Shown one piece after another: positions 1 to 64,000 of a stretch of DNA of 64,000 bases. Location of the stretch: IMG/VR virus record IMGVR_UViG_3300034072_000647; one strand, written 5' to 3'. The translations under genes and the position numbers were made by a program. The DNA comes from a virus. Lineage: Duplodnaviria > Heunggongvirae > Uroviricota > Caudoviricetes. How positions within the stretch are numbered: the first letter of the stretch is position 1; each line of letters opens with the position of its first letter. The notes beneath the pieces are model-generated. The model ran no database searches and was not told where the DNA came from. It saw only the letters and a list, made by a program, of their open reading frames with translations.

Positions 1-352
1 TCAGTCCACATAGTGCCGCCGATAATACGATAACCATTGAAGTCAACCCAATCGTTGTCCAGATAAATAAAATTATCTGGGATTACATTACGAAGTAGGT
101 CTGAGGTCTCTTCCCACTTTCCAGAGTAATGCTCATGATTACCCGGAACATAGAAAACGGTATCGAACTCACGCCCTACCTGATGGAAAAAAGCATGAGC
201 ATTCTCTGCCTTAACATAGTAAGGAGAGGCCTCAGACTTCTTGAAATAAGCAGCGCAACAAATGTCGCCGCTTAGAACTAGTGCGTCGGCACCAGCATTA
301 GTGATCTCCAGAGGATAAAACTCCAAATGAAGATCCGAAACAATCTGTAGCT

Positions 353-919
353 TCATCGTTTAATCCTTTTCGTCAAATCTTCTAGAGAAATAGGTGTGTA
401 GTCGTCAAGCTGTTCCATACAAACACAAAAGTAACGAGGATCAGGCTTATCGCTGTACAGGATATCTCCCGTTTTAGCGTCTACACCTCGTGGCAATCTC
501 ACTTTATCAGCGTGTAGATGGCCATGAACATTTGTGCCCCAGCGTCCGAGGCTGTCAGAGTGCACAGGTATATGAGTGCAAACAAAGCTATCAAACTTAC
601 GAAAAGCATGAAGATCTTCAAAGCCTGCATTGATATAATCCTTGTTCTTGAAAATGTCATGGTTGCCCTGAATTAGGCGCTTGCGTCCGTTAAATCTGGC
701 AATTTGACTAAGGAAGCGACGATTAATAACAACATCGCCAAGAAACCAAATAGTATCCTTAGGGCCTACAACTTTATTGTGTTGTGAGATGATATGCTCG
801 TCCATTTCCTGAACGGTATCAAAGTCACGCAGCTTAGTAACTCCGTCACGACGAAGAAACTCAACCATCCCTTGATGACCTAGATGATGGTCAGAAGCGA
901 AAAAAGTATTATGAGTCAT
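353..919 (-). CDS. Calcineurin-like metallophosphoesterase (Ser/Thr phosphatase-like)
   Basis: Motifs GDxHG-like (ASDHHLGH), GNHD and GHLH are present. An AGGAG SD sits 6 nt upstream of the ATG at 919. The TAATG overlap with the upstream gene suggests translational coupling. Confidence 0.8.
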   Translation of the reverse strand: MTHNTFFASDHHLGHQGMVEFLRRDGVTKLRDFDTVQEMDEHIISQHNKVVGPKDTIWFLGDVVINRRFLSQIARFNGRKRLIQGNHDIFKNKDYINAGFEDLHAFRKFDSFVCTHIPVHSDSLGRWGTNVHGHLHADKVRLPRGVDAKTGDILYSDKPDPRYFCVCMEQLDDYTPISLEDLTKRIKR

Positions 920-1113
920 TACCAACTCCTAGTAATAATATTCTGCCCACAACCTGGACAACTGAAACCGTCTGCTCCGGCAGGGCCTCCACCATAATCA
1001 GTGCCACTGTAAAGATTGCGAACTTCATTTGGAGTGTACTCTACAATGGCAGCACACTTACGACAAGTAATCCGCTTTACAACGCTCTCGTCTCGCCCAA
1101 CTACCTTAGCCAT
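919..1113 (-). CDS. Small zinc-ribbon protein (CxxC...CxxC)
   Basis: The ORF has an internal Met after a GAGGAGA SD and a consensus early promoter immediately upstream. It contains two Cys pairs. Confidence 0.55.
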   Translation of the reverse strand: MAKVVGRDESVVKRITCRKCAAIVEYTPNEVRNLYSGTDYGGGPAGADGFSCPGCGQNIITRSW

Positions 1114-1135
1114 TTCAATCTCCTCATTAGGCCTC

Positions 1136-1164
1136 ATTATAACGCGAACAAGCACACGAGTCAA
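1136..1164 (-). promoter_or_regulatory. Consensus early promoter (TTGACT-N17-TATAAT) plus conserved leader
   Basis: Read on the minus strand: TTGACTcgtgtgcttgttcgcgtTATAATgaggcc...gaggagattgaaATG. Confidence 0.6.
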
Positions 1165-1206
1165 CACGTAACTTTGGGAATGTTAAAAACGTGATGGTCG
1201 GCGCAC

Positions 1207-1240
1207 AGCAAAAAGCCCGCCAAAAATTGACGGGCTTCTC
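1207..1240 (-). terminator. Intrinsic terminator (minus strand)
   Basis: GCCCG-tcaatttttgg-CGGGC followed by TTTTTG in minus sense. Confidence 0.55.
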
Positions 1241-1318
1241 TAACATAGAGCAGTTGCGCTAGCCGTACTTATATCAGGTCTTGCCTGAAACACCTGAAAG
1301 GGTCAGCTCTACGTATAC

Positions 1319-1393
1319 TGGAGCGGGTAGCGGGAATCGAACCCGCGACTTCTCGTTGGCAACGAGGAGTTTTACCAATTAAACTATACCGGC
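1319..1393 (-). tRNA. tRNA-Gly(GCC)
   Basis: CCA end, T-arm GGGTTCGATTCCC, anticodon loop TTGCCAA. Confidence 0.6.
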
Positions 1394-1394
1394 G

Positions 1395-1643
1395 TTAAAT
1401 CAAGTTTCGAATATCGTACTGCGTACCGTTAACCAATACCGCAGGAGGAAGAAGTTTGCTAATCTCTTCGTTAGACAAAGTATCCACTGCTAGCAGTTCT
1501 CCTTCTCGGGCTGAGAGTTTCTCTAATCGATCGGCCATGATCTTTCTCTCAGAGCGAAGATCAATAACTATATTAGCTACAGCATTTAGGAGAATTAGCC
1601 GATTAGACTCCATACGCTCTTGTAGAATATGATCTAAAGTCAA
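1395..1643 (-). CDS. Hypothetical protein (82 aa)
   Basis: ORF on the minus strand between tRNA genes. Confidence 0.45.
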   Translation of the reverse strand: MTLDHILQERMESNRLILLNAVANIVIDLRSERKIMADRLEKLSAREGELLAVDTLSNEEISKLLPPAVLVNGTQYDIRNLI

Positions 1644-1661
1644 TGTTATGTCCTTTAAAAT

Positions 1662-1754
1662 TGGAGGTGAGAGTCGGTCTCGATCCGAAGACGGGTATTA
1701 GCCGCCCGAACTCCTTAGCAGGGAGACCCAGCACGCCTGTCTGGTTCACTCACC
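1662..1754 (-). tRNA. tRNA-Ser(GCT), long variable arm
   Basis: Anticodon stem CTCC/GGAG with loop CTGCTAA and a long variable arm. T-loop ATCGAGA has A54. CCA end. Confidence 0.6.
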
Positions 1755-2000
1755 AAGTGGTTTGTAGTTAGCCTCGAAGAAAGCGCTATCAACTGAATAA
1801 CGGCTGCCATCGGGGTTAGTAATAACATATTCGCCCGGCTTCATGTATTTAGTTCCGTGAATACTATCTACTAGAATCCAGGAAGATCGAGGATCTACCT
1901 TAGGGCTTCGTGGTCCATCGGACTGTACGCCGGCTGGAATTTTGTCTTCATCCGGTAGAAACTGCTCAGCTTCAACTTCGATGGTCATTGCGTACTTCAA
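1746..2000 (-). CDS. Hypothetical protein (84 aa)
   Basis: ORF whose stop overlaps the start of the downstream macro-domain gene. Confidence 0.5.
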   Translation of the reverse strand: MKYAMTIEVEAEQFLPDEDKIPAGVQSDGPRSPKVDPRSSWILVDSIHGTKYMKPGEYVITNPDGSRYSVDSAFFEANYKPLGE

Positions 2001-2455
2001 TAGGGAACCTCATCGTCTAGAGTATAAACAATTGGCTGAAAGTTGGTGGACTCCTCTTCGATAATAGAGGACATAATTCGCCAATCGCCGCCTGCTAATC
2101 CGCATCCAATTAGAGGAAAGCTAACAGGCTCTGAAATGTGTTGATTTATAGAACGTAAAGCCCTACGAATAGCCAGGTAATCAACATATACATGCTTGTC
2201 ATAACCGTAGTTCTTCTGGCCGATTATGTTAAGAATAACATGATCGCCACAGTCAGCGCCTATAACGAAACCAAGCGGCAATCCGCTCTTTTCATAGCGC
2301 TCTCTATAGACTGTAAAGGCTTTAGGGTATTTATTTCGGATAGCCTTAGCTACACCGGAGTTCATGACACCTTGAGCATTACAACAGTGTGCAATGTACA
2401 AACTATCAGTAGTTAGGATATCACCATAACGGTATTCAATTTTCATATAATCCAC
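1997..2455 (-). CDS. Macro domain protein (ADP-ribose binding or processing)
   Basis: Contains the motifs NAQGVMNSGVAKAI and IGCGLAGGDW typical of macro/Appr-1-p domains. Confidence 0.8.
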   Translation of the reverse strand: MDYMKIEYRYGDILTTDSLYIAHCCNAQGVMNSGVAKAIRNKYPKAFTVYRERYEKSGLPLGFVIGADCGDHVILNIIGQKNYGYDKHVYVDYLAIRRALRSINQHISEPVSFPLIGCGLAGGDWRIMSSIIEEESTNFQPIVYTLDDEVPY

Positions 2456-2547
2456 GCAAGAATAAAGGCAAAAGACATTCCCAGCGTAAATATAATTACC
2501 GCTGCCGCACCTAAACCTGGTTCTGAATAATTACTAAAGTCCATAAG

Positions 2548-2623
2548 TGGTACTCCTGGAGGGATTCGAACCCCCGACCCGGCCGTTATGAGCGGCTGGC
2601 ACTGACCGCCGTGCTACAGGAGC
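2548..2623 (-). tRNA. tRNA-Met or Ile2 (CAT)
   Basis: 76 nt. Anticodon loop CTCATAA, T-arm GGGGTTCGAATCCC, CCA end. Confidence 0.7.
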
Positions 2624-2626
2624 GTG

Positions 2627-2815
2627 TTACTTATTCCACCATTCTTTCGCAAGAATGTATAGATACCAAGGCCCCCAAAGGAACCAAAAGACTGCAACTA
2701 GAACCTGCAGAATATTGAATTGCGCGCCTTGCTTAGCAGCCTCAACGCGGATTAGACCAAAGAAGAGAATTGCTACAACTGCCCAAATTCCAAAGATAAT
2801 CCAAAGATAATCCAT
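2627..2815 (-). CDS. Small membrane protein (2 TM helices)
   Basis: Hydrophobic ORF. The start was placed at an internal Met that follows a GGAGAAG SD. Confidence 0.5.
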   Translation of the reverse strand: MDYLWIIFGIWAVVAILFFGLIRVEAAKQGAQFNILQVLVAVFWFLWGPWYLYILAKEWWNK

Positions 2816-2830
2816 AACTTCTCCGTAAAG

Positions 2831-2910
2831 TGGTGCCCCGGGAGGGACTCGAACCCCCATGTGTCCAATTAGCTTTCTCCTGATTAGAAGTCAGGCGGCA
2901 TACCGAGGCA
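2831..2910 (-). tRNA. Atypical tRNA-like (anticodon hairpin CCTGA-CTTCTAA-TCAGG gives UCU, Arg?)
   Basis: Clear T-arm and CCA end. The D-arm is aberrant or short and there is a 20-nt variable region. Confidence 0.4.
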
Positions 2911-2983
2911 TGGTAGTCTAGGCGGGAGTCGAACCCGCAGAACGCAGATTAGGAGTCCGCATCTCGGTCCAGTCGACTAGACC
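2911..2983 (-). tRNA. tRNA-Arg(CCT)
   Basis: T-arm GCGGGTTCGACTCCCGC, anticodon loop CTCCTAA, CCA end. Confidence 0.55.
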
Positions 2984-3435
2984 ACTGATTCAATCTCGCT
3001 ATAAAACAGCATATACTTAGCCATTCGTTTGAAGTCCTTTTCCGTTACGCCCTTCAAACGACGAATATCGCTGTTATGCTTGAGGTCAGCCTTTTTAACT
3101 TCCCTAGCATCCTTGCTAGCGAGAACCTTAGTCTTATAGCTGTTATAAGACTCGCCCGGCATCTTAGTGAGATTGGTAATACCAAGAATTACGCGAGGCG
3201 TCATTCCAATATCAACCAAATCCTCTACCGTAGCATCAGTATCCTCAAAAAGGTCGTGACCGACAGCAATACACTGAAGCTCTTCATCGTCAGAGTTCAG
3301 AATATGCAATACTGCAAGACAGTGTAGAATATAAGGCTTACCGCCTTTATCGAATTGACCATTATGCTTATCGACCGCAAAGTGGATCATTTTACCAAGC
3401 ATTTCACCCTTTTTCATATCTGTCTCCTTATTCAA
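2977..3435 (-). CDS. HD-domain phosphohydrolase
   Basis: Contains the H...HD metal-binding motifs HCLAVLHIL and GHDLFEDT. Confidence 0.8.
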   Translation of the reverse strand: MNKETDMKKGEMLGKMIHFAVDKHNGQFDKGGKPYILHCLAVLHILNSDDEELQCIAVGHDLFEDTDATVEDLVDIGMTPRVILGITNLTKMPGESYNSYKTKVLASKDAREVKKADLKHNSDIRRLKGVTEKDFKRMAKYMLFYSEIESVV

Positions 3436-3535
3436 CTAATATACGAAAAACGGGGATTAAAGTCAAGAAATAAATTCACAGATTGCCATTGGGTTTGGAC
3501 AGTCGCGTTTACCAATTTCGCCACCCCAGCATAAG

Positions 3536-3812
3536 TGGTGCAAGGGGCAGGACTCGAACCTGCAAGTCTTTCGACAACCGTTTGATTATTCCAATAAAAA
3601 AGTGCTGTTAGCAATCTTAGTATAAGAACAGCGTATTAAAGGCCTCTTGCAGAGGATGTCTACCGTTTCAACACTGGATTGCATTTACATCGCACCAGGT
3701 AGGATTCGAACCTACACCTTTAACACGCCGAACATCTGGAGCTCCTGACAGGACTCGAACCTGCATGTGATCCAATTAACCTTTCAACTCGTTCGTAGCG
3801 AGAGGGTTTACA
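3536..3812 (-). tRNA. Three atypical tRNA-like elements (T-arms at 3548, 3700, 3752; third has ACG anticodon-like hairpin)
   Basis: GGTTCGAGTCC / GGTTCGAATCC T-arm motifs with acceptor-like ends. The D/anticodon regions are irregular. These may be degenerate genes or need a covariance-model fold. Confidence 0.3.
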
Positions 3813-3818
3813 GAAGCA

Positions 3819-4283
3819 TTAACCTGTAGCGAAGGACTTGAACCTAACACAGTGGTCAGCAGCATGAGAGGCTGCCCAGCCGTGGGGCTTGATAACGGGC
3901 TTGAAGCCCATTCCTAGGACCCAGCCAACGGCTTCGCTTACCGCGACGTTGGACTTGTGCTTAGGGTCGTTATTAAGATCCAAGTGAATCTCAAGTGGAC
4001 GATCTCCAAGAACTTCGGTAATTTGTGTAGCTGCTTCAAGAGCGTAATTCGTCTCCATTAGCAACCTATTTTTAAGACCTTGAGCACCTTGCCCGTAGTC
4101 ACGCAAAATCTGAATGTCGTAGAAAATACGGCAGCCATGACGACTATCGCGGTGAACTACAACTACAGTAGCGTAACGAGCGTACCACTCGTCGTTCTTC
4201 TTAAACCTGATGGAGTCACAGCCAATGTAGACGCTAGAGTCTTTGCTGGAATTCCGTACTTCCTCTTTAGCCTCTTCCCACAT
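3819..4283 (-). CDS. RNase H-like fold protein (tentative)
   Basis: The start was placed at an internal Met (MWEEAKEE) after a GGAGAA SD. A DSx and ETNYALEAA pattern resembles the RNase H catalytic core. The ORF-track start would overlap tRNAs. Confidence 0.45.
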   Translation of the reverse strand: MWEEAKEEVRNSSKDSSVYIGCDSIRFKKNDEWYARYATVVVVHRDSRHGCRIFYDIQILRDYGQGAQGLKNRLLMETNYALEAATQITEVLGDRPLEIHLDLNNDPKHKSNVAVSEAVGWVLGMGFKPVIKPHGWAASHAADHCVRFKSFATG

Positions 4284-4306
4284 TGGGATTCTCCTTGTTG
4301 TTAAAA

Positions 4307-4377
4307 TGGTAGCGGGGCAGGAGTCGAACCTGACTGAAGGGTTATGAGCCCGACATGCTACCGTTACAATACCCCGC
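4307..4377 (-). tRNA. tRNA-like, CAT anticodon loop (Met/Ile-like), weak anticodon stem
   Basis: T-arm CAGGTTCGACTCCTG, loop CTCATAA, acceptor GCGGGG/CCCCGC. Confidence 0.4.
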
Positions 4378-4391
4378 AAACTGTGAAATTC

Positions 4392-4469
4392 TGGCGAAGG
4401 TTCAGAGAGTCGAACTCTGTCCTCAAGGTTTTGGAGACCCGCGGCTTAACCGTTTGCCCTAACCAACGC
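4392..4469 (-). tRNA. tRNA (anticodon unresolved)
   Basis: T-arm CAGAGTTCGACTCTCTG and a CCA end. The acceptor pairing is partial. Confidence 0.4.
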
Positions 4470-4546
4470 TGGTACTAGAAGAGGGACTCGAACCCTCATA
4501 CGAACCGTTTTGAGCGGCCCAGGTCTACCATTCCCGTCATTCTAGC
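4470..4546 (-). tRNA. tRNA (anticodon unresolved; loop CTCAAAA candidate)
   Basis: T-arm GAGGGTTCGAGTCCCTC, acceptor GCTAGAA/TTCTAGT, CCA end. Confidence 0.5.
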
Positions 4547-4646
4547 ATGAAACTTGGTCCTGATTGCCCATCACTAGCTCAGGACAAGCTAGTTGCAAGA
4601 GGTTTTCTGCATCACCTTCCGTGGTATCGGGGTCTGAGCCCGAATC

Positions 4647-4721
4647 TGGTAGTTCCAGAAGGAATCGAACCTCCATCTAGCGATTATCAGTCGCTTGCAC
4701 TAGCCGTTATGCTATGGAACC
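4647..4721 (-). tRNA. tRNA-Ile(GAT)
   Basis: Perfect anticodon stem AGCGA/TCGCT with loop CTGATAA. D-arm GCAT...GTGC, T-arm GGAGGTTCGATTCCTTC, CCA end. Confidence 0.75.
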
Positions 4722-4728
4722 ATTTAAC

Positions 4729-4801
4729 TGGTGGAGAAGATGGGTAACGATCCCACACGTTCCTGATTGCAAGTCAAGACGCTGTCCCATACAGCTTCCC
4801 C
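4729..4801 (-). tRNA. tRNA-Ala(TGC), non-canonical T-loop ATCGTTA
   Basis: Acceptor GGGGAAG/CTTCTCC and CCA end. Anticodon hairpin CTTGA-CTTGCAA-TCAGG. T-arm TGGG-ATCGTTA-CCCA. Confidence 0.5.
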
Positions 4802-4975
4802 ATTAATGTGATAGGCTTACTCGATCTCAGATCGGTCGGGGATTGAACCCGTTACATCACATGGCCAACTGCCGTAAAAATCTGTGAGGTCTTTGATACA
4901 TTCACGTTAGCTGGCACTTAACGCTTTCCCAACCTGCCAGGGTCAGCGGCTATTGCCGTCAAAGATACCTCGAAC

Positions 4976-5049
4976 TGGTGGAGAGCCGGGGTGACGATCC
5001 CCGCTCATCAACTCTGCCAGAGTTAAGTGAGCACCAACGCTCGCTCCCC
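4976..5049 (-). tRNA. tRNA-Ala(GGC)-like, non-canonical T-loop ATCGTCA
   Basis: Acceptor GGGGAGC/GCTCTCC and CCA end. D-arm GAGC-GTTGGT-GCTC. Anticodon loop CTGGCAG. Confidence 0.45.
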
Positions 5050-5210
5050 GTTAAACTGCGTAACCTAGCTGACCTAGAAGTGCTGCTAGAGCAATGACTC
5101 CAACGATCAACTTGGCGATCCAATTAAAAGGATTTGGAACCGGAATACGGTCAATAATCCAAAAGGCAAAATAAACCACAACTGCAATAATTAGCAGTGC
5201 AATTAGAACA

Positions 5211-5417
5211 CTAATCATTTTCTTCCCCACCTATCAGGTACTGATAGGCTTGAGGGAGCTTACCGCCCTCGCGCACATAGTTATGTGCAATCATAGAATA
5301 AATATCAATATCAGCTGGTCCCATCCCGCAGGATGCTTCATTAAAGAAGTGTCTCAGCCAATTGAGTTCTTCATTCATAAGTTGAAACTTTCTTAGAACT
5401 ATATCCTTTGGGGTCAT
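5211..5417 (-). CDS. Hypothetical protein (68 aa)
   Basis: ORF tightly coupled to the upstream gene. Confidence 0.5.
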   Translation of the reverse strand: MTPKDIVLRKFQLMNEELNWLRHFFNEASCGMGPADIDIYSMIAHNYVREGGKLPQAYQYLIGGEEND

Positions 5418-5419
5418 GG

Positions 5420-5674
5420 TCAGTCACCATATTCAAACTCCTTAACAGAGTCTACCTTGAAGGCACGCCAAGCGGATTTCCCGAGATCCCAAACCGTGAT
5501 CGTAGTATCGCTAGCAGGGCTCTTCGCCGGACTAGCAGTTGTATCTTCCTGCAACTTAGGCAGGAACTCGGGCATCAGTGTGCAGACCATTTTGCGGTCT
5601 TCACCGTTTTTCTTTGTAAAAGTGACGACAACCACATCTTTATGTAGAATTTCGCGCATCTTAGCAGCGTTCAT
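5420..5674 (-). CDS. Phage-conserved SH3-like/DUF2693-like small protein
   Basis: The pattern VVVTFTKKNGEDRKMVCTL...VWDL is typical of DUF2693. The start was placed at an internal Met after a GAGGAGA SD. Confidence 0.5.
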   Translation of the reverse strand: MNAAKMREILHKDVVVVTFTKKNGEDRKMVCTLMPEFLPKLQEDTTASPAKSPASDTTITVWDLGKSAWRAFKVDSVKEFEYGD

Positions 5675-5738
5675 GCTTCGTCTCCTCTTGATAAAGCCAT
5701 TATACATAATTCAGTAGTTAAAGTCAACACTTGATTTA

Positions 5739-5812
5739 ACTGGAGCCGCGAAAGGTATTCGAAACCTTATTCCATGGCTTTGCAGGCCAGGCAGCAACCT
5801 ATGCGCCGCGGC
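5739..5812 (-). tRNA. tRNA-Cys(GCA)
   Basis: Acceptor GCCGCGG/TCGCGGC. Anticodon stem TGGC/GCCA with loop CTGCAAA. T-arm AAGGTTTCGAATACCTT. CCA end. Confidence 0.65.
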
Positions 5813-5813
5813 G

Positions 5814-5888
5814 TGGTGCTGACGAAAGGACTTGAACCCTCAACCTTCTCCTTACAAGGGAGTTGCACTACCATTGTGCTACGTCAGC
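5814..5888 (-). tRNA. tRNA-Thr(TGT)
   Basis: Acceptor GCTGACG/CGTCAGC, D-arm GCAC..GTGC, anticodon CTCC-CTTGTAA-GGAG, CCA end. Confidence 0.7.
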
Positions 5889-5896
5889 ATTTTTAA

Positions 5897-5972
5897 TGGC
5901 GAGCCTGACGGGTAACGATCCCGCTTTGTGTGATTGACAATCACATGTGTTTACCATAATCACCACAGGCCC
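5897..5972 (-). tRNA. tRNA-Asp(GTC), non-canonical T-loop ATCGTTA
   Basis: Acceptor GGGCCTG/CAGGCTC. Anticodon TGTGA-TTGTCAA-TCACA. T-arm GCGGG-ATCGTTA-CCCGT. CCA end. Confidence 0.55.
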
Positions 5973-6121
5973 AAACAAGATTACTCGTTATTAATAAACG
6001 CGCGAGTAGTCTTATAAATCTCGTTCAGCTCAGCAACTAGCTCAGCTCGCTCGTCTTCATCTTCCGAGTCGTTATAAATATTAATCAGATTTTCTACATA
6101 TTCCATGATTTTATCCTTTAA

Positions 6122-6197
6122 TGGTGGTTCCCCAGAGAATCGAACTCTGACCTCTAGTTCTTCAGACTAGCGCGCCGACCACGTACGCGAGAGAACC
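6122..6197 (-). tRNA. tRNA-Phe(GAA)
   Basis: Anticodon CTAGT-CTGAAGA-ACTAG. T-arm CAGAGTTCGATTCTCTG. CCA end. Confidence 0.75.
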
Positions 6198-6198
6198 A

Positions 6199-6387
6199 TT
6201 ATTTGAACTGACAACCGTAATCGCCACTTACCCGAGACCAATTACCGCCCTTCTGGATGCAGGCCATTCGTATCTCTTTTCCGTTTTTATTGCTTTCAGC
6301 TACGCATTGAGTTAGCATAAAGAATGCCGCGCAAGCCGCAATCAGAGATACAATTAGCATAAAGACGTTAGTTGTGTTGTTACTCAT
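6199..6387 (-). CDS. Small membrane protein
   Basis: ORF with one TM helix. Confidence 0.4.
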   Translation of the reverse strand: MSNNTTNVFMLIVSLIAACAAFFMLTQCVAESNKNGKEIRMACIQKGGNWSRVSGDYGCQFK

Positions 6388-6406
6388 TAACTAATCCCAG
6401 TATGTG

Positions 6407-6483
6407 TGGTGCTTCGTAAGAGGATCGAACTCTTCATCTCGCCCTTACCAAGGGCTTGCCCCGCCAACTGGGCCTACGAAGCA
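6407..6483 (-). tRNA. tRNA-Thr(GGT)
   Basis: Acceptor GCTTCGT/ACGAAGC. Anticodon GCCC-TTGGTAA-GGGC. T-arm AAGAGTTCGATCCTCTT. CCA end. Confidence 0.7.
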
Positions 6484-6572
6484 TGGAGGAGAGAGTCGGT
6501 CTCGATCCGAAGGGACTTTCGCCACCCGATGCGCTTTCCAGGCGGTCCCCGTACCTAACGGGTTCACTCTCC
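6484..6572 (-). tRNA. tRNA-Ser (long arm; anticodon GGA tentative)
   Basis: Paralog of the 1662-1754 gene with the same acceptor/T-arm (T-loop ATCGAGA). Anticodon loop CTGGAAA on a short stem. Confidence 0.5.
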
Positions 6573-7067
6573 AAGATCAATTATATTAGGTGGGATAGAC
6601 TTCTTAATAGTACCACCGCCACCCCATTGCCAAAATCCGGGCAAATCTACCGCCACCTCTACAACTTCTTGGAGGCTGCCTCGATAAAACCCTAGAGAAG
6701 GTCGGTGATGAAAACCACCCAGATCACAGTTAGGGTCTTCGCCTAGAACTTCCCAAACGCCGGTCTCCGTTAAGCCGTGCTTTTTGAGCAGTTCACGTCC
6801 AGAATAACTTTCATTCAAATATCGATGTAGGTTCTTCTTGTGGTTAGCTTTCCTGTCTAGCGAATACTGAAGTGCTTCGGACTTGGTATCAAATTCCTTG
6901 CCGTCGACTTCGTACTTGATTACTTCCTTAATCATTGTCGTCTCCGCTCTTGATGCCTCATTATAGCGTCGTTGAGCATCCGAGTCAAGAAGTTTTTTAT
7001 ATTCCGCTTCCGTACAATGACAAATTCCGCCCCATGGCAATTCAAAGGTTTGTATCTGCTGAACCAT
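6564..7067 (-). CDS. Hypothetical protein (167 aa)
   Basis: ORF with an ATGA-type junction to the upstream HNH gene. Confidence 0.55.
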   Translation of the reverse strand: MVQQIQTFELPWGGICHCTEAEYKKLLDSDAQRRYNEASRAETTMIKEVIKYEVDGKEFDTKSEALQYSLDRKANHKKNLHRYLNESYSGRELLKKHGLTETGVWEVLGEDPNCDLGGFHHRPSLGFYRGSLQEVVEVAVDLPGFWQWGGGGTIKKSIPPNIIDLGE

Positions 7068-7381
7068 TATTCACCGAGATATTCCCATAAATAACCGTTG
7101 CAATAAGCATGAACCGCACCAATCGTCAAGCCAGTATTATGGTCATGATGTAGGTGGATTGGGTTATCTAGAAACCCTTTGGGGAATAGACGCATATTTA
7201 GTTTTTTGCTACGAATGCCCGCGTTAGCAGGGCCGTCTAGCTTATCCTTACAGAACCAGCAAAAACCATTCTGTAGCTTAATATATTGTTGCCTTACTTG
7301 AGCACGTTCTCGTTGGGAGAGAAGCTTATAGTGTGCTGGAAGAGAATGCTCCGTCTTAAGATTAGCAAAGTTCAAAGCCAT
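7067..7381 (-). CDS. HNH / recombination endonuclease VII-like nuclease
   Basis: Contains the CWFC...HLHHDHNTGLTIGAVHAYCN motif. Confidence 0.7.
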   Translation of the reverse strand: MALNFANLKTEHSLPAHYKLLSQRERAQVRQQYIKLQNGFCWFCKDKLDGPANAGIRSKKLNMRLFPKGFLDNPIHLHHDHNTGLTIGAVHAYCNGYLWEYLGE

Positions 7382-7395
7382 TATACTTCCTTAAT

Positions 7396-7470
7396 TGGTA
7401 GCCCGAAAGGGTTTCGATCCCTCTTCTCTTGCTTGAGAAGCAAGCGTCCTAGCCACTAGACGACCGGGCC
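7396..7470 (-). tRNA. tRNA-Glu(CTC), T-loop ATCGAAA
   Basis: Perfect anticodon hairpin CTTGC-TTCTCAA-GCAAG. Acceptor GGCCCGG/TCGGGCT. CCA end. Confidence 0.6.
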
Positions 7471-7474
7471 ATAT

Positions 7475-7636
7475 TTATAGTAATTTAGACCAATCTGTAT
7501 AAGAATCATCCTTTAGAAAATCAGGATCTTCTCTAGCATGTTTCTCACAAAGATAGTGGTCTCCAGCAAACTGAGTATGTCTTATATACTTAGCGGGTTC
7601 ATCACAATCTTCGTAAGCATTACCTATACAAATCAT
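7475..7636 (-). CDS. Small zinc-finger protein (53 aa)
   Basis: Unlisted short ORF (MICIGNAYEDCDEP...CEKH) with CxxC/CxxH pairs. Confidence 0.35.
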   Translation of the reverse strand: MICIGNAYEDCDEPAKYIRHTQFAGDHYLCEKHAREDPDFLKDDSYTDWSKLL

Positions 7637-7640
7637 AAAC

Positions 7641-7715
7641 TGGTACTCCTAAGGAATTCTGAGATCCTAACCTTCTGCGTGTCGAGCAGATGCTCTACCT
7701 TTGAGCTATAGGAGC
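7641..7715 (-). tRNA. tRNA-Val(GAC)-like with unusual T-loop
   Basis: Acceptor GCTCCTA/TAGGAGT. D-arm AGCTC...GAGCA. Anticodon TCTGC-TCGACAC-GCAGA (C33). CCA end. Confidence 0.45.
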
Positions 7716-7895
7716 ATGAAACTGGCGGGTTCTACGCACTCCCGAAAACGTCTAAAGCCGCGCTAGTAAAACTACTTTAGAAACCCCCGTTAGGCTCATT
7801 TCCACGCCTTCTCCAATCTGTGCACATCAGGAGGACTAGTCGTTCGGGGGATTAGTGCCCAGCTGTCCCTGCAGAGAGTTCGGGCTACCTAATAT

Positions 7896-7972
7896 TGGTA
7901 GAGCAGACGGGGTTCGAACCCGCTTACACAAGATTGAAAGTCTTGCCGCCGTGCCACTTAGCGTCCTGCTCC
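7896..7972 (-). tRNA. tRNA-Glu(TTC)
   Basis: Anticodon CAAGA-CTTTCAA-TCTTG. T-arm GCGGGTTCGAACCCCGT. CCA end. Confidence 0.7.
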
Positions 7973-8233
7973 ATATTGTTTCTTCTGTTTAGTGAAGTCT
8001 TTCCAACTGCGTTTCCAATCACGACTGACACGACGATCGTCCCAGCTGTGTGGAATGTACTTGCGCTTGCCTCGAACCCTATGCCCGTCAGCTTCTGCGC
8101 CGCAGTTCTGTCTGCGCTCGTTCTGTGTTGCTACGCTGCGATAATAACGATGCTTCAAAGAGTATCGGCCAATACCACGCCAGTTCCAACACCAGTCGGA
8201 GTCTTCAGTGATTTTTTCGTATTGCTGTTTCAT
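7958..8233 (-). CDS. Hypothetical basic Trp-rich protein (91 aa)
   Basis: Strong AGGAGGT SD upstream. The 3' end abuts a tRNA. Confidence 0.55.
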   Translation of the reverse strand: MKQQYEKITEDSDWCWNWRGIGRYSLKHRYYRSVATQNERRQNCGAEADGHRVRGKRKYIPHSWDDRRVSRDWKRSWKDFTKQKKQYGAGR

Positions 8234-8276
8234 ATGTTACCTCCTAAATAGTTAACATATGTCACCTCCTTATATC

Positions 8277-8350
8277 TGGATGCCCTTTAAGGATTCGAAC
8301 CTTAATTAACGGAGTCAGAGTCCGCTTTCTTGCCATTAGAAGAAAGGGCA
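8277..8350 (-). tRNA. tRNA-Gln(CTG)
   Basis: Acceptor GCCCTTT/AAAGGGC. Anticodon CGGA-CTCTGAC-TCCG. T-arm AAGGTTCGAATCCTT. CCA end. Confidence 0.65.
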
Positions 8351-8535
8351 ATGGTTGTCTCAACCCTGTATTCTACACACTCCACTATTTTCAGTTCATG
8401 TGTATCTCTAAATTGAGACGAATTAAATTCATTGATAATGTTATTGTAATCTAATGCTACCTCGTAGCGTTTACAAAAACCGTCTGTAGATCCAATTGGC
8501 CTTCTATAGCCGAAATACCGTCTACTAACAATCAT
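8302..8535 (-). CDS. Hypothetical protein (77 aa)
   Basis: ORF between tRNA genes. Confidence 0.45.
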   Translation of the reverse strand: MIVSRRYFGYRRPIGSTDGFCKRYEVALDYNNIINEFNSSQFRDTHELKIVECVEYRVETTIALSSNGKKADSDSVN

Positions 8536-8551
8536 ATTAACCTTTCTGTGA

Positions 8552-8624
8552 TGGTCAGGAGCCGGAGTAACGATCTCCGCCTTTCAAAGGTCCAAGCCTC
8601 GACTGCGTGCCCAGCGCGCCCCTG
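8552..8624 (-). tRNA. tRNA-like element without convincing anticodon stem (T-loop ATCGTTA; internal palindrome CCTTTCAAAGG)
   Basis: Acceptor CAGGGGC/GCTCCTG and a CCA end, but the central region does not fold as a standard anticodon arm. It could be a pseudo-tRNA or a tRNA-mimic RNA. Confidence 0.35.
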
Positions 8625-8641
8625 ATTAAATCATAACTAAG

Positions 8642-8717
8642 TTCGCATCAGTGGATTCGAACCACTCTCCGTCCTGGTTAACAGCCAGGTGCCCTCGCCT
8701 AGATGACTCGATGCGAA
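8642..8717 (-). tRNA. tRNA-Asn(GTT)
   Basis: Acceptor TCGCATC/GATGCGA. Anticodon CCTGG-CTGTTAA-CCAGG. T-arm AGTGGTTCGAATCCACT. Confidence 0.7.
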
Positions 8718-8966
8718 CTTAATTATGAAAAAGTATCAAGAGCGACTAGGGCCTGTAAGTACCCTAGCTTTTCGGGCCGCTCCTGATGTAATCATTATAT
8801 TTGAAAATAGCCTCTAAGTCAAGACTTATTTTCTGGAAGCTTCGGAAATTGTTCTAGAAGGAGCAAGAAAAGAGCTTTGCGACTTAATGGTCCGTCTAAA
8901 GCGTTTAACTTGTTCATAAGCTGGTCAATAGCGAACCATTGACCAGCAATGAAACCTTCTAGGTAG

Positions 8967-10436
8967 TTACTGCCAGTCGTATCGTTCAATTTCGACTGCC
9001 TTACGCATGATAGCGTCAGGGGTGATCTTATCAAGGTCAACTGCAAGAATGGACTTCATGATAGCTGGCGAGAAACCAGAAACCAGAGCCACACCAGCCT
9101 CGTTGAACTTAACCGGCTTGTTACCGCGATCAGCGATGTTCCAGTAAACGATGACAGGAGTCTCGTAACCGGCATCCTGGTACATGCGAGCAATCATTGC
9201 CTGAGCACGGTCGTCGTAACGACCAGGATTGAACTGCATGTCAGACATGATAAGAATAATCTTAGGCATGTCCTCTGCGGGAACTCGATTGCTCATTGCG
9301 TGTGCAAGGATAAGATCGAAAACCGAGCGAAGGTTAGTGCTACCCCAAGCAGCAGAGCAAACAGCCGTAAGGCTTTCAGCAAGGCTGTTAGGGTTGTGAA
9401 CTACGAACTTGGCCTGATCGTTGAAGGAGATAGAGAGATTCTTGAAAGCTCCCTTTGACTTGCTTGCAACATACATACCCAGCGAAGCTGCGACGTCTGC
9501 GCAAGTAATCGTACCGGAGCCACCAGCTGGAGCGCCCATGGAACCGGAGTTATCAACGACAGCGATGACGTTCTGATCGTTCATGTAGTCAGGCAGAGCC
9601 TTCCACATGGCGGTAGCAACTTCATCGTCCTTGTAGTGCTGCGAGCGTCCATAACCATAACGGTTATAGCTAAGATCCTGCGCACCACCAATCATCTTGG
9701 TGATATCGTAAGGATAAACAGCCGAAGCGTTAACCTTCGCGACCTTAGGATCCCCCTTCTTCAGAGCTTCCTTGAAGGCACCGAACGCTTCTGGAGCATT
9801 ACGATGGAATGCGGTCATGTAGCGAGACATTGCGACCGAAGGAACGTGGGAGAAATTAATTCCATTCCACTCCTTCTTACACATGTCAGTCTCAACGACG
9901 TTCGTAAGGCCAACAAGCAGCTTACGGTACTCCTTAGGAGAAAGACCGAAAGTGTTGCGAAGCTCTACAGCCTTCGGACCCTTACGAGGCATCCACTTAG
10001 CCGCAAGACCATTTCCTTCGGAAAGAGCCTTAGCGATAAGATAGAAAGCCTTACGCTTAACAGCAGGGTTAGTGAAGATAAGCAGGTCGTCAAAACGGCC
10101 AATCTCTACCGTGTTGTCAAGAAGTTTGGACTCTGCAAGGATTGCAGGGTCATTCTTCTCAAGCCAAAGCAGGATATCTCGAAAGATCTTACGCTCACCA
10201 GCACCGCCGCGAATGTCACGAGCGTACTGAGCAATACGAATTGCGAGGTCTGCGTCCTGAGCGTAAGCTGCCTCAAAAGCAGGAATTACGTTCTGTCCGC
10301 GCATTGCGCCAACCGAACCGAAGAAGTCGACCAGAGCGCTAGAGGTAGTTGCAAAAGCACGCATACCGTTCTGCGTACGTGCAATTACAGGAGAGTGGCC
10401 GGCGGAGCGGCCGAGAGTGTTAACAAAAGTATTCAT
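8967..10436 (-). CDS. Ro60/TROVE-like protein with C-terminal vWA domain (Rsr-like)
   Basis: The C-terminal half has a vWA MIDAS motif (VVDNSGSM). The N-terminal half resembles the TROVE domain: FFGSVGAMRGQ...LAIRIAQYARDIRGG matches the Ro60 FGSEGGTYY...ALIRLIEDGRG region. Confidence 0.7.
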   Translation of the reverse strand: MNTFVNTLGRSAGHSPVIARTQNGMRAFATTSSALVDFFGSVGAMRGQNVIPAFEAAYAQDADLAIRIAQYARDIRGGAGERKIFRDILLWLEKNDPAILAESKLLDNTVEIGRFDDLLIFTNPAVKRKAFYLIAKALSEGNGLAAKWMPRKGPKAVELRNTFGLSPKEYRKLLVGLTNVVETDMCKKEWNGINFSHVPSVAMSRYMTAFHRNAPEAFGAFKEALKKGDPKVAKVNASAVYPYDITKMIGGAQDLSYNRYGYGRSQHYKDDEVATAMWKALPDYMNDQNVIAVVDNSGSMGAPAGGSGTITCADVAASLGMYVASKSKGAFKNLSISFNDQAKFVVHNPNSLAESLTAVCSAAWGSTNLRSVFDLILAHAMSNRVPAEDMPKIILIMSDMQFNPGRYDDRAQAMIARMYQDAGYETPVIVYWNIADRGNKPVKFNEAGVALVSGFSPAIMKSILAVDLDKITPDAIMRKAVEIERYDWQ

Positions 10437-10731
10437 CTGTATTCATTTCCTTTTTCTAAAAGTATGGTTAGAAAGTGGTTAAGGGTTGCTGTTAGAATAC
10501 ATATAATCTAACCAGGCTGCGTTTGATCGCTAGATCATCCAAAGATAGCGGTTTGTGTTGCTGTACACAGCCTAAAAATATGTAAAACGGGATCGCCTAC
10601 TTCTTTATGTTTAAGGCACAAAAAGAAATCGAAGAAGAAGCCTTGGCCGAAGCCGCAAAACTAGGCAAGCTAGTTTTCGATCATGGAGTATCCGAAGATA
10701 CGCTGGTTTCCCAGTTATTGGTTTGCTGCAA

Positions 10732-10941
10732 TTATCCCTTTTGCTTTTTAGCTAGCTCATCGTCTAGCTTTTTCCATTCCTTGTCGAAGTCTTTCTTTTT
10801 ATTACCAGACAAGGTAGTAGTGTAGGCCTCAGTCCACTCGATTGCATCCCGCAAATACGGAGTAGGCTTGCCCAAAATCTTATTAGTCTCATCCATCATG
10901 ATCGCTCGTTGCATACGATCCCAGAAGAACTGTGCACTCAT
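10732..10941 (-). CDS. Hypothetical protein (69 aa)
   Basis: ORF. Confidence 0.45.
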   Translation of the reverse strand: MSAQFFWDRMQRAIMMDETNKILGKPTPYLRDAIEWTEAYTTTLSGNKKKDFDKEWKKLDDELAKKQKG

Positions 10942-11084
10942 TTCAGTATACCTTTCGACAGAGTTGAAGTCTGTTGCCTTACCATTAGGCTAATTTTCCT
11001 AGAGCGGAAAATATTGGAATTGAACCAATATAATTGTTTTGCTGCTAGTATACTTTATATACTTTAACAGGTTTCATAAAAGAC

Positions 11085-11154
11085 GGATTTGAACCGTACA
11101 GTCTCATTAAAAGTGAGATGCTCTACCCATTGAGCTACTATAATGTTTTGCTGT
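11085..11154 (-). tRNA. tRNA-Lys(TTT)
   Basis: D-arm TAGCTCAATGGGTAGAGCA. Anticodon TCTCA-CTTTTAA-TGAGA. T-arm ACGGTTCAAATCCGT. AT-rich acceptor. Confidence 0.6.
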
Positions 11155-11212
11155 GTGAAACCTAAAATTGTTGCTTTTATTATATCAGAATTGTTGAGGA
11201 TCCGCTCGCGCG

Positions 11213-11290
11213 GGGCCGCCAGGCCAGCTCCTCATAATATGGAGAGGAGCGAAGGAATCGAACCTTCTAGTTTTGTTTGCTGTTACAATT
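11213..11290 (-). tRNA. tRNA-like element (T-arm GAAGGTTCGATTCCTTC plus adjacent hairpins; unresolved)
   Basis: Has a T-arm and a CCA-like end, but the upstream part is AT-rich without a clear cloverleaf. Confidence 0.3.
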
Positions 11291-11292
11291 CT

Positions 11293-11505
11293 TTAAATGG
11301 GAGAGAATTTTATCTTCCCAGCTTTCCACAATTGAAGTTGAGTATTAAAATTCGTATTTAATTGTTCTGATCTAGACTTAAGATGCGCTATAATTATTAT
11401 GTCATCATAACTAGCATCTTCCGGATCTTTACCTAGTATCTCCGCGCACTTACGCTTTAACCTGAATATGTCATCTAATTCAGAACGTGTATAGTGAAAA
11501 TACAT
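11293..11505 (-). CDS. Hypothetical protein
   Basis: ORF trimmed to an internal Met to avoid overlap with tRNA-His. Confidence 0.4.
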   Translation of the reverse strand: MYFHYTRSELDDIFRLKRKCAEILGKDPEDASYDDIIIIAHLKSRSEQLNTNFNTQLQLWKAGKIKFSPI

Positions 11506-11517
11506 ATAATAACCTTT

Positions 11518-11590
11518 TGGTCGTGACGGAGGGATTCGAACCCTCAACTGCGGAATCACAATCCGCCATGTTCACCGTTTACACTACGCC
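11518..11590 (-). tRNA. tRNA-His(GTG)
   Basis: Perfect anticodon hairpin GCGGA-TTGTGAT-TCCGC. T-arm GAGGGTTCGAATCCCTC. CCA end. Confidence 0.6.
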
Positions 11591-11598
11591 ATCGAAAC

Positions 11599-11685
11599 TG
11601 GTGGGAGGGTGTGAGATCGAATCACTCCGGGGTTAACCGAGCGGTTTTACAGACCGCGTGCTAGAACCACTAGCTTTACCCGCCC
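11599..11685 (-). tRNA. tRNA-Tyr(GTA), long variable arm
   Basis: Anticodon GCGGT-CTGTAAA-ACCGC, a variable arm, T-arm GTGATTCGATCTCAC, CCA end. Confidence 0.7.
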
Positions 11686-12254
11686 ATATGCGCTAGCTTA
11701 CCACAGACACGAGCACTAGCGAAGCTGCTCCCGCGAACTCCATTACCCATATCTCCTGATACAACAAAATCGGCCCTATTTCGAGCAGCGTGACTTACCT
11801 TAGTCGTCTGCTCCGTTCCCAATACAGCTACCACACCGGGCAAGGCTGCTGGATAGATACCTTCACTCTTGTCGTTACCAAGCGAGGCCACAATCGTTAG
11901 GCCAAGCTGGTCAGCTACAAACTTGAAATCTTTTGCGCCCTTCTCATCATTAGTAGAGAAAGAAGTACAAACATACTTTACTCCGGCCTTTTTCATTTCG
12001 ATCATTGCTTTATAGGCTATCTGCCAGTCAATAATCACTTCATTGGGTCGAGTAGCGTCTGGGTCACGCTCGAAAGGTGACGCATAATAAACTTTAACGT
12101 TAGGAGCATTTTCCTTGATGGCCTTTAGCACCAAGTCTCCATGCTTATAATCAGTGGATTTGGCACTAACCTGAGTCACTGTCACGGAAGCGTCCGAAGG
12201 CATTCCGTTATCAATAACACCTACAGCGGCTAGAGCCAGTGCAAAAATAAGCAT
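11676..12254 (-). CDS. Secreted compact subtilisin-like serine protease (tentative)
   Basis: Has a signal peptide. Candidate catalytic residues are D in VIDNG, H in KHGDLV and S in GSSFASARVCG (compare GTSMAAPHVAG). Confidence 0.55.
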   Translation of the reverse strand: MLIFALALAAVGVIDNGMPSDASVTVTQVSAKSTDYKHGDLVLKAIKENAPNVKVYYASPFERDPDATRPNEVIIDWQIAYKAMIEMKKAGVKYVCTSFSTNDEKGAKDFKFVADQLGLTIVASLGNDKSEGIYPAALPGVVAVLGTEQTTKVSHAARNRADFVVSGDMGNGVRGSSFASARVCGKLAHMGG

Positions 12255-12274
12255 TTGATGTTCCTTTTTAATCT

Positions 12275-12356
12275 GGTATCCACGGTGGGACTCGAACCCA
12301 CAAGGATTAACCGGGAGATTTTAAGTCTCCTGCGTTTACCATTTCGCCACGTGGAC
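12275..12356 (-). tRNA. tRNA-Leu(TAA)
   Basis: Anticodon GGAGA-CTTAAAA-TCTCC, a long variable arm, T-arm TGGGTTCGAGTCCCA, CCA end. Confidence 0.75.
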
Positions 12357-12415
12357 ATGTCTCTCTTTGTTGAAGCCATTATATCCGTTTTAGCTTCTCA
12401 AGTCAACAATTAAAA

Positions 12416-12601
12416 TCACCAATGCGGTACAGCTATATACTCTTGATATAATTTCTCTAATTCCGTACCATCAACTTCTTCCCAAGACATACCCATTAAC
12501 AATTGCCAATTATCCGCGCTATAACGTTGATACTCGCCCCAAGGCTTCTCGGTGGTTCGTACAATCACTGAGCTAATAGGATGGATGCTTTTAATACGCA
12601 T
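12416..12601 (-). CDS. Hypothetical protein (61 aa)
   Basis: Started at an internal Met to avoid tRNA-Leu. Confidence 0.4.
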   Translation of the reverse strand: MRIKSIHPISSVIVRTTEKPWGEYQRYSADNWQLLMGMSWEEVDGTELEKLYQEYIAVPHW

Positions 12602-12617
12602 AATAACCTTTCTAAAC

Positions 12618-12703
12618 TGGTGGGGAAGGTGGGACTCGAACCCACACGGACTTTCATCCACTGCGTTCTAAGCGCAGCGCGGCTACCATTACACCACAAC
12701 CCC
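12618..12703 (-). tRNA. tRNA-Leu(TAG)
   Basis: Anticodon CTGCG-CTTAGAA-CGCAG, a long variable arm, T-arm GTGGGTTCGAGTCCCAC, CCA end. Confidence 0.7.
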
Positions 12704-12912
12704 GAAACTCTCCCAGTACCGGCTAAGCCGGCTCGCTACACATAGCTGGGATCTACGGATCTATACATATAAGGGCGTAGTTAACGTCTCTTCTCCAGAC
12801 TGTTGCCAGACAAGCTGTAGATTTGCAGCTCCCGCGTGTAACCTTACATGTTTACTAGGTCGGCTCCTGTAACCTCAGGGAACACTTTATACGGGACTGT
12901 GCCCAACCAAAC

Positions 12913-12988
12913 TGGTACTCCAGGTGAGACTTGAACTCACAAATTTACGGTTCTTAGCCGATTGCCTCTGCCGTTTGGCTACTGGAGC
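12913..12988 (-). tRNA. tRNA (anticodon unresolved; loop CTAAGAA on 3-bp stem)
   Basis: Acceptor GCTCCAG/CTGGAGT, D-arm GCC..GGC, T-arm GTGAGTTCAAGTCTCAC, CCA end. Confidence 0.5.
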
Positions 12989-13046
12989 ATGTATATCCGG
13001 CCGCCCCCAAGCATGGATCTTTATACCCCGAAAGGAGCCCATCAAA

Positions 13047-13529
13047 TTAGAAGCGGAAACCTACGCCTGCAAGCAGGGCATGGCTACCGGTATTACGGTC
13101 AAACTCAGAGTAATTGTACTGAGCCTTGATATAGGTAACGTCGCTAATCTTGCGCTCAACACCGGCACCTACCTTGAAGCCATCAAGCTTACGACTGAAA
13201 ACGTCGCGATAGTTATCGTAACCAGCATGGACATAGCCAAGAGTGCGTGGAGTGAAAGCGTAACCAAGACGTGCGCTAGCACCAATCATGCGCTCCTTTT
13301 CGAAGAAATTCGAGCTATTGGCTTCGACACCGATAGTCACTCGGTCGCCGAGCGGAGCATCGACACCGACTGCGGCTCCGTAAACCACGTCGTTAGCGTC
13401 TGGGCTGTTCTGAATGTCATTATATCCGGCAGTTACTTCGGCACGAACACCAGTGAAGGCAGCATTGGTCTGCGCAATGGCAGGGGTAGTGGCGAGGGCA
13501 GCAGCCGCTGCAAGTGCAATAAACTTCAT
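13047..13529 (-). CDS. Outer-membrane beta-barrel protein (OmpA/Omp25/opacity family-like) with signal peptide
   Basis: Starts MKFIALAAAAALATTPAIA after an AGGAGA SD. It has alternating amphipathic strands and ends in GVGFRF with a C-terminal Phe. Confidence 0.75.
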   Translation of the reverse strand: MKFIALAAAAALATTPAIAQTNAAFTGVRAEVTAGYNDIQNSPDANDVVYGAAVGVDAPLGDRVTIGVEANSSNFFEKERMIGASARLGYAFTPRTLGYVHAGYDNYRDVFSRKLDGFKVGAGVERKISDVTYIKAQYNYSEFDRNTGSHALLAGVGFRF

Positions 13530-13567
13530 TTTGTCTCCTAATGTGATGAGGAAGTACTCCTCGGAAC

Positions 13568-13642
13568 TGGAGCGGGCGACGGGAATCGAACCCGCTCTAT
13601 GTACGGTTTGGAAGACCGACCGCATACCTTATGCTCGCCTGC
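13568..13642 (-). tRNA. tRNA-Gly(TCC)
   Basis: Anticodon GCGGT-CTTCCAA-ACCGT. T-arm AGCGGGTTCGATTCCCGT. CCA end. Confidence 0.6.
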
Positions 13643-13742
13643 ATTAAACTTGTCCCTCTTTAACTCGTTTCCTCGACTGATTGCTAGCATCAGTATCGCT
13701 TATCGAGCGAGCGGGGAGGCTCAGCAGCCGTAGCTGTAAAAC

Positions 13743-13818
13743 TGGTCTAGGAGACAGGACTTGAACCTGCAACCCCCTGCTCCCAAAGCAGGTGCGCTAC
13801 CACTTGCGCTACTCCCAG
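13743..13818 (-). tRNA. tRNA-Pro(TGG)
   Basis: D-arm GCGCAAGTGGTAGCGC. Anticodon CCTGC-TTTGGGA-GCAGG. T-arm GCAGGTTCAAGTCCTGT. CCA end. Confidence 0.75.
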
Positions 13819-14273
13819 ATGAAAAAACTGGACCAGTTCACCTATAACACCTCACTGAGTGATGCGTGCTCTGTGTTTCCTGCTGCACTGGTAAGCAGCT
13901 CCCCCGAGAAGGCGGCACATTAGGTTCTCATCCTAATGGCTGGGGCGGTCCGGATGCCTCGCCGCTCTACCGAGTAGTAGCACAGCTTTATTGGCAGAGC
14001 AGGATACCGGCTCAATTTAGTCCCGAATACAATCAGTCCGGGCAGATGAATAGCGCTTTTAGGACCATCACCCAATCTCAAGTGGCTAGAGTGCCGTCCA
14101 CTCTCTAGCCCGCTAGTCCCATGTCAACGGAATGACTAGCCCCGCATCTATTCGTAGAGCGACCGGATGAACCTAACGCATGTTCATCACAACGTTATCA
14201 AGAGTTGCAATAAGCTCGTAAACTTCTGCATTGGGGCGGGTCTTCAAGTCCCGACTCCTCTCTTGATAAACTC

Positions 14274-14302
14274 ATTATAATTCAAGTCAGTTTCAATGTC
14301 AA
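14274..14302 (-). promoter_or_regulatory. Consensus promoter TTGACA-N17-TATAAT driving an ORF-free 430-nt segment and downstream tRNAs
   Basis: Minus sense: TTGACAttgaaactgacttgaatTATAATgag. Confidence 0.55.
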
Positions 14303-14318
14303 GAACTATTTTTCTAAC

Positions 14319-14395
14319 TGGTAGACCGGGTGGGGTTCGAACCCACATACGCGCGGATTAAAAGTCCGCCGTTCCGCCTATTGAACTACCGGTCC
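14319..14395 (-). tRNA. tRNA-Lys(TTT) second copy
   Basis: Anticodon GCGGA-CTTTTAA-TCCGC. T-arm GTGGGTTCGAACCCCAC. CCA end. Confidence 0.7.
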
Positions 14396-14601
14396 ATGAT
14401 GACTGTTCAACCTCGGCTATAGCTGGAACTTAATCCAGCTTATTAATTACAATCTTACTGTATTCAGGATTTTTATAGTCGACCGCCATTTCAAATATCA
14501 CCTCCCCTAGTGAGTTGAATAGTTTGAAATTTGAAATTTTCAGCGGCTCAAACTCAGGGCTGAACCAGCTTTTCAACCTTTGCCACATAAAGCACCTAAA
14601 A

Positions 14602-14677
14602 TGGTAGACGAGGTGGGGTTCGAACCCACGACCTAAGGATTAAGAGTCCCGCGCTCTGCCAACTGAGCTACACGTCC
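14602..14677 (-). tRNA. tRNA-Lys(CTT)
   Basis: D-arm TAGCTCAGTTGGCAGAGCG. Anticodon loop CTCTTAA. T-arm GTGGGTTCGAACCCCAC. CCA end. Confidence 0.6.
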
Positions 14678-14862
14678 GTGAAATATTCCTTTTGAAGCTG
14701 CCAATAGGTCAGCTCATTTTCTGCGTCACAAAGTTCATAATGAACCGAATACCACTCTTCGGACTCTTCTTCATAAGTGCTAAGTTCATTAGACAACTCA
14801 TGAACAAGACGTTCAGCTAAGTCTTCATTAGCTTCAATCTCTTCCCAAGTATGATCGTTCAT
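14668..14862 (-). CDS. Small acidic protein (64 aa)
   Basis: ORF downstream of a consensus early promoter. Confidence 0.5.
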   Translation of the reverse strand: MNDHTWEEIEANEDLAERLVHELSNELSTYEEESEEWYSVHYELCDAENELTYWQLQKEYFTDV

Positions 14863-14914
14863 TGCTATCTCCGCTCTTGATGCCTCATTATAACAAAGGC
14901 AGTAGTGAAAGTCA
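14862..14914 (-). promoter_or_regulatory. Consensus early promoter plus conserved leader GAGGCATCAAGAGCGGAGA (representative of 20 or more copies)
   Basis: Minus sense: TTGACTttcactactgcctttgtTATAATgaggcatcaagagcggagatagcaATG. Confidence 0.65.
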
Positions 14915-14931
14915 AGAACTATTTCAGTAAT

Positions 14932-15009
14932 TGGTGAACCGACGAGGATTTGAACCTCGATCCCAAGGATTAAGAGTCCCGGTATTAGCCTATTATTAAG
15001 ATCGGTCCA
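14932..15009 (-). tRNA. tRNA with CTCTTAA anticodon loop (Lys-CTT-like)
   Basis: T-arm CGAGGTTCAAATCCTCG, CCA end, AT-rich D-arm. Confidence 0.5.
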
Positions 15010-15169
15010 TTATCTCTCGTTGCTGTTTAACCGCCACAACGATGGCGTGATCTGCTTTTAGATTACCTGTTCCGTGACAGGCACAGCAGATGCGAAATTT
15101 GTCTTTGAATTTCGAGCCACGCTTAGGCTTGAATAAGTTACCACTTCCGCCGCATTTGTGACACAACAT
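14996..15169 (-). CDS. Small zinc-ribbon protein (57 aa)
   Basis: Unlisted ORF MLCHKCGGSGN...CCACHGTGN with a GGAGAC SD and a promoter upstream. Confidence 0.45.
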   Translation of the reverse strand: MLCHKCGGSGNLFKPKRGSKFKDKFRICCACHGTGNLKADHAIVVAVKQQREIMDRS

Positions 15170-15280
15170 GGTAGTCTCCGCTCTTGATGCCCAATTATAA
15201 CAAGGTTGGCGGTCAAAGTCAAGAACTAAATTTTAAGAGGTTGAATCCGTTTTAATTACAGAGATTCATCCCCGAAAGCT

Positions 15281-15316
15281 ATAAAAATAGCCGAGGCTCC
15301 GTCGAGAACCTCGGCT
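15281..15316 (-). terminator. Intrinsic terminator (minus strand)
   Basis: AGCCGAGG...CCTCGGCT hairpin followed by ATTTTTAT in minus sense. Confidence 0.55.
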
Positions 15317-15324
15317 ATAATAGA

Positions 15325-15395
15325 TGGTAGCAGACCTAGGTAACGATCCTAGCTAGTCCAGGATATGAGCCCGAACCCCTCCCTGAGGGACTGCC
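15325..15395 (-). tRNA. tRNA-like (T-loop ATCGTTA; anticodon unresolved)
   Basis: Acceptor GGCAGTC/GTCTGCT with a CCA end. The internal fold is unclear. Confidence 0.4.
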
Positions 15396-15398
15396 ACA

Positions 15399-15644
15399 TT
15401 AGCCTTCAGACTTTTCGTAGGTCGCTCGATCTACGCAGATCATGCGATTCAACTTCTTGTCTTTAATTAGAAAAGGCTTATCACTATTACAGTTTGGTTC
15501 ACTGTTATACACAGTTTTATGATATTCACTATCTAGTATTACTGCATTAGGCCCTGCGGTAACAATTACGCGCGGGTCTGCATTGGCGGGACTGCCAGCA
15601 GCCAACCCTAGTAAAAACAGTCCTGTGAGTAACTTATTAAACAT
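15399..15644 (-). CDS. Small secreted protein (signal peptide)
   Basis: Starts MFNKLLTGLFLLGLAAGSPANA. Confidence 0.5.
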   Translation of the reverse strand: MFNKLLTGLFLLGLAAGSPANADPRVIVTAGPNAVILDSEYHKTVYNSEPNCNSDKPFLIKDKKLNRMICVDRATYEKSEG

Positions 15645-15659
15645 ATGATAATCCTTATA

Positions 15660-15730
15660 TGGAGCCGACATTGGGGTTCGAGCCCAACTAAACGACGTAC
15701 GAAGCCGTTGTCCTCGCCAGAGGTGTCGGC
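15660..15730 (-). tRNA. tRNA-Thr(CGT)
   Basis: Perfect acceptor GCCGACA/TGTCGGC. Anticodon ACGGC-TTCGTAC-GTCGT. T-arm TTGGGCTCGAACCCCAA. CCA end. Confidence 0.55.
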
Positions 15731-15736
15731 ATGAAA

Positions 15737-15829
15737 TGGAGGAAGGCTGGTGGTGTCGATCCCCAACCGTATCGCTACGAGTCCACTAGTTTTCAAGACT
15801 AGGCCTGGGGCCGCCCAGGATAACCTTCC
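15737..15829 (-). tRNA. tRNA-Ser(TGA)-like, long variable arm
   Basis: Acceptor GGAAGGT/GCCTTCC and a CCA end. Perfect anticodon hairpin CTAGT-CTTGAAA-ACTAG. Atypical T-arm with an ATCGACA loop. Confidence 0.5.
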
Positions 15830-15830
15830 G

Positions 15831-16034
15831 TTAAGCTGTAATTGCGATGACCTTATCGCGAACGCGGGCAGCGCGCTCAATCTCGCTAGCGCGGGCATCT
15901 ACACCAGCACTGAGCTTGACAATGGTTTCTTGGTCTTTCACGTTCTTGGCATTCTCAGCGTCGATATAAGTTTCGAGATCACGCTGAACCTTGCTGAAGG
16001 CTCCAAGAATATTATCAAGACTACGATTGAACAT
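15831..16034 (-). CDS. Small coiled-coil protein
   Basis: Started at an internal Met. Confidence 0.45.
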   Translation of the reverse strand: MFNRSLDNILGAFSKVQRDLETYIDAENAKNVKDQETIVKLSAGVDARASEIERAARVRDKVIAITA

Positions 16035-16060
16035 TAACTTACCTTTCCGTTGTTGAAAAA

Positions 16061-16137
16061 TGGATCCCCGCGTAGGACTCGAACCCACACTCACTAGGGC
16101 CAAAACCTAGCCGCCTTACCCGATAGCGCAACGGGGA
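16061..16137 (-). tRNA. tRNA-Gln(TTG)
   Basis: Anticodon CTAGG-TTTTGGC-CCTAG. T-arm GTGGGTTCGAGTCCTAC. CCA end. Confidence 0.65.
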
Positions 16138-16143
16138 ATGGTG

Positions 16144-16320
16144 TTAGCGACTTACGAAAGCACTAACACCTGCGATGCTCACCCCGAAAACGAGGAAAAT
16201 CAACGCTAGAATTAGGAATAGAATAATAGGCCAGAAGATGAGCAACAGCCAACTGGTGGCAATGACGCCTACGATCTTGAGAATAATCAAAACAAGCCAA
16301 ATAACGCCAACAATACTCAT
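16144..16320 (-). CDS. Small hydrophobic membrane protein (58 aa)
   Basis: Unlisted ORF MSIVGVIWLVLIIL... Confidence 0.4.
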   Translation of the reverse strand: MSIVGVIWLVLIILKIVGVIATSWLLLIFWPIILFLILALIFLVFGVSIAGVSAFVSR

Positions 16321-16338
16321 ATTTATCCCCCTATAAAC

Positions 16339-16413
16339 TGGTACTCACGCAGGGACTCGAACCCCGATAGGCCGCTAATCAGGCGGCAGCCTTAGCCATT
16401 AGACGACGTGAGC
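16339..16413 (-). tRNA. tRNA-Ile(GAT)-like second copy
   Basis: Acceptor GCTCACG/CGTGAGT. Anticodon GCCGC-CTGATTA-GCGGC. T-arm CGGGGTTCGAGTCCCTG. CCA end. Confidence 0.55.
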
Positions 16414-16766
16414 ATGTGTGCATTCGCACGAAACTAGCCGGTTTGAAGTACATGCACCGGAAACTTAACCATCCGCGGGCGATAACTCCCGTTCCATATT
16501 TATACAGCCAAGGAGGTACTTTGGCTGTTGAGGCCGTCCGGAGACGGTTCCACCATCTGGGCCGTGTGTCGCTCCCAGAATAGATCAAATATTTTACAAG
16601 CACGATCATCCTATGCTTGGGGCCGGTAGGGTGGAGCGCACCCTGGCTTTTGCTAGACGTATTGCAAAGTACGATCTCTTCACTCATCAGGTAACGACCC
16701 ATGTTAGTTACTTTACCAAGCCCGTACTTGGTGTGTGGGGAAGCTGTTCCCACCTTCTAGCAAAAC

Positions 16767-16843
16767 TGGTACACGACATAGGATTCGAACCTATCATTTC
16801 CCACTTGTAAGGAGGGCGATTTCACCAAGCTATCTCGTCGTGC
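16767..16843 (-). tRNA. tRNA-Val(TAC)
   Basis: Acceptor GCACGAC/GTCGTGT. Anticodon loop CTTACAA. T-arm ATAGGTTCGAATCCTAT. CCA end. Confidence 0.6.
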
Positions 16844-16962
16844 ATGAAACTATGTAATAGCGGCGTTGATTTAACAACCCTTGGGAGGCTAATCCCGTTA
16901 TCGCCGTTTCCGCTCTTGATGACTCATTATATCTAAATTAGCAAGTAAAGTCAAGAACTATT

Positions 16963-17331
16963 TTATAGCATCTCAATGAACTTGCTCTTTCTATCCAGAA
17001 ACTTATAGTCCACGTGTACTGGTTTGAACTCTTCAATTGCTTCGAATACAATACCAGGAACTACATCAGAGCAGCTGTATACGTCGACCTGCAACATATA
17101 AGGGTACTCTTCATCCCAGCTGTGTAATACCACATGGCTAGTTTCTATAATGGCACCAATGGTCAGACCACGATTACCCTCAATAGGAGAATAACCGCCA
17201 AAAGGTCCGGCCATTATCTTCATGCCAAGACGATCAATAAGAGCTGAAAGCCAGCCCTTCATATATTCCATATCAAGCGGAGGCTTTTCTACCTCCGCTC
17301 TGATAATAAGATGCTTATGCTCTAACAACAA
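16963..17331 (-). CDS. S-adenosylmethionine decarboxylase proenzyme (SpeH/class 1a-like)
   Basis: ETSHVVLHSWDEEYPYMLQVDVYSC matches the [24 protein letters not shown] self-cleavage region. Confidence 0.7.
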   Translation of the reverse strand: MLLEHKHLIIRAEVEKPPLDMEYMKGWLSALIDRLGMKIMAGPFGGYSPIEGNRGLTIGAIIETSHVVLHSWDEEYPYMLQVDVYSCSDVVPGIVFEAIEEFKPVHVDYKFLDRKSKFIEML

Positions 17332-18024
17332 CTACCTCCCAGCAAGCCACTTAGGGAAAGTATTCCGGTATGGCTTGTAAATGTCAATACCATACTCCTT
17401 AAGGTGTTCCAGGTTGCCGAGGTCAAAAGCCGCTGTGTTAGCGTGATACCCGCCGTAATCTTGGACCGACCGGAAATAAGGAGATTCTTCTTCAATAACT
17501 TCAAGATTATAGACCTTATAGACCTTATAATCTTGACGGGATGGAGCTTCTCCTAGCACAATAGCCATGCCATTATGACGAGTATTCCAAACGATCTGAC
17601 CCGTTTCGAACGTATCGCTCATACACTTCTCAGGAAGGACAGGCGGCTTGAAGTAGTCATGGCCTACCGTCTTGGACGGAATACCAATATCCTCAATAAT
17701 GCGCTTTACGAAAGCTACCGAGCGATAAAGGTTTTTAGCAATATCGCTGAGAGAGTCACCATCTAGATAACTAGAGATAACGCTCTGAATCTCGTGAGGT
17801 TGTACCGGCTTGCCTCGATTAGCAGCCCGACGCCTCTCGTCACGAAGTTTCTCTTCTTTATATTCCTCGATGATCTTAGTGAGTCGAGTAGTGTTATAAG
17901 AGATATTCAGGATTTCACAAGCCTGCTTCTTAGTGATAGGCTTTTCCTGTTCAAGAAGCCCGATGACCTTCTCGATGTTCGTTTCAGTCAGGTTTTCACC
18001 TTCCTTCTTCTTAATCTTGGCCAC
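17332..18024 (-). CDS. Putative DNA-binding protein with two HTH-like segments
   Basis: 230 aa. Contains the HTH-like segments ITKKQACEILNISYNTTRL and DSLSDIAKNLYRSVAFVKRII. Confidence 0.5.
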   Translation of the reverse strand: MAKIKKKEGENLTETNIEKVIGLLEQEKPITKKQACEILNISYNTTRLTKIIEEYKEEKLRDERRRAANRGKPVQPHEIQSVISSYLDGDSLSDIAKNLYRSVAFVKRIIEDIGIPSKTVGHDYFKPPVLPEKCMSDTFETGQIVWNTRHNGMAIVLGEAPSRQDYKVYKVYNLEVIEEESPYFRSVQDYGGYHANTAAFDLGNLEHLKEYGIDIYKPYRNTFPKWLAGR

Positions 18025-18231
18025 GCATGTCTCCTATCAATCAATGAAGCCTCAATATACACATATTGAGGCTTCAAGTCAAGAACTAAATTTTAAATCC
18101 TTCGCACGACTAGAACATTATCACCGTTGCGAGTGGACTGAACCTCTAGGGTTACTTTATCTCCCTCTTCCCAATATTCTAGTTCTTCTACGATATCATC
18201 TGTCAGGGCAATTACGAAATTGCCACTGATC

Positions 18232-18441
18232 TCATCTATTTCCAAAACCGATTTTTCTTGCATGATCTAATCTAAACTCCAGTAGTCCTGTAATAGCTCC
18301 ACTCATTTTACCTTCACTGACCATTTCAAAGTCGTCAAAGCCTACTAGAGTGAAACCTTCATGTTCTGATTCTTGGGGGATAATCACTGGGTACTCGAAA
18401 TTACCTTCGTGACCTTCAGCTGTTCTGTAATATGCCTTCAT
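18232..18441 (-). CDS. Hypothetical protein (69 aa)
   Basis: ORF. Confidence 0.45.
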   Translation of the reverse strand: MKAYYRTAEGHEGNFEYPVIIPQESEHEGFTLVGFDDFEMVSEGKMSGAITGLLEFRLDHARKIGFGNR

Positions 18442-18576
18442 ATTTAAAGTTCAGTCCCGGAATGTTTAATAAGCTCTTGAATATATCAAGAGCTACCTCG
18501 TTGGAACGCTCGGCTGGGGCGGAGATATACTTCTCTACCTTACGGCCTGGTCTTACTGGATAACTATATTGAATTT

Positions 18577-18798
18577 TCATAGCTCTAAAAGTTCTGTGAG
18601 AAACTTAGTTTTCTCACGCCTTTGTTTGTCGTTAAAGTCCCACACCTTCTCACGCTGTTCTTCGCTGAGTTCGATGCAAAATTCTTTATCTTCAATACAT
18701 CCTGACGCAAAAATTCTGCGCCCGAAATGTACATACTCTAAGTCAATCCACTGACTTTCCATTATATCTTCCATCCGTGGTAATGAGCAAAAGCACAA
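18577..18798 (-). CDS. Hypothetical protein (73 aa)
   Basis: ORF. It overlaps the thyX 3' end slightly. Confidence 0.4.
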   Translation of the reverse strand: MCFCSLPRMEDIMESQWIDLEYVHFGRRIFASGCIEDKEFCIELSEEQREKVWDFNDKQRREKTKFLTELLEL

Positions 18799-19628
18799 TA
18801 AGCCGCAACGTCTAGCGGATCGCCTTTGCTTACATGTTTACGAAGTTCTGTACGAAGTGACTCCTCCCAATGAGGATTCTGAAACCCATCGTTCCATTCG
18901 TATTTATCTTCACTAGCGCGCAGCTTGGCCTCTAGTGCTTCCGAGAACTTTTCAATCAGAAGGTCAATAGGATCCTTCTGGAAAATACCGGAGATAGCTG
19001 GGAAGTGCTCAGAGATAATAGCCCAGCAAAGGTTAGCTATTTCAGCGTGCTCTTTCTGAGTGCCATTAGCCATACGAAGTTGACAATAGTGGATCCAGCT
19101 ACGCAGAGTACCGGCCATGTATAGAGTGGAGTTAGTAAGCCCCTCAGGAAGAACAGCACGAGCCTGCTCCTTAGCAATGCCCTCCGCTAGCGCGGCTTTA
19201 TAAGTTCCTGCAGCTAGGTCCATAGTTACTTGCTGAGAGTTATTCCACCACTCAGTTAGGTCGTCATTGTCATGCTCAATAGAGTTCTGTCTGTTCTTCT
19301 TGTCCTGTAGACGTGCTTCTCGCGGGGACGAGAAGTCTACTACTTCGGCGTAACGCTGACTAAACTCCTGGAAACTAAAGCTACGGTGGCGAAGAATCTG
19401 CCTAGCAATATCTCTAGTTGTATTGATCTCAATGGTCATTGACACCATTTCTAGTGGAGACCAGTGCTCATTTTCAATGAGGTATTTAATCAGCTTAGCA
19501 GCTGTTTTCTTGTTGTTTTGGTTTGCAGGATTGCTGACGCGGGCACAGTAAGCAATAAGCTCCTCTGCTGTGTCCACGTCAACGGTATCATAAGGTTTGC
19601 TTAGTGCAACTAATCGGCAATGTGCCAA
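18762..19628 (-). CDS. thyX: Flavin-dependent thymidylate synthase ThyX
   Basis: Contains the ThyX signature RHRSFSFQEFSQRY (RHRxxSxxExSxRY). Confidence 0.85.
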   Translation of the reverse strand: MAHCRLVALSKPYDTVDVDTAEELIAYCARVSNPANQNNKKTAAKLIKYLIENEHWSPLEMVSMTIEINTTRDIARQILRHRSFSFQEFSQRYAEVVDFSSPREARLQDKKNRQNSIEHDNDDLTEWWNNSQQVTMDLAAGTYKAALAEGIAKEQARAVLPEGLTNSTLYMAGTLRSWIHYCQLRMANGTQKEHAEIANLCWAIISEHFPAISGIFQKDPIDLLIEKFSEALEAKLRASEDKYEWNDGFQNPHWEESLRTELRKHVSKGDPLDVAAYCAFAHYHGWKI

Positions 19629-19732
19629 GAGGTTTCTCTCCGTAAATGGTTGTATCTATATACCAGTCATCATAAAACTCAAACTCTTCGTCCTCGTCTT
19701 CATCGTCATAGACTGGATCATAATCATTGAGT

Positions 19733-20059
19733 TTAACGAATAGGTTTCTTTTCTGAAAAAATGCCATCTAGGGATTCTCCTAGCAGATCAGCGATCTTCT
19801 TGAGGATAATCGTCTTGGAATCCATTTCACAATCTGGATTGCCTTCTTCGATATCCTGCTTTTTAGCGGCTTCCAATTGAGCTTTCATTTCAGCGAAAGC
19901 TTTTTTAAGCTCGGCCAATTCTTTTTCTAGCTGTCCCAACCTGAAACTGGTTCCACTTTCAGGAACAGTAGCCCTATCAGGAAATGGAATGCTATCTGGC
20001 CACTGCGGCCATCTATCTCTACGAGACCAATCGTCTCCAACCATGCTTACTACGCACAT
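19733..20059 (-). CDS. Hypothetical coiled-coil protein
   Basis: ORF. Confidence 0.5.
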   Translation of the reverse strand: MCVVSMVGDDWSRRDRWPQWPDSIPFPDRATVPESGTSFRLGQLEKELAELKKAFAEMKAQLEAAKKQDIEEGNPDCEMDSKTIILKKIADLLGESLDGIFSEKKPIR

Positions 20060-20274
20060 TATGTGCCTCCTAGTTCATAAAGTTCTGATTTAATATTTCG
20101 CTCTAGCTGATTCAACAATCTATCTCCGTCATAGATATGTGACACAGCCCACTGTTTTCCAGCCTTGTGGTATCGAAACTCCCTAAGGTCTGCTAAGGCG
20201 GCTATTAACGCCGCTCTCTTAGCAGTACGACTCTTTTCGTACTCGTACTCTCGCAGATCGTCATAGTGGCCCAT
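20059..20274 (-). CDS. Hypothetical protein (71 aa)
   Basis: ORF. Confidence 0.5.
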   Translation of the reverse strand: MGHYDDLREYEYEKSRTAKRAALIAALADLREFRYHKAGKQWAVSHIYDGDRLLNQLERNIKSELYELGGT

Positions 20275-20430
20275 AAAGATCTTCCTTAGTAAGATCCTTA
20301 GGGTTATTGAGCGAGATCAGGTAAGCTTCTATAGCTATTGCTTCTCGAATTAAATCCTCTGCTTTGTATATATTAGGCAATCCACTAGCATATAGTAGAG
20401 CCCTCGATCTAGTATCTTCTATTGTGCGCA

Positions 20431-21096
20431 TTAATATCCTTTCGACCAGGCTTTGGTCTTATTTACGGCTGCTTTAACTGTTTTAAGGTAGTTCTCGTGC
20501 GGATCGTCTCCCGCACGCATAACAAGATTCTCATCCCACCAGTCGGGCTTACCACGCCTTTTCCATACAGCTATATCTGCCTTCTCGCCCATGTAATAAT
20601 GGCGATAAGCATCTACAGCGTCTCCGAATTTATATTCATCCGGCATTGCTAGAGCAAATGGACTCAAGGGGTCGCACGGCAAACTTTTAGGGTCTGGTAA
20701 GCTAAACGCTTCGGCGCAACTGGCGTGGGGTTTATTTCCACGCCACTGATTTTCACAGTCTAATGCGCCTACATAAGACAGGGTCCACTCGTAATTAGAT
20801 AAATTAGTCCGAACCCAAATAGCACAAGGATGATTAGGGTGGGTAGGCAAATAGCGTGCCGGATAACCCTTTGCCTTTCTTTCATCAATCGGTTCATTTC
20901 TTGCAGGCGCGACTCGTTTCTTAAGCTCATCAAGTTCTTCCTTATGCAAAGCACGAGGTAAATAGCCGAATACACTATCAATCCATACAGTGGTAGAGAG
21001 CAATTGCGCAGCTTCTAACTGCATTTTGCCTACGTGCAAGTCAATGTGTGCTTGCGCACATTTGTCTAGATCAGTATCTAATACGAATAAGTTCAT
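20431..21096 (-). CDS. Hypothetical protein (221 aa)
   Basis: Started at MNLFVLDTD. The upstream part of the listed ORF is leader. No family could be assigned with confidence. Confidence 0.55.
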   Translation of the reverse strand: MNLFVLDTDLDKCAQAHIDLHVGKMQLEAAQLLSTTVWIDSVFGYLPRALHKEELDELKKRVAPARNEPIDERKAKGYPARYLPTHPNHPCAIWVRTNLSNYEWTLSYVGALDCENQWRGNKPHASCAEAFSLPDPKSLPCDPLSPFALAMPDEYKFGDAVDAYRHYYMGEKADIAVWKRRGKPDWWDENLVMRAGDDPHENYLKTVKAAVNKTKAWSKGY

Positions 21097-21098
21097 GG

Positions 21099-21401
21099 TT
21101 AGTCTCGATGGTGTATCGTAGTCTCGCCGAGCAGAACATAAGGAGGAATAGCGAAGTCGCTGTCCACTAAGTCTGCCCACTTATCAGCCCCCAGGTACGC
21201 TCGTACCTGATCCGTATTACCTAGTTTCCTAATGGAGTCGAAGAGTTCTTTGTCCTCCGTAAAGATGTCCCAATGGTCGTACCCATAAGGCTTTACTATA
21301 ATACGATATACTTCTTGCATGGATTTCCTTTCGTAATAGCTCAATATACCAAAACCCGACCTATTTGTCAAGAAATGTTTTTTGCAAAGTAAAAGGGCCA
21401 C
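21099..21401 (-). CDS. Hypothetical protein (100 aa)
   Basis: ORF. Confidence 0.5.
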   Translation of the reverse strand: MALLLCKKHFLTNRSGFGILSYYERKSMQEVYRIIVKPYGYDHWDIFTEDKELFDSIRKLGNTDQVRAYLGADKWADLVDSDFAIPPYVLLGETTIHHRD

Positions 21402-21422
21402 GCTTACGCGCAGCCCTTTATT

Positions 21423-21689
21423 TTATCTAGTAGGTCTAGCTGGTGGCAGAGGCATGTGCTCTTTTTCTGATAGCCAATACTTACCTTCGGGTCCGCATTT
21501 ATCTCTACCGAACCAGCTTTTCATGCGCTCCCAGTGGGCTGATACAGGGTTACTCTGCCAGCCTTGAACATTAGACCATACCTTCTTACGTCTGCATTGC
21601 CCACTCCAATAATGGAAGCAGGTCTTACAGATAGGTGGAAAGCCTTTCTCGGATGGTTCCGAAAGTTTCCATGTTGGAGACCTTGCCAT
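21423..21689 (-). CDS. Small Cys-rich protein
   Basis: ORF whose 5' end would overlap the nadV 3' end by about 65 nt. The true start may be internal. Confidence 0.3.
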   Translation of the reverse strand: MARSPTWKLSEPSEKGFPPICKTCFHYWSGQCRRKKVWSNVQGWQSNPVSAHWERMKSWFGRDKCGPEGKYWLSEKEHMPLPPARPTR

Positions 21690-23004
21690 TTTCGTATACA
21701 GTCCTCAATTGATCATGATACGACATAGCTGCCGTAGCGCTAGTGGTATTGAATTCGCCCCATTCAGTCTTAATGAGCTTCATACGGCCTTTCTTGCTCA
21801 TCTTACCAGGATCGGTGATAGGGTTCTTGGCAATGCCAATATCCTTACCGTCAATCGTGATATTGCTCGCCTTGAAGGCAAACTTGCAGGTATCTCTGTC
21901 AATGTTAGCCTGCATCAGGCCACCACCCGAACCAGTCATAATGCTATCAGCACTGATGCCCAGCTCCTCAGCAATCTGAAACGGAGTAACTACAGTGTCC
22001 TCATTTATACCGTCACCCTGGAGAATTTTGACATTCTTCAGAACCTTGAAGCCTTTACTGTTGATATCGTAGCCGAAACCTTCTGCGAGGATCGGCAGGA
22101 TCTTAGCAAACACTTCGCGCATGTCACCGCTATCCGGACGAACAACGAGAGTACCGTTCTTGGCACGGATCTTGTCCGCCAGCTTAACCCAATATTCGCA
22201 AGCACGATAAACGTTCCAGGTATCACTAACGACACTCAGGATACAGTTTTCAGGCATCATGTTGTCAATCAGATATTCGAACGAAGCGAACTCGTTCTCT
22301 TCACCGAAGCCGGTCATGACACTGTGTTCCGTGGCTGCTACAGAGTAAGCTGCCATCGGCTCATCATAATAGCGACGTGCGGCAAGCACAGCTGGAATAT
22401 TGTCAGAGCCAACAAAGCTAAGAAGGTGAGCCATGCCACCGACCTCGGAAGTTTCACGGCTAGAGACGCCGCGAGCACTGAAATCGAGAAGAGCGAAAGC
22501 CATATCACCTCGATCACTGGTACGGTCATAGTAAGGCTTGATCTTCTTCTTCATTTCGTGGACGCGAGTGGCAACAGTTACCGGATACCACACAGCACGA
22601 AGCAGAGCGGTTTCGATGTAGCTGGTCAGCCACGGCATACGTGGATCAGTGTTCTCAACCGTTACGAGAACATTGCGGGTAGGCACAACCGTACCTTCCG
22701 GTACCGCCTTGATGCGCACGGGGATGCGCCCATTGTGTTCAAAGACGATAATCAGCCAATCTTCCTCGTTGAAAGGTTCGCCATGAGCAGCAGCAAAAGC
22801 AGCCGCTTCAATGACATCCGCACGAGTTACACGAACTTCGGCCAGCTCCTGGACGAACTTCTGAATACCAGTGAAAACAGTTGCGGGGTATTTACCACCA
22901 CGGCTCTCAGCGTAACTGTATACGTGAGTAGCGCCCTGGGGATAGCCCAGAAAGTGGCTCAATTTATATGAATCGGTATTTAGTACGAAATTAAACTTGT
23001 TCAT
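21625..23004 (-). CDS. nadV: Nicotinamide phosphoribosyltransferase
   Basis: 459 aa with NAMPT-like sequence along its full length (NTDSYKLSHF..., GDG...). Confidence 0.85.
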   Translation of the reverse strand: MNKFNFVLNTDSYKLSHFLGYPQGATHVYSYAESRGGKYPATVFTGIQKFVQELAEVRVTRADVIEAAAFAAAHGEPFNEEDWLIIVFEHNGRIPVRIKAVPEGTVVPTRNVLVTVENTDPRMPWLTSYIETALLRAVWYPVTVATRVHEMKKKIKPYYDRTSDRGDMAFALLDFSARGVSSRETSEVGGMAHLLSFVGSDNIPAVLAARRYYDEPMAAYSVAATEHSVMTGFGEENEFASFEYLIDNMMPENCILSVVSDTWNVYRACEYWVKLADKIRAKNGTLVVRPDSGDMREVFAKILPILAEGFGYDINSKGFKVLKNVKILQGDGINEDTVVTPFQIAEELGISADSIMTGSGGGLMQANIDRDTCKFAFKASNITIDGKDIGIAKNPITDPGKMSKKGRMKLIKTEWGEFNTTSATAAMSYHDQLRTVYENGKVSNMETFGTIRERLSTYL

Positions 23005-23053
23005 TAGAGTCTCCCTCTTTGTTGTCTCATTATATGAAACTTTAGCAGCTGTG

Positions 23054-23782
23054 TCAACAACTAAATTCAGGTAACAATTTATTACCTTTTGATTTATTTT
23101 CTGATTCGGTTAGATATTGAAGATTATTCTCTACATGTAATCCACATACACAATCTCCTTGTAGTGGGATTATATGATCCACGTTATAACCTTTAGGTTT
23201 ATTTAAATAAATTTCTTCAATTTTATTTAAATCAGCCCAAAGAGGTATAGCCTGTAGTTGAGCAGCTCTTCTTTTGGCTGAATTAGCAAAGTACTTATCT
23301 TTATTTCTTTGATAATAATCTCTTCGCCATTTTCTATTATATTCTAAGTTTTCTTGATATCTTATTTTATTGTACTCGGACCAGCGCTCTGCATATTCAG
23401 GTTTAAGTGTTGTGTTGTTTCTCACACAATTTTTACACTCATGTTTTAGCCCGTCTGGAGTGTACTTATCTTTAGAGAATAATTCTCTATTTACAAGCTC
23501 TCTACATCTAGAACATCTTTTAACATTTGTAAAGGTTAAAAATAAACTCTCCCAGGATCTATTAGCCATAGACCTTAGATCAATGTCTGGGAATAGTTCC
23601 TTTACATAACGTCTTAAAGTTTGAGACGACATACCTAAAAAATTTGCTGCATCTTTATCAAATAGATATAATGCATCAATTACGTCTTCTTGAGTAGCCT
23701 CTTGTCTGCTACCAAACTTTGTTACAAGTATTTTACTAGGCTGTATGCCGTAAGTTTCATATAATTTATCTTTGTCGAACAT
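23054..23782 (-). CDS. HNH homing endonuclease
   Basis: The gene is AT-rich. The C-terminal HNH motif is YNVDHIIPLQGDCVCGLHVENNLQYLTESENKSKGNK. It is inserted between nadV and the downstream genes. Confidence 0.8.
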   Translation of the reverse strand: MFDKDKLYETYGIQPSKILVTKFGSRQEATQEDVIDALYLFDKDAANFLGMSSQTLRRYVKELFPDIDLRSMANRSWESLFLTFTNVKRCSRCRELVNRELFSKDKYTPDGLKHECKNCVRNNTTLKPEYAERWSEYNKIRYQENLEYNRKWRRDYYQRNKDKYFANSAKRRAAQLQAIPLWADLNKIEEIYLNKPKGYNVDHIIPLQGDCVCGLHVENNLQYLTESENKSKGNKLLPEFSC

Positions 23783-23836
23783 AAATTATAATAACAAATT
23801 TACACCTCATCGTCAAGGTGTAAATTTTATCTGGGT

Positions 23837-24025
23837 CTACGATACTTTTTCAAAGCGTCCGTCGAAGAATTCATCAGCGGGACGAACCCAGATCGTTCCC
23901 AAAATATCCGTGCCCGCGAACTTACGAGCATAGACTACCATAGGACTAACGTCATCAGTATGTTGTGCAATACCAATATATTGGTAAAGCGTTCTTGTTT
24001 TCTTATGTAGAAAAATCCCAGACAT
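23837..24025 (-). CDS. Hypothetical small protein
   Basis: Started at an internal Met (MSGIFLHKK). Confidence 0.35.
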   Translation of the reverse strand: MSGIFLHKKTRTLYQYIGIAQHTDDVSPMVVYARKFAGTDILGTIWVRPADEFFDGRFEKVS

Positions 24026-24155
24026 AAACCCTCTTAAAAGAAATTCTGATAAACAATAACACCTAGGAGAACTAGGATAATTATGGCCATTACAATAGCT
24101 GCATAGAAGAGAAATTCTATAGCTTCTCCTATGCCTCTGAAAGCACTTCCGTCCA

Positions 24156-24656
24156 TTAAAGCCCCCTAATATGAATGATTTCATTCAAGCGTTCCAGAGA
24201 GTCCTTCGCGCTAGTGTGGACGATGAAAGTACCGCCCGCCTCTTCCCACGCAGCCTTATGCTGTGTCCAGTCGTCGATAAGCACATTATGCTTACCCTCG
24301 ATCATATGCAGCAGCTTGTCTTTAGATTTACAGGTGATAACCGGCAAATCCGGATAATGATCCTGATACCAGCGAATTTTCTGGCCAATGGCCCAGTCGC
24401 TCCCATCCTTGCTAGGGATGCCGGTGAGAACAATAGGATCAAAACCTAGCTCTATCACACCGTTGACTAGATCATCTGCGTCGTGCATCTTAGGGATCTT
24501 ATAGAAGAAATCATCGTGAGCATACAGTCGCGCCCACATTTCTCCTGGACCATGATGCTTTACCTTCTCGAACTCACGAGAAGGCATACCGAGGATTTCC
24601 CCAGCTAGTTTGTCAAAATCGGCTAGTACGCCGTCTGAATCTAAAAATATTTGCAT
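24156..24656 (-). CDS. HAD-superfamily 5'(3')-deoxyribonucleotidase-like phosphatase
   Basis: HAD motif I at the N terminus (FLDSDGVLADF). Confidence 0.7.
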   Translation of the reverse strand: MQIFLDSDGVLADFDKLAGEILGMPSREFEKVKHHGPGEMWARLYAHDDFFYKIPKMHDADDLVNGVIELGFDPIVLTGIPSKDGSDWAIGQKIRWYQDHYPDLPVITCKSKDKLLHMIEGKHNVLIDDWTQHKAAWEEAGGTFIVHTSAKDSLERLNEIIHIRGL

Positions 24657-24904
24657 TAGTCAATAGGCCTTGTATGTCGTTTGAGAATTTCTGCACCTTC
24701 TTCCGCTGTTTTACGAGGTTTTAGAACTTCCTCTTCTTCAACATTTTTATCCACTCTGTTAACCTCATTAATTACGTAAAAGCACCAATAGCGCTCATCA
24801 CTGTTCAATATCTTACGGAAGAAATGTCTCAAAGGCGGAGATCCTGCTTCGAGATATTTATCCATATAAATAAGAAAAGCTAGTTTCTCCGCCTTAGTAA
24901 ACAT
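24656..24904 (-). CDS. Hypothetical protein (82 aa)
   Basis: ORF coupled to natV. Confidence 0.5.
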   Translation of the reverse strand: MFTKAEKLAFLIYMDKYLEAGSPPLRHFFRKILNSDERYWCFYVINEVNRVDKNVEEEEVLKPRKTAEEGAEILKRHTRPID

Positions 24905-25920
24905 TACAGTCCCAACATATTCTTAATGATGTGATAGTGGTCCTCGAAGAACAGCTCTTCACGCAGATCAGAGATCGGGTACCAATCAGCATGATCGGCA
25001 TCATCCGAACCTCGAACTTCTGGCAGGCTAGTCTCATTGCGCAGCTTGATATGCTGCACCAGAGACGCGATACGGCCGCGCTCCGAGCGATTAGGATGAT
25101 CCGCGAAGAAGTTACCATGCACGCTGCCCTTAAGTACTGGCAGGGGCACCTTCAGTCGAGTCTCTTCCTTCAGCTCACGGAAAGCAGCATCAAAGCAAGT
25201 CTCGTCAGGGTTTACGAAACCGCCAGGCAGTGCCAGCAAGCCCTGACCATACTCCTTACCACGAGTAATAAGCAGGATGTTACCACCCACCTGGACCAGC
25301 GCATCAGCCGTCAAAAAGACACCATTACCCCACAGTTTCTTGTAGTTCTTGATGTATTCAAACTCGCTACGAAGGCGATCAGCTTCAGGAGTTCCCATGA
25401 ACTCGTTCTTAATCCAACGAACAGTATCACGATGCATAATCGTGGACAGTTCAAAGGCCTGGTGATCTTCCGCGAAGAACATTTCACGGATTGCAGTCGC
25501 ATTAAGCGGACTAGCAACAGGAACGTCCTCGCTGAGGAGCTCGGGGAACAGTTTCAGGTAGTAGCTAGTGTTGTCCTTGGCGTGACCTATCAGACCTACC
25601 TTGAGATCCTTCATCCCAAGACCAGTCCACTTGTCTCCAAGTGCAACTTCCTTGATATTCTTCTGGACTTCCTCAATCCAAGCGGTATCGTTGTAAGTGT
25701 GGTCCTTGACCCCACGAACGATAACATTCGGGTAGATCGTCTTAATCATATTCCGACGTTCGAGATAAGTGAACGGATTGCGCGTGGAACGCGCCTTCCC
25801 CTCTCCGCCTACCAGAACCAGAACTCGTTCGGACAAAGAAAGAGCGCGTTCAATCACTTCCTGGTGGCCCAAGTGAAGTGGCTGAAAGCGCCCGATAAAA
25901 ACTAGCAGATCATATTTCAT
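24904..25920 (-). CDS. natV: Bifunctional NMN adenylyltransferase / Nudix hydrolase
   Basis: N-terminal GRFQPLHLGH (HxGH cytidylyltransferase motif). C-terminal Nudix box GGFVNPDETCFDAAFRELKEETRL. Confidence 0.85.
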   Translation of the reverse strand: MKYDLLVFIGRFQPLHLGHQEVIERALSLSERVLVLVGGEGKARSTRNPFTYLERRNMIKTIYPNVIVRGVKDHTYNDTAWIEEVQKNIKEVALGDKWTGLGMKDLKVGLIGHAKDNTSYYLKLFPELLSEDVPVASPLNATAIREMFFAEDHQAFELSTIMHRDTVRWIKNEFMGTPEADRLRSEFEYIKNYKKLWGNGVFLTADALVQVGGNILLITRGKEYGQGLLALPGGFVNPDETCFDAAFRELKEETRLKVPLPVLKGSVHGNFFADHPNRSERGRIASLVQHIKLRNETSLPEVRGSDDADHADWYPISDLREELFFEDHYHIIKNMLGL

Positions 25921-25961
25921 TAGAAGACTCCCTTCTTGATATGACTCATTGTATGAAATTT

Positions 25962-26603
25962 TCAGTTCCGAGTCAAGAACTGATTTAACTTACTCTTAGC
26001 TGATACTTCGGCGGTTTCCAAACCATCCCAGTTACCGACCCTACCTACAACCTGACCTTTATCATTAGTCCAAGCAATAGCATTGTCTCTAATAATCATA
26101 CGTGGCGGTTGCCAATCATAATTATCATAGCCAGTTACATTATAGCTACCGACTTCATTCATTCTAGGAAGATGATCTAGTACATCATCCTTTAGAGTTT
26201 GTTTCTGAACTACAGATTCTCTAGCCTTCTGATTCCTTTGAATCATTCCCTGAATAAGCTCTTTCAGTTGCTCACTATTATCTGTGGTTGTTCCAGTGAC
26301 ATAGTTAGTAACTGTAATCACCGGAGTAGTATCATTTGATACCTCAAGCTTCTTTAGTCGATCTTCGACTAATTTAGCATAGCCTTGGATATCATGGTAA
26401 TTATCAGTGTAGTAAGGATCTCCGTTGAGAATCCTTGCAATCTTATCAGAGATAACAACTAGACACTGACGAATGTCATAATCTAAAGTATCCCAGTTAC
26501 GTCCCTTACGGTAAACTTCCTGAATACCCTGTGCAATCTCTGCGTGGTCAATAAATTGGCCGTAACGTGCTCCACGCTCGGCCAGAGTGTTTTCTACTGT
26601 CAA
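25962..26603 (-). CDS. Hypothetical protein (213 aa)
   Basis: ORF. Confidence 0.55.
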   Translation of the reverse strand: MTVENTLAERGARYGQFIDHAEIAQGIQEVYRKGRNWDTLDYDIRQCLVVISDKIARILNGDPYYTDNYHDIQGYAKLVEDRLKKLEVSNDTTPVITVTNYVTGTTTDNSEQLKELIQGMIQRNQKARESVVQKQTLKDDVLDHLPRMNEVGSYNVTGYDNYDWQPPRMIIRDNAIAWTNDKGQVVGRVGNWDGLETAEVSAKSKLNQFLTRN

Positions 26604-26717
26604 GTTATAGGCTCCATCTTTCTAGGTGGTGTCATTAATTCTGCCGGTATCGGCTGTATCTTAACTGTTGGGTCTGGTAGCGTGACTTTCGGTCCGCACG
26701 CAGCTAGAGCCAACAGA

Positions 26718-27248
26718 CTACTTATTACCAGTAATCTTAGCAATTTCGGCCTCCCTCTCAGTTATGAGACTCTGCAAAGCTTCTAATTGGTTAGCATTTG
26801 CTAAACACTGAGCGTTATTCTTTGCGATTCTTTCAAGTGCATACCTGTCACTAAACGCGGAAGGATTTGAGTTACCTGCATCCTGAGGTTCGGCGCCAAC
26901 AACGGAAGCGTTATAAGTATTAATCCATCCCTGACTCAATTTATATTGCTCAGGAACGACCGTCTTAATAACCTCAACCGTTTTAGTCTGCACTCTATCT
27001 ATATATTCTACATCTTTCACATATTTGGTGATATACTTAATATCTACCTTCGATGTGGCAGCGTCTAATTTAGATTTTAATTCTGTTTTTTCTTTCTCGT
27101 ATTGTATAATAGCAAAACGAGACTCATTAAATCCCTTATTGTACGACACGAAAGCCGTAGCCGCTAACAATGCAGCTAGCGTGACCAGGATAGTTCCTAG
27201 CCACGCTATCTTTAGCTTGTTAGGTAGCAGTTTAAATGCTGCCCACAT
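26718..27248 (-). CDS. Membrane-anchored coiled-coil protein
   Basis: N-terminal TM segment followed by a coiled coil. Confidence 0.5.
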   Translation of the reverse strand: MWAAFKLLPNKLKIAWLGTILVTLAALLAATAFVSYNKGFNESRFAIIQYEKEKTELKSKLDAATSKVDIKYITKYVKDVEYIDRVQTKTVEVIKTVVPEQYKLSQGWINTYNASVVGAEPQDAGNSNPSAFSDRYALERIAKNNAQCLANANQLEALQSLITEREAEIAKITGNK

Positions 27249-27257
27249 CTGTGCTCC

Positions 27258-27599
27258 TTATTTGTGGTCCTCACACGTAGTCCTGAACCATCCTTGCTTG
27301 TTGCCCATACTGGCAAGCTTACCGCAGTCCTCGCAATAGTAGCCAGATAGATCCTCTATAAAAGCTTCTAGAATAGAGCTAAGTTCGTTTCCGCCTTGGG
27401 TATATATACGTAGAGTACCGAACTTCTCTTTTACCTGAGAGATAGAAACCGGAGGCATATCACCTTTGGAAACCTGATAGTCAATATTCCTAGCGTATCG
27501 CTCTAGAAGAGGACGCCAGCCGGGACCCACACTATCTACCCACTGCTCCATTTCTTCGGAAAGAGTAGGAACAATTACAACTTTGGGATCAACCCACAT
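27258..27599 (-). CDS. Hypothetical protein with C-terminal CxxC pair
   Basis: ORF. Confidence 0.5.
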   Translation of the reverse strand: MWVDPKVVIVPTLSEEMEQWVDSVGPGWRPLLERYARNIDYQVSKGDMPPVSISQVKEKFGTLRIYTQGGNELSSILEAFIEDLSGYYCEDCGKLASMGNKQGWFRTTCEDHK

Positions 27600-27697
27600 A
27601 TGAACCTCTTACTTAAAAAATCAACCAACAAAGCGCCAATCCTAGACAGATCAGTGCGAGGAATACCCATGGATCTGGCTCTATAGGCCATTCGTTT

Positions 27698-27901
27698 TCA
27701 TACACGATTAGCTCTCCTTTGTGCCAGAAATTCATCTAGCTTACATGCGGCCAGAAACTCAATCCTATTAGCAGCCTCTCGCAGCATTCGTGCATTAGCA
27801 GCGCCCATATATACCGCTCGCGGATCTGGATCGCTCTTATACATAGACTCCTCTACATCTGCCAAAACTCGCAATTCAAATATAAGATTAGCGTCATCCA
27901 T
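27698..27901 (-). CDS. Hypothetical protein (67 aa)
   Basis: ORF. Confidence 0.45.
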   Translation of the reverse strand: MDDANLIFELRVLADVEESMYKSDPDPRAVYMGAANARMLREAANRIEFLAACKLDEFLAQRRANRV

Positions 27902-28429
27902 AGAGTATCTCCTAAATTCTGTGGCCCGTTGGGTAACAAGGTGGGCCAGACCCCGGTCACTTATGCGGCGAGACGAATCTCGTCGAAAGCGACAACGTCA
28001 TTGTCGTTTGCGTTTACTTTTTGTGGCCAGTTTAAGTTTAGCCAGACTATAGCCTAACGTGCTTTTTTCACGCCGAATCGATCTCAGTTCTGCCCCATCA
28101 ATATTCTAGTAAAACTTCTAAGCTACACTGACCCATGCCAACGTCCTTAGACCATAGGAATCTCTCGTTTTGCAATCGAGCGCTTTGTTTTTCTGTTACC
28201 GCAGAATGGTCATTCGTCTTGTCGGGAGAGTAGTGCCTCGGTAAAAGCAGGGAGTCCCTATACTAGAATAATGGTGGAGCAGGTGGGAGTCAAACCCACG
28301 TCTTCAGCTGCTATTAAGTCGCTTCAAGCGGCTATTTAGTTAGATAAGTATAATGTTACCACGCAGGGTAGAGAACAATATACTTATCAATCTCGTTATG
28401 TCTCAATATACTAAATTTGAGCCGTCAAG

Positions 28430-28693
28430 TCAAGAACTTTTTTCCGAACGCTTCCGCTTTTCGTCTTCTTGAGGCGTATCCCCGAAATTGGGATGATTCA
28501 CTGACAGATTAGCCATGATATACTCATTAGTACGATAAAGGTCTCGATTATGAGCGTTAAGAATCTTCTTAGCCTCCATCTTCACCTTATGAGCATCGCG
28601 CAGCATTTCTTTCGTTACGCCCTTACCAGGACGCTTACAGGGCTTCTTATCGATCATTCTTTTCTCCAAAGGTTTCTTCACCCCGCTCCGCAC
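28430..28693 (-). CDS. Hypothetical basic protein (87 aa)
   Basis: ORF. Confidence 0.45.
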   Translation of the reverse strand: MRSGVKKPLEKRMIDKKPCKRPGKGVTKEMLRDAHKVKMEAKKILNAHNRDLYRTNEYIMANLSVNHPNFGDTPQEDEKRKRSEKSS

Positions 28694-29225
28694 GAGTGAA
28701 CTTTTCCATGCTAGCCAGTGCGTCCGCGAAGCTACTGGTATCTCCGTTGTTGTAGGCGTCTACCAGATCAGCGATCAGCCCACGAGTACCGCCATTTTCA
28801 GCAGTCTTGCGAGAAAACTGCGTTCGCAGATTAATCACGTTATCGCTGGTCTCGATTGCCTTTTCGCGCTCTTCCTCGCCCATATCGCGCATCACCTTAG
28901 CCGCATTTTTCAGCTTGGTAGGCGGCGAAATCTTCTTAGCACGAAGAACAAGCTCATGAACGCCGGAAGACGTCTCCATTCGATTAGTTTGACGGTTCAG
29001 CTTATCTTCAATGCCATATTCGTCGTAATAATTGCGGAAGTCAACTACAAACTTCATGAGATCGTCATACGTGGGTTCAGACATCAATAAAATCCTTGAA
29101 CTGTTGAATATATTCTTCCTTGGAAAACCGCAGCGGGAATCGCTTAGGGTCTTCTCGACTACACTCGCGATTGAACTTATCAAACAAACGAATTTGCTCT
29201 CTAATCCATGTTGTAAACTCTTCAA
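28647..29225 (-). CDS. Hypothetical protein (192 aa)
   Basis: ORF. Confidence 0.5.
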   Translation of the reverse strand: MKSLQHGLESKFVCLISSIASVVEKTLSDSRCGFPRKNIFNSSRILLMSEPTYDDLMKFVVDFRNYYDEYGIEDKLNRQTNRMETSSGVHELVLRAKKISPPTKLKNAAKVMRDMGEEEREKAIETSDNVINLRTQFSRKTAENGGTRGLIADLVDAYNNGDTSSFADALASMEKFTRAERGEETFGEKNDR

Positions 29226-29341
29226 GCCTCACGCTTTGTCTCCCTTTGTTGCACCCATTATATCCAAGATAAGGACCAGAGTCAACTCTGGATTAAGCAA
29301 CTGGTTAATAATATACCACCGACTAACTTATAAAATAGTTC

Positions 29342-29370
29342 TTGACTTGAAAGCTAAATATTGTTATACT
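29342..29370 (+). promoter_or_regulatory. Plus-strand consensus promoter TTGACT-N17-TATACT; leaderless start 7 nt downstream
   Basis: TTGACTtgaaagctaaatattgtTATACTtgcagcATG. Confidence 0.55.
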
Positions 29371-29376
29371 TGCAGC

Positions 29377-29544
29377 ATGAAGTATAAAAAGGCCCCTTGG
29401 AGTAGGGAAGAAAGATTTATACTAAAGAAGCATTATGGACGAGTCCCTAACTCAGAACTTCTTATACTTCTACCAAATAGAAGCTTATCCAGCATCTATT
29501 CACAGGTTAATTATTTAAGAAAACGAGGATGGACTTTTGGATGA
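29377..29544 (+). CDS. Small Myb/SANT-like protein (55 aa), leaderless
   Basis: The sequence WSREERFILKKHYGRVPNSELLILLP resembles the N-terminal repeats of the 301 aa protein at 60004-60909. Its ATG lies 7 nt after the -10 of a consensus plus-strand promoter. Confidence 0.5.
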   Translation: MKYKKAPWSREERFILKKHYGRVPNSELLILLPNRSLSSIYSQVNYLRKRGWTFG

Positions 29545-29732
29545 GTAATGTTATTCCACTCTTTAAAGATAAATACGAGCCGGTTGTCGGCACAGGTAAG
29601 CTCCAAGACATTATGAGGGCTTATACTGAATTTGCCGAAAGGCAGGGGGTGGATATTCAAAGCCCTAAATTTTTGTACCATTGCTCCACAATCATGACAC
29701 TTATGCAAATAGAGGTAGCTAATGGAGCTTAA
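29541..29732 (+). CDS. Hypothetical protein (63 aa)
   Basis: ATGA overlap with the upstream gene. Its stop lies inside the dut start region. Confidence 0.45.
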
Positions 29733-30177
29733 ATTTAAGAGGTTAGAAAACGGTGAGGGATTGCCCTTACCTAGATATGCTACGGCTGGTGCGGCTGCCA
29801 TGGATATTTGTGCAGCGGAAGATGCAGATATCTGGCCGGGTACTACAAAAATGATTAAGACGGGATTCGCCGTAGCTATTCCCGAGGGTTATGAGGTACA
29901 GGTCAGACCTAGGTCTGGTTTGGCTGCGAAGAATAATATTACCGTAGCTAATACGCCTGGGACTATTGACAGCGATTACCGCGGAGAGATTTGCGTGTTG
30001 CTGCATAACCTTAGCAATACGGGAGCTGCCGCTCCTAGAGCCTTTGAAGTAAACAGAGGCGATAGAATTGCTCAGCTAGTGCTGGCACCTGTGACGCAGG
30101 CCAATGTCATTGAGGTCGATGAACTCGACGAAACGGAACGAGGAGCCGGCGGTTTCGGCTCTACTGGAAGGAATTAA
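29722..30177 (+). CDS. dut: dUTP diphosphatase
   Basis: Contains the dUTPase motifs AGAAAMD, RSGLA and [10 protein letters not shown]. Confidence 0.9.
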
Positions 30178-30179
30178 GT

Positions 30180-30377
30180 TTGAAAGTTGAAGTAAGGAAT
30201 AACAATGTCGATCGCGCTATTCGAGTGCTCAAGCGAAAGCTGACAGACGAGGGTCTGTTTCAGGAGCTACAGAAGAGGCGATTCTACGAGAAGCCTAGCG
30301 ATCGTAAGCGCCGTCTGAAGCGCGCTGCCGTAGCGAGGTCTCGTAAGGCACAGCGACTTCAGCAAGAGGTTCAGTAA
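30180..30377 (+). CDS. rpsU: Ribosomal protein S21 homolog
   Basis: MKVEVRNNNVDRAIRVLKRK...RFYEKPSDRKRRLKRAAVARSRKAQR aligns with bacterial S21 (FYEKP...R.K... pattern). Followed by an intrinsic terminator. Confidence 0.75.
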   Translation: MKVEVRNNNVDRAIRVLKRKLTDEGLFQELQKRRFYEKPSDRKRRLKRAAVARSRKAQRLQQEVQ

Positions 30378-30380
30378 GAT

Positions 30381-30408
30381 AAAGCCCCTTCGGGGGCTTT
30401 ATTTTTGT
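30381..30408 (+). terminator. Intrinsic terminator after the rpsU homolog
   Basis: AAAGCCCC-ttcg-GGGGCTTT followed by ATTTTTGT. Confidence 0.7.
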
Positions 30409-30463
30409 GCCTATGAAATAAGGAGTAAATTTTGGGTTAAGTCAGAGTACACCCCATTAAGTT

Positions 30464-30805
30464 ATGATAGATCTACCACCGCAGCAAGTAGTGTGTGTTG
30501 CTCAAGCTATATGGCATGAGGCCAGAGGCGAGAGCGAACTAGGACAGAGAGCGGTTGGCCACGTTATTATCAATAGAAGCAAAAAGCAGAAGAAACCACC
30601 TTGCTCGATAATTAGACAACCTGGTCAATTTAGTTTCAAGTTTAAAACCAGGTACTCTGGTAAGGCTTGGAACAAAGCTTGGCAGATAGCTAACTATTTA
30701 GGAAGGGATCCTACTGGAGGAGCCCTTTACTTTAAGTCTAATAACAATATTAGATGGAAGTATAAGCTAACAACAGTAATCGGTAATCATGCCTTTTACA
30801 AATAA
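30464..30805 (+). CDS. SleB/CwlJ-like cell wall hydrolase (candidate endolysin)
   Basis: AIWHEARGESELGQRAVGHVIINR is typical of the Hydrolase_2 (SleB) domain. Confidence 0.7.
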   Translation: MIDLPPQQVVCVAQAIWHEARGESELGQRAVGHVIINRSKKQKKPPCSIIRQPGQFSFKFKTRYSGKAWNKAWQIANYLGRDPTGGALYFKSNNNIRWKYKLTTVIGNHAFYK

Positions 30806-30846
30806 AATAAGCCCGCCGGAGTATTTCCAGCGGGCTTTTATTTTAT
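30806..30846. terminator. Bidirectional intrinsic terminator between convergent genes
   Basis: AAGCCCGC...GCGGGCTT flanked by an A-run and a T-run. Confidence 0.65.
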
Positions 30847-31076
30847 CTATCATACCAGTTACTGGTATTTGGTCGTATTTCATAGCAATTGATAGTTGCA
30901 CTGCATACAGGGCAAGTTACCATTAAGGATTCTCTATCGCGCTGATCGTAAGCGGGCTTGATCCTGCCATCTGACTGCTTGCACTTGATTTTAGTTTTGC
31001 ACGTATAACAAGTGCCTTCATAATCCGTATCTTTGGGGTGTTTACCCCTATGTACTATTTCAATCGCCATCATCAA
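30843..31076 (-). CDS. Small zinc-ribbon protein
   Basis: Contains CYTCKTKIKC...CPVCSATINC. Confidence 0.5.
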   Translation of the reverse strand: MMMAIEIVHRGKHPKDTDYEGTCYTCKTKIKCKQSDGRIKPAYDQRDRESLMVTCPVCSATINCYEIRPNTSNWYDR

Positions 31077-31298
31077 TCTCCGGTAACTCTAATGTGATAC
31101 CTCCGACTCCTTCAATACGCATAACGTCTCCTTTCATAACATGAAAAATATCTACCCACGCCTTGAGCTGACAGTATTCCTCGAACTCGAAGACGGAACC
31201 GTCTGAAAGATACATCTTTATCATAGAGACGCAGTATACACGAAAATAGGGTCCGTGTCAAGAACGAAAAAAGGCGAGTCCGAAGACTCGCCTTTCTT

Positions 31299-31598
31299 TT
31301 ACATGAACTGATGAACAATCCAAGCGATACCGAGAATGATAAACGGCCCAATATAAGCCAGAACAACCTTGTCCCAATCAGTAGGACGATCGTCTTGCTT
31401 GTAGTCTGTCTGTCGGGCCATGACTCCGACGACCATAGCTACACCAACACTCCAGGCAATGCCAATAGCTGGAAGCCCAAAAGGCACCATAAACCACAGC
31501 CACATTACCGAAAGTACCCAGCCCTTAATCAGGAACTCAAGGAACGCTAGAGCAATAAGCCCTAGCACTCCTGCGACACCTAGCGTAAAGGTCTTCAT
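31299..31598 (-). CDS. Membrane protein (3 TM)
   Basis: Hydrophobic ORF. Confidence 0.5.
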   Translation of the reverse strand: MKTFTLGVAGVLGLIALAFLEFLIKGWVLSVMWLWFMVPFGLPAIGIAWSVGVAMVVGVMARQTDYKQDDRPTDWDKVVLAYIGPFIILGIAWIVHQFM

Positions 31599-32401
31599 TA
31601 CTTGCTACCGTTCAGAGGTACATTGATGAAGGGAACACCTGCACCGTTTCCGCCCATCACAGTGCTAGGAACATCACCATTCCAGGTCTTGATGGCCAGC
31701 TCCTGAACTTCAAGTTCACGAAGACGCATCGCCAAAGGATTGCTCGCCGCCGCAGCCTTAGCCTGCATAGCCTTAGCCTCACCTTCTGCACTGATAACAG
31801 CCTGGTTAGCCTCTTCCTGGATCTTCACAGTGTTGTTCTTAGCCGCAATACCCTTCTGGACGGCAATTTCCTTCGCCTCAACCGCATCCATGAACGCTTC
31901 GGAGAACGAAGTTCCCGTAAGGCTGTATTCATCCAGCCGGATACCCTTAGCAAGCAGCTGCTTGGTCAGTTCGTTCTGAATGTTGGCTTCAACGATGGAA
32001 CGCTTTGCGATGATATCTACAGCGCGCCAACGACCGATTTCGTTCTTTTGCACGCTATAAAGCAGCTGAGGAACTACGCGGTCCTTCCATTCCGTATTGT
32101 AGGCACGGTATACCTTGGCGGCCTGTCCTGGGATCAGACTAACCGTAGCTACGGACTCCACGGTGATCTGCTGAATGTCAGCAGTTGGAGTAGTCAGCTT
32201 ACTGTCCATCTTCTGACCGGTGGTATCCATAACGAGAATATCCGTCGACCACGGCTCATACCACTGGAAGCCCTTGATCGGGGTATCTTCGACTTCACCG
32301 TAAACCTTACGGAGGCCAACAGTGCCGTCGTCAATCTGAGTACAGGCACCCAGCGACATGGCCGAGGCAGCGAGGAGGGCGGCGGCAAAAATCTTCTTCA
32401 C
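31598..32401 (-). CDS. SPFH/band-7 (prohibitin/HflC-like) lipoprotein
   Basis: Has a signal peptide with an LGAC lipobox. The core is SPFH-like and the C-terminal half is a coiled coil (EANQAVISAEGEAKAMQAKAAAA). Confidence 0.65.
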   Translation of the reverse strand: MKKIFAAALLAASAMSLGACTQIDDGTVGLRKVYGEVEDTPIKGFQWYEPWSTDILVMDTTGQKMDSKLTTPTADIQQITVESVATVSLIPGQAAKVYRAYNTEWKDRVVPQLLYSVQKNEIGRWRAVDIIAKRSIVEANIQNELTKQLLAKGIRLDEYSLTGTSFSEAFMDAVEAKEIAVQKGIAAKNNTVKIQEEANQAVISAEGEAKAMQAKAAAASNPLAMRLRELEVQELAIKTWNGDVPSTVMGGNGAGVPFINVPLNGSK

Positions 32402-32592
32402 TTATTCAATTCCTTCAAAGTTTCAGTAAGTTCACGGAGGTCTGCAATCTTCGCGTCAAGTTCCCGTTTTTCCTTGGCACGAGTCGTAAGGATGTGATCG
32501 TATCCCCACTTCAAAATTAAATATAATGCGTACAGCACGATAGCTACCGCTAGACATGCAAACGTCAGAAGAATTAGCGTTTTAACAAACAC
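32398..32592 (-). CDS. Small membrane protein with coiled-coil tail
   Basis: ORF. Confidence 0.5.
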   Translation of the reverse strand: MFVKTLILLTFACLAVAIVLYALYLILKWGYDHILTTRAKEKRELDAKIADLRELTETLKELNK

Positions 32593-32998
32593 TACTTAGC
32601 CTCCAATTGAGATTGTTAAGCTGGGCGGCAAAATACTCTGCCTTAGCTGCGTCCTTTGGGTTAAGCCTAATCTTGAAAAAGATTTCTTTCTCCTCTTCAG
32701 AGAGCTTATCTAGCTTTAACCACTCTAGAGCAAGCCTGGCTGTCTTTTTACTAAACCCGGCGTCTATGATTAGAAAAGAAATAAGTGCTTTATCACTTAA
32801 AGAAGTTTCGGAGAATGTCGACAACCACGCCTCCCAGCATTTGCTGTTCCATCTTGTATTCGCAGAAGTCTGCGTATAGCCGATCAATATCCTGATCGGT
32901 AAGATGTGTAAAGTCTGCGTAGACTTCGACAATGGCATCCTTATAGTCGTCAGGAGTTGCCCGAAGGCCTTGGCAAGCCTTGAAAACTTCTGCCTCAA
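32582..32998 (-). CDS. Hypothetical protein (frame overlaps 32793-33003; C-terminal half protein-like, no internal ATG)
   Basis: Long ORF in an alternative frame. Only the part downstream of 32793 looks like genuine protein sequence. Confidence 0.3.
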   Translation of the reverse strand: MRQKFSRLAKAFGQLLTTIRMPLSKSTQTLHILPIRILIGYTQTSANTRWNSKCWEAWLSTFSETSLSDKALISFLIIDAGFSKKTARLALEWLKLDKLSEEEKEIFFKIRLNPKDAAKAEYFAAQLNNLNWRLSSVC

Positions 32999-33003
32999 TC
33001 TGC
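32793..33003 (-). CDS. Hypothetical acidic protein
   Basis: ORF downstream of a conserved promoter/leader. The start is uncertain: a TTG sits 6 nt after GGAGA, and an ATG (MQIEAEV) follows. Confidence 0.4.
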
Positions 33004-33080
33004 ATGAATGTGATGGGGTCCAATGTCGTTCTCCGTTCTTGATGACTCATTATAATAAAAATCGGCAAGCAAGTCAACAC

Positions 33081-33362
33081 TCAATGCAAGGTAGGCTCAT
33101 AATTCACAGCTTCTGACAAGAAGTTAATAGGAGCCCAATAATCTCCATACTCATGTACCCAATCCGCAAGCCAGTCGGATACTCTAACCATTTTAGGGCT
33201 AGAAGATTTCAGCTCACTATTAGAGTTGTTACTAATGTACTTCTTGGCATCTGCGTAAGAACGATGGAAGCTAGCTCCGAATTTGGTTCCGGATTTAGTC
33301 CACGGCACTCCGTAGAGCCAATGAGTATTGGGCACAGTATAAGTATGTTCAGATAATTGCAC
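33081..33362 (-). CDS. Hypothetical protein (93 aa)
   Basis: ORF. Confidence 0.5.
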   Translation of the reverse strand: MQLSEHTYTVPNTHWLYGVPWTKSGTKFGASFHRSYADAKKYISNNSNSELKSSSPKMVRVSDWLADWVHEYGDYWAPINFLSEAVNYEPTLH

Positions 33363-33467
33363 TGATAAGTTCCTTTATTCCTATAATAGCCGTGGCTAGA
33401 AGGAGAAAGATGTACATCATCGTTACAAGTGGGAAGGTCGGCTTCCCTGCGTCACGGATAAGTCTAG

Positions 33468-33638
33468 TTACCCTCCGCGCAATCTGGATATTTTCGTACT
33501 CTTCCATGTGACTGTTCGCTTATCTTTCTTCTTTTTACCACATCTGAGACAGACTTTCTGGACGGAGTAGTCAAAACCTTCTAAATATGTATACTCGTCT
33601 CTAAAGTCGTGCCCTTTGATTAAACATTTAAGATTCAT
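33468..33638 (-). CDS. Small zinc-ribbon protein
   Basis: Started at an internal Met. Contains CLRCGKKKK. Confidence 0.4.
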   Translation of the reverse strand: MNLKCLIKGHDFRDEYTYLEGFDYSVQKVCLRCGKKKKDKRTVTWKSTKISRLRGG

Positions 33639-33921
33639 TCGGCACCTTGACCCTATAAAGTGGGTCATCCTTACTTATAAATTCAGAAATAACTACTTCA
33701 ACGCCGGCTTTTTCAAGGAAGATTTGCTCTTCGGCTTCTTCCTGACTGAAGTAGACCTCTAGTGGTTGATCGGCATCCAAACACATCCAACCCAGCAGCG
33801 TTACCTTTCGCTGGGGGATGAATACTACCGCTTTTTCTGAAATATTATACTTGCGACCCCTGGGGAGATTGTCCCACTCGGCTTTAGTAATCCTACGCCT
33901 AATAACTCTGTATCTGGCCAT
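33628..33921 (-). CDS. Hypothetical protein
   Basis: Started at an internal Met after the conserved leader. Confidence 0.5.
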   Translation of the reverse strand: MARYRVIRRRITKAEWDNLPRGRKYNISEKAVVFIPQRKVTLLGWMCLDADQPLEVYFSQEEAEEQIFLEKAGVEVVISEFISKDDPLYRVKVPNES

Positions 33922-34801
33922 AAAATCTCCTATTGATGACTCATTATACGCCAACTAAACATGTGAGTCAACACGTAACTTTGGAAGTGCTTGAAATGCG
34001 GTGGTCGGCGCACAGCAAAATGGGCAGCAACCCGAAAGTTGCTGCCCATGCCCCGGCAAATTCGTATTACGGGTTGATCCGGCCTGAACTTCTGCGCTTC
34101 AGGTCTTTAGGTGGGTTAATTACTCCGCTTGTTACCTCCTCAGATATTTCCCGCGAGGACGGGCCGGTTCTCCGGTATAAGGCAGTTTTAACTTCTGCCA
34201 AAGTAGACACATTTTGAGGACCAAGGAGACTTATGACGTAATCTCAGCTATCTCAAGGCTGCACCATGCCTAAACTGAACGTGAGGTCGCTCACCACCTG
34301 CTCCTCACCAACCGCATAGCCGGCCTTGACCCGCGGTTCCCGTCTAATTGTCGTCTGCGGCCGCGAACCGGACCACAAAATCCTACTAAGCCGCTAAGCC
34401 TAGATTTACCGTTAGTCTCTTACATGAACTTGTTCGGCAATCCTTAATGGTACGTGAAGTGTCTCGACCACGCACATCCGCTTTGTTCTACACAACAAAG
34501 ACCGTCTCTCTTTAGGCTAGAGCCGCCTATCAGGGTTAACTACCCCAATATGAATCAGGAGTTGAGGTCGTCTTCGATTACACCGCGTACGTCGGAAACC
34601 TCTTTCATCGTCGGGTCGTTGATCTCCTGAACTGTTAAACCGAGCCGGAGGTTAGTCCGGGGAATTCTTTGACTGGTCACAGGCAATTTTTCCTAGGATG
34701 CCAGCAATCGCAGTAGTAACAAGTTTGCTCCACGATTTAGCCCAGCTTGTAGCGGAGATCAACCCGCGTCTGGATTAAGGAGCCTCTATCTTACTTTCCA
34801 C

Positions 34802-34871
34802 TTCTCGGAACTCTGGTGGTGCGTTAGGGAATCGAACCCGACATGATATGAAGCCTATAGAACTTCCATGC
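34802..34871 (-). tRNA. Degenerate tRNA-like element (T-arm GGGTTCGATTCCC, CCA end, truncated anticodon region)
   Basis: Lies inside a 1.9 kb ORF-free island. Confidence 0.3.
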
Positions 34872-35083
34872 TATCTACAAACCTTTTACTCTCCTAACAT
34901 CACTTCTAGACAGAAAGGCCTTCCCGTTCTAGGTTACTGATAGTCAAGCGATAGTCGCACCAAAATCATATTATATAGAGTCAGGCTGGTCAGCATTGCC
35001 AGCGAAATACTCTAATTCTCGGAGCTGTTCGAGGAGTCGTTTTTAACGCCCGGTTAAACTACTGAATCTATATAATATGCGCG

Positions 35084-35152
35084 TTTGCAGGCTGGGACTC
35101 GAACCCAGACTCCCGATCATAGGCCGGGGTGCTGCCGTTACACTACCTGCGT
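35084..35152 (-). tRNA. tRNA-like element (anticodon hairpin CCCGG-CCTATGA-TCGGG; no CCA)
   Basis: T-arm CTGGGTTCGAGTCCCAG and a D-arm-like GTG..CAC. Confidence 0.3.
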
Positions 35153-35484
35153 CCCTCGCGAAGGGTTGACCGAGCATTTAAGCGCTACTACTCGATCGAA
35201 CAGATACAGACGCTTAGCGACTGTGCTGCATGTACGGGTTCTTCGCAAGAGTCCCGTTCTCTTGACAGATTGCGTTTAACGTGCCATCTGCAAACCACAT
35301 TGCTAGCTTAACGGGGACTCGAACCCTCTTACTTAACGTAACCAACCCTGGCAGCTAGACTTCCTCATTCTATATCCGAGAGGCACAGACCCTGGGTTTC
35401 ATCCCATTAATATCAGTCTTCGGGAGAGTTAATTACCACTCACAACTAAGCAACACCAAATGTTAAGTGCCTGTTGCCACACTT

Positions 35485-35557
35485 TTCTTGATGTAGGAAT
35501 CCAACCTACCTTTATTCCGGTTTAAATCCGGATTGACTCGCAGAATCATAATCAAGA
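35485..35557 (-). tRNA. tRNA-like element with anticodon loop ATTTAAA (UUA, ochre-suppressor-like); T-loop TTGGATT
   Basis: Perfect hairpin TCCGG-ATTTAAA-CCGGA. Acceptor TCTTGAT/ATCAAGA. D-stem GATT/AATC. The T-loop deviates (G56). Confidence 0.3.
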
Positions 35558-35918
35558 CACTGGTTTATCACGTACGCCTCCTTGGAGGTTTCTCTTGCAA
35601 TCCGCTTCTAGCCAGCATGTCGCCATCAGCCCGATAAGCTAACCCTCAATTACTAAGACATATGAGCCAGTGCAGGGTCTGGTGGTTAATAACTCATATG
35701 AATATCGGCTGTTTCGCGTCCCACGACATTAACACCTTCTCAGTGCCACCAATTGATGTAGGCTCCGATGCACATAACTTTCTCGGATTTAATAGCGTAT
35801 AATATTGTGCTAACCTATAAGACGCTCGGCAAGGCACCCTGTGGATACCGGCCTAACTTCGTATTCGCGTCTTGATGTCTCATTATATCAACTTTAGGGT
35901 CTCAAGTCAAGAATTATT

Positions 35919-36128
35919 TTAGAAACCCATCAACTTCGCAACTTCGATCCGGTAATTTGCGGGATCAAACACTCCCGACATAGGCTCTTCATCACCTTCT
36001 AGGAAAGAGAAGCCATCATACTTACCGTCTTCACTGACTTCACACGTGGCTACGAACACTTGCTGTCCGTAATTGTCCTTTGCACCGAAACCGAAAGGAC
36101 TCTCTGAAAACTCAATAATTCGAACCAT
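35919..36128 (-). CDS. Hypothetical protein (69 aa)
   Basis: Started after the conserved leader. The N-terminal extension in the ORF track is a translation of the promoter region. Confidence 0.5.
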   Translation of the reverse strand: MVRIIEFSESPFGFGAKDNYGQQVFVATCEVSEDGKYDGFSFLEGDEEPMSGVFDPANYRIEVAKLMGF

Positions 36129-36177
36129 GTCTTTCTCCGTTCTTGATGACTCATTATAACGTGGCGGGCAGCTAAAG

Positions 36178-36597
36178 TCAACACTCATTTGAGTTAATGA
36201 TGAAAACTTCTCTAACATAGCAGCGACGCGGACCAAACTCGTCAATATGAGCAATTTCATACTGATCCATGGCGTAGGCATTTTGCACAGTTACCACATG
36301 ACCCGAAGTCCAGACCATATAGTGAACATTTGGCATAGCATAGAGCGAGTGCCACTTATGCAGTGTCATGCGCTCTGGCTGAGGAAGCTGAGTGTAGTTA
36401 ACACCCAACTTATTCATGGCCTCAGCAACCTGCTCAGGGTATGTCTTACCTCCATGCCGCTTTTGCCAAGGCATAAGACTACGCTTGATAGCATCAGTAG
36501 CCTTCTCAAAAGTTACGCTCGCAGCCACAGCTGTAGCCAGAACACCGCAAATAGGCTTCTTAGAAAGTTCTTCTTTCCAATCCGAAGGATACTTCAT
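36178..36597 (-). CDS. Hypothetical protein (139 aa)
   Basis: Started at MKYPSDW after the conserved leader. Confidence 0.5.
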   Translation of the reverse strand: MKYPSDWKEELSKKPICGVLATAVAASVTFEKATDAIKRSLMPWQKRHGGKTYPEQVAEAMNKLGVNYTQLPQPERMTLHKWHSLYAMPNVHYMVWTSGHVVTVQNAYAMDQYEIAHIDEFGPRRCYVREVFIINSNEC

Positions 36598-36654
36598 GCT
36601 CTGTCTCCGCTCTTGATGCCTCATTATACTGAGACGGACAGAGAAAGTCAACAA

Positions 36655-36798
36655 TCAATCTAAGCGATGCCAAGCTTCAAAGTATTTATAAAAACAGTCA
36701 ATGAAAGCTTGATCTTCCTCGTCATCTAGCCATTTCGGCTCGTCCATGAAACCTTGAATGGTCTCAGGCGTCAGATGGGGCCACTTCTCCTTGCGCAT
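36655..36798 (-). CDS. Hypothetical small protein
   Basis: The start is uncertain. Confidence 0.3.
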   Translation of the reverse strand: MRKEKWPHLTPETIQGFMDEPKWLDDEEDQAFIDCFYKYFEAWHRLD

Positions 36799-36976
36799 CC
36801 CCAAGTAGACGTACACCGCTAAGCTCAACCCACTCATAGTGTAAATCCCATACCAAGTCTACTAGCCAGTCCTCGAAACTATGAGGCTTGCCTTCCAGAA
36901 TCTTTTTGATACCCTCTACAGAAGGGTGAGTTTCGTCTTGTGCCAGTTCTTTCTGGATGTATTCATATTCAGTCAT
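36764..36976 (-). CDS. Hypothetical protein
   Basis: Started at MTEYEY. ATGA overlap with the upstream gene. Confidence 0.45.
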   Translation of the reverse strand: MTEYEYIQKELAQDETHPSVEGIKKILEGKPHSFEDWLVDLVWDLHYEWVELSGVRLLGDAQGEVAPSDA

Positions 36977-37163
36977 TGTAATATCTCTGTAGCTTGCCAG
37001 TGTGCTTATCGAAATCAGTATCGTATTCATCTGCAAGCATTTGCACTTGAGCGACAAATTCGCTCGGATTAGTAATATTTCCTAGCAGTACGTCCAGCAC
37101 GTCTTCTGGATCAGTGCCCTTAGGCATCTGTGCTGCTATCCAATTCGCCTTCTTGAAGTTCAT
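36969..37163 (-). CDS. Hypothetical protein (64 aa)
   Basis: GGAGAT SD 8 nt upstream. Confidence 0.5.
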   Translation of the reverse strand: MNFKKANWIAAQMPKGTDPEDVLDVLLGNITNPSEFVAQVQMLADEYDTDFDKHTGKLQRYYND

Positions 37164-37470
37164 CCTGGAATATCTCCGCTAAGGCTGTATGGAGTCGTTT
37201 CAACTCCAGTTTACCCGTTTTAGCCAGGCTAGGAGCCTCGATTTCGAGCCAGCGCTCGATATCAGCTACAAGCTCTTCTTTCTTGACGATGGCCTCGCCA
37301 GTTTTAGTAAGTCGCTGAGGAGTCTGATACACATGCGCCGCCGCTAGTTTTGCGATTACGGAACGCGCACTTTTACCGATACGAGCAGCAATAGCATCTA
37401 CTGTTTCTCGCGTCGGGTTAGCTTCATACTCAGCTATAATCTGTTTTGTTAGTTCTTCTGTATAGCTCAT
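37120..37470 (-). CDS. Hypothetical protein; paralog of 38030-38359
   Basis: Shares an N-terminal R/K-SVIAK motif region with the 38030-38359 product. Confidence 0.5.
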   Translation of the reverse strand: MSYTEELTKQIIAEYEANPTRETVDAIAARIGKSARSVIAKLAAAHVYQTPQRLTKTGEAIVKKEELVADIERWLEIEAPSLAKTGKLELKRLHTALAEIFQDELQEGELDSSTDA

Positions 37471-37865
37471 TTCCTACTCGTCCACCGATAACTTAGGTAC
37501 GCCTCTAGCGCACGTGCTTCCATTTCCCAAGGACACAGGAAATAATCGTCCATAAGCTTGCCGCAAACATAGGGCTTTTCCTCCCAGTGATATAGATACC
37601 CTTCCGGGATTGGTCCCCCATCAATAAGCCTACCCTCTAGGTATTGCTTGAGGTGAACCATTTCGTGCCCAAGAAGCTCGATATCCGTTGATACAGCATT
37701 CTTTGACAGATTAATCTCGAACTCGGAATCATCAATGCGAAGACATTCAGCGCTAACATCGCTCAGCTTTTTACGCTTGATTTCCAGAGTGAAATCTTTC
37801 TCAATGTTTAGAACATTAGTCAGAAAGACTGCCATCTTCACTAGCTTCTTTGGTCCGGTTATCAT
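37467..37865 (-). CDS. Zinc metallopeptidase (HExxH; SprT/ImmA-like)
   Basis: Contains LGHEMVHLKQY. Confidence 0.55.
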   Translation of the reverse strand: MITGPKKLVKMAVFLTNVLNIEKDFTLEIKRKKLSDVSAECLRIDDSEFEINLSKNAVSTDIELLGHEMVHLKQYLEGRLIDGGPIPEGYLYHWEEKPYVCGKLMDDYFLCPWEMEARALEAYLSYRWTSRK

Positions 37866-38001
37866 CCCATTTATCCAGCTCTATAAGATATTTCAGAAAT
37901 TCCGCGTCGTCCATATCACTAGGGAACAGCCGGGTTGCCAGTTGCTTAAAGTAATCTAACCTGTGCATGGACCCTCCGTTTATTGAGGGTCCATTATACA
38001 A
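37816..38001 (-). CDS. Hypothetical protein (61 aa)
   Basis: ORF. Confidence 0.4.
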   Translation of the reverse strand: MYNGPSINGGSMHRLDYFKQLATRLFPSDMDDAEFLKYLIELDKWDDNRTKEASEDGSLSD

Positions 38002-38029
38002 CAGTCAACAGTAGAAGTCAATAGCTAAG

Positions 38030-38359
38030 TTAGGCATCGGTAGCATTGACCGCAATGAGATAATTGGTCAGCTTTTCGAGGTCGGTAACAGTCATGCTAG
38101 GCAGCGAGGGCAGTTCCGGGCCATAGTAAGCACCGTAGAACTCCTTGATAATGTCAGCCTTGGTCTTCTTCTTGACAGCCGACTTCTTCTTATCGCCAGG
38201 GGCCTTCGTCTCGTAAGGAATTTCGAGCGACTTCGCCTTCGCGATAACACTTCGGACACCAATATTGTGCTTTTCTGCAAATACGGTAGCAATCTCATAG
38301 TTCATCTTCGGCACAGACTTGAGTTCTTCAATCTGAGCGTCGGTATAAGTCTGTGCCAT
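38030..38359 (-). CDS. Hypothetical protein; paralog of 37120-37470
   Basis: Shares the GVRSVIAKAKSL motif with the 37120-37470 product. Confidence 0.5.
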   Translation of the reverse strand: MAQTYTDAQIEELKSVPKMNYEIATVFAEKHNIGVRSVIAKAKSLEIPYETKAPGDKKKSAVKKKTKADIIKEFYGAYYGPELPSLPSMTVTDLEKLTNYLIAVNATDA

Positions 38360-38417
38360 AGTTATTTCTCCGTTCTTGATGACTCATTATATCGCGATAA
38401 GCGGGTCAAGTCAATAC

Positions 38418-38609
38418 TTAGTTAAAGCATTCCTCGATACGAGTCAAGCCCGCTTCTAGCCCCTTGAGAGCATCTTCTAGAGCATTAACCCAAATGTCTA
38501 AGTCCTCTGTACGTACCTTGGTAAAATCCTCTCCAAAACGCTTAGCATCTGCTAGCGCCTTCAAGATACGGGCTTCTGCATCATCTTCAATCAAGGTCAA
38601 GTCCTCCAT
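38418..38609 (-). CDS. Hypothetical protein (63 aa)
   Basis: ORF. Confidence 0.45.
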   Translation of the reverse strand: MEDLTLIEDDAEARILKALADAKRFGEDFTKVRTEDLDIWVNALEDALKGLEAGLTRIEECFN

Positions 38610-38868
38610 AATCCCATTCCATAATTAGAAAGTCAATAGCGCTTACCTCTTTTGGAGTAAGGCTCGCTCTATTTACTGGCATCTTCCACAGCCAATCACG
38701 AGTGAGCTTAAAGCCTCTACCCTCTAAGTAAGTGATAGCTTGGCTTTCATCAGTTCCCCACTCGTCTCTGAGGTAATCAGGCGCTGTTGGCATTTCGGTG
38801 AATCTCGTTTCTAAGAGTGTAAAGGCTTTTAAGTAGCTGAGGGTGGCCGTCCTCTCTAAACCACTCAT
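38587..38868 (-). CDS. Hypothetical protein (93 aa)
   Basis: ORF. Confidence 0.45.
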   Translation of the reverse strand: MSGLERTATLSYLKAFTLLETRFTEMPTAPDYLRDEWGTDESQAITYLEGRGFKLTRDWLWKMPVNRASLTPKEVSAIDFLIMEWDYGGLDLD

Positions 38869-39229
38869 CGTTAACAGGACCTAGACCAACGGCGGTGGTA
38901 GTGGTACACTCAAACACAGTATAGCCACAATCATCCACAATAGTAGCACCCATGTACGGCTTATAAAGTTCATATAAGTGTTCCAGGTCCTGTACAGTAT
39001 CTACTACTAGAGCGATCTTACGGGCATCGTCACCGTTACGGTAGTCATCCATAGTATCGCAATAATCATACCCTAGAAATCCTGGGGCTTCTTCATGTTC
39101 TGAATTAGTGCGATCCTCTGCATCCCACCAAGCATGTAGGTAAGCGTGTCCTGCCTGAGCGGCTAGCTTACCTTCAAATTTCATCTGCGAGAGAGTTTCT
39201 CGGCAGAAAATGGCATACATCTTAATCAT
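38777..39229 (-). CDS. Peptidyl-tRNA hydrolase, PTH2 family-like
   Basis: KMYAIFCRETLSQMKFEGKLAAQAGHA and KIALVVD...GYTVFE...TTTAVGLGP follow the PTH2 pattern (KMVLVVRTDL.MGKGKIAAQCSHA ... DAGYT ... GIGP). Confidence 0.6.
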   Translation of the reverse strand: MIKMYAIFCRETLSQMKFEGKLAAQAGHAYLHAWWDAEDRTNSEHEEAPGFLGYDYCDTMDDYRNGDDARKIALVVDTVQDLEHLYELYKPYMGATIVDDCGYTVFECTTTTAVGLGPVNDEWFREDGHPQLLKSLYTLRNEIHRNANSA

Positions 39230-39576
39230 ACAGTTACAACCACCGCTAGCTTTCGGGCCTCAATGTCATCACCGCAGAGACGGTCAAGAGCCTCTTCCTC
39301 CGTATTAGCGACAACCGTAGTAGTCACTCGGAAAGACCTCTTCCAGCTAGTGATAATTTCTGCGCCTGCCCGCTTGAAAGGTTCCACGAAACCTAGAGCT
39401 TCTGACTCCTTGGTAAATTCGGCTATCTTATTTTTAAGTTTAGTCTCCTCTACATATACCATAAACTTATGAGTAGGCTGCACCCATTCGTTATAGTCAT
39501 TGTGGGAATATGGAAAAGGTTCGGTTCGTTTAATTATAATCTTCAAAGCAATGCTCCAATAATAAGTCCAGCCCAA
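39226..39576 (-). CDS. Hypothetical protein (116 aa)
   Basis: ORF. Confidence 0.5.
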   Translation of the reverse strand: MGWTYYWSIALKIIIKRTEPFPYSHNDYNEWVQPTHKFMVYVEETKLKNKIAEFTKESEALGFVEPFKRAGAEIITSWKRSFRVTTTVVANTEEEALDRLCGDDIEARKLAVVVTV

Positions 39577-39679
39577 GCGAGGCAGAAAATAAGTCCGCCA
39601 GCTTTATAGCCCCAGTGAATGGGCTTCAGCTCCGGGCTAGGCCAATGGTCAATAATATAGTCTACGGGATGAATATCGG

Positions 39680-39871
39680 TCAAGCGCCCCATTTCGTGTC
39701 CTTCCAGAGTAGATTTGAAAGATCGGCATTGAGTTGTGCATTACGCTTCTCAAGATACTCGATGTAGCTTACGATGATTTCAGCACGAGTCTTCTCTTTG
39801 CCGGGATACCAACTTTTAGCATCTTCTGCGGCAATACGACGAAGATCATCAATTACTTCATTAATCGTCAT
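39680..39871 (-). CDS. Hypothetical protein
   Basis: Started at MTINEV after a GAGGAG SD. Confidence 0.45.
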   Translation of the reverse strand: MTINEVIDDLRRIAAEDAKSWYPGKEKTRAEIIVSYIEYLEKRNAQLNADLSNLLWKDTKWGA

Positions 39872-40145
39872 ATCCGTGCTCCTCGTCCATACACTGCTTG
39901 CAGTGCCAATCACCGCGCTCATCTTGCTCTTCGATAGGCATAGTCCAACCACAGCCTTGACAGGTAAACCACAAAGAGTCTACCAGAGTGCAAATATTTC
40001 CCTCATGAGCATCGAAAAACTCCTGCTCAAGTACACCTTCGTCAATCATCTTGTCAAAAAGACTGAAGACGTCTTCACAAGTTCCGCCCTGAACTTCAAG
40101 GTGGAACCAGTCTATAATCTTCTGTCGAATATCGTCCGAAAGCAT
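39861..40145 (-). CDS. Hypothetical zinc-finger protein (94 aa)
   Basis: Contains CQGCG...CKQC. Confidence 0.5.
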   Translation of the reverse strand: MLSDDIRQKIIDWFHLEVQGGTCEDVFSLFDKMIDEGVLEQEFFDAHEGNICTLVDSLWFTCQGCGWTMPIEEQDERGDWHCKQCMDEEHGYDD

Positions 40146-40206
40146 AAAAAATCTCCGTGTCTTGATGCCTCATTATATAAGACATAAGACACGGAGTCAA
40201 GAGCTT

Positions 40207-40461
40207 TTATAGGCGTTGCTGCCTCTTTTCCCGCGCCTCTTTCTCTAGCTTTTCATGCTCGATAGCGGTAAGAGCTGCACAAGTAACTACAAGTCCCCCA
40301 ATCAGTGCGAAGATAAATAGAAAACCCCACCAACCCAGAGAAATCGCGAAAGCGATGACAGCAATTACTAGAGTTAGTACAATAGCGGTTGCTAGTGTAC
40401 CGAGAGTGAAATAGGCCGGAATACGAAGGTATAAAGGCCCATCTGAAAGAAATTTAAACAA
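40207..40461 (-). CDS. Small membrane protein
   Basis: ORF. Confidence 0.5.
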   Translation of the reverse strand: MFKFLSDGPLYLRIPAYFTLGTLATAIVLTLVIAVIAFAISLGWWGFLFIFALIGGLVVTCAALTAIEHEKLEKEAREKRQQRL

Positions 40462-40789
40462 GAGTGACCTCCACAGTGGTAGTAGCTTTAAGTTCCTGGA
40501 ATTTAATAATACGCTTGATGTTACATTTAGTATACGTCTTGACGCTTTCTTGGACTAGAAACTCTTTTAGTTGCTGCTCCGTATCAAAATATTTCAGGGT
40601 TTCGTACCTGACAGTGGAGGTGTCATATCCAGTGCCTTCTGTGTAGCTATTTTCATAAACTACTGCGTATTGATCTTTCAACTTAATTTTCCCGTAATCG
40701 TGGCCTCTAGGGCACGGACCGAATTTACATATTGGACAAGACCTAGGGTAAGGCTTGCCAGATAGACGAATGTCCTCTCTACAAGTCAT
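40454..40789 (-). CDS. Hypothetical Cys-rich protein (111 aa)
   Basis: ORF. Confidence 0.5.
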   Translation of the reverse strand: MTCREDIRLSGKPYPRSCPICKFGPCPRGHDYGKIKLKDQYAVVYENSYTEGTGYDTSTVRYETLKYFDTEQQLKEFLVQESVKTYTKCNIKRIIKFQELKATTTVEVTLV

Positions 40790-40950
40790 TTGCGAGCCAT
40801 ATTGTAGAGATTATCCAGAGCACCTTCCAACTTAGTAAGATGGACGATAAATTCAGGGTCCAGATTGTCCAGACGAACTACTTCATCCAGAGCCTTAGTG
40901 GCGATATTGCGGTACGTGCGAGCCTGGAGTTCGTTATTGAGAAAAGCCAT
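40786..40950 (-). CDS. Hypothetical small protein (54 aa)
   Basis: Unlisted ORF MAFLNNELQART... ATGA overlap with the downstream gene. Confidence 0.4.
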   Translation of the reverse strand: MAFLNNELQARTYRNIATKALDEVVRLDNLDPEFIVHLTKLEGALDNLYNMARK

Positions 40951-41195
40951 TAAGGAATCCTTTTAAAGAGATTGAAAATAAAAGAAATACAGAAGGCAAT
41001 AAGAGCAATGACACCTACTTCCTGTCCGAAGAAGCGCATAATAACCGATACTACCCCTAGAGATACCATAGCCAGTATAGCTAAGCCTAACCCCAACATA
41101 AAGGTATCGAAAAAGAAATTACCTTTAAAGCGACTTAAAAACGGTGGTAGATAGGCAAACACGTCGTTCGAACTCCTCTTCTGTAATTTCTTCAT
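40950..41195 (-). CDS. Small membrane protein
   Basis: Started at MKKLQKR. Confidence 0.45.
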   Translation of the reverse strand: MKKLQKRSSNDVFAYLPPFLSRFKGNFFFDTFMLGLGLAILAMVSLGVVSVIMRFFGQEVGVIALIAFCISFIFNLFKRIP

Positions 41196-41294
41196 TCCAG
41201 GAACGCTCAAAGTTCCTGCGATCCCAACCATCCGGGTCAAAGATCACTAGCGAGCGATATTTCTCAGTCTTCATCCATTCAGCCGAGGTTTTCT

Positions 41295-41966
41295 TCATAG
41301 TGGCTCCATAATAATAACTTCTACACCCGCGACTTTCTTGACTACGCGCTTGTGTGTAGGCTTTGGCGGTTCGGGTACAGGATCTGGCTTAGGCTCAACA
41401 TTATCGAACATCCAAAAAGGCTGAGCACCGTCCTTTAGATTACCAGATTTATCCCAGTCAGGATAGTTCCAGAAGTCTAAGCGTAGCTTTATATCTACTA
41501 CAGGCTGCTTTGGGGTAGCGGAAACTACCTCTTTAATAGAGGCTTTCTGTATAGCATTATCACGAAATTTTTCGTTTATTCGCTCTACAATTTCACGCTT
41601 TTTTGCCACTTCTCGTCTAGTAGCCGGACTTGTACGACTACTGGGTCTAACCAGTCGTGTGCTTCTAGGTAGCTGGCACTCAGGAACACGCATATTATAT
41701 AGAGTACCTAGGAACTGGTAAGCCTTATCATAGCAATCAATATCAACTTTGCCGGACCCGAAAAGCAACTTCTCTTCGTACCAAACTCCTCGGTAACCAA
41801 TCACTGGACGGCCATATATGCTAGCCATAGCGCCGGTAGGACCTGAGGGCAGTAAATCAGTGTTTAACAATTGCCGTGAGGATAACGCAGTGGCTCTCTG
41901 TGGATTGGAAGAATTCGACATCGGCTGTCGTGAGCTTTTTGTCTCGTAAGTATCGTCCCAAATCAT
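41295..41966 (-). CDS. Hypothetical protein (223 aa)
   Basis: ORF. Confidence 0.55.
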   Translation of the reverse strand: MIWDDTYETKSSRQPMSNSSNPQRATALSSRQLLNTDLLPSGPTGAMASIYGRPVIGYRGVWYEEKLLFGSGKVDIDCYDKAYQFLGTLYNMRVPECQLPRSTRLVRPSSRTSPATRREVAKKREIVERINEKFRDNAIQKASIKEVVSATPKQPVVDIKLRLDFWNYPDWDKSGNLKDGAQPFWMFDNVEPKPDPVPEPPKPTHKRVVKKVAGVEVIIMEPL

Positions 41967-42029
41967 CTAACATCCTCTGCCCTCTAGCTTCGAGATTGTG
42001 GGCGTATATACCGCCCGTAGTGAAAATCT

Positions 42030-42239
42030 TCACAGGTCCCTCCAAATAAGCCAAAGAAAGAAAATAAATCCACCAATTCCTGTCGCCCACTGGGCAGCTA
42101 CAGGTCCCAGCAGCCATGCTAGCGGATAATAAATGACTACGAGTAAAACTATTACTACTAAGTAGTAAACAACGGCAAGAATACCCATCACTAGGAGGAA
42201 TATTCCTAGTAACTTTAGTTTACGAACAGACTCGCTCAT
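42030..42239 (-). CDS. Small membrane protein
   Basis: Started at MSESVRKL. Confidence 0.45.
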   Translation of the reverse strand: MSESVRKLKLLGIFLLVMGILAVVYYLVVIVLLVVIYYPLAWLLGPVAAQWATGIGGFIFFLWLIWRDL

Positions 42240-42418
42240 GCGCTCTCCCACAGCCACTGGATAACATCCTCGGCTTCCAATTCGTGCCAATCTTCCCTAT
42301 TACCTGATGCAATATCCTCCAGATACTTATCCGCTGCAATATTTATGTCACGAATAAAGGCATCACGGCCTGCCTCAACTGCTGCGATCGCCTTAATCTG
42401 CCACTGTTCCAACTTCAA
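42236..42418 (-). CDS. Hypothetical protein (60 aa)
   Basis: ORF. Confidence 0.4.
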   Translation of the reverse strand: MKLEQWQIKAIAAVEAGRDAFIRDINIAADKYLEDIASGNREDWHELEAEDVIQWLWESA

Positions 42419-42605
42419 TCTCCTTAAAAAGCTTCACGTTCTTTTCACCGAAAAGTTCTTTGAACGTATCGCAGGCTCTGGTAGCTGCTGGTTTCTGGTC
42501 ATAAAACGGATGGGTAACCCCCTGCTCCGCTAGCACCCAACCTTTACGATCCAGCTTATTTATCATAATCGCGTAACTCATGGGAACAAAACTACTCCTG
42601 CACAA
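42393..42605 (-). CDS. Hypothetical protein (70 aa)
   Basis: ORF. Confidence 0.45.
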   Translation of the reverse strand: MCRSSFVPMSYAIMINKLDRKGWVLAEQGVTHPFYDQKPAATRACDTFKELFGEKNVKLFKEIEVGTVAD

Positions 42606-42799
42606 GATACTCGTTTTGGGCTAATGGGCTTAGACCCGCTGAAAGTTTCCTTACCATTAACTACCTTCCAGATAGAGTAGTTAGGTACAGCAGGTTGAGG
42701 GGTATCCAGCCCTTGGCTTAGCCAGGTCCAGCACCTTTTTGCGAACTGCCATTCTACATCGAACTTATTAGTTCGGATGCGAGTTTCATTTTCAGCCAT
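42578..42799 (-). CDS. Hypothetical protein (73 aa)
   Basis: ORF. Confidence 0.45.
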   Translation of the reverse strand: MAENETRIRTNKFDVEWQFAKRCWTWLSQGLDTPQPAVPNYSIWKVVNGKETFSGSKPISPKRVSCAGVVLFP

Positions 42800-42847
42800 G
42801 TAATCTCCTGTCTTGATCGCTCATTATACCGCGTTCAGCAGCTAGAG

Positions 42848-43081
42848 TCAAGACCGATTTTGAGCATTGAACAATTCAATTAAGTAAGAGTTAAATTGAC
42901 GGCTAATATGTGCGTCTGCTTCTCGCTTCTTCCGCCATCGTTCACGCTCAGCCAGTTCTTTAGCCGAGGGGAAGGTTCTGAAGTTCTGCGATGTATCAGG
43001 ACCGTAGTCTCCGTCATCGCCTTCGTCCGATTCAAAGTTCATAATCCTCCGGTATTTGTCCGTTCTTCTTAAGTTCTTCAA
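42848..43081 (-). CDS. Hypothetical protein (77 aa)
   Basis: ORF. Confidence 0.45.
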   Translation of the reverse strand: MKNLRRTDKYRRIMNFESDEGDDGDYGPDTSQNFRTFPSAKELAERERWRKKREADAHISRQFNSYLIELFNAQNRS

Positions 43082-43421
43082 TAGCCCATTGGCGAGCCAT
43101 AGCTTCTGTAGGGGGCATACCTACTTCAATACGATCCATAATTTCACGAGTCCTCAGCATGACGAGGGCGGCGTAAGCTCGTTCTGGTGTAAATACTGGC
43201 TTCTTAGGAAATTTACCCATTCGACAGGCATGTCGAATCCATTCTCCATCATTATACTCAGCAAGATACCAGCCGGAGCTGTCCTCAAGCCATTTAACCG
43301 TACATCCGCAAGTATCACACTTAACTCTGGTAGGTTTGTGTCCTCCACGAGATTTACCTCCCCAAGGATTTAGTCCACCGAACATAAGGTTGTCAGTAAA
43401 AAGGTCTGCATATTCACCCAT
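43032..43421 (-). CDS. Hypothetical zinc-binding protein (129 aa)
   Basis: Contains CDTCGC...HAC. Confidence 0.5.
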   Translation of the reverse strand: MGEYADLFTDNLMFGGLNPWGGKSRGGHKPTRVKCDTCGCTVKWLEDSSGWYLAEYNDGEWIRHACRMGKFPKKPVFTPERAYAALVMLRTREIMDRIEVGMPPTEAMARQWAIEELKKNGQIPEDYEL

Positions 43422-43629
43422 TTTTCACCCAAAATGATCTAGTGAAACAATCCCAGATAGCACGATTAGCTGGACCGATATAGGTTCCTGCAGGCCATCC
43501 GTACCTGACTATAATCGTGACCCCATCTTCTAGCCAGTCGGGACGTTTACCACCATCCGTCTTATGTTCAGTCCAACCTTCCGCCATATAGCTTTCCAAT
43601 ATTTTACTCATGTATAATATCCCATACAC
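43414..43629 (-). CDS. Hypothetical protein (71 aa)
   Basis: ORF. Confidence 0.45.
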   Translation of the reverse strand: MYGILYMSKILESYMAEGWTEHKTDGGKRPDWLEDGVTIIVRYGWPAGTYIGPANRAIWDCFTRSFWVKNG

Positions 43630-43831
43630 TATGATAGATGGTTTCGAAATCGCGTGTAGTTTCGTACAGTTGTTTAATACGCTCGATATTAGCCCAGTAA
43701 TTAAGCTCTATGGACATTTTGGTATCCATTTCAGCATAACGTTCTAGGGCTGAACGTTCTCGTTCAGATTTAGTATAGTCATCGTAGCCTTCGTTATTGT
43801 GCATACGACACCAATCAGCCCACTCACCCAC
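43604..43831 (-). CDS. Hypothetical protein (75 aa)
   Basis: ORF. Confidence 0.45.
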   Translation of the reverse strand: MGEWADWCRMHNNEGYDDYTKSERERSALERYAEMDTKMSIELNYWANIERIKQLYETTRDFETIYHSVWDIIHE

Positions 43832-43980
43832 TAACCTTCTCCCAAAATTTTAGCTCTTCAATCTCAGCGTCTGGAGGAATATGATCTTTTACAGCATCAT
43901 AGACGTTATCCCTCTCGCAAAGACTAGGGTCAAAGTCTTCGTCACTTACGTAAAAAGCCAGCTCAACAATTGCTACATAT

Positions 43981-44433
43981 TTAGCCATTCAAAATTACCT
44001 CCGCTTCTAGAATATCTAGCTCGGTCAATCCAACCATAAAATCCGTATATACTACCGGCTGATCTGGTATAAAATCATCATCGTCATCGAGACACACGAA
44101 CTTCGTGACCTCTGGATGTTTATTTAGCCATAGTTGAACCTGATAACCACGTCCCTGATGAGCCTCCGTAAATTCTGGTGTCCAGCTATGACAAGTGCGC
44201 CAATCCTCATGCAACGGCACCCCAAGATCGCGGAGACGATCTCTCGTGTTCTCATCACTTCGCCAGGTACTAGACACCACGACTTTAGCATCTGTAGAGT
44301 CACACAACTTTTTAAGAAGCTCGATCTTATCCTGAGGGATTGTACGGTTGCGTGGAATATAGGAACTGTTCCAAAGATCAGGCCCAGATAATATCACTCC
44401 GTCCATGTCTAAAAAGATAATCTTCACGTACAT
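43981..44433 (-). CDS. HAD-superfamily phosphatase-like protein
   Basis: Started at MYVKIIFLDMDGVILS (HAD motif I). Confidence 0.6.
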   Translation of the reverse strand: MYVKIIFLDMDGVILSGPDLWNSSYIPRNRTIPQDKIELLKKLCDSTDAKVVVSSTWRSDENTRDRLRDLGVPLHEDWRTCHSWTPEFTEAHQGRGYQVQLWLNKHPEVTKFVCLDDDDDFIPDQPVVYTDFMVGLTELDILEAEVILNG

Positions 44434-44692
44434 AACCCCATTCATCATATGGATCTGTTGGAATGATCCTGTTATCAAACTCAGGCAAAATCATAGGAAT
44501 AATACCTACTAGAGTTCTGCCATTTTCATCGTGCAATCGTCGATAGCCAAAAGCTTGCCTAAGTCTACTAGCACATCGGTATCCGTCAGTGGTTGAAGGT
44601 CTGTGCTTACATCTACAAGCTAAAGAGTCTACAAAGTCTGAGCCATACATAATGACTTCGTTGGGATATGGAAATCCACATAAAAGCTTCAC
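44378..44692 (-). CDS. Hypothetical protein (104 aa)
   Basis: ORF. Confidence 0.45.
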   Translation of the reverse strand: MKLLCGFPYPNEVIMYGSDFVDSLACRCKHRPSTTDGYRCASRLRQAFGYRRLHDENGRTLVGIIPMILPEFDNRIIPTDPYDEWGYVREDYLFRHGRSDIIWA

Positions 44693-44756
44693 GGCTGTCT
44701 CCTTTACAGCCCATTATACGAAAAAAGACGGCCCCAGTCAAGAGCCGTCTTCATCG

Positions 44757-45032
44757 TTACCTAATTTGTTTCAATTCGTATACGGGTTGATATTCATACA
44801 CCTCTACGATTAAATCTTGCGGGTTTAAGTCTAAAGATTCCATAATAAGTCGTGCTTTAATAATCACAGGATCATAGATATTAAAAGCCTGAGCCTTATT
44901 AGTAAGGGTTTCTCGTTCGTACGTGACTGCTATACCACCTATTGAGAATATGACGGTAACATCTGGCTTAGGTCCGTTAAACCCAGACACAGAGCCATGA
45001 GTGATTTTTACAAGAAACTCAGCTGACATCAT
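44757..45032 (-). CDS. Hypothetical protein (91 aa)
   Basis: ORF. Confidence 0.45.
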   Translation of the reverse strand: MMSAEFLVKITHGSVSGFNGPKPDVTVIFSIGGIAVTYERETLTNKAQAFNIYDPVIIKARLIMESLDLNPQDLIVEVYEYQPVYELKQIR

Positions 45033-45243
45033 TCAAGCCTTTCATAGTTAAAACTGCACGAATCTTTTCCACGTCAAATCCACCTCGATCAGGCACATCA
45101 AACCACCAAAGGTCCGAGTCTTCAATTCTTTCCAGAACTGAATTTAACACATGCCATAGAGAATCCCTCTCTTTTTTCGTCTGAGAAAGAGACTTCTGTA
45201 GAGATACAATAGCAGCTGAGAATTCTTCAGGTGATTGCGACAT
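45019..45243 (-). CDS. Hypothetical protein (74 aa)
   Basis: ORF. Confidence 0.45.
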   Translation of the reverse strand: MSQSPEEFSAAIVSLQKSLSQTKKERDSLWHVLNSVLERIEDSDLWWFDVPDRGGFDVEKIRAVLTMKGLNDVS

Positions 45244-45592
45244 AGGTCATTCCTATATAAGTAAGAGAGTGAACAAATTGATCGAAACCGGTCAGAATCC
45301 AGAACTCATTATGAGTCGTTGCAGTCCAGCCTTTGCGCTTGTTTAGGTTCATCTTGAACCAATCCATATGATAATGGATAATGAATTCACCCAACGCTAT
45401 TAGCGCCGCCCATGGCACGCTAACAAAGAAGAGCAGGATCACAAAACTAGCAAGCATATGCTGGCCGGAATGAACAAGTCCACCCCAGTGTCCGTACGTT
45501 CCCTTATTCTGCCACTGATAAGGTGGTTGATAAAGGAAGTCGAAGACGAAATGCTTAAGCGTTAGAAGTGTCAGCAGGAAGAGCATATGCAA
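45227..45592 (-). CDS. Membrane protein (121 aa)
   Basis: ORF. Confidence 0.5.
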   Translation of the reverse strand: MHMLFLLTLLTLKHFVFDFLYQPPYQWQNKGTYGHWGGLVHSGQHMLASFVILLFFVSVPWAALIALGEFIIHYHMDWFKMNLNKRKGWTATTHNEFWILTGFDQFVHSLTYIGMTYVAIT

Positions 45593-45785
45593 GTTCCTTA
45601 TAAATATCTACCCAGTAACCGGCTTTCTGACGCCTTGCAGCATAAATCAGAGCTGCTTCGAAGCTACCCGCATTTTCCGCTAGTGTATGGCGATTAAATT
45701 CTGGCATACCGTTATAGGTGGTTCTGGACAGAACAACATACTGATAGGCACCATCAGAGGGTCTAAACGGCTCAGGTAACATCAA
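45555..45785 (-). CDS. Hypothetical protein (76 aa)
   Basis: ORF. Confidence 0.45.
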   Translation of the reverse strand: MMLPEPFRPSDGAYQYVVLSRTTYNGMPEFNRHTLAENAGSFEAALIYAARRQKAGYWVDIYKELAYALPADTSNA

Positions 45786-45960
45786 TAGTCACCATAGTAT
45801 AAGAGGACCAAGCATCGCCAACTCTGCGATAGACCTGATCACCATAAATGATATCAGCAGCGTTGGTTGCATCGCCAATAGCAATAGCTTCCACCAAACT
45901 ATTCGCACTTTCGTAGTCCCATAGGCCGTTGCCTAAGTCGATCCAGATGGTATATGTCAT
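45772..45960 (-). CDS. Hypothetical protein (62 aa)
   Basis: ORF. Confidence 0.4.
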   Translation of the reverse strand: MTYTIWIDLGNGLWDYESANSLVEAIAIGDATNAADIIYGDQVYRRVGDAWSSYTMVTIDVT

Positions 45961-46165
45961 GAAAATCCATGTTCCTTATGATATTGTCTAGAATTGGGAC
46001 AAGATTGCGAGGGTTCTCAGTTAGGGCTTCTTGGAGTTCGGCTTTAATCAGGAGATTTTTAGCCTGATGTAGTGATTTACCCTCAGCGCGAAGTTGCTTG
46101 ATGTTTTGTGAATTATACCAACTACTTCCGCTCATAGGGGTCTCCACAGAATATACACTCATCAT
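45899..46165 (-). CDS. Hypothetical protein (88 aa)
   Basis: ORF. Confidence 0.45.
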   Translation of the reverse strand: MMSVYSVETPMSGSSWYNSQNIKQLRAEGKSLHQAKNLLIKAELQEALTENPRNLVPILDNIIRNMDFHDIYHLDRLRQRPMGLRKCE

Positions 46166-46487
46166 GACACCAATCTAATTCGTCATTATACACACACTTT
46201 TTAGTGGGTGAAGTGGGGCAATCCCAGGCCCAGTAGTCAGTATCTACACTGAGCTCGGAACTGTTGATGTCTCCTAGATGCGAAGCGACGAGTTTCTGCT
46301 TGGCTTCTTTAGCTGCGCGGCGAAGCCCGCGAGCCTGTGCTTCCAGCCTCTCAGCATCTTGCTCCCAGCCGATAATAGTTCCCATGCTAGTCATATATTC
46401 CTCCACTACTTCTTCGATAGCTTTTATCATTTCATGCGTAAGAAGTACCATCGAAATACTCCATCTTACTATAGTGGCCGAAAGCAT
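46122..46487 (-). CDS. Hypothetical protein with C-terminal zinc finger
   Basis: ORF. Confidence 0.5.
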   Translation of the reverse strand: MLSATIVRWSISMVLLTHEMIKAIEEVVEEYMTSMGTIIGWEQDAERLEAQARGLRRAAKEAKQKLVASHLGDINSSELSVDTDYWAWDCPTSPTKKCVYNDELDWCHDECIFCGDPYERK

Positions 46488-46623
46488 CCATAGTGTAGAT
46501 AGCCACTGCTAGTGGTGCGTTATCTCCTTGCATGATGCTATCTCCATATTCCTGAATGTCATCATCTTTGATGCGCTTAGAAACACTATAGCCATCTTCA
46601 CGGATTTCTACAATATGGATCAT
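46432..46623 (-). CDS. Hypothetical protein (63 aa)
   Basis: ORF. Confidence 0.4.
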   Translation of the reverse strand: MIHIVEIREDGYSVSKRIKDDDIQEYGDSIMQGDNAPLAVAIYTMDAFGHYSKMEYFDGTSYA

Positions 46624-46726
46624 AACCCACGCTTTCTTTTATACCAGGGAATAAACTCTTCGTAATCCTCAGGATTACGACTTACGGGCGGATTGCCGTA
46701 AAATGACACCATAAAAAGCTCAAGAC

Positions 46727-46972
46727 TTACGACCTCAGCGACACCCCACGAGCCTTTTTCAGACCGCGTGACTTTGGTCCCGATTTCCATAGTTGAATAA
46801 CCTTCCCCATACTATAGCACATAACCAGAAAAGATAGAATTCCTCCGATGAAAAATCCCATCGCTACAATAAATTTATCGAAGCCTAGCTGGTTTATGAT
46901 AGCTGCTGACCCGCATAGCAGGATAAAAGCCCACAGTGCCGGCAAAAAGCCGTCTTCTAGAGTGTCTCTCAT
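46727..46972 (-). CDS. Small membrane protein
   Basis: ORF. Confidence 0.45.
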   Translation of the reverse strand: MRDTLEDGFLPALWAFILLCGSAAIINQLGFDKFIVAMGFFIGGILSFLVMCYSMGKVIQLWKSGPKSRGLKKARGVSLRS

Positions 46973-47160
46973 GGTGAGGTAATCCTTCCAATAACATAAG
47001 CCAAAGACAGTAGTGCTAGAACGGCGGCGAACATAATAGCCAAATAACCGATTACTGTGAAGAAAATGCCCATATAAAGCATACAGATCGATAGTACGAT
47101 CATAAATGCAGGTAGCAGCCCTCGATAGATATAATCACTCATGAAAAGCCCTCGTTGCAA
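46969..47160 (-). CDS. Small membrane protein
   Basis: ORF. Confidence 0.45.
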   Translation of the reverse strand: MQRGLFMSDYIYRGLLPAFMIVLSICMLYMGIFFTVIGYLAIMFAAVLALLSLAYVIGRITSP

Positions 47161-47332
47161 GATTGATGATGCTAGTCTCGTGGCCTTTAGGGTTATTCAG
47201 AATAGCTGCAGCAAGATTCTTTCGATCTTGGTCCATCTTCAATGCCAAATCTTTCATAGAATTCACTAGAGCACTGAGAGCGATAAGACATACTATTATA
47301 ACGAGCGAAAGTCCTACTATAACTAGTAACAT
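47135..47332 (-). CDS. Small membrane protein
   Basis: ORF. Confidence 0.45.
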   Translation of the reverse strand: MLLVIVGLSLVIIVCLIALSALVNSMKDLALKMDQDRKNLAAAILNNPKGHETSIINLATRAFHE

Positions 47333-47538
47333 TATTCAGTACTCCCGCTAAGGGCTTTTCCAACCCAATAACACACCCAAATAAACACACCAAGAAGAAT
47401 TCCGGCAACTGCTGTCAAGGGTGAAAGAATAAAAATATGTATAACGGATATAACCGCTATAGCGCAACCGACTGTCAGAACCACCACAATGAAGAGTAGT
47501 ACTAGCGTCGGGATGACACCTTTAAGAAAGTATCTCAC
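47332..47538 (-). CDS. Small membrane protein
   Basis: ORF. Confidence 0.45.
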   Translation of the reverse strand: MRYFLKGVIPTLVLLFIVVVLTVGCAIAVISVIHIFILSPLTAVAGILLGVFIWVCYWVGKALSGSTE

Positions 47539-47834
47539 ATCGCACCTTCAAACATTTCGTCCAGGAACTCGTTCAGACCATTGAAGCCATACAGATCAGC
47601 GAACTCGCTGTCATAAACCTTCATTTCGTCCTCAGTGCCGCAAGCCAGCTGCACCATTTCACTGTGATCCAGCGTCGACAGATAAGACTCGACACACGCC
47701 AGGAAATCATCGTCGTAATCCGTCAGAAACAGATACAGCTTGTCGATAATCTTCTCAAGCGACTGGTCCGCACTCACGCAACCGTTGTCGTAAGCGATCT
47801 CTTCGGCAATCTTTTCAATCATCACGTAACGCAT
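47535..47834 (-). CDS. Acidic hypothetical protein (99 aa)
   Basis: ORF. Confidence 0.5.
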   Translation of the reverse strand: MRYVMIEKIAEEIAYDNGCVSADQSLEKIIDKLYLFLTDYDDDFLACVESYLSTLDHSEMVQLACGTEDEMKVYDSEFADLYGFNGLNEFLDEMFEGAM

Positions 47835-47837
47835 AAG

Positions 47838-48149
47838 TTATCCTTTAACGAGAGTTCGGTAAGTGGGAACATGATCGGAAGTGGTAGAGGCCAGACGTTG
47901 CTTGCAGATCTTTACCAACTTACTGTCGGCTGAATAAACATCCACAATTCTCTCTAGAACGAACCTAAACGGACAGAACCGAGCATGAAACTTGTCCAGC
48001 CATGTGGGTGTGTTAATTACAACCACCTCGTCCTGATCCGTGATCCAATCTAGACCATAATGGTAACGTAGCGTCCCGCATCGCTTCATCCAGTAGTACA
48101 TTTGAGCACTCTGTTGAGGCGTGCCATAGGTTTTATCAATTGCCGCCAT
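47838..48149 (-). CDS. Hypothetical protein (103 aa)
   Basis: ORF downstream of the conserved promoter/leader. Confidence 0.5.
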   Translation of the reverse strand: MAAIDKTYGTPQQSAQMYYWMKRCGTLRYHYGLDWITDQDEVVVINTPTWLDKFHARFCPFRFVLERIVDVYSADSKLVKICKQRLASTTSDHVPTYRTLVKG

Positions 48150-48239
48150 GTGGTCTCCTGTCTTGATGCCTCATTATAACAAAAAGGGCGGAGTGAGTCA
48201 ACAGCTAGATTTAGTAGTCGTACTCTCTCCGCCCTTTTA

Positions 48240-48443
48240 TTAGTTGCCCGGAAGCAAAAGATATTTCCTCGTAGGCATATCCGGCCTAGCATTCTGAATC
48301 CAACCATCGGACCTAGGGTAGCATAGGTCTACTACTGCTATTTCGTCAATGTTCAGCTCACACTGTTCACTAAACATCCGGTGGGCCACTATCATGTCTT
48401 GGTCCAGGGTAAGTAGATACTTAATGAGCTCACGTACGGTCAT
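48240..48443 (-). CDS. Hypothetical protein (67 aa)
   Basis: ORF downstream of the conserved promoter/leader. Confidence 0.45.
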   Translation of the reverse strand: MTVRELIKYLLTLDQDMIVAHRMFSEQCELNIDEIAVVDLCYPRSDGWIQNARPDMPTRKYLLLPGN

Positions 48444-48504
48444 TATCGGCCTCCTCTTGAAGGCCCATTATAGCAAGATAGGCACCCAGAGTCAACAATC
48501 CAAA

Positions 48505-48999
48505 TCAATAATCCAGATAATAAGTCTTATAAGTCTCTATAGCCGTCTTTCTATAGTCCTCGCACCAATCCAAGTCCAACTCTATTCCCAGACTTTCATA
48601 GTACAACATGTCCCTCAAAGTCTTTCTAAACGTCGCACCGTTAAAGCCCATGGTATAAAGATGACAACCTACCACGACTTTCATAGGAGCTACTCTACAC
48701 TTCAGTACTTCGGAACCTCTACCACTGTTAAAGTCATAGGGTATAATCTCTGTAGACCACTCTCTGACCTTCCTATTAACACTATTATCTCTAATGTCAA
48801 TATCTAGAGTAACCCCATTCTGGGACATAATTCTGCGTGTAGGAGTCTTAATTAAAGGGCCTTTTAAGTGTTCGTGTAGCCAGTCTACTTGTTCTTCGGA
48901 AGCTATTAGATCAATATCTTTTGTGAAGCCGTTTCTCCACGGAGGTAAATATCCCCAATACTCTGCGGCCTTAGAACCTACTAAAATCGGTAATTGCAT
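48505..48999 (-). CDS. Hypothetical protein (164 aa)
   Basis: ORF. Confidence 0.5.
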   Translation of the reverse strand: MQLPILVGSKAAEYWGYLPPWRNGFTKDIDLIASEEQVDWLHEHLKGPLIKTPTRRIMSQNGVTLDIDIRDNSVNRKVREWSTEIIPYDFNSGRGSEVLKCRVAPMKVVVGCHLYTMGFNGATFRKTLRDMLYYESLGIELDLDWCEDYRKTAIETYKTYYLDY

Positions 49000-49000
49000 T

Positions 49001-49726
49001 TCACATCCCCGTTACATCTACTAGAAGGAAATTCGCTGAACCTTCTGCGAAGTCTCCATACATTTCATAATCACTATAGGCTGGAGCAAATCCATCGCCA
49101 CCATTAGTCGAGATAAGATCGATTCGGTATCCGCCCAAAACATTAGTACCCATTGTTAGATTCTGCTCCCAAGTCCAATAATAAGTAGGAGGCCCAGAAG
49201 GGTTAGAAATTTCGTGCTCTTGCTCACGATAGCCATAGCCTGAACAAAGTGCCAAAGCATAAGTTCTAGAATCATCTACGACCCAGCCCTGCCTGCTGGA
49301 ATTATATGTAGGGCTGCGGGTTTCTACTAGCATAGCTTGCTGAGCGGAGCTGTAGGTGAGATTTCCCGAAGCATCATATATTGCTAGTCCCCAGGAATCT
49401 CTAGTGTTGGGCCTGTCGAAAATATAATAGTCTACAATGTAGGTACCCTGAAGTCCTGACCAGTTTTCCATGGCTATCTTAAAGGTCCAGGTTCCTCCAC
49501 TTAGTTTGGCACCGGTCATGGTTGCGTAGGCTTGTCGTTCTGGCGGCACTCTGAGGGCTACTAGAGGAGTAGAGCCTCCCGAGTAGGTGAGATTTGCTGT
49601 AATATGGGCGGTATTAGTACCTGAGGCAACTGTTAGCTGGCCCTTTTGTCTAAGCTGAAGACATGGGGTTGTTTCGTCTATCTGAAGGGTTCCATCTTCT
49701 GTGAAAGATTGAAAGCCAAAAGCCAT
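49001..49726 (-). CDS. Hypothetical beta-rich protein (241 aa)
   Basis: ORF. Confidence 0.5.
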   Translation of the reverse strand: MAFGFQSFTEDGTLQIDETTPCLQLRQKGQLTVASGTNTAHITANLTYSGGSTPLVALRVPPERQAYATMTGAKLSGGTWTFKIAMENWSGLQGTYIVDYYIFDRPNTRDSWGLAIYDASGNLTYSSAQQAMLVETRSPTYNSSRQGWVVDDSRTYALALCSGYGYREQEHEISNPSGPPTYYWTWEQNLTMGTNVLGGYRIDLISTNGGDGFAPAYSDYEMYGDFAEGSANFLLVDVTGM

Positions 49727-50049
49727 TATGCAGTCCCCCAGAATACGTAGGCCACGGCACCTGCTGGCCAGGGATCACGACCTGGGCCATAAGTCACTGT
49801 GGAATTTGCCTCATTTATGCCTAGAATAGCGACTCCTCCGTTACTTCCGTAGGTGAAGGCCCAGATTGTGGCGGAGCCAGTTTTTGGCACACTTACTGTA
49901 GTAGTGCCGCCTCCTGCAGTGATAGTGACTGTACCCATTTGTCTAGTTGTCTTTCTGGTCGTATCTAACCAGGTGGCCCCGTTGGGGCCAAATATCTGTA
50001 GTCCATATGCCATAGCTTGTAGCATAACAAAAAAGGACCAAAAAGTCAA
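49726..50049 (-). CDS. Hypothetical protein (107 aa)
   Basis: ORF with an ATGA junction to the downstream gene. Confidence 0.5.
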   Translation of the reverse strand: MTFWSFFVMLQAMAYGLQIFGPNGATWLDTTRKTTRQMGTVTITAGGGTTTVSVPKTGSATIWAFTYGSNGGVAILGINEANSTVTYGPGRDPWPAGAVAYVFWGTA

Positions 50050-50090
50050 GTAAAATTTTAGCCACCTAACCGAAGCTAGGTGGCTATCAT

Positions 50091-50528
50091 TTAAGCTAGT
50101 TTATATTCCTCTTTGGAGGTGGGAGTAATGGCATCTACTTCTAAAATTAGCATATCCCCAAAAGTAGTGCTTAACGCCCCTTTTACAGCTTGGTTAGCAT
50201 CGCTATAGCTATGGAAACTAATACCAGTGTAGTACCAGTCATTGTCTTCATCTTGCAAGTACAGTAAGAATCTACCGGCCTCTTTTCCGTCCATTCTAGA
50301 GTGGAATACGGTTCTTACAGTACCAATATCTTTCAAATCTTCGTCAAATTCTACAATTTGTGCAGTGAATCCGTCATCCATAAGGTGAAGATCTTGTTTC
50401 ACAGGTTCACCACCATAGCGGCGTGCCTGCTTCTCAGTTACATAACTAGAGGTGATGGTATATTTTTCAGTTTCGGTTTTTACATAGTACATATGAGATT
50501 TTCCTTTTGTGTACGATCTAAACTTCAT
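50091..50528 (-). CDS. Hypothetical protein (145 aa)
   Basis: ORF. Confidence 0.5.
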   Translation of the reverse strand: MKFRSYTKGKSHMYYVKTETEKYTITSSYVTEKQARRYGGEPVKQDLHLMDDGFTAQIVEFDEDLKDIGTVRTVFHSRMDGKEAGRFLLYLQDEDNDWYYTGISFHSYSDANQAVKGALSTTFGDMLILEVDAITPTSKEEYKLA

Positions 50529-50566
50529 TGTTTAGAAGTATACTATAGTATAGTTTGACCTCAAAG

Positions 50567-50896
50567 TCAAGAAATATAATTTTCGACGGTTTCACTATCT
50601 ACTACTAGCACTTCGGGAAATAAAAATCTTAGCCCATTCATACAAGACAAAGCGTGCGCTTTGTTCTTAAAACCTCTAGGTAGCTTTTTCCATACTCCGT
50701 CTAAATACCAGACTTTATATTTCCCTTTCATATAATAATCATCTAAAAGCTTATCACTACTAAAAGAAGCTTCTATTCTGTTGCTACCGTTAAAAGGAAT
50801 AATTTCATTATCTACAAAGGATAGTAGTTCCTCGGTTCCATTAACTTTAGCGAAAACTTTATAAATTCCGCCGTGTTTTTCTTCTACTCTATACAT
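50567..50896 (-). CDS. Hypothetical protein (109 aa)
   Basis: ORF. Confidence 0.5.
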   Translation of the reverse strand: MYRVEEKHGGIYKVFAKVNGTEELLSFVDNEIIPFNGSNRIEASFSSDKLLDDYYMKGKYKVWYLDGVWKKLPRGFKNKAHALSCMNGLRFLFPEVLVVDSETVENYIS

Positions 50897-51124
50897 GTTA
50901 TCATATTAGCACTTAACAATTAGTGGGTCAACTACTATTTTCAGAAAAACAGACTATTATAACTTGAAAATATACCCATTCCCCCTCGTTTTAGTCTGGT
51001 TATATTATTCGACTAAGCGCTTGTGCTAGATAGTTACGACCCTGGGAAAAATAATTCTTGACTTTTGGCAAAAGTCATGATACTATAGTAACGTAGTTAC
51101 AGATTGGTAGTATGCAAAAATTGA

Positions 51125-51262
51125 TTTATCAGACTGCGGAGGATGTCCCTAATTACATTAGGTAAGGTACTTTGAAGAGAAGGAAGAGGCCTCTGGACGG
51201 AGGGAATTCTCGGGTACCTTAACTGAATGTCTATTAGGGACATATCCTCCGCAGGTAATTTA
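51125..51262. repeat. Large imperfect inverted repeat (about 40-bp arms, about 50-bp spacer)
   Basis: CTGCGGAGGATGTCCCTAATTACATTAGGTAAGGTAC ... GGTACCTTAACTGAATGTCTATTAGGGACATATCCTCCGCAG. Confidence 0.6.
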
Positions 51263-52104
51263 ATCTTACCAAAGCGGTAAGATCATTTTACAATAAGTCA
51301 AAGGTCCTCATCGTATTGCGTCTTCACTACGTGAAGACCAATGCAACGTGCTAAAGTGATTTAATTCACTATGGAATACTAAGGCAACTTGATGGGTTGC
51401 ATACCAATTTTCATCTATTTCATAAAATTGGAACGAACTCCGCTACCGGCCGCCCCACCTCCTAGCTTCGTGAACATGCTCTAGCTTATTATGACCTTTA
51501 AAGGGTTGTAGCAGGCTTTTATTTTGTCCTAAGCATACGCACTTCATTCCCATCACCCTAGATTGAGTAAATACTGTAGTGTGCGTTGGTCTGCTACACC
51601 CGTTGAAAGGCCCGTAGTCGGTTGCAACCTGCCACAGGTCCGCAGCAAATTTTTCTGAATCCGCTCGAATTTGCACTAAATTCGGCGCAACTTTTCCCGC
51701 AAACCACCCGTTGCATCCCGTTATCATCGAGCAAAGTGGCAGAAAATAAAAATATGTGGTTAAATCAGCACTTTGTCAAATAAATCTTGACTTTACGCAA
51801 AATAAGGCTTATAATCGTGGCGTTTACCGAATATGGTAGATTTTGCACTGATATTGAATTTGCACTGCCGCCGGCGCAGGTGAGTTTCGGCGCTAGAGAA
51901 ATTTTGGTCGAAATCTGTCTTTGGCACGAAGATGCCTAGCTGGGTAGCTTTAGCACTGGTCGAATTAGCACTTTATTGGCCACACGTAAAAATAGTTGTT
52001 GAACTACTACTGCCGCCGGCGCAATAGCAGCGCTATTGCGAATCATTAGCAATAAAAAATCCTTTGTTTTCAATGACTTAGCTGGAACCGACCGGCCGCC
52101 AAAT

Positions 52105-52190
52105 GTTACGTTATATCATATCCCTATGTGATGATATATCATATCCTGATGTTACGTTATATCATATCGTCATGTTATAACATATCCTAG
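52105..52190. repeat. Four direct repeats of TTATATCATATCC-like 13-mers at about 21-bp spacing
   Basis: ttatatcatatcc / atatatcatatcc / ttatatcatatcg / ttataacatatcc. Confidence 0.55.
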
Positions 52191-52259
52191 CCGGTCTCAG
52201 GGGGCACGATTATAGCAGCGTTCGCGGTCGTGTCAAGCCCAAGAAAAATAAATTTTTGC

Positions 52260-52320
52260 TTGACGCGGGCTTGCTAGTCTGCCAAAATCGGCGCAAGTTA
52301 TTGAGAATGATTCTCAGTAG
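52260..52320 (+). promoter_or_regulatory. Promoter-hairpin unit: TTGACG-N17-CAAAAT-CGGCGCAA plus palindrome TTGAGAATGATTCTCA
   Basis: Plus-strand sigma70 consensus with a GC-rich discriminator. No downstream plus-strand ORF. Confidence 0.5.
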
Positions 52321-52354
52321 AGGACAAAAGAAAAGGGCCTTGCGGCCCAAGTCT

Positions 52355-52600
52355 TTATTCGTTCTCCACCTCGACCCGTCCGATTAGGTCCGCGTTCCTA
52401 TAGTAAAACATTTTTTCGGTTCCGTCAACGTGCATTTGATGGACCCAGAAAATATCCTGCCGCCCCCCTTCCCAGCCGCAGCGAAGGGATGCCACCACCT
52501 TGCCGCAAGGGCCACGCCCTAGCTTAAATTCAGCAACGGTAAAAATATTGCCGCCGCCATTGTCATAGCGCGCTGGAACGCGAATTTTAACAATCGCCAT
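52355..52600 (-). CDS. Hypothetical protein (81 aa), GC-rich module
   Basis: ORF followed by the GGGCCGCAAGGCCC+T-run terminator at 52322-52350. Confidence 0.5.
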   Translation of the reverse strand: MAIVKIRVPARYDNGGGNIFTVAEFKLGRGPCGKVVASLRCGWEGGRQDIFWVHQMHVDGTEKMFYYRNADLIGRVEVENE

Positions 52601-52736
52601 TTTCCAATTCCCTAATTTCGCGCAAGAGCCTTATGCGCTCATTATCCTTAGCAGGGGTGAAAGGCTCGCGCAAGCATTTTTCCATTTTCTTGCGCAGTTT
52701 TTTCATCTTCGCATAATAGGTAGCGTTGCGTTCCAT
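52587..52736 (-). CDS. Hypothetical basic small protein (49 aa)
   Basis: Unlisted ORF MERNATYYAKMKK... that overlaps the start of the next gene. Confidence 0.35.
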   Translation of the reverse strand: MERNATYYAKMKKLRKKMEKCLREPFTPAKDNERIRLLREIRELENGDC

Positions 52737-52738
52737 AG

Positions 52739-52909
52739 CTAATCCTCCAGCCATGTTTTGCCGCTATTAAGGTCGCGACATTCCACCACCTTAACGCTAT
52801 TTCCAGCGTTAATCAAGTCATTAAATATCTTTTTTGCTTCCAGTTTGTCGGAGCCGCTCCAGTAGTCAAACCAGTCGAGGCCGTGAAGCGTGAAAATCTC
52901 ATAATACAT
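52739..52909 (-). CDS. Hypothetical protein
   Basis: Started at MYYEIF after an AAAGGA SD. Minus-strand TTGACA promoters lie upstream. Confidence 0.45.
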   Translation of the reverse strand: MYYEIFTLHGLDWFDYWSGSDKLEAKKIFNDLINAGNSVKVVECRDLNSGKTWLED

Positions 52910-53074
52910 ATTCAATCCTTTCCAGTGCCAGCTTAGGCGGAACAAACGCCCATGTCAACATGTAATTTATGAGAACAAACCGTGACCAAATTTTCGGCGC
53001 TCCCTATGGATAAACATAACGCCGTTTTGGCGGTCTGTCAAGCGAAAAATTTGCTTTTTTGCATAATTTTTCGG

Positions 53075-53105
53075 TTGACAGGTATGTCTATAAAAATGCT
53101 ATAAT
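53075..53105 (+). promoter_or_regulatory. Plus-strand promoter TTGACA ... TATAAT (19-bp spacer) divergent from minus-strand TTGACA promoters
   Basis: Drives a roughly 90-nt ORF-free transcript that ends at the 53161-53195 terminator. Confidence 0.45.
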
Positions 53106-53160
53106 CGCCCCGTTTCGGTCGCCCCATGATATGATATATCATCACATTGCTAGAACGTCA

Positions 53161-53195
53161 AAAAACCGGAGATGGCCATCTCCGGTTTTTCTATC
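53161..53195. terminator. Bidirectional intrinsic terminator
   Basis: AAAAACCGGAGATggccATCTCCGGTTTTT. Confidence 0.7.
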
Positions 53196-53522
53196 TAGCC
53201 GTATCGGTTGACTAGCAAAACGCCGTTTTAACTATTCAGCAGACGATACTGTTATAGGGTGACAATTCCGGTTTAATGAGAATTACGGAAAGCCCCTTGC
53301 TAAGTCTGACCTATCTCCATTTCAACCAAACCTAACTAATGATCGCTTTTCGTTTGTCACGCTTCCCGTTCGCCCCGTCTTTAATTGCTATTTTTCAAGC
53401 CGCGAGTGAAAGGGGAAATGGAAGCTATGACAAATCAGGCTAATCGAATCCAAACCTTATGCGATGATTATAGACGTTTTGGGCGGGCCGGTCAAGAATT
53501 ATTTTGACCGGCCCTAATCCCG

Positions 53523-53930
53523 TTAGTCGTCCGTGCCGGTCTTTTCCAGCGAAACGCGGCTGGCCGCTGCCTCAACATAGGCGGCGATAGCGACCAGTGC
53601 GGCCTTTGGCGACTTTTCCAGACCGTCCAGATTGCCCGTCACGATAGCGCCGATGCGTTCGACAAGGTCGGTTTTCTTGACGATGGGGCTGCCGTCCTTG
53701 GAGGTCGGTTCCTTGCCCGCGTAGGGCAGGCCCATCCGGCCAATCTTGGCGACCAGCGAACGATAGGAACGTTCCTTGCCGTCGCTATCGCGCATGTCGG
53801 GGCGTTCCGCCAGCGCCTTGGCGATTTCCAGATTGCCCTTTCCGTTGGGGCCGGCTTCGCAAGCCGCACGAATGATTGCTTCCTGAGCGGCGGTATAGTT
53901 GGTCGGCTTGGCGTTTGCGGTGTTGTCCAT
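53523..53930 (-). CDS. Hypothetical protein (135 aa)
   Basis: Started at MDNTANAK after an AAAGGA SD. Confidence 0.5.
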   Translation of the reverse strand: MDNTANAKPTNYTAAQEAIIRAACEAGPNGKGNLEIAKALAERPDMRDSDGKERSYRSLVAKIGRMGLPYAGKEPTSKDGSPIVKKTDLVERIGAIVTGNLDGLEKSPKAALVAIAAYVEAAASRVSLEKTGTDD

Positions 53931-54058
53931 TTTTAAGAGTCCTTTTGACTTTAGTGTTTCTCTATCAAGCTGCCTCATCGCCTCTTGATGTAATCCTTAT
54001 ATATCGGGCGAAGCATCCCGTCAACAAAAATCGACAAAAAATCTGAAAATCTTTTCTC

Positions 54059-54116
54059 TTGACATGGGCTGAAAAACCTGCTAAAATTTCGGCGCAAAAT
54101 CGGGATCGATTTTTGG
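54059..54116 (+). promoter_or_regulatory. Promoter-hairpin unit: TTGACA-N17-TAAAAT-ttCGGCGCAAAATCGggatCGATTTT
   Basis: Same module family. Confidence 0.5.
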
Positions 54117-54170
54117 CGGCACGATGATAAAGCAATCGCGAGAATTTGTCAAGCCCCTAAAATAAATAAA

Positions 54171-54200
54171 AGAAAAGGGGCTTTTCAGCCCCTTTTCCCT
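54171..54200. terminator. Bidirectional intrinsic terminator downstream of the A1-like gene
   Basis: AAAAGGGGCttttcAGCCCCTTTTC. Confidence 0.7.
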
Positions 54201-54205
54201 TGACA

Positions 54206-55870
54206 TTAGGCAAAAATGATTTGCCGCTGCCCGTTGGCATATGTGATAGTATCCGCGATTGCCCATGACGATGCGCCGATATTATATCCCATTTCCAGCG
54301 ATGCCGTTACGCCAGCCGTAAAGCAAGGATAGAAAATGCTAGGGCTGTGTGTGTGCCCGGTGTTCATCGGAACGCCAAGCGCCGCAAATTGTTTTGGCGA
54401 CCCGCGCGACCCGTTGACACCATTGTGCCCATGATTGCCCATTTCGACACCGGCGATAACTAGGCTTTCATCGGTTTCATGAAAATTGATTTGATCCGAA
54501 TAACCGCCTTCGCCAATTTCTTCATATGCATATTGCAGCATATTGAAATAATCGCCGTTTCCTTCCTCTTTATGGCGGTAAAGCGCCGTCATGCAATCCA
54601 GATAGACAAGTGCGTTTATCGGATCAATCTTAAAGTCAGCATTTTTCAGCCAAGTATTTATGGCCAAATCGTGGTTGCTTTCCACAATGTGAATCTGCCC
54701 GTCATGGCGGAAAGTCGTTTCCGCAATGGCGTCCAGAACGTCGGCCAGCTTTTGCAGGTCGCCGCGCACCGTATTGCCCTTGACGAATTGTTCATGCAGG
54801 AAAGTCGGATCCTTGATATTATGATGGTTCCGGCTGGAAAAATCCAAAACGTCATGCAGGATCACATTTGACGGCTTGAAATTCAGGATCATTTCGCAAG
54901 CGCGATCGAGATTGGCTTGCTCCATCTTTTCCGCATGAATGTCACCGAATTGCAAAGCCGCAACGTCGCCACGCGACAAGGGAACGAAAGCCGATGCGGA
55001 ATAGAAACCGTCCACATCATAGAAGCCGCTTTCGCCGTCCAGCTTGTGCAAATGCCGCATTTCGTTCGTGACAGTATCGACAAACACCGCGCCGATGCAA
55101 TGCGCCGCGCTTGCCTTAGCGCCGCGACCGCGAACGATATAGTTACGCTTGGTAACTGCGCCAGTGCCGACGATGGTTTTCGTTTTCGCGCCCTTCAGTG
55201 CCGCGCCTACGCGAAGCTCAATTTTGGACGTTGGCACGATAGCATGAACGCCGGGAGGCGTATTGCCATCGAATCCTTGCGTCGGCCATTGTGCCGTCAC
55301 GATGACATTTGCGTCGGCCAGAAAATGCGCGCCGTGCAAGTCGATTGTGCCGCGAACAATATAGCGCTTGATCGCCGGATCAAACCAGATATTTGCCTCG
55401 GGATCACCGCTGCCCATATCGTCAAGCGACACTTGACGAAACGCCTTTTTATTATAGACCGTCTGCGCGACCAGAATTTTCGCGCCGTGCATTTCCGCGT
55501 AGCGTTCCAGTGCCGCGAGAAAATCGCGGTCAACATCAGTGTTATTCTGCGCGACGGTCAGGATATAGCGGCCAGCCGGGAAAGCGTCAATATGGTCGCC
55601 AGCTTCCTGAGAAGCCGAAACCGGCATGGCTTCCAGCTTCGCCAGCTTCGCGGCGTCACGCGCCAGCTTCGCGGCTTCGCGCTTGCGCTTGGCGTCTGCC
55701 TTTTCCGCCTGATAGTTGACCAGCATCTGCCAATCATCGTCGGTAGGATCGCGATCAAATTCCGCCGCGAAGTCACCCGACAAGTCATCCCATGCCTTGC
55801 GCTGATTTTCCGGCGTTTTCTTGCGAAATACGCCAGCCGCGCTTGCAAATGCGATGATTTCTGTATTCAT
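54206..55870 (-). CDS. Large metallophosphoesterase, T5 A1-like (554 aa)
   Basis: Motifs GDIHA, HDVLDF, SNHD, GNHGHNG and GHTHSP are present. The start was placed at MNTEIIAF after an AAAGGAG SD. Size and context match the T5 pre-early protein A1 (by inference). Confidence 0.75.
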   Translation of the reverse strand: MNTEIIAFASAAGVFRKKTPENQRKAWDDLSGDFAAEFDRDPTDDDWQMLVNYQAEKADAKRKREAAKLARDAAKLAKLEAMPVSASQEAGDHIDAFPAGRYILTVAQNNTDVDRDFLAALERYAEMHGAKILVAQTVYNKKAFRQVSLDDMGSGDPEANIWFDPAIKRYIVRGTIDLHGAHFLADANVIVTAQWPTQGFDGNTPPGVHAIVPTSKIELRVGAALKGAKTKTIVGTGAVTKRNYIVRGRGAKASAAHCIGAVFVDTVTNEMRHLHKLDGESGFYDVDGFYSASAFVPLSRGDVAALQFGDIHAEKMEQANLDRACEMILNFKPSNVILHDVLDFSSRNHHNIKDPTFLHEQFVKGNTVRGDLQKLADVLDAIAETTFRHDGQIHIVESNHDLAINTWLKNADFKIDPINALVYLDCMTALYRHKEEGNGDYFNMLQYAYEEIGEGGYSDQINFHETDESLVIAGVEMGNHGHNGVNGSRGSPKQFAALGVPMNTGHTHSPSIFYPCFTAGVTASLEMGYNIGASSWAIADTITYANGQRQIIFA

Positions 55871-56002
55871 TTCATAGGCTCCTTTGCCACTAAGAATTTG
55901 CAAGTCCGTTTCCCGTCCTTGCCCTCCCCTTATACAGACGCCAGCGGATAACACAATAGGGAAAATTCGATTAGTGCGATTTTATTTAGAAAATTTTTTC
56001 GC

Positions 56003-56080
56003 TTGACAAGTCGCGGCGAACCTGCCAAAATCGGCGCAAAATTAAGGCTCTTGAGAATCATTCTCAAGAGCCTCATTTTT
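56003..56080 (+). promoter_or_regulatory. Promoter-hairpin-T-tract unit: TTGACA-N17-CAAAAT-CGGCGCAAAA plus GGCTCTTGAGAATCATTCTCAAGAGCC plus TCATTTTT
   Basis: Perfect 27-bp palindrome followed by a T-run. Genes on both sides are on the minus strand. Confidence 0.55.
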
Positions 56081-56084
56081 AGCT

Positions 56085-56255
56085 TAGCGGCGTTTTGACC
56101 GGCAAGTCATTGTCAAGCGCAAATTTCAGCCGCCCCAACGGCCCTAGCGCCTTTTCCGCGTTGGGTGGAACGTCCATATTTGACTTTAGCAACGTCCAGT
56201 AAATGAAAACGCAAAGCAATATGCCAAAAATAGACAGGATAGTTTCAGTCCACAT
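56085..56255 (-). CDS. Small membrane protein (56 aa)
   Basis: Unlisted ORF MWTETILSIFGILLCVFIYW... ATGTGGACTGA overlap with the upstream ORF. Confidence 0.4.
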
Positions 56256-56421
56256 TTGCTAAATCCTCCAACGCGATCATATCGCGCATTTGCAGTTGCA
56301 TTTCGCGCCAAAAAGCGCGGCGATACTCTAACGGCCGGTCGCGAATTTTCGTTACCATTTCCGCGAGGAATGAAGCTAAAGCGCCTTGCGCCCTAGCTTC
56401 ACCCTTTTCCGTTTCGTTCAT
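56245..56421 (-). CDS. Hypothetical small protein (58 aa)
   Basis: Unlisted ORF MNETEKGEARAQ... ATGA overlap with the stop of the HAD gene. Confidence 0.4.
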   Translation of the reverse strand: MNETEKGEARAQGALASFLAEMVTKIRDRPLEYRRAFWREMQLQMRDMIALEDLANVD

Positions 56422-56930
56422 GCGGCCAGCCGCAGGCGGGCATTTTCCCGCGTCGCGTCAATCATCATGACATCATCAGCCAGTGCCCGAATGACGCCTA
56501 GATTGTCATCGAACATGATCGCGCCCATTTCGCGGATAGTGTCGAAACCTTGCGAAAACGCATAGTCTGACAGTAGCTTGATTTTCAGCGCGCCGTCGCC
56601 CATCGTTTCGTGATCCGGGCCAGCCATCAGCCGATGCAGGCAAGCATGATGATGCAAACCATTATCGGCCAAGAATTGCGTATAAATTGCGCCCAAGTCA
56701 ACGCCATTCAGCGGCGAAAAATCACGCGCCGTGCAAATGACGATTGTATGACCGGCGGCAAACATAGTCCGCATGGAAGCCGCCAGCGGCAAGAGCGTAT
56801 CGCGAGCGATCATTTCCGGCGTGCTATTAGCAAACCAAAAATCGAGGTCGCAATGGCCATCTGCATTGTTACGGTAGCGATGCGACGTGTCGATGACAGT
56901 GCCATCCAAGTCAAAAATCACATAAGCCAT
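56418..56930 (-). CDS. HAD-superfamily phosphatase, T5 Dmp (5'-deoxyribonucleotidase)-like
   Basis: Contains HAD motif I (FDLDGTV). Its position next to the A1-like gene matches the T5 layout. Confidence 0.65.
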   Translation of the reverse strand: MAYVIFDLDGTVIDTSHRYRNNADGHCDLDFWFANSTPEMIARDTLLPLAASMRTMFAAGHTIVICTARDFSPLNGVDLGAIYTQFLADNGLHHHACLHRLMAGPDHETMGDGALKIKLLSDYAFSQGFDTIREMGAIMFDDNLGVIRALADDVMMIDATRENARLRLAA

Positions 56931-57047
56931 TTTGGTTTCCTTTTTTAAGCGATGTTTCCCTATCGCTGAAATTGTTATGCCTTAACCCAGCGATGATTGC
57001 AAGCCTAAAAATACGATTAAAAAGATTTATTTATTGAAAATTTTCGC

Positions 57048-57125
57048 TTGACAAATGCCTGCGCCGGCCCTAAAATCGGCGCAAATTGGGGTTATTGAGA
57101 ATCAATCTCAATAACCCCTTTGCTT
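57048..57125 (+). promoter_or_regulatory. Promoter-hairpin-T-tract unit: TTGACA-N17-TAAAAT-CGGCGCAAATT plus GGGGTTATTGAGAATCAATCTCAATAACCCC plus TTTGCTT
   Basis: Same module family. The hairpin core TTGAGAAT..ATTCTCAA is shared with the units at 52260 and 56003. Confidence 0.55.
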
Positions 57126-57387
57126 ATGTCGGAAATACAATCAAAGCCAGCAAAATGGATTGCAAGAAAATTCCGACGCTTTCCGAAACAATGTAAAGCA
57201 TCTGGCGATTGTATATGGAGCGCAGCAGGAACAAAAAGAGTCCAGCCCAGACCATAAGGACCATTGAAAGCGGCGGCAATTCATGGGACCAGCCCATAAT
57301 CACGCCGACCAGACTAGGGATTGCCGCGCCTTGAATAAGGCAAATTCCGACATATCCGCCAGCCTCAAATGCCTTTGCTTTGCTCAT
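57124..57387 (-). CDS. Small membrane protein (3 TM)
   Basis: ORF. Confidence 0.5.
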   Translation of the reverse strand: MSKAKAFEAGGYVGICLIQGAAIPSLVGVIMGWSHELPPLSMVLMVWAGLFLFLLRSIYNRQMLYIVSESVGIFLQSILLALIVFPT

Positions 57388-57494
57388 TATTCTGTCTCCA
57401 GACCGAAAGCTGAATTTTATATTGCCATTCCTTCCTTATCTTAGCAGCGGCCTTGCCGCTGTCAAGCGTTCCGATGAAAGGTGGATCGAATTTT

Positions 57495-57746
57495 CTAGTT
57501 GACGACATGCAAGTCAATCCCTTTAAGCCGCTTGACGCGAAGCAAGAGCGACTGAATTTCGGGAATGTCTGCGCCATACATGACGATTTCATCTTCCAGC
57601 AATTCATGCAAATAATCGACTTCGCTTTCCGTTAGCGTCAAGGTGAAAGTCGGAGGAACGTCGCCGTTATCATATCCGGCGGCCAGACGTTCCAGTTGAA
57701 TTAGGGCTTGTGTTACCATTTTTTCGGCCTTCCCTTTGCTTTCCAA
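57495..57746 (-). CDS. Hypothetical protein (83 aa)
   Basis: ORF. Confidence 0.45.
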   Translation of the reverse strand: MESKGKAEKMVTQALIQLERLAAGYDNGDVPPTFTLTLTESEVDYLHELLEDEIVMYGADIPEIQSLLLRVKRLKGIDLHVVN

Positions 57747-58458
57747 TATCCGTCGCTATATCCGCGCTTATATTCACTAGACCATTCCCGCGAGCCTGTC
57801 AAGTCGCCATTGATAAAGGCGGCCTTGCCGTCGCGAAGACCGGCGATGTATTGTGCAGCTTGCTTGTTCGTTTTCATGCCCCGATTATATCAAATTCGCC
57901 AACCCATGCAACAGAAAAAACGTGTCAAGTAAAAATAAAAATCTTTGCTCTTGACACATTTTTCGCTTGACGCCACCTTCACGCTAGTATATATGTAATG
58001 TATGGCTGGGAAATCGGCCAAAATTTTCGGCGCAAAATGGGGTCGTCATCCCATTATAGCAAGTCTGCATATGGCAGTCAAATAAAAAATGAGGCCGAAG
58101 CCTCATTCTTTGAGTTTTCTTTCTATGTCATATGGGTTGGCATAACCACAATAGCGAAGGCTCTTGAATGTCCTCTCCTCCGCCCTTGTCATCTTGCGAC
58201 CGAGAAGGCTTTCCACCTCTTTGCGAATGTTGATAATCATATCAGCGCGCCCCCTTCCAATCTGCCCGCATCTTGACACCGGCCGTGCCGCGCCATGCCG
58301 GAATACGGTCGATCATTTCCTGCCCACCCTTGCGGGTCGCGGCAGTTGCGAGAAGCGCGTTGCTCTTGATATCAACGATAACGAAGGGCGATGCATTCAT
58401 GTCCGTGTCTCCTCAGTTGGTAGGGCCATCTTAGCAGCCCTACCAATCGAGTCAACAT

Positions 58459-58722
58459 TTATTTTTCCATCGCCTCAAATTCTTCCGCGAAGGAATTGCC
58501 ACCAACGCGCAGCATGTCGTGCTTATAGGGATCGTATTCCTCGACCCAATAATCCGGCCCCTCGTCCTCGAGCCCACTTTCCTCCTCGGGCGCTTCCCAG
58601 CGTTCCCACGCATAGCAGTGGGCGTCGGTTTCCGCAGCCTCTAGGCTGTCATATATGCCCAGCGCATCGCAATAGTCCGTGCCGACATAGGGCGCCCAAT
58701 TACCCTGAATGATAACGCGCAT
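58459..58722 (-). CDS. Acidic hypothetical protein (87 aa)
   Basis: ORF with a TAATG overlap to the upstream ORF. Confidence 0.5.
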   Translation of the reverse strand: MRVIIQGNWAPYVGTDYCDALGIYDSLEAAETDAHCYAWERWEAPEEESGLEDEGPDYWVEEYDPYKHDMLRVGGNSFAEEFEAMEK

Positions 58723-58895
58723 TACAATTCTCCATTAAGGAACAATTCGACGGTTTCGCTGGCGACTTCCTCCGGCGAATCCCCCTGCTCATACATATCC
58801 CAATACATCTGATCGGGCAAGTCATCGGTGGTCAAGCAGCTAAGCTGTTCCGCGACAAGATTGTCCACCTTTGCCTTCCAAGCCTCGAACGACAT
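58722..58895 (-). CDS. Hypothetical acidic small protein (57 aa)
   Basis: Unlisted ORF MSFEAWKAKVDN... after an AGGAGA SD. Confidence 0.45.
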   Translation of the reverse strand: MSFEAWKAKVDNLVAEQLSCLTTDDLPDQMYWDMYEQGDSPEEVASETVELFLNGEL

Positions 58896-58963
58896 TGCCT
58901 TATCTCCTGAAATTGAGCCTTATAATAAAACGAAAAAAGCACCTTGTCAACAAATCTTTTCAG

Positions 58964-59036
58964 TTGACATTGAATTGAATCTGTGCTAAAATCGGCGCCA
59001 ATTTGAGCGCATTGAAAATGCGCTCATTGAATATTG
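58964..59036 (+). promoter_or_regulatory. Promoter-hairpin unit: TTGACA-N17-TAAAAT-CGGCGCCAATT plus TGAGCGCATTgaaaAATGCGCTCA
   Basis: Same module family. Confidence 0.5.
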
Positions 59037-59050
59037 ACTTATAACTTAGA

Positions 59051-59191
59051 TCAATTTTCGTCCTGTTCCCGGTCTGTTCTCGTTCCGTTCCCGTTCCGTT
59101 CCGCCAGCGCCGCCTGCCCGGATATGAAATACCATATCACCGCTCCGTATACGATTGCGATGACACCGATGGATGCGATAACGTCCGACAT
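59051..59191 (-). CDS. Small membrane protein with NG-rich repeat tail (46 aa)
   Basis: Unlisted ORF MSDVIASIGVIAIVYGAVIWYF...ERNGNGTRT. It overlaps a GTTCC tandem repeat. Confidence 0.35.
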   Translation of the reverse strand: MSDVIASIGVIAIVYGAVIWYFISGQAALAERNGNGTRTDREQDEN

Positions 59192-59295
59192 GCTGCTAAG
59201 TCCTTGATATTGCTGGATTTCGGCGCCTCCTGCGAGGCGTTCTCATTTAGCCTAAAGCTAATGCTATCCCGCCGCGAGGCGGGATAGTGAGAGCC

Positions 59296-59481
59296 TTAGT
59301 CTTCAAAGACTTCGCAATGTTCTATCATGCGATTGTCGTTAGCTTCGCTAACGAAGTCGATTGCCTCCTCCTTCGTCATGCAGCCATTTTCCCACGACAC
59401 ATAGACTTCCTCGGGAAGCATGAAGGTAGCGACGCCCCAATCGTCATGCGCCCAGATGATGTTGGTTACGATGAAATTCAT
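59296..59481 (-). CDS. Hypothetical protein (61 aa)
   Basis: Started at MNFIVTN. Confidence 0.4.
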   Translation of the reverse strand: MNFIVTNIIWAHDDWGVATFMLPEEVYVSWENGCMTKEEAIDFVSEANDNRMIEHCEVFED

Positions 59482-59494
59482 AGTCAGGGTTCCT

Positions 59495-59755
59495 TTACAG
59501 ATAGACGATAACGGCATAGCGCTCGGGATCATCTATAACGTCAATGCGAAGATCCGCTATTTCCGCCTTTAGCTGTTCATAGCTGCGCGTTAGAACATGG
59601 TTACGTATCGCTTCCCATGCATCCACACCTTCCAGCGAGAGCAAGGGCGTTTCAGTATCGCCATTAACGATAGTGAAGTAGCAGGCCAGGCAGGCGGGCA
59701 GCTCGTTGGTCATGGCTTCGTTTCCTTCGTTGTCAACACCTCCGATTATACACAT
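59495..59755 (-). CDS. Hypothetical protein (86 aa)
   Basis: ORF. Confidence 0.4.
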   Translation of the reverse strand: MCIIGGVDNEGNEAMTNELPACLACYFTIVNGDTETPLLSLEGVDAWEAIRNHVLTRSYEQLKAEIADLRIDVIDDPERYAVIVYL

Positions 59756-59832
59756 ATTTTGCCCCTTGTGTGAAAAAAGAATCGTGTGTTTTCAATGGCT
59801 TATAAGATTTTTCTGGACCAAGTATAGATTCA

Positions 59833-59935
59833 AGTATCTGCCAAGTAATACATTGCTATTGACAAGTATTGCCTAAATTAAGCGAAGTAAAAGAAATCGC
59901 TTGACAAGTATAGGGGCGGTTACGAGACAAGTAAA
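59833..59935. repeat. Four copies of (T)GACAAGTA(T/A) upstream of the Myb/T5orf172 gene
   Basis: ctgccaagtaat, attgacaagtattg, cttgacaagtatag, gagacaagtaaaaa. Confidence 0.45.
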
Positions 59936-60003
59936 AATACCCATTCCCAGGTCCCACCCACATGCGGTAAATTGGATTTTTCTGATTTCAAAAAAGGGTG
60001 CTG

Positions 60004-60909
60004 TTAAATCAAATCCTCGATACAATTACATTCAGATATGAAACATTCCGTATTGCCATTGGGCAACCCCGGATTTACCCTACTTTCCCTCAATTTCCAC
60101 AAAATTTCCCGCTCTGTTTCAATTGCCTCATCTAAATCTGGAAACTTCACGAAGTCTAATAACTTATACGCTGGGAACCCCCTAAAACGACTTTCTGTGT
60201 CTCTCTGAGTTATACCTATTTTTTTAAATTTACCAAAATCTACTAAATATAAATAAGTTTCTTTATTCTTCTTAAGAACACTATGATTTATATCTAATCC
60301 GGCTAACTCCAAGGCTTTTACCCAACTACCAAAACGCCCCACGACCGCCATAGAGCTAGGTTCTTCATCCTCTCGGAAGTAATCTAATCTTTCTTTGACT
60401 ACATATTTTCTAACCAAATCCAGCAGATACTCATCTGTATATTCTTTCTTAACTCCCAAACCTCTAGTACGTACCACGTTAGTTATAGCAGCTTCACTAC
60501 GCCCTAGAACCTCTGCAATGTACTTGTACTGATGACCCTTCTCTATTAGTTCTTTGACTTTACTAATATCAGCCTCGATCCAAGAACCTTCTCTATGCTT
60601 TTTACCTCTACGAACCTTTTCGAGCCCCTCCAGCTTAGACAATCTTCTAGATATAGAAGCCTCCGTACGGCCCAATTGTTTAGCTATAGCTTTATAAGTT
60701 TCTTTCGATTCATATAACTCTATAAGTAATTCATCCTCATAGTCTTTCCAGGATTCTCTAATTACGTTAGATTCTAGTACCCCGTATTGTATTAATTTAG
60801 ATATTCTACATTGTATCGCCTTTGTAGTTCTTCCCTCTATTTCCGGAAATTCATCCCTCTCTCTGGCGTTAATTATAATTTGATCTTCTTCTTTTGTCCA
60901 TCGTTTCAT
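60004..60909 (-). CDS. Myb/SANT-like repeat protein with C-terminal T5orf172 (GIY-YIG superfamily) domain
   Basis: The N-terminal half has three W..EED..I / HTH-like repeats. The C-terminal region LYLVDFGKFKKIGITQRDTESRF has a GIY...YIG...R arrangement like the T5orf172 domain. The AT content is atypical, which suggests a homing-endonuclease-like mobile gene. Confidence 0.65.
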   Translation of the reverse strand: MKRWTKEEDQIIINARERDEFPEIEGRTTKAIQCRISKLIQYGVLESNVIRESWKDYEDELLIELYESKETYKAIAKQLGRTEASISRRLSKLEGLEKVRRGKKHREGSWIEADISKVKELIEKGHQYKYIAEVLGRSEAAITNVVRTRGLGVKKEYTDEYLLDLVRKYVVKERLDYFREDEEPSSMAVVGRFGSWVKALELAGLDINHSVLKKNKETYLYLVDFGKFKKIGITQRDTESRFRGFPAYKLLDFVKFPDLDEAIETEREILWKLRESRVNPGLPNGNTECFISECNCIEDLI

Positions 60910-61024
60910 GTTTAGAGTATAGATTAATTTTGATCAAATGTCAAGAATTTTTATAACATTTGAAAATTTACCTTGACTCTCTTTAGGTGAATTTGATATA
61001 CTACTCAAAATAAGGAGAATTTTA

Positions 61025-61453
61025 ATGACCGCACTAACCATTTCACCGGAGGGGCTAGAAGTTGCAAACGCATACCTACAATATGGTGATGTTAAAACTG
61101 TAGCTTATGAATTGGAAATACCACAGCATGAGGTCGTAAGACAACTACAACTGACTCATGTTAAAAAATACCTAGATGGAGTCTATTTAGACTTAGGCTA
61201 CCGTAATAGAACTAAACTAGCTTCTGTTCTGGATAAAGTGATCGATGCCAAGCTAGAAGAAGCTGAAGAGACAGGCATATACTCAAGTAAAGACTTGATA
61301 GATATATTACAACTAGCTCATAAGCTTCGCATGGACGAAATAAAGTTACAAAAAGAAGAGAAAACTATTGACTCCCAGACCAACATTCAGGTCAACCAAT
61401 ACGGAGACTCTAGTTACGGGAAGCTTATGGAAAGGCTTCTGGAGAAAAAGTAA
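61025..61453 (+). CDS. Putative terminase small subunit (DNA-binding, HTH N-terminus)
   Basis: Position immediately upstream of the large terminase. Helical, with an HTH-like N terminus. Assigned by position only. Confidence 0.45.
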   Translation: MTALTISPEGLEVANAYLQYGDVKTVAYELEIPQHEVVRQLQLTHVKKYLDGVYLDLGYRNRTKLASVLDKVIDAKLEEAEETGIYSSKDLIDILQLAHKLRMDEIKLQKEEKTIDSQTNIQVNQYGDSSYGKLMERLLEKK

Positions 61454-61872
61454 TGAAGACTATTAAGAGAGGATACGTGAAGTGGGAAGAGAACGGTGTT
61501 TTCCACAAGGAGCCCCTTTACAAGCACCCCGATCTGCTAGCTTCCGCATCCGTTGAAGACCAGATCGCCGCAGAGGAAGTTCGTCGACTTAATGAAGCTG
61601 CAGAAGAATTTCTATTGGAGCGTGAACTGGAAGGTCAGGAGGACGCTGAAGCCGTTCTAGAGGCTTTGAAGGCTGCACCAGATGATGTTCTTACTGCTGA
61701 ACAGCTTGCTGTAGATGACGAGGGGAATCCTGTCCCAGAAGCCGTGGAGCCGATTGACTCGGAGGATCTTCAGACTGTAGAAGCTACCAAGATCCCTGCA
61801 GGATCTATCACAGCAGATATGCTAGCCGCAGACGTTAATGACGACAGTAACAACGACGGAGACAGCGACTAA
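61453..61872 (+). CDS. Acidic hypothetical protein (139 aa)
   Basis: ORF whose stop overlaps the start of the upstream gene. Confidence 0.5.
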   Translation: MKTIKRGYVKWEENGVFHKEPLYKHPDLLASASVEDQIAAEEVRRLNEAAEEFLLERELEGQEDAEAVLEALKAAPDDVLTAEQLAVDDEGNPVPEAVEPIDSEDLQTVEATKIPAGSITADMLAADVNDDSNNDGDSD

Positions 61873-62203
61873 TACATCGGCGGTAGCACCTGCCGTAGTA
61901 GCTGTTCAGCCCGCGTCGGTCGTCGTCCCTAGCACATATCTCGCCGCCTCGGATCGCAGAAAGGGCTTCGCCCTATTTTTCCTAGCCGGCGGTGGTGCAA
62001 TGATGACAATCTACGCATCTATAGTTCTGTATCTAGTTCAGGAGTATCCGCGCTACGCATACTATCTCGGACTATTTGCAATGTTAAACATATTTATGAT
62101 ATTCACCGGCCTGGTAGGCATGTTCGTTAAGAGATCGATCAATGTTACTAGAAATGGTGTAATTATTGAGGATCAAAATGGCAGTCAAGATCAGCAGAGC
62201 TGA
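61838..62203 (+). CDS. Small membrane protein
   Basis: ORF with 2 TM helices. The start may be the internal MMTIYAS. Confidence 0.4.
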   Translation: MTTVTTTETATNTSAVAPAVVAVQPASVVVPSTYLAASDRRKGFALFFLAGGGAMMTIYASIVLYLVQEYPRYAYYLGLFAMLNIFMIFTGLVGMFVKRSINVTRNGVIIEDQNGSQDQQS

Positions 62204-63614
62204 CGTAGTAGACACACATATTGTTGAAGACTTGCCGGGGCGTTTTCTCAAGGTACCGATTTCACGGTACCTTGAGACCCTGGCCGAGGGTCGTTATCAG
62301 GGATTTGAGGAGGCGTTGCCTTCTCAGATGGCTTTGATTAATGCGATAAATAAGTATCGCTTTGTTGTTGCGGCATTGTCTCGACGACAGGGGAAGACGT
62401 TTATTGCGAATATCATTGGGCAGTGCGTGACACTGGTTCCTGGTTCGAACGTGTTGATTATGTCACCGAATTACCAGCTGAGCTCGATTTCGTGGGACGA
62501 GCAGCATAAGCTGTTGAAGTTTCATGATATTGAGACGGAGCGCGATAATGCTAAGGACCGAGTGGTTGAGCTGTCGAACGGATCTACGATCCGTATGGGT
62601 TCGATCAATCAGGTTGACTCTAGCGTTGGACGTAGCTACGATTTGATTATTTTCGACGAGGCGGCACTGACTGACGGAATGGAGGCATTCTCGCAGGCTT
62701 TGAGACCTACGTTGGATAAACCGAATTCGAAGGCTATCTTTATTTCGACGCCTCGTGGTAAGTCGAACTGGTTTAGCGTGCTTTATAACCGCGGTTACGA
62801 CATTGGTGAAGATGGCCAGATGCAGAAGTTTCCTGACTGGTGTTCGATTCACGCAACCTGGGCCGATAATCCTAGAATGACTGAGGATGACGTCGCTGAG
62901 GCACGTCGTACAATGTCTAAGGCTCTATTTGAGCAGGAATATGAGGCATCGTTCAACAACTACGAAGGTCAGATTTGGAACTTAACGGACGACTGTATAG
63001 TTGAGGAAGGAGAGACGCATGAAGTATTTCTTGAAGACGATCGCGGGAATCCTGTTACAGCTCCAGACGGCTCGTTTGTTAGCGAGATCAGGCTCAAGCA
63101 TCCCTATCTTCGCGGCAACGATCGCCATAAGTTGGATATCGTCGCGGGTCTAGACCTTGGTTTCAAGGATCCAACGGCAATGTGTGTCATTGGATATGAT
63201 TATGCGGCTGATATTTACTACGTTCTAGACGAGTATTTTGACAACGAGAAGACCACTTCGGGTCACGCGCAGGAAATAGAGCGCTTGATCAAAAAGTGGG
63301 AAATTGACTACGTATTTATCGACTCGGCAGCGCAACAGACTAAGTTCGACCTTGCTAAAGATTACGACATTCCGACAATTAACGCGACTAAATCCGTTAA
63401 TGACGGTATCGGTTTCGTAGCTTCCCTAGTTGATAATAAGAAAGTAATTGTACCAAAGCACTGTCGTGAGGTACTGAGAGCATTTGACGCTTATAAGTGG
63501 GATCCTAATCCTAACCTCGTCAAGGAGAAGCCGAAGCACGATATTGCATCTCACATGGCTGACGCTATTAGATATGCTCTGTACAGCTTCGAATCCTCTG
63601 TAGGAAAGATGTAA
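62178..63614 (+). CDS. Terminase large subunit
   Basis: Walker A-like SRRQGKTF, Walker B LIIFDEAAL, and a C-terminal nuclease-like region. About 480 aa. Confidence 0.9.
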   Translation: MAVKISRADVVDTHIVEDLPGRFLKVPISRYLETLAEGRYQGFEEALPSQMALINAINKYRFVVAALSRRQGKTFIANIIGQCVTLVPGSNVLIMSPNYQLSSISWDEQHKLLKFHDIETERDNAKDRVVELSNGSTIRMGSINQVDSSVGRSYDLIIFDEAALTDGMEAFSQALRPTLDKPNSKAIFISTPRGKSNWFSVLYNRGYDIGEDGQMQKFPDWCSIHATWADNPRMTEDDVAEARRTMSKALFEQEYEASFNNYEGQIWNLTDDCIVEEGETHEVFLEDDRGNPVTAPDGSFVSEIRLKHPYLRGNDRHKLDIVAGLDLGFKDPTAMCVIGYDYAADIYYVLDEYFDNEKTTSGHAQEIERLIKKWEIDYVFIDSAAQQTKFDLAKDYDIPTINATKSVNDGIGFVASLVDNKKVIVPKHCREVLRAFDAYKWDPNPNLVKEKPKHDIASHMADAIRYALYSFESSVGKM

Positions 63615-64000
63615 TGGCAATGACGAATGCCTCTAGATGGTACTGGCTTAAACGCCGTGCCTATAGAGAGAATAAGGAGAATACCGCAGTAGGGAGTAGT
63701 ACTATACTAACCCCTACTAGTACGGCTACAGGAGTGGCGGCGGCCTCCGCCGCGGTGCTAGCGACTAAAGCATATCCCGCGGCTCATCCTTCTGGAGCAA
63801 CTTCGGGTCTATCTATCAAATCGCTGGCAGCCGATACATTCGTAGCAGCTAGATGGCCCGCAGCTCAGATTCCCGCCAATTTCAAGCTGCAGAATGCCCT
63901 AATTGTAGGAATGTGGGTATATTGGGGCGCAAATCAAGGTTCAGTGGCTTTAAGGTTCACTTCGGACAACTTCAGTACTAAAAACAAAACTTTTAGTTGG
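63614..64000 (+). CDS. Hypothetical protein (partial; continues past the window end)
   Basis: ORF with an ATG overlapping the terminase stop. Confidence 0.4.
   Translation, partial: MAMTNASRWYWLKRRAYRENKENTAVGSSTILTPTSTATGVAAASAAVLATKAYPAAHPSGATSGLSIKSLAADTFVAARWPAAQIPANFKLQNALIVGMWVYWGANQGSVALRFTSDNFSTKNKTFSW

Follow-up and report, generated by a model that had tools for sequence, protein, structure and literature searches.

Described counterparts of the cassettes

The early promoters of phage T5 have a class-specific discriminator in common, with +1 of N25 placed at the A of TCAT (PMC7472727), and experiments have shown that in this phage the initial transcribed sequence (ITS) governs promoter escape (PMC12464699, PMC5961368): purine-rich ITSs favor escape at N25 (PMC12464699), as does GA or GG near +6 (PMC5961368). 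For sigma70 promoters, it is documented that within the interval from -6 to +15 the discriminator makes contacts (sigma region 1.2) and the ITS affects abortive cycling as well as escape, as in N25 vs N25anti (PMC12464699, PMC5961368). PeSL (promoter-early stem-loop), found in T4-like phages, is a many-copy composite of a terminator hairpin and an early sigma70 promoter (PMC2839356, PMC4122927).

The window (the whole 64-kb stretch of phage DNA analyzed here) was T5-like, carrying an A1 homologue (~42% identity), 32 tRNAs, and terminase. No DNA similarity or close DNA match to deposited phages was found, and the source is, judging from sequence, a novel, previously unsequenced, uncultured T5-like phage. 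An exact 24-nt leader was also carried by 27 metagenome contigs with coding DNA only ~70% identical to the window.

The sequence comparison was applied to the cassettes of the window, together with early promoters of Tequintavirus (PN25, P25, P26, P28, PH207, and others) and other Demerecviridae. The same layout with lineage-specific letters was found in T5, Providencia phage PR1, and Vibrio phage 234P1: (i) TATAAT-ATATT(C/T)-ATAAATTGAtGAGAGGA in T5 and PR1, (ii) TATAAT-ACTTGT-ATAGAATGAAGAAACGGAGA in 234P1, and (iii) TATAAT-GAGNC-ATCAAGAGCGGAGA in the window. Shared features were a minus-strand early region with a tRNA cluster in an A1-homologue phage, an A-rich block at about -43, a -35 element, a 17-bp spacer, TATAAT, a class-specific discriminator, +1 at the A of (C/T)AT, a purine-rich ITS ending in the Shine-Dalgarno sequence (SD), and a short 5'UTR; tRNA and stable-RNA genes were also driven, and some promoters overlapped an upstream terminator. 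Compared to T5, the window displayed -35 TTGACT instead of TTGCT(T/A), a G-rich, mostly 5-nt discriminator GAG-N-C instead of the AT-rich, 6-nt ATATT(C/T), a GC-richer 14-nt ITS AUCAAGAGCGGAGA instead of AUAAAUUGAUGAGAGGA, and a 5'UTR of ~19 nt instead of ~24 nt. The design has long been known from T5, so that the cassettes are a new example of it.

Like PeSL, the cassettes were scattered among small variable ORFs, with promoter-led modules shuffled in relatives, but they belonged to another phage family, only ~1/3 of them had a hairpin, and their conserved part was not centered on a stem-loop but reached downstream into the transcript (ITS and SD). Relative to sigma70 discriminator/ITS control, the conserved bases lay exactly in the -6 to +15 interval, with a purine-rich non-template strand and GA at +6/+7; the published studies give tendencies and no motif, while the near-invariant 14-mer here was more specific than such rules require.

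Cassettes in the window

Each cassette (~58 nt) would be an early-class promoter read by host sigma70 RNA polymerase, and is best parsed as a putative UP-like block, rich in A (AAa.TA..TC) and spanning about -44 to -36, TTGACT as a near-consensus -35, a 17-bp spacer, TATAAT as a consensus -10, a G-rich class-specific discriminator GAG-N-C of 5 or 6 nt, a probable start at the A of CAT, and the 14-nt purine-rich ITS AUCAAGAGCGGAGA, whose last five bases would be the SD, giving a 19-nt 5'UTR. The copies were as follows:

1116-1174, minus strand: variant cassette (GAGGCCTAATGAGGAGA); GAG also kept in the orthologous promoter of relative L002
3418-3476, minus strand: weaker member (TATATT; AGTTGAATAAGGAGA)
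5679-5737, minus strand: variant cassette (GGCTTT ATCAAGAGGAGA)
6940-6998, minus strand: full cassette (A-tract, TTGACT, N17, TATAAT, GAGGC, ATCAAGAGCGGAGA, ATG 24 nt after -10), 0 leader mismatches
8774-8832, minus strand: cassette with 6-nt discriminator GATTAC and ITS ATCAGGAGCGG, followed by a 53-nt hairpin, then tRNA-Asn
12358-12416, minus strand: variant cassette (GGCTTCAACAAAGAGAGA), tRNA-Leu 21 nt downstream
14254-14312, minus strand: full-consensus TTGACA-N17-TATAAT cassette, ITS ATCAAGAGAGGAG, non-coding transcript
14867-14925, minus strand: full cassette, canonical leader GAGGCATCAAGAGCGGAGA, 0 mismatches
15174-15232, minus strand: cassette with variant discriminator TGGGC and canonical ITS/SD, 2 mismatches
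16906-16964, minus strand: cassette ahead of a non-coding RNA and, 82 nt downstream, tRNA-Val; leader retained as CATCAAGAGCGGAAA
18034-18092, minus strand: weaker member (-10 TATATT; GAGGCTTCATTGATTGATAGGAGA)
21323-21381, minus strand: weaker member (TTGACA, TATATT, GAGCTATTACGAAAGGAAA)
23009-23067, minus strand: full-consensus TTGACA-N17-TATAAT with variant leader GAGACAACAAAGAGGGAGA, NAMPT-like gene downstream
25928-25986, minus strand: variant cassette (-10 TACAAT; GAGTCATATCAAGAAGGGAG), upstream of the NMNAT-Nudix gene
28385-28443, minus strand: weaker member (TATATT; GAGACATAACGAG), with the permuted tmRNA immediately downstream
29237-29295, minus strand: variant cassette, GGG-type discriminator (GGGTGCAACAAAGGGAGA)
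33029-33087, minus strand: full cassette, GAGTCATCAAGAACGGAGA form, TTG start codon, 1 mismatch
33923-33981, minus strand: cassette with shortened leader (GAGTCATCAATAGGAGA)
35862-35920, minus strand: cassette ahead of a non-coding transcript, ITS variant ATCAAGACGCG
36133-36191, minus strand: full cassette, GAGTCATCAAGAACGGAGA form
36603-36661, minus strand: full cassette, canonical leader, 0 mismatches
37973-38031, minus strand: variant cassette, discriminator GGACCC complementary to GGGTCC after the SD
38366-38424, minus strand: full cassette, GAGTCATCAAGAACGGAGA form
40152-40210, minus strand: cassette, leader with 1-nt insertion (CATCAAGACACGGAGA)
42803-42861, minus strand: cassette, leader GAGCGATCAAGACAGGAGA, 3 mismatches
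44693-44751, minus strand: variant cassette (GGGCTGTAAAGGAGACAGCC), -35 in the loop of a terminator-like hairpin
48153-48211, minus strand: cassette (CATCAAGACAGGAGA), strong terminator-like hairpin (-32 kcal/mol) with -35 in its loop
48447-48505, minus strand: variant cassette (GGGCCTTCAAGAGGAGGCC)
53976-54034, minus strand: leader-bearing promoter outside the early block, adjoining the A1 gene (TTGACG, TATAAG, GATTAC ATCAAGAGG)

An earlier note on this DNA had described more than 20 identical copies. TTGACT-N(16-18)-TATAAT indeed had 23 exact matches in the window (22 of them minus-strand; 100 shuffles gave an expectation of 0.00), but the full leader GAG[GT]CATCAAGA[GA]CGGAGA was exact in only 6 copies; it was found in 10 copies at <=3 mismatches over 18 scored positions, and in ~18 recognizable copies when 1-nt indels were permitted. 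TATAATGAG.CATCAAGA was present 10 times, CATCAAGAGCGGAGA at <=3 mismatches gave 11 matches (all minus strand; 1.8 expected), and CATCAAGA alone occurred 15 times on the minus strand (12 promoter-linked) and 0 times on the plus strand. All 15 example coordinates of the note were real copies, it correctly recognized the leader's 3' end as the SD, and its frame translation YNESSRTE was correct; its range 14862-48480 did contain copies, but the set was wider, from 1116 to 54034. The statement that nearly every early gene is preceded by a cassette was too strong, with ~31 promoters for ~130 minus-strand ORFs, an arrangement of short operons.

The alignment of 31 promoters (profile numbered from the first T of -10) bore out the claimed conservation beyond -35, -10, and SD: 11 of the 12 positions after TATAAT (GAG.CATCAAGA) carried 0.4-1.3 bits, the fourth, variable base being near 0 bits. 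The discriminator GAG.C, untranscribed if the start is placed as above, was conserved too. The conserved stretch ran unbroken for ~58 nt from the A-tract upstream of -35 to the SD, and information fell to ~0 bits beyond +24 and upstream of -33; the 17-bp spacer between -35 and -10 was unconserved, and the longest contiguous identity was only ~25 nt. This continuous profile with sharp edges, combined with the unconserved spacer, points to position-specific selection rather than copied DNA. Among 117 clade promoters, the core CATCAAGAG was found only at offset 4 or 5 from -10 (57/117; background 0.6%), and the start codon was commonest at 24 nt after -10. ITS purine content was 77% vs 52% in background, and still 68% in promoters without the core. 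None of 109 internal genes had the leader motif at its ribosome site.

The A1-region promoters (52-60 kb) had another -10 and discriminator (TAAAAT or TATAAT, then CGGCGC or CGTGCC), and the sole plus-strand promoter, at 60997, carried no leader. Next to A1, leader-bearing promoters occurred both in the window (54001) and in relative L012.

Non-coding transcripts and anti-leader pairing

The leader was retained ahead of tRNAs and non-coding RNAs, where it was predicted to be hidden in a stem by a downstream anti-leader:

8735-8744, minus strand: anti-leader CGCUCUUGAU; pairs with +1..+10 of the 8799 transcript in a closing stem of 10 bp (whole hairpin -25.9 kcal/mol)
14197-14204, minus strand: anti-leader CUCUUGAU; pairs with +1..+8 of the 14279 transcript, closing a structure of ~71 nt
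35819-35825, minus strand: anti-leader GCGUCUU; its partner is AAGACGC at +4..+10 of the 35887 transcript

Predicted P(paired) of +1..+10 exceeded 0.7 in 9/20 non-coding vs 2/57 coding transcripts (Fisher p=4e-5; 0.72 expected from shuffles), and the leader of coding transcripts was predicted to be mostly unpaired (mean P(paired) 0.38). The 35887 anti-leader compensated the ITS variant of its own promoter, matching this variant and not the consensus. Such pairing was prominent here but sporadic in T5 and PR1, and for T5, PR1, and Vibrio 234P1 combined the contrast did not reach significance (3/19 vs 2/41, p=0.31). Promoters of tRNA and non-coding RNA keep the ITS, which the downstream anti-leader would neutralize in the RNA.

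Readings of the conserved leader

The best explanation, to which we assign a probability of about 0.72, is that the cassettes, ~30 in number, are very strong, host-type sigma70 early promoters of a T5-like phage, with a class-specific discriminator, an escape-favoring ITS, and a 19-nt 5'UTR; the start site and early timing are suggested by homology with T5, and it is presumed that the host polymerase transcribes from them early. The conservation downstream of -10 would be mainly a constraint at the DNA level and on 5'UTR design: a polymerase held tightly by consensus elements would be limited at promoter escape, the discriminator and purine-rich ITS (GA at +6/+7) would set open-complex properties and escape efficiency, and ITS bases would double as an SD very close to the 5' end. 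The earlier note had offered three readings (repressor target, RNase target, and promoter-proximal element), and the evidence favored the third while leaving the first two unsupported, because the core was locked to -10, the discriminator was conserved, the motif was absent internally and kept before non-coding RNAs, and the architecture was that of T5. The ITS is not obligatory, since ~40/117 clade promoters had no core ITS despite consensus -35 and -10. Further points weigh against this explanation: a 5-nt discriminator would put the start 6 nt after -10, among the shortest of the usual distances, tblastn found no homologue of the T5 RNAP-binding protein gpT5.026 in the window, and the near-invariance of CGGAGA(T), set against the diverse SDs of internal genes, exceeds what a generic purine-rich requirement would lead one to expect. 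An added sequence-specific reader (protein or RNA) is possible.

T4 RegB cuts at GGAG, and RegB and RegA control early mRNAs at the RNA level, in or close to the SD, their sites being set relative to the ribosome site whatever the promoter distance. By analogy, the single-stranded leader AUCAAGAGCGGAGA might be bound or cut by a phage repressor or endoribonuclease, co-regulating promoter-proximal early genes. A short GGAG-containing motif was likewise common at the ribosome site of many early genes, the SD lay inside a leader predicted to be mostly unpaired in coding transcripts, the exact leader, and not simply some SD, was kept across phages sharing only ~70% DNA identity, and the stem hiding it in non-coding transcripts could equally evade such a factor. 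Against this, the motif was tied to -10 (offset 4 or 5) and not to the start codon, only the first cistron per operon would be regulated (0/109 internal genes), the conserved block took in a discriminator that should be untranscribed, and the sequence was kept before tRNAs and non-coding RNAs, where translation control would be meaningless; judged on sequence, this reading is improbable, less parsimonious than a promoter-proximal element, and not supported. Far less probable still is that anti-leader RNAs with CGCUCUUGAU (e.g., the 8787-8735 hairpin) act as trans antisense, blocking the SD of early mRNAs in a global shut-off of early translation: the 8735-8744 anti-leader matched the consensus leader at 10/10 positions while its own cis partner had one G-U wobble, but the anti-leaders were already cis-paired in stable stems (-19 to -33 kcal/mol), that of 35887 fitted its own variant ITS, and no free-standing anti-leader copy was found elsewhere on the window's transcribed strand.

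Compatible with the promoter-escape explanation, and tentatively entertained though rather unlikely, is that discriminator and ITS mark early promoters for a phage RNAP-binding factor acting, up or down, at the early-to-late switch, as proposed for T5 gpT5.026 via the -5/+2 region (PMC7472727). In T5, it is mainly the discriminator that sets early promoters apart from late ones, and gpT5.026 makes RNAP bind the -5/+2 non-template segment less strongly (PMC7472727); the distinct A1-region promoters and the leaderless 60997 promoter agree with such a tag, as does the separate discriminator and ITS of each Demerecviridae lineage, expected under co-evolution with a phage factor. However, host RNAP or nucleotide-composition differences could equally explain the lineage-specific letters, the leader-bearing promoters near A1 make the class boundary not clean, and tblastn found no gpT5.026 homologue in the window, which is part of the genome. 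More doubtful is an additional role as homology patches for module swap, insertion, or deletion, with gene conversion adding uniformity. Conversion tracts would homogenize the spacer, which was unconserved between two strongly conserved blocks, so that selection on individual positions fits better; contiguous identity was also short, and intergenic breakpoints are expected anyway. On the other side, 11/31 cassettes overlapped a hairpin plus T-run, often with -35 in the loop, resembling the composite terminator/promoter of PeSL (PMC4122927), and the relatives were mosaics: (i) in both L017 and L020, a module comprising a cassette and the homologue of window 40142-39918 adjoined an SPFH gene (window 32275-31739) and preceded the homologue of 40783-40460, and (ii) in L003, homology to window 37473-36643 stopped at a common cassette, which was followed by a different gene.

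A T5-type early promoter family in a divergent T5-like phage

The window represented only half of a phage genome, and megablast of 20 kb of it against 50,697 phage records gave no match. An A1 homologue (T5 pre-early protein; 54206-55954) showed ~42% identity to A1 of many Demerecviridae, a T4-type large terminase showed ~47% identity to Vibrio Demerecviridae, and 32 tRNAs lay on the same strand as the promoters, the tRNA cluster sharing its region with the early promoters; based on these features, the window was assigned to an uncultured, divergent T5-like phage. In IMG/VR, the exact cassette 25-mer had 0 matches, and a looser cassette pattern had one (contig L002). One metagenome contig (L011) was 100% identical to window 13319-16485.

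TTGACT-N(16-18)-TATAAT had 23 exact matches in the window (0.00 expected from dinucleotide shuffles), of which 22 were on the minus strand, all with a 17-bp spacer; CATCAAGAGCGGAGA with ≤3 mismatches had 11 matches, all on the minus strand (1.8 expected). The repeated promoter-leader element described in the earlier note was thus real and highly non-random: all 15 positions named there were genuine copies, and the YNESSRTE extension in the ORF track was indeed an artefact, namely the translation of TATAATGAGTCATCAAGAACGGAG. With one mismatch allowed in the hexamers, 31 minus-strand promoters were recovered from 1.1 to 50.5 kb. More than 20 identical copies had been claimed; the repetition held but the identity did not, since the complete leader was exact in six copies (three GAGGCATCAAGAGCGGAGA and three GAGTCATCAAGAACGGAGA), had ≤3 mismatches over 18 positions in 10, and was recognisable in ~18. 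Copies lay within 14862-48480 as proposed, and the set reached beyond it (1116-54034). To place a copy before nearly every early gene was too strong: ~31 promoters served ~130 ORFs, which implied short operons. For annotation, the cassette fixes start codons, YNESSRTE-type extensions being artefactual, and delimits operons in this clade of uncultured phages.

The 31 promoters were aligned on -10, and the information profile comprised a block rich in A (25/31 and 24/31 copies at -33/-32 from -10, i.e., ~ -44/-43 from the inferred +1), a conserved -35 block T(C/G)TTGACT, a spacer with next to no conservation, TATAAT, and a discriminator with G in 27/31, A in 21/31, G in 24/31, N, and C in 20/31. 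The positions G A G N C A T C A A G A after TATAAT held 0.4-1.3 bits each, except for the variable N near zero, and were followed by R-CGGAGA, and the profile fell to 0 bits past +24 and upstream of -34. Because this profile was continuous, conservation was not confined to -35, -10 and SD, the outcome that the earlier note had named as refuting it. The initial transcribed sequence (ITS) ATCAAGAGCGGAGA was conserved and purine-rich (77% vs. 52% background; 68% at the same positions in promoters without its core), with GA at +6/+7 and the SD at its end; the start codon lay 24 nt past -10 in 33/74 coding cases, giving a modal 5'UTR of 19 nt.

The A of CAT was the likely transcription start by homology with T5 N25, for which the -12/+2 oligonucleotide TATAATAGATTCAT of Klimuk et al. 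puts +1 at the A of TCAT (PMC7472727). From N25 and the fixed offset of 4-5 nt past -10, we infer early transcription by host RNAP-sigma70 starting at the A of (C/T)AT. Three other roles of the leader were rejected: (i) a sigma70-dependent pause element (a -10-like hexamer early in the transcript whose second base is A and whose sixth is T), which was poorly matched, CATCAA agreeing with TATAAT at 3/6 positions and having no final T; (ii) extended pairing with the 16S 3' end, where GGAG alone paired by inspection; and (iii) an NAD-capping promoter, considered because the phage encodes NAD-salvage enzymes, where GGC-A-TCA fitted poorly to the consensus HRRASWW around +1.

The sequence comparison was also applied to T5, Providencia phage PR1 (a different genus) and Vibrio phage 234P1.

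Early promoter cassettes of the compared phages
T5 (annotated promoters, printed in register): AAAAAttcat-TTGCT(T/A)-N17-TATAAT-ATATT(C/T)-ATAAATTGAtGAGAGGA-(~8 nt)-ATG, the same architecture as in the window
PR1: same consensus as T5
Vibrio phage 234P1: a third version, TATAAT-ACTTGT-ATAGAATGAAGAAACGGAGA
Window: TTGACT, then GAG-N-C and the ITS

The AAAAA of T5 and PR1 occupied the place of the window's A-rich block (~ -43), while the window's discriminator was unlike the T5 ATATT, which is common to all known T5 early promoters and is their main difference from late ones (Klimuk et al., PMC7472727). Within a T5-like genome, the window displayed many sigma70 promoter copies with a 17-bp spacer, an upstream A-rich block, a class-specific discriminator, and a purine-rich ITS ending in the SD: the cassettes are a genuine family of T5-type early promoters in a new T5-like phage clade (the window plus related contigs). 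Given the same layout in T5, PR1 and Vibrio phage 234P1, a cassette whose conservation spans the -43 region through the SD, and whose discriminator and ITS are lineage-specific, is a family trait; T5-type cassettes have been known since the 1980s, so the sequence variant of the window was new, but not the principle.

Two window promoters, 23034 and 14279 (named by -10 position; 23029-23057 and 14274-14302, minus strand), had the full-consensus TTGACA-N17-TATAAT, which was also found in contigs L016 (position 279) and L002 (position 11685). Sigma70 promoters with the perfect full consensus thus occurred naturally in these three sequences, although a recent paper restates that they are absent from nature (PMC12464699).

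Level of constraint on the transcribed promoter segment

The register of the ITS was examined in 117 non-redundant promoters, drawn from the window together with 27 related metagenome contigs. In 57/117, the core CATCAAGAG (≤1 mismatch) was present (background 0.6%), always 4 or 5 nt past -10, whereas the other 12 offsets tested had none; where the discriminator had 6 nt, the whole ITS was shifted along with it, as a start-site-anchored element would behave. The exact 24-nt TATAATGAGNCATCAAGANCGGAG was found in 27 metagenome contigs whose coding DNA was only ~70% identical to that of the window and whose promoter spacers were unrelated to the window's, so that neither recent duplication nor simple gene conversion can account for the likeness. 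Contig ends were uninformative as proxies for transcript 5' ends, the contigs containing the promoters themselves.

The earlier note had suggested that the leader RNA is a recognition site, and an RNA operator read by a translational repressor or RNase (RegA/RegB-like) would be expected at many ribosome sites independent of promoters. However, the leader was found at 0/109 internal genes with no promoter ahead, the SDs of which were heterogeneous (AAGGA, GGAG, GGAGG or weak), and of the 15 minus-strand occurrences of CATCAAGA, 12 were linked to a promoter, with the offset fixed, while the plus strand had none. The RNA operator was further disfavoured by the core register fixed to -10, by the conservation of the discriminator, expected to be untranscribed, jointly with the ITS, and by the ITS being kept, and masked, in non-coding transcripts.

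Non-coding transcripts behind cassettes (minus strand), all with the ITS kept
Cassette 16931: tRNA-Val
Cassette 8799: tRNA-Asn
Cassette 12383: tRNA-Leu
Cassettes 35887 and 14279: non-coding RNA, with no Rfam family

In three of the four folded cases, the first 7-10 nt of the ITS and a downstream complementary segment (anti-leader) formed the closing stem of a 50-70-nt structure.

Closing stems between ITS and anti-leader (minus strand)
8787-8735: AUCAGGAGCG/CGCUCUUGAU, -25.9 kcal/mol
14267-14197: AUCAAGAG/CUCUUGAU
35873-35819: AAGACGC/GCGUCUU, compensating its own promoter's ITS variant

Across the clade, a pairing probability of +1 to +10 above 0.7 was found in 9/20 non-coding vs. 2/57 coding transcripts (Fisher p=4e-5), and shuffling of the downstream 86 nt gave 0.72 such paired cases expected. 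At the orthologous position, from the DUF7788 gene to tRNA-Asn, in the window, L014, L016 and L008, the closing stem persisted while the interior of the structure differed. The simplest reading would be that the ITS must stay for promoter function and that the RNA neutralises it wherever a ribosome site or a free 5' end is unwanted; the masking supports a constraint at the DNA level on the promoter's transcribed segment, an argument made without experiment. Trans-acting antisense regulation by the anti-leaders is unlikely, because they were stably paired in cis and one of them matched only its own variant ITS; no free same-strand anti-leader or plus-strand leader copy was found in the window beyond the three cis-paired ones.

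Single clear cases were found elsewhere: in T5 from P16-17 to RNAX, where a perfect hairpin of 13 bp starts at +1, and in PR1 at 42902. A crude survey of T5, PR1 and Vibrio phage 234P1 together gave no significant contrast (3/19 vs. 2/41, p=0.31), and the anti-leader effect was thus demonstrated only for the window's clade. What may be new in these observations is that anti-leaders systematically mask the ITS of non-coding transcripts. Two other conserved promoter-proximal transcribed sequences with the same -35/-10, CATGATAAGAGTTGACAACGATCTC and GAGTTCA(T/C)AAAGCGGGCCAGCCACGAGTTCGGTCGCAGC, were observed in relatives (L010 1160, L020 2378, L025 923; L017 9209, L020 11725, L022 934) and are probably conserved non-coding RNAs of the clade.

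Proposed mechanism and a class-specific reader

By the proposed mechanism, host sigma70 holoenzyme would be bound very tightly through the UP-like A-tract, near-consensus -35, 17-bp spacer and consensus -10; the G-rich discriminator would tune the open complex via contacts with sigma region 1.2 and the core; abortive cycling and backtracking would be minimised by the purine-rich ITS, so that escape would not be limiting; and the same ITS bases would supply GGAGA 5-7 nt ahead of the start codon, the short leader letting ribosomes load once the RNA emerges. At T5 N25, a purine-rich non-template ITS supports escape and a pyrimidine-rich 'anti' ITS cripples it (PMC12464699); in a large ITS library, escape was favoured by GA or GG near +6 (PMC5961368). 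The ~100 independent natural promoters of the window and its relatives combined near- or full-consensus sigma70 elements with one strongly conserved discriminator/ITS, making the set a natural experiment on promoter escape and 5'UTR design under maximal polymerase binding. T5 promoters are workhorses of expression vectors, and this GC-richer T5-type variant, whose 5'UTR has 19 nt, might serve as a part in other hosts.

That the exact 14-mer is nearly invariant is more than known escape rules would require, and a sequence-specific reader is therefore conceivable. The likeliest one would be a phage RNAP-binding factor that tells temporal classes apart, as suggested for gpT5.026 in T5 (PMC7472727), and the promoters around A1 (52-60 kb) did form another class; however, tblastn of gpT5.026 against the window gave no homologue (E=0.17, noise only), and leader-bearing promoters with weakened -10s adjoined A1 in the window (54001) and in L012. 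It seems rather improbable that the invariant discriminator and 14-nt ITS, beyond being optimised for escape, are what a putative phage factor specifically recognises, on the polymerase during initiation or on the nascent 5' end, in order to switch the early class as a whole. If they were, the anti-leaders of the clade's non-coding RNAs would have arisen as an escape from that factor or from the ribosome, and anti-leader stems would be a new general signature of DNA-level constraint on the transcribed promoter part.

The A1-region class had TTGACA-N17-TAAAAT or TATAAT and, after it, a discriminator rich in GC (CGGCGC or CGTGCC).

Second promoter class and neighbouring ORF
51787-59010, both strands: second-class promoters, with -10s at, e.g., 54082 (plus), 54129 (minus), 57071 (plus), 58987 (plus), 58927 (minus), 52214 (minus), 53472 (minus) and 51810 (plus)
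60004-60909, minus strand: 301-aa ORF between the A1 region and the plus-strand terminase block

Several of these promoters were overlapping divergent pairs. The T5 pre-early promoter PH22 likewise has TTGACA...TAAAAT, and the GCGC core of the class resembled the nick-site consensus that the T5 record cites. The 301-aa ORF had Myb/HTH motifs, a homing-endonuclease-associated repeat and only weak Sigma70_r4 similarity, and it probably encodes a homing endonuclease rather than a sigma factor.

Hairpins, module junctions and genes behind the cassettes

A hairpin of ≤ -9 kcal/mol with a T-run overlapped 11/31 promoters, the others being no better than shuffled controls; in the overlapping hairpins, the stem flanked -35, which was often in the loop, and the T-run lay in the spacer.

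Terminator-like hairpins
48170-48235, 44720-44760, 31240-31300, 23795-23830 and others, minus strand: terminator-like hairpins
Hairpin at 48178: GGGCGGAG...CTCCGCCCTTTTT, -32 kcal/mol
Hairpin at 44718: GACGGC...GCCGTCTTTTTT

A PeSL-like role of the cassettes in modular recombination, as in T4-like phages (PMC4122927), was compatible with these promoter-overlapping hairpins and with the mosaic gene order of relatives, but the lack of conservation in the spacer speaks for selection rather than conversion as what keeps the cassettes alike. Cassettes at indel or replacement junctions relative to the window were found as single examples in L003, L017 and L020. L017 760-3430 and L020 3010-5940 contained the same small genes as window 31739-42967 in a different order, and both relatives had an SPFH/Band-7 gene between the homologues of window 40142-39918 and 40783-40460, with cassettes at the module boundaries.

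In the 'GGN' variant promoters, the discriminator was complementary to the bases right after the SD.

'GGN' variants (minus strand)
48447-48472: GGGCC..GGCC
37973-37998: GGACCC..GGGTCC
44693-44718: GGCTGT..ACAGCC
5679-5704: GCTT..AAGC

The predicted hairpin would show the SD in its loop; its 5' arm is not expected in the transcript of the adjacent promoter, and thus it could form only in read-through transcripts.

Other genes and RNAs
27961-28335, minus strand: full-length permuted (two-piece) tmRNA (Rfam RF04321, 85.6 bits vs. gathering score 47; no ARAGORN call), directly downstream of a cassette-type promoter (-10 ~28410)
21625-23004, minus strand: NAMPT/NAPRTase-like enzyme, directly behind cassette-type promoter 23034
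24904-25920, minus strand: cytidylyltransferase-like (NMNAT-type) domain fused to Nudix, directly behind cassette-type promoter 25953
35485-35557, minus strand: ARAGORN 'tRNA-Stop', anticodon UUA

The 'tRNA-Stop' is doubtful or highly aberrant, because the Rfam tRNA model did not detect it even at E≤1. A permuted tmRNA is unusual in a T5-like phage and may hint at the host lineage, and the NAMPT/NAPRTase-like and NMNAT-type/Nudix genes look like a phage pair for NAD+ salvage or reconstitution.

Follow-up and report, generated by a model that had tools for sequence, protein, structure and literature searches.

A gene-free island in the early region of a phage: a candidate RNA-only transcription unit with tRNA-like elements and structured RNAs

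The early region of a T5-like phage contains an island at positions 33955-35915 in which no gene is evident, raising the question of what this stretch of DNA might specify instead of protein. We analyzed it within a window of 64,000 nucleotides (IMG/VR record IMGVR_UViG_3300034072_000647), the whole stretch of DNA under study. The same translation-related early region also holds at least 36 tRNAs, a two-piece tmRNA and a peptidyl-tRNA hydrolase, and the island lies about 18 kb from the main cluster of 36 tRNA genes. The tmRNA is of the alpha type, which points to an alphaproteobacterial host. Our reading, to which we assign a probability of roughly 0.58, is that the island would be an early transcription unit whose only products are RNAs, comprising tRNA-like genes and structured RNAs.

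The non-coding island and its boundaries

A preliminary description had claimed that the island is free of ORFs, and this was borne out, since the longest minus-strand ORF within 33955-35915 is 47 aa. Using a codon model trained on 42 genes of this phage, we found a clear contrast between frames in the flanking genes and none across the island; stop-to-stop fragments of the island matched 0 PHROG families and gave no significant match to Pfam, the two matches obtained being far below the cut-offs. Reading through TAA, TAG or TGA opened no long frame, and a hidden gene in an alternative code was rejected on this ground, as was a decayed protein gene on the absence of coding signal and of significant Pfam or PHROG matches. 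An intact ORF at this position, which the preliminary description had named as evidence against its account, was found in no relative. The island is non-coding. The flanking 97-aa protein is an ORFan and therefore offered no route to relatives.

The elements assigned to the island are listed here in their order on the minus strand.

35882-35910, minus strand: putative sigma-70-type early promoter of the RNA operon, TTGACT-17-TATAAT with a TG extension
35620-35875, minus strand: 5′ leader, holding a conserved hairpin, CATATGAG...CTCATATG; its upstream part is replaced in haplotype D
35363-35619, minus strand: optional module S, which carries the UUA tRNA; haplotypes C and D have an unrelated segment of ~118 nt instead
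35485-35557, minus strand: tRNA(UUA) with an anticodon of the ochre-suppressor type; called tRNA-Stop(tta) by ARAGORN at default settings, with no pseudogene flag
35295-35362, minus strand: T-arm remnant, GGGTTCGAGTCCC at 35314-35326, closed by CTAGCT/AGCTAG; no cloverleaf; present in all haplotypes
35166-35282, minus strand: IMES-2-like structured RNA region, made up of a stem nested at three levels (GNRA-type loop), one variable hairpin and, as the terminal hairpin, H0
35171-35194, minus strand: hairpin H0, loop AGUAGCGCUUAAAU, matching the first hairpin of the clade RNA core and IMES-2 P3
35083-35152, minus strand: tRNA-Ile(UAU)-like gene, called by ARAGORN; present in all four haplotypes
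34967-35079, minus strand: long hairpin between tRNA-Ile and the next element, with 18-nt arms that are 94% complementary (z -3.56)
34814-34961, minus strand: 148-nt tRNA-like RNA with an acceptor stem GGUGCG/CGCACC of 6-7 bp and a T-arm
34634-34811, minus strand: diverged copy of the clade RNA core, GCUAAAU-CGU-GGAGCAAA, two hairpins, CUCGGUUUAAC
34275-34633, minus strand: 359-nt module, in haplotype A only, bounded by GTTCAG repeats
34050-34274, minus strand: 3′ transcript segment, in all complete haplotypes, with no significant fold
34020-34049, minus strand: putative intrinsic terminator of the RNA operon, a 13-bp stem followed by a T-run (z -4.62)
33943-33971, minus strand: separate promoter, serving the protein-coding gene that follows; bounds the RNA unit on its downstream side

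The promoter at 35910-35882 matches the consensus at 11 of 12 positions and belongs to a family of 32 copies of TTGAC-N18-TATAATG, almost all on the minus strand, for which 0.36 would be expected by chance. It is nearly identical across all haplotypes, with a single substitution, in the -10 hexamer, and the transcript probably starts near 35875. At the other end, a 10-bp hairpin had been described at 34024-34050; a hairpin is indeed there, and we found it to be 12-13 bp long, to span 34020-34049 and to be followed by TTTT on the minus strand. Its stem carries compensatory changes in one related contig (L003), and equivalent terminators were found in L023, L027, L028, L030 and L031. The promoter is kept in all haplotypes and the terminator was seen in the complete ones. 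The 33943-33971 region, conserved in distant relatives, holds the promoter of the next gene and marks the downstream end of the RNA unit. Judging from these signals, the island is somewhat more probably than otherwise a single unit of ~1.86 kb, running from the promoter at 35910-35882 to the terminator at 34049-34020.

Within the leader, the 8-bp inverted repeat reported at 35655-35700 is present with its arms, CATATGAG and CTCATATG, at 35659-35666 and 35694-35701, and the region of this hairpin shows 0 substitutions in 65 nt across haplotypes. The leader as a whole gave no significant fold (z -0.6). Likewise, the fold energies of the leader, the flanks of module S, 34634-34811, the 359-nt module and 34050-34274 (z -0.9 to +0.7) did not go beyond those of shuffles.

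tRNA-derived elements and structured RNAs

The T-arm-like motifs noticed in the preliminary description at 34815, 35096, 35315 and 35495 are all present, with small corrections of coordinates. The 13-mer GGGTTCGANTCCC occurs on the minus strand of the island at 34827-34839, 35094-35106 and 35314-35326, and a variant, GGTTGGATTCC, at 35496-35506. The window as a whole contains 13 copies of the 13-mer against 0.00 expected, and the other 10 all reside in tRNA genes of the main cluster. ARAGORN at default settings made two tRNA calls in the island, compared with 0 in 1,000 dinucleotide shuffles of it (1.96 Mb) and 0 in the remaining 45 kb beyond the main tRNA cluster. At low thresholds and in intron mode, the only additional ARAGORN calls were inconsistent between haplotypes and were treated as noise, and this held also for its tmRNA calls, which appeared only at 80% thresholds; the Rfam tmRNA match comprised the 13-nt T-arm only (10.9 bits), and tmRNA identity was rejected. 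Nor did Rfam support identification of the island as GOLLD, ROOL, a ribozyme or tmRNA. These data show that elements of the island have a tRNA ancestry beyond chance. The main cluster contains no close paralogue of either island tRNA; 33 of its 36 tRNAs encode their CCA, whereas neither of the two island calls does.

The tRNA-Ile(UAU)-like gene at 35083-35152 has covariance-model support for the tRNA fold, whose absence would have counted against the preliminary description, with an Rfam RF00005 score of 34.1 bits over a threshold of 29. Its anticodon loop reads C-C-UAU-G-A, with C33 in place of U33; five of the seven acceptor pairs form, with 1-72 and 2-71 unpaired, and both substitutions between haplotypes are compatible with the structure. 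The long hairpin that follows it is possibly a processing site. The 148-nt RNA at 34814-34961 has a discriminator A, an encoded CCA (an ACCA end) and an internal hairpin with a UAU 'anticodon'; its fold gave a z of -1.9, and its internal substitutions are not compensatory. Together with the UUA tRNA and the bare T-arm remnant, these are the tRNA-derived elements of the island. The earlier suggestion of a second, degenerating tRNA cluster thus stood in part: elements derived from tRNAs are present in different states, but they appear to sit in a discrete RNA operon from promoter to terminator, whose conserved part is not tRNA.

That conserved part was examined in the window and in relatives. 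Region 35166-35282 aligned over its full length with Rfam IMES-2 (RF02035) at 16.6 bits against a cut-off of 54.7, with E = 0.51 over 4227 families and ~1e-4 for IMES-2 alone. In this weak alignment the P2-like nested stem is aligned and P1 is absent; a candidate pseudoknot helix pairs 35278-35281 with 35255-35258, and two adjacent compensatory changes occur between haplotypes. The loop of H0 is identical to the IMES-2 P3 loop (loops P3 and P4 of IMES-2 contain GUAGCGC), and H0 has 0 substitutions in 31 nt across haplotypes. Genuine IMES-2 members scored 152-161 bits; bona fide copies came from chromosomal contigs of Pelagibacteraceae, where the ~8-kb stretches examined contained no called tRNA, and IMES-2 was not detected in six relatives (L023, L025, L027, L028, L030 and L031).

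From the relatives we built a model (R1) of a three-hairpin RNA core, H0-H1-H2. Covariation in this core is strong: 16 of its 21 pairs have double compensatory changes, and 94.5% of the pairs are formed compared with 64.6% in shuffles, none of 500 shuffles being as good. No Rfam 15 family reached threshold on it. In the window, only H0 matched R1 (11.4 bits, E 0.008 in 4 kb), and the full-length H0-H1-H2 was not recovered there; a full-length R1 alignment at 34612-34762 was weak, at 4.3 bits compared with 115-133 bits in the relatives. The window lacks canonical H1 and H2, and their presumed equivalent, 34634-34811, has hairpins of different size. Across haplotypes, no segment of the island is better conserved than 34634-34811, with 0-1 substitutions in its 178 nt; over 67 nt it is 78% identical to L028. 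A terminator-type hairpin overlapping H2 had suggested an attenuator; this idea was dropped because the hairpin is not conserved in L030 or L031.

Optional modules, distant relatives and competing explanations

Among 13 contigs we found four island haplotypes, of 1984, 1467, 1480 and 1274 bp. The presence of the UUA tRNA, the 148-nt RNA and the 359-nt module varies between near-identical genomes in a mosaic fashion, these three modules being dispensable in nature, and modules are exchanged for other sequence rather than merely deleted; the 148-nt RNA, for instance, is replaced by ~110 nt in haplotypes B and L017. In comparison, there is hardly any variation in 34634-34811, H0 or the leader hairpin, against differences of 3-9% in the segments beside them. 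Selection tests would have little power, since there were only four closely related haplotypes, and recombination could lie behind locally identical segments.

A gene-free gap lies at the same syntenic position in all eight distant relatives sampled, whose proteins are only ~47% identical. Its flanks are homologous, and the locus is gene-free and bounded by a terminator; its synteny extends across the phage clade. Homology was detected among the gaps themselves and, with the window, in L027, in L028 and in the region of the terminator and next promoter. Positions 34553-34642, that is, the first ~80 nt of the 359-nt module with the preceding few nucleotides, are 79% identical to L027 over 90 nt (E 8e-16). 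L028 has the same architecture, with a 12/12 promoter, a tRNA-like gene, the core, a window-like module and a terminator. In GenBank phages, searches with the island, the UUA tRNA, the Ile/148-nt region and the relatives' core recovered no DNA homologue, close or distant, apart from tRNA similarity of a generic kind. Citromicrobium phage vB_CbaS-RXM, the nearest phage in culture, lacks such a locus in the vicinity of its Band_7 gene. A first pattern scan of metagenomes gave no match; a scan with the H2 pattern returned mostly chance matches in GC-rich coding DNA and ~5 true members. What is conserved at the locus is the non-tRNA RNA, namely hairpin H0, the IMES-2-like region and 34634-34811, the tRNA-like genes behaving as optional cassettes.

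On the reading that we prefer, the minus strand would be transcribed from the 35910-35882 promoter to the 34049-34020 terminator into RNA only, and the primary transcript would be cut by the tRNA-processing and double-strand RNases of the host into several small RNAs. A constant set would consist of the leader hairpin, the T-arm remnant, the IMES-2-like RNA with H0, the tRNA-Ile(UAU)-like RNA and the diverged core copy at 34634-34811. The UUA tRNA, the 148-nt CCA-ending RNA and the 359-nt module would be optional cassettes, swapped by recombination or deletion. The locus would most likely act during takeover by supplying, or imitating, small RNAs and tRNAs of the host, possibly supplementing AUA decoding and/or providing nuclease-resistant or decoy tRNA-like molecules against tRNA-targeting defences. 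Transcription, processing, aminoacylation and a role in translation or counter-defence are here what we infer. In its most specific form, the proposal is that this is an undescribed RNA-only accessory island of an alphaproteobacterial T5-like phage clade, combining a copy or mimic of IMES-2/H0 with shuffled non-canonical tRNA cassettes, one of them UAA-decoding, and that it is expressed early and manipulates translation or blunts tRNA-targeting defences; from the sequence evidence at hand, we offer this version tentatively and would not expect all of it to hold.

Another explanation is that the island is a decaying second tRNA cluster, made of pseudogenes and filler, which is perhaps transcribed, has no function and is being lost piecemeal. 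The defects of tRNA-Ile(UAU) (C33 and a 5-bp acceptor), the bare T-arm remnant at 35295-35362, the two called tRNAs without encoded CCA and the sub-threshold Rfam score of the UUA tRNA would all fit such decay, as would the deletion or replacement of three modules among near-identical genomes, the non-compensatory substitutions of the 148-nt element and the unremarkable fold energies of most segments. However, a consensus promoter and a terminator are kept, the latter with compensatory changes, and a non-coding locus is maintained at this position in phages with ~47% identical proteins. Moreover, the covariation of the relatives' core is strong, H0 is exactly conserved and 34634-34811 nearly invariant, and modules are replaced by other sequence, not just lost. 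We therefore regard decay as an unlikely account of the island.

The UUA tRNA at 35485-35557 raises a further alternative, namely, that it is a live, efficient ochre suppressor used for recoding or programmed readthrough. The hairpin TCCGG-ATTTAAA-CCGGA described there earlier is present. Its cloverleaf is clean, with a perfect 7-bp acceptor stem, a 5-bp anticodon stem, a 7-nt loop A-U-UUA-A-A (U33 and purine A37) and a discriminator A, and it is the minimum-energy fold (z -3.28), forming also in the 257-nt context; shuffles gave no comparable ARAGORN call, and suppressor tRNAs are known in phages (bioRxiv 10.1101/2021.08.26.457843, PMC10879173). The elbow is not canonical, the T-loop being UUGGAUU (G56) and the D-loop UCUGCGA (G18, C19). 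A swapped C19:G56 pair is possible, and inspection of the sequence suggests a swap, not a loss, of the tertiary pairs 19-56 and 15-48, in favour of a working molecule. On the other side, its Rfam RF00005 score of 21.1 bits is below the gathering cut-off of 29, the CCA end is not encoded, and haplotypes C and D, which match the window at ~96-98% identity in their flanking DNA, have no such tRNA.

The preliminary description had also held that a suppressor would matter for stop-codon usage, and this did not hold up. TAA is the most frequent stop of 136 ORFs (69, compared with 47 for TGA and 20 for TAG) and is thus not depleted as a terminator; no interrupted or split gene and no TAA-specific readthrough was found, TAA readthrough opens no ORF in the island, and in-frame extensions past the stop (TAA, 12%; TAG, 23%; TGA, 12%) were judged equally common. 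Besides, the recodings documented for phages are limited to TAG-to-Gln and TGA-to-Trp. With TAA the commonest stop and no readthrough genes, the suppressor would therefore be accessory and without a recoding role. An efficient ochre suppressor is thus improbable; tRNA(UUA) is at most a weak and dispensable one in a phage that uses the standard code, and nothing suggests that its genetic code has changed. Four matches to the UUA hairpin in IMG/VR were chance hits, with no tRNA at any of them.

It is still less probable, and to our minds very improbable, that the conserved blocks represent very small proteins instead of RNAs. The start, stop, frame and length of a 17-codon ORF at 34608-34555 are all preserved in L027 (MKEVSDVRGVIEDDLNS versus MKEVASLERVIADDLSC), but the ORF has no ribosome-binding site and belongs to the module that three haplotypes lack, and its variable middle forms alternative hairpins in both phages, which fits a reading as RNA structure. 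A 19-codon ORF at 35571-35512 starts 5 nt after AAGGAGG, read from the sequence as a strong Shine-Dalgarno motif, but it runs into the tRNA, and haplotypes C and D lack it; coding signal is, moreover, absent throughout the island.

In T5, the stop signal is located in the terminal repeat, at most a few kb from A1. The least probable reading, and a hardly credible one, takes the island for cis-acting DNA, for instance a replication origin, packaging site or T5-type injection stop signal, rather than for an RNA gene. Although a large non-coding region with several inverted repeats in a T5-like genome invites it, a promoter and a terminator flank the island on the coding strand, and the origin and stop-signal versions were rejected on finding no iterons or direct-repeat arrays beyond the tRNA T-arms, no GC-skew inflection and a distance of ~18 kb from the pre-early gene A1.

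Comparison with known systems

The large non-coding RNAs GOLLD and ROOL occur in phages and prophages, frequently as neighbours of tRNA genes. The island differs from them in appearing to be a string of separate modules, as judged from the unremarkable fold energy of most segments, and not one ornate fold, and it has no Rfam match to either.

The T4 cluster with RNAC and RNAD and the tRNA region of T5 share with the island the arrangement of a unit making tRNAs and other small stable RNAs in a large lytic phage with a big tRNA array. Two stable RNAs of T4, RNAC and RNAD, have no known function (PMC9697503). No sequence similarity of the island to T4 or T5 was found. The putative unit described here differs in lying separate from the main 36-gene cluster (~18 kb away) and in having non-canonical or defective tRNA members; it is modular between near-identical genomes, and its constant part is a structured RNA of a T5-like clade of alphaproteobacterial type.

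Suppressor tRNAs of recoded phages (crAss-like, Lak and similar) share with tRNA(UUA) an anticodon that pairs with a stop codon. In recoded phages, TAG is reassigned to Gln or TGA to Trp, the stop is depleted as a terminator and recoded stops occur in frame (bioRxiv 10.1101/2021.08.26.457843). Here, in contrast, the anticodon corresponds to TAA, which the phage uses more than any other stop; none of its genes is recoded, and some haplotypes do without the tRNA. For annotation, this is a caution against taking a phage tRNA call with a UUA anticodon as a sign of recoding.

tRNAs of the T5 family are proven counter-defence tools (PMC11464382, PMC11555353). Those acting in this way (tRNA-Lys against PARIS, and tRNA-Tyr against retron/PtuAB) resemble the island elements in being variant tRNAs with altered anticodon arms in accessory, deletable regions (PMC11464382, PMC11555353). 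They are, however, canonical and chargeable with sense anticodons, whereas the elements here deviate at U33, at position 56 or in the acceptor, and one has a stop anticodon. Arrays of phage tRNAs are by now regarded as serving counter-defence besides codon usage. A separate, putative RNA-only unit with a strong promoter, in which unusual tRNA-like genes are swapped between near-identical phages, shows the pattern expected of arms-race cargo.

Two further parallels are the R1 core and IMES-2. With the relatives' core, the window shares a syntenic non-coding locus bounded by a promoter and a terminator, an identical H0 and homologous flanks; this clade-conserved structured RNA, with its strong covariation, matches nothing in Rfam. 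With IMES-2 (RF02035), it shares the loop AGUAGCGCUUAAAU of P3, which is similar to that of P4, and an end-to-end alignment of 35166-35282 through a nested stem, a GNRA-type loop and a 3′-terminal hairpin followed by AA; it differs in its score (16.6 bits versus the cut-off of 54.7) and in the missing hairpin P1. These comparisons point to a possible link, in sequence and structure, between the clade RNA and IMES-2. To our knowledge, no function has been assigned to IMES-2, an abundant marine RNA, since its description. If the most specific form of our proposal is right, the island would provide a first genetic handle on IMES-2-type RNAs, together with a natural phage tRNA that reads TAA.

A probable non-coding transcription unit in the early region

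The most fitting description of the ORF-free island (window 33955-35915, minus strand, which is the gene direction in the window) is a modular early operon that encodes only RNA. All features listed in the preliminary description were found in the sequence, and its claim that the island lacks ORFs was borne out, the longest minus-strand ORF in 33955-35915 being 47 aa. Reading through single stops (any of the three) opened no long frame in the island, and a model of codon usage learned from 42 genes of the phage separated the frames clearly in the genes on either side and showed no such contrast in the island. Stop-to-stop fragments of the island matched 0 PHROG families, and their two Pfam matches were both far under the cut-offs.

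Two very short ORFs were noted. One, of 17 codons (window 34555-34608 (-); peptide MKEVSDVRGVIEDDLNS), has the same start, frame, length, and stop in the distant phage contig L027 (5374-5427; peptide MKEVASLERVIADDLSC); it is without a ribosome-binding site, and the same DNA can form hairpins. The other, of 19 codons (35512-35571 (-)), has a GTG start and overlaps the UUA tRNA; a strong Shine-Dalgarno motif, AAGGAGG, lies 5 nt before its start (~35577-35583) and also forms one half of a CCUCC/GGAGG palindrome. This arrangement, read from the sequence, may be due to chance.

The island starts with a promoter (35910-35882) that matches 11/12 consensus positions and carries a TG extension, and it ends with a terminator (34049-34020) consisting of a 13-bp hairpin with a T-run after it (z −4.6), the stem of which shows paired, mutually compensating changes in L003, a contig of the near-identical lineage. 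Since the downstream gene has a separate promoter (33971-33943), these signals indicated that the island forms one RNA-only unit of ~1.86 kb. Across the window, the consensus promoter family TTGAC-N18-TATAATG (also written TTGACT-N17-TATAATG) yielded 32 matches versus 0.36 expected, with about 30 near-consensus copies distributed over the minus strand.

Examples of the promoter family in the window
36181-36153 (-), promoter
33971-33943 (-), promoter of the gene downstream of the island
16954-16925 (-), promoter

Exact-protein look-up returned 13 contigs, from independent samples, that belong to this phage lineage and span all or part of the island. Four island haplotypes, A to D, were distinguished (1984, 1467, 1480, and 1274 bp; the window is of the A type), differing by exchangeable modules.

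Variable modules of the island (window coordinates)
35363-35619 (-), module with the UUA tRNA; in haplotypes A and B, replaced by ~118 nt of unrelated sequence in C and D
34812-35073 (-), module with a 148-nt CCA element; ~110-nt replacement in B and in the near-identical contig L017
34275-34633 (-), module flanked by GTTCAG repeats; haplotype A only

The shortest haplotype retains the leader hairpin, a T-arm remnant, 35153-35294, tRNA-Ile(UAU), 34634-34811, 34050-34274, and the terminator. Substitutions were few in 34634-34811 (0-1/178 nt), in H0, one of three hairpins of an RNA core in distant relatives (0/31), and in the leader hairpin (0/65), and more frequent in 34050-34274 (6-8/225), upstream of H0 (8/87), and in the CCA element (5/148). 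Because recombination could contribute, this unevenness is taken only as a hint of constraint on the conserved blocks. The whole early region is a mosaic among the near-identical genomes, and several relatives (L002, L003, and others) carry there a ribosomal protein S21 gene and insertions of AAA_33 kinase or HTH genes.

tRNA-derived elements and stop-codon use

The source phage is a distant T5-like phage whose A1 protein (54206-55954 (-)) is ~41% identical to Demerecviridae A1. Its main tRNA cluster, at 1.3-16.8 kb with one family promoter directly 5′ of it, comprises 30 tRNAs called by ARAGORN and 6 found by Rfam only, and thus at least 36 tRNAs.

tRNA genes above the Rfam threshold without an ARAGORN call
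2834-2909 (-), tRNA
4395-4467 (-), tRNA
7644-7715 (-), tRNA
10922-10999 (-), tRNA
13571-13642 (-), tRNA
14935-15008 (-), tRNA

The T-arm-like motifs reported for the island were confirmed: the window has 13 copies of the exact 13-mer GGGTTCGANTCCC (0 expected), all of them on the minus strand, 10 in the main cluster and 3 in the island (34827-34839, 35094-35106, and 35314-35326). At default settings, ARAGORN called two tRNAs in the island, tRNA-Ile(tat) (35083-35152) and tRNA-Stop(tta) (35485-35557). It made 0 calls in the other 45 kb of the window outside the main cluster, and 0 in 1.96 Mb of shuffled island sequence (1,000 dinucleotide shuffles). These results indicated that the island elements are real tRNA-derived sequences.

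The minimum-energy structure of the UUA element is a perfect cloverleaf (z −3.28), kept in a 257-nt context, with a 7-bp acceptor stem, U33, and A37. It scored 21.1 bits against the Rfam tRNA model, below the cut-off of 29; its T-loop is UUGGAUU, and its D-loop is without G19. As read from the sequence, C19:G56 and C15:G48 could be swapped forms of the usual tertiary pairs. The UAU element is above the threshold (34.1 bits), and it has C33 and unpaired acceptor pairs 1 and 2. Neither element encodes CCA, versus 33/36 tRNAs of the main cluster. AUA accounts for 16% of Ile codons, so a UAU-reading tRNA could help; given C33 and the frayed acceptor stem, it is doubtful that this one acts as a normal tRNA. 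In the 148-nt element (34814-34961), which terminates in ACCA, a canonical T-arm is stacked on an acceptor stem of 6-7 bp, and the interior exceeds tRNA length by ~90 nt; the remnant at 35295-35362 has a T-arm and no cloverleaf.

It had been proposed that a live suppressor tRNA would bear on stop-codon use; we saw no evidence of recoding. The stop used most often is TAA (69 TAA, 47 TGA, and 20 TAG in 136 ORFs), and genes ending in TGA or TAG show as many in-frame extensions beyond the stop as TAA genes. The UUA tRNA is missing from haplotypes C and D, in which the flanking DNA is ~96-98% identical to the window, and the only recoding documented in phages turns TAG into Gln or TGA into Trp (bioRxiv 10.1101/2021.08.26.457843). 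Rather than recoding, the data favour a suppressor that is weak and non-essential, or a variant without a decoding role that serves as a decoy or resists nucleases.

A covarying RNA in distant relatives and its link to IMES-2

Distant relatives were located through homologues of the nearby Band_7 protein (~47% identity), and eight contigs were fetched. All eight share the gene order PTH2, DUF7020 and small genes, a gene-free gap, small genes, Band_7, cell-wall hydrolase, S21, and dUTPase. The gaps (0.55-1.5 kb) are mutually homologous (e.g., 62% over 849 nt), and they match the window at 34553-34642 (L027; 79% over 90 nt, E 8e-16), at 34722-34787 (L028), and, in several relatives, at the terminator and next promoter. 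L028 is laid out like the window: a tRNA-like gene and RNA modules lie between a promoter with 12/12 consensus positions and a terminator, after which comes the next promoter. Its 85-nt type-II-like tRNA (4058-4142), just 3′ of the locus promoter, has the unusual anticodon AUU (Asn, A34). No canonical tRNA was found in the gaps of the other relatives, which argues that the non-coding locus is older and that the tRNA-derived genes were added to it in particular lineages. In L030, a match to the Bradyrhizobiaceae sRNA BjrC68 (41.7 bits, threshold 39) lies directly after the Band_7 gene (4794-4867).

Seven relatives share the hairpins H0, H1, and H2 (alignment A4). Compensatory changes on both sides were seen in 16/21 predicted pairs, and 94.5% of cells were paired versus 64.6% in shuffles; 0/500 shuffles matched the observed values, and slid controls collapsed. 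At those loci that were searched with permissive settings, no Rfam family was returned for this RNA.

Copies of the three-hairpin RNA in distant phage contigs
L023 2425-2560
L027 5236-5371
L028 4569-4704
L030 2085-2220
L031 4998-5133
L025 5499-5634

The motif was also seen in metagenome contigs L083/L110, L095, and L126. R1, the covariance model of this core, scored 115-133 bits in the relatives; in the window it clearly recovered H0 alone (11.4 bits at 35171-35194), with a further, weak alignment over its full length in 34612-34762. By eye, the latter region contains GCUAAAU-GGAGCAAA, two hairpins, and C(U/C)CGGUUU in order, the hairpins themselves being different; we infer that it may be a diverged copy of the core.

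In the Rfam scan, window 35166-35282 aligned weakly, though from end to end, with IMES-2 (RF02035), an orphan RNA motif of Pelagibacter, at 16.6 bits versus a cut-off of 54.7 (E = 0.51 over 4227 families; ~1e-4 for IMES-2 alone). An independent scan of bacterial genomes for the H0-GGAGC signature returned 35 loci, among them eight Pelagibacteraceae contigs with one common conserved sequence, and 7/7 of those tested were genuine IMES-2 (152-161 bits). The loop of IMES-2 hairpin P3 is identical to that of H0, AGUAGCGCUaAAau, so the H0 module is common to IMES-2 and the phage RNA. A distant relationship of window 35166-35282 to IMES-2 is possible; as this segment is sub-threshold and without P1, and six phage relatives tested gave no IMES-2 match, we do not count it among the members of the family. 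Haplotypes differ by two adjacent compensatory substitutions (35280/35256 and 35279/35257), which hint at a pseudoknot helix just upstream; from two sequence types, this is no more than suggestive. In the single-cell genome L163 (Pelagibacteraceae), a genuine IMES-2 RNA (2813-2953) adjoins a 305-aa ORF (1721-2638) that looks, from its sequence, like a tyrosine-recombinase/integrase-family protein; IMES-2 may be a marker or cargo of a mobile element.

Genomic setting and comparison with known phage RNAs

The neighbours of the locus are translation-related phage genes: tRNAs, a PTH2-type peptidyl-tRNA hydrolase in the early region (38777-39229 (-)), S21 in relatives, and a permuted (two-piece) tmRNA at 27961-28335 (-) (RF04321, 85.6 bits) that ARAGORN did not call at default settings. 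The permuted tmRNA is also present in L022, L023, L025, and L030, with an alpha_tmRNA match in the last three, and its type points to an alphaproteobacterial host. Gene-poor gaps near the A1 pre-early gene (50897-51442, 51940-52354, and 53212-53522) are better placed than the island for a T5-type injection stop signal.

The unit would most likely be transcribed early from its host-type promoter and then processed, with an 18-bp hairpin (34967-35079, z −3.6) and the tRNA-like ends as natural cutting points, into constant small structured RNAs and optional tRNA-like cassettes. We infer a functional role for these RNAs. The preliminary description was sound in its observation and right in part in its interpretation: the tRNA-derived elements stood, and the bearing on stop codons did not.

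The most notable aspects of the island are a covariation-supported, clade-conserved RNA without an Rfam family and the tentative tie to IMES-2. tRNAs of the T5 family are proven counter-measures against tRNA-cleaving defences (PMC11464382, PMC11555353), and the T4 stable RNAs RNAC and RNAD, with function unassigned there, provide a precedent (PMC9697503). The island is a variant of this known phage arrangement of tRNAs and stable RNAs.

Follow-up and report, generated by a model that had tools for sequence, protein, structure and literature searches.

A Pth2-type peptidyl-tRNA hydrolase gene in a tRNA-rich phage genome

The pth2 gene and its genomic setting

The window, which is the whole 64,000-nucleotide stretch of viral DNA analysed here, has a G+C content of 45.5% and represents phage DNA, since it encodes a large terminase together with other phage families (Table 1). 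A DNA transfer protein, ThyX and a band-7 gene are also present. The pth2 gene lies among small ORFs of no known function, and its ATG start and the TGA stop of the preceding ORF share a four-base overlap (ATGA), an arrangement that suggests translational coupling of the two reading frames. On the downstream side, the Pam3_gp59-like gene was listed as a 93-aa ORF (38587..38868), which would overlap pth2 by 92 nt. The PF23986 match spans residues 26–91 of this ORF and concurs with the 68-aa product of the gene callers; together these place the true start at Met26 (38793), which leaves an overlap with the end of pth2 of just 17 nt. A two-gene system formed by pth2 and an adjoining partner was considered and rejected, because the upstream ORF has no family match in domain and family profile searches and a search of 45 loci showed no Pam3_gp59-like gene in the vicinity of pth2.

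Several lines of evidence identify pth2 as a genuine and correctly delimited gene. The N-terminal consensus MxIKMYAIF is shared family-wide in an alignment of 71 homologues, which contradicts a mis-called start or a chance ORF and supports the assigned start codon as the correct one. A collection of 5.8 billion proteins contains 139 homologues, with E-values down to 1e-65, and PF01981 (PTH2) is present in 120/120 of the homologues among the matches listed; this breadth likewise argues against a chance ORF. Moreover, the identical protein occurs on five metagenomic contigs, independent gene callers agree on the gene boundaries, and the same phage is present in several further metagenome samples. 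The contig to which the window corresponds is a JGI metagenome contig of 115 kb.

The window contains 32 copies of the motif TTGACT-N17-TATAAT against 0.32 expected, counted as consensus matches with one mismatch allowed. Thirty copies lie on the minus strand, and the set spans 1136..58081 (for example, 36623..36651). By its sequence, this set looks like a dense series of strong host-type, perhaps early, promoters placed before small gene clusters and tRNAs. The copy nearest upstream of pth2 (Table 1) and the next copy downstream, at 38386..38414, suggest that host RNA polymerase would transcribe pth2 within a short multi-gene unit.

Translation-related elements are abundant in the window. ARAGORN predicts 32 tRNAs, every one on the minus strand; the main array holds 30, and Rfam adds six more inside it, giving approximately 38 in total, in good agreement with the figure of about 40 in the initial annotation. 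The S21 homologue and the AdoMetDC named there are recovered as well, each through a significant Pfam match. The supported tRNA closest to pth2 is the isolated tRNA-Ile(tat), 3.6 kb away. An ochre-suppressor tRNA-Sup(tta) called by ARAGORN at 35485..35557 (minus strand) is doubtful, because Rfam gives it no support even at E up to 1.

The permuted two-piece tmRNA, missed by ARAGORN and absent from the initial annotation, constitutes an additional translation-related element located 10.4 kb from pth2. Read by eye from 28011..27961, its tag is ANDNDVVAFDEIRLAA*, and ANDNDVVAFDEIRLAA resembles the AANDN...LAA tag that ARAGORN calls in a related viral locus (L048). A 'distant' blastn search of the tmRNA region against phage records returned no match. 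Because the two-piece form is characteristic of Alphaproteobacteria and certain other groups, the tmRNA type offers a hint at the host of the phage.

The tRNA array is interspersed with genes for a phosphoesterase, a macro domain protein, an HD_4-type hydrolase, an RNaseH-like protein and a DUF2828 protein, which are possible candidates for RNA repair or anti-toxin functions. A 192-aa ORF inside the array (11676..12254, minus strand) has a weak partial subtilase match (PF00082, E 2e-6; phrog_3677 'protease') and may be a fragment.

Table 1. Positions of the features in the window, with the number of related loci in which the corresponding gene lies within 10 kb of pth2
Feature	Position	Strand	Evidence or remark	Related loci
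Phosphoesterase, in or beside the tRNA array	353..925	minus	phrog_547	15
Main tRNA array, about 36 tRNAs among small ORFs	1319..16843	minus, same as pth2	ARAGORN and Rfam	
Macro domain protein, in the tRNA array	1997..2455	minus		
HD_4-type metal-dependent phosphohydrolase	2977..3435	minus	RelA/SpoT hydrolase-domain-like, below Pfam cut-off	7
RNaseH-like protein	3819..4379	minus	PF04308	4
DUF2828/DUF7788 protein, 489 aa	8967..10436	minus	PHROGs 'RNA-binding protein'	4
AdoMetDC homologue, bordering the tRNA array	16963..17331	minus	PF02675, E 6.9e-11	10
Nicotinamide phosphoribosyltransferase, NAD salvage	21625..23004	minus		
NMN adenylyltransferase fused to Nudix, NAD salvage	24904..25920	minus		
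Permuted two-piece tmRNA	27961..28335	minus	Rfam RF04321, 85.6 bits (cut-off 47), E 5.6e-15	
bS21 homologue	30180..30377	plus	PF01165, E 1.2e-18; phrog_21469	3
Isolated tRNA-Ile(tat)	35084..35152	minus	ARAGORN; Rfam 34.1 bits (sensitive scan)	
Pam3_gp59-like gene, downstream of pth2	38587..38793	minus	68 aa; PF23986, E 9e-18	
pth2 CDS, Pth2-type peptidyl-tRNA hydrolase	38777..39229	minus	150 aa, ATG start	
Asp100-Cys-Gly-Tyr-Thr104 codons, D-x-G-x-T motif, predicted catalytic Asp	38918..38932	minus	aligns with 1xty D86 and T90	
Lys21 codon, G-K-x-x-A-Q-x-G-H-A motif, predicted catalytic lysine	39167..39169	minus	aligns with 1xty K18	
ORF upstream of pth2	39226..39576	minus	106-aa or 78-aa gene according to gene callers	
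Nearest sigma-70-like motif upstream of pth2 (TTGACT-N17-TATAAT)	40172..40200	minus	likely transcription-unit start, consensus only	
Large terminase	62166..63614		phrog_2, E 1e-43	

Family assignment, fold and predicted active site

The initial annotation read this ORF as a PTH2-type hydrolase of the archaeo-eukaryotic rather than the bacterial kind. Both the exact gene boundaries and the family hold, with the strand, which that annotation left unstated, being the minus strand; Pfam, the PDB profile search, AlphaFold2 and Foldseek all support PTH2. The PF01981 profile scores 40.8 bits (gathering cut-off 23; E 2.9e-10), covering residues 7–122 of the protein and profile positions 5–103 of 115, and PHROG 11824 ('hydrolase') matches with E 7.4e-24. 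A profile of the 71 homologues retrieves seven distinct solved Pth2 sequences from the PDB (E 3e-12 to 6e-6), namely those of M. jannaschii (2zv3), T. acidophilum (1rlk), 24bt, S. solfataricus (1xty), A. fulgidus (1rzw/3erj), P. horikoshii (1wn2) and human Bit1 (1q7s), and this search returns no non-Pth2 family below E 0.01. The HMM of bacterial Pth1 (PF01195) does not match the phage protein even at E up to 10, and neither the sequence searches nor the fold searches of the PDB return a Pth1 structure. Bacterial Pth1 carries out the same reaction, presumably on the same substrates, but is unrelated to the phage protein in fold and sequence. Membership of the Pth2 family is established.

The NCBIfam Pth2 equivalogs place the protein more finely. 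A score above their cut-offs denotes strict orthology to archaeal Pth2, and the phage protein misses both, with 42.2 versus 126 bits for NF003314 and 37.3 versus 82 bits for TIGR00283. At the level of sequence, the protein is a Pth2-family member that falls into a divergent phage subfamily outside the archaeal orthologue group.

The AlphaFold2 model, built on the homologue alignment, is of high confidence (mean pLDDT 90, pTM 0.86) and contains four strands (residues 2–9, 69–76, 95–100 and 110–120) together with helices, in agreement with the Pth2 architecture of four strands and flanking helices (PMC11202043). Foldseek against the PDB yields 13 matches at E no higher than 1e-3, every one of them a Pth2 chain with a target-normalised TM-score of 0.69–0.85, and the next-best match has an E-value of approximately 1. 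The fold is thus shared with archaeal Pth2 (2zv3, 1xty, 1wn2, 3erj) and with human PTRH2/Bit1 (1q7s), as are the motifs G-K-x-x-A-Q-x-x-H-A, D-x-G-x-T and T-A-V-G-x-G-P, the last of which is invariant among the phage homologues. Sequence identity to these archaeal and human structures is only 16–23%. The phage protein is also longer, with 150 aa compared with 115–121 aa, and differs from the archaeal enzymes by an insertion of about 14 residues that follows the first long helix (approximately residues 42–56) and by a C-terminal extension of about 25 residues, where model confidence is lower.

The predicted active site is conserved. When the phage protein is aligned with S. solfataricus 1xty, its residues K21, D100 and T104 fall opposite K18, D86 and T90, respectively, and the phage D-x-G-x-T motif aligns additionally with the D-A-G-H-T motif of 2zv3. 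K18 and D86 are reportedly catalytic in the S. solfataricus enzyme, a result attributed to Fromant et al. in 2005. None of the 71 homologues departs from K21 or D100, and T104 reaches at least 90% conservation, as do G20, Q25, H28, G115, G117 and P118.

The divergent features of the protein bear on what it might do. With the insertion and the C-terminal extension, the substrate preference could differ from that of the archaeal enzymes. Taken further, these same features, the sub-equivalog scores, an identity of 22% to archaeal structures and the phage-specific invariant residues H28, H32, W35 and Y63 of the 71-homologue alignment might reflect a Pth2 fold repurposed as a non-catalytic binder or as an esterase for another substrate, and human PTRH2/Bit1, which has an additional signalling role, would provide a precedent. 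Such a repurposing is highly improbable, because the lysine and aspartate aligned with the archaeal active site are invariant; the T-A-V-G-x-G-P segment is retained too, and the tight linkage of pth2 to tRNA genes in related genomes points to a tRNA substrate.

Linkage to tRNA arrays and proposed function

A scan of IMG/VR identifies 44 loci that encode a Pth2 relative, for which 10 kb on each side of pth2 were examined; dereplication at 90% protein identity reduces them to 31 clusters. Within this range, at least one tRNA is present in 32/44 loci and at least 10 tRNAs in 20/44, and in 17/44 a tRNA is positioned no more than 100 nt from pth2. The corresponding values after dereplication are 20/31, 11/31 and 9/31 clusters. 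Nearly all of these tRNAs (474 of 480) are co-oriented with pth2, and up to 38 tRNAs occur within 20 kb of pth2 in related viral contigs. The gene is embedded within a co-oriented tRNA array in L009, L011, L014, L019, L020, L022, L027, L030, L033, L040 and others. For example, in L030 it (9882–10274) is framed by tRNA-Lys (9434–9519) and tRNA-Met (10282–10358). The arrangement is clearly recurrent, although the individual cases do not represent independent events, because the lineages are related. In the window itself this physical linkage is missing, since the main array is about 22 kb from pth2.

The association of pth2 with tRNAs, S21 and AdoMetDC proposed in the initial annotation is borne out by these loci, in which both protein genes recur within 10 kb of pth2 alongside other genes of the window's array (Table 1). 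Permuted tmRNAs are found within the same distance in L007 and L048. Because pth2 is so often embedded in co-oriented arrays, the linkage argues that the substrate of Pth2 is tRNA and that selection acts on the gene jointly with the tRNAs of the phage.

In the same set of loci, ARAGORN also calls amber-suppressor-like tRNAs(cta), labelled Pyl, in L010 (16505..16575), L022 (19387..19464), L023 (19446..19523) and L048 (5134..5210).

These observations are consistent with a role in tRNA recycling: pth2 probably encodes an active Pth2 esterase that recycles peptidyl-tRNA and N-acyl-aminoacyl-tRNA and so keeps tRNAs usable during infection. Enzymatic activity, substrate range, timing of expression and benefit to the phage are presumptive throughout. 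The gene would be expressed from a host-type promoter within a long minus-strand block of phage genes, and the substrates would be peptidyl-tRNAs dropped from ribosomes or left after ribosome rescue. Their hydrolysis would return host tRNAs and the roughly 38 phage tRNAs to the chargeable pool, supplementing host Pth1. Bacterial hosts already possess Pth1, which is essential, and a need for a second Pth enzyme beside it is assumed here. Pth2 and the tRNA array, joined by the tmRNA and the bS21 homologue, would form a phage-borne set that sustains translation. That the phage remodels host translation, as initially proposed, is a reasonable inference, strengthened by the fact that it also encodes a tmRNA. 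A literature search found no biochemical or genetic test of any phage Pth2.

The same chemistry has been considered in the context of host defence. In a counter-defence role, Pth2 would hydrolyse the N-acetyl-aminoacyl-tRNA produced by GNAT toxins of the TacT, AtaT or ItaT type and thereby make the tRNAs rechargeable. The idea stems solely from the analogy with Pth1, which reverses TacT acetylation (PMC9241777). N-blocked aminoacyl-tRNA is the standard Pth substrate (PMC11202043), which fits such a role, as does the company that pth2 keeps near tRNA arrays with candidate RNA-repair or anti-toxin genes such as those for the HD_4-type hydrolase, the macro domain protein and the phosphoesterase. 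Against it, general tRNA recycling already accounts for the same chemistry, no GNAT toxin or other cognate defence system has been identified, and the literature search turned up no experiments that link a phage-encoded Pth to defence or counter-defence. A counter-defence function is unlikely.

A broader form of this idea treats the whole Pth2 lineage as the anti-defence part of a mobile 'tRNA-array cassette' that counters effectors blocking or damaging tRNA 3' ends. The putative cassette would comprise tRNAs, Pth2, the phosphoesterase, the HD hydrolase and AdoMetDC, sometimes with bS21 and a tmRNA, and the effectors would be acetylating GNAT toxins and perhaps other sources of acyl or peptidyl adducts. 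This extension is speculative and, like the narrower role, improbable; if it were true, phage Pth2 would be an anti-defence protein and not a housekeeping supplement.

Pth2 might also act after tRNA cleavage, freeing nascent peptides from peptidyl-tRNAs that anticodon nucleases have cut on the ribosome and, with the replacement tRNAs and the tmRNA of the phage, releasing jammed ribosomes. Clean-up of nuclease-cleaved peptidyl-tRNA was explicitly proposed for jumbo-phage PTH2 by Iyer et al. 2021 (PMC7824862). Replacement tRNAs and a tmRNA are indeed both encoded in the window, and in phage phiCbK an RtcB-like RNA ligase is located about 5 kb from the pth2 homologue, gp165. However, the window proteins scanned include no RNA ligase, Pnkp or RtcB, the action of Pth2 on ribosome-bound or cleaved peptidyl-tRNA is itself an assumption, and the proposal overlaps in part with general tRNA recycling. 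For the protein studied here, a clean-up role of this kind is quite unlikely, and recycling of peptidyl-tRNA in support of the phage and host tRNA pools is the preferred reading.

Comparison with known phage Pth2 systems

Megablast of positions 37000..41000 against 50,697 phage records produced no match, so that, judged by DNA, the window lacks any close relative in culture. By tblastn, 39 phage records match the Pth2 protein with E-values down to 1e-22, at 31–40% identity over 82–93% of its length. All 39 belong to giant siphophages of Caulobacter and Brevundimonas, comprising the phiCbK group, the CcrSC/Bertelyvirus group, Gurke and Kikimora, and many already carry the label 'putative peptidyl-tRNA hydrolase'. 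Protein gp165 of phiCbK, a cultivable relative, and its orthologues in Dolichocephalovirinae and Bertelyvirus constitute the same protein family, carried by phages that are likewise rich in tRNAs. Neighbours of gp165 include a NUDIX-domain protein, a nicotinate phosphoribosyltransferase, a band-7 protein, the RtcB-like protein and an HD-domain protein. The phosphoribosyltransferase, the NMN adenylyltransferase-Nudix gene and the band-7 gene provide loose synteny with the window, although the NAD-salvage pair stands directly beside gp165 in phiCbK and 14–17 kb from pth2 in the window. There is no similarity at the nucleotide level, and the window additionally encodes bS21 and the permuted tmRNA. 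Judged from gene content, because the NAD-salvage and band-7 genes are also found in the window, it is a distant relative of the phiCbK group.

Beyond this group, comparison of viral protein structures detects Pth2 in Agrobacterium phage Atu_ph07, Klebsiella phage RaK2, Mycobacterium phage Myrna and Synechococcus phage S-CBWM1, as well as in several giant eukaryotic viruses and fowlpox virus. Published accounts describe PTH2 in RaK2 (ORF188; PMC3622015), in a CbK-like Erythrobacter phage (PMC9127768), in T4-like phages of Alphaproteobacteria, where it occurs together with AdoMetDC (PMC10783043), and in Sinorhizobium phage AP-J-162, which also encodes 66 tRNAs and a tmRNA (PMC11242549). In jumbo phages of groups 2 and 3, PTH2 is of the archaeo-eukaryotic rather than the host type (Iyer et al. 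2021; PMC7824862). Phage PTH2 genes have therefore been described before, and the gene in the window is one further well-supported case. The present analysis adds numbers for how often this Pth2 lineage is embedded in tRNA arrays, as well as a tmRNA in the same genome.

The closest parallel in overall composition is found in cluster C mycobacteriophages (Bxz1/Myrna group), large phages whose tRNA arrays carry PTH2-like genes together with a tmRNA (PMC5966550; PMC4131195). Myrna Pth2 matches the window protein by fold, but its lineage is distant and is not found by tblastn at E 1e-3. These phages infect hosts of another phylum. The tmRNA of the window is of the permuted two-piece type. Jumbo phages, RaK2, Atu_ph07, AP-J-162 and giant eukaryotic viruses similarly encode an archaeo-eukaryotic-type Pth among many translation-related genes; the Pth2 proteins of jumbo phages and giant viruses belong to other subfamilies, with 13–20% identity to the window protein in fold alignments. 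Collectively, large tRNA-rich phages repeatedly carry a Pth of the archaeal/eukaryotic rather than the bacterial type, often accompanied by a tmRNA and other translation factors.
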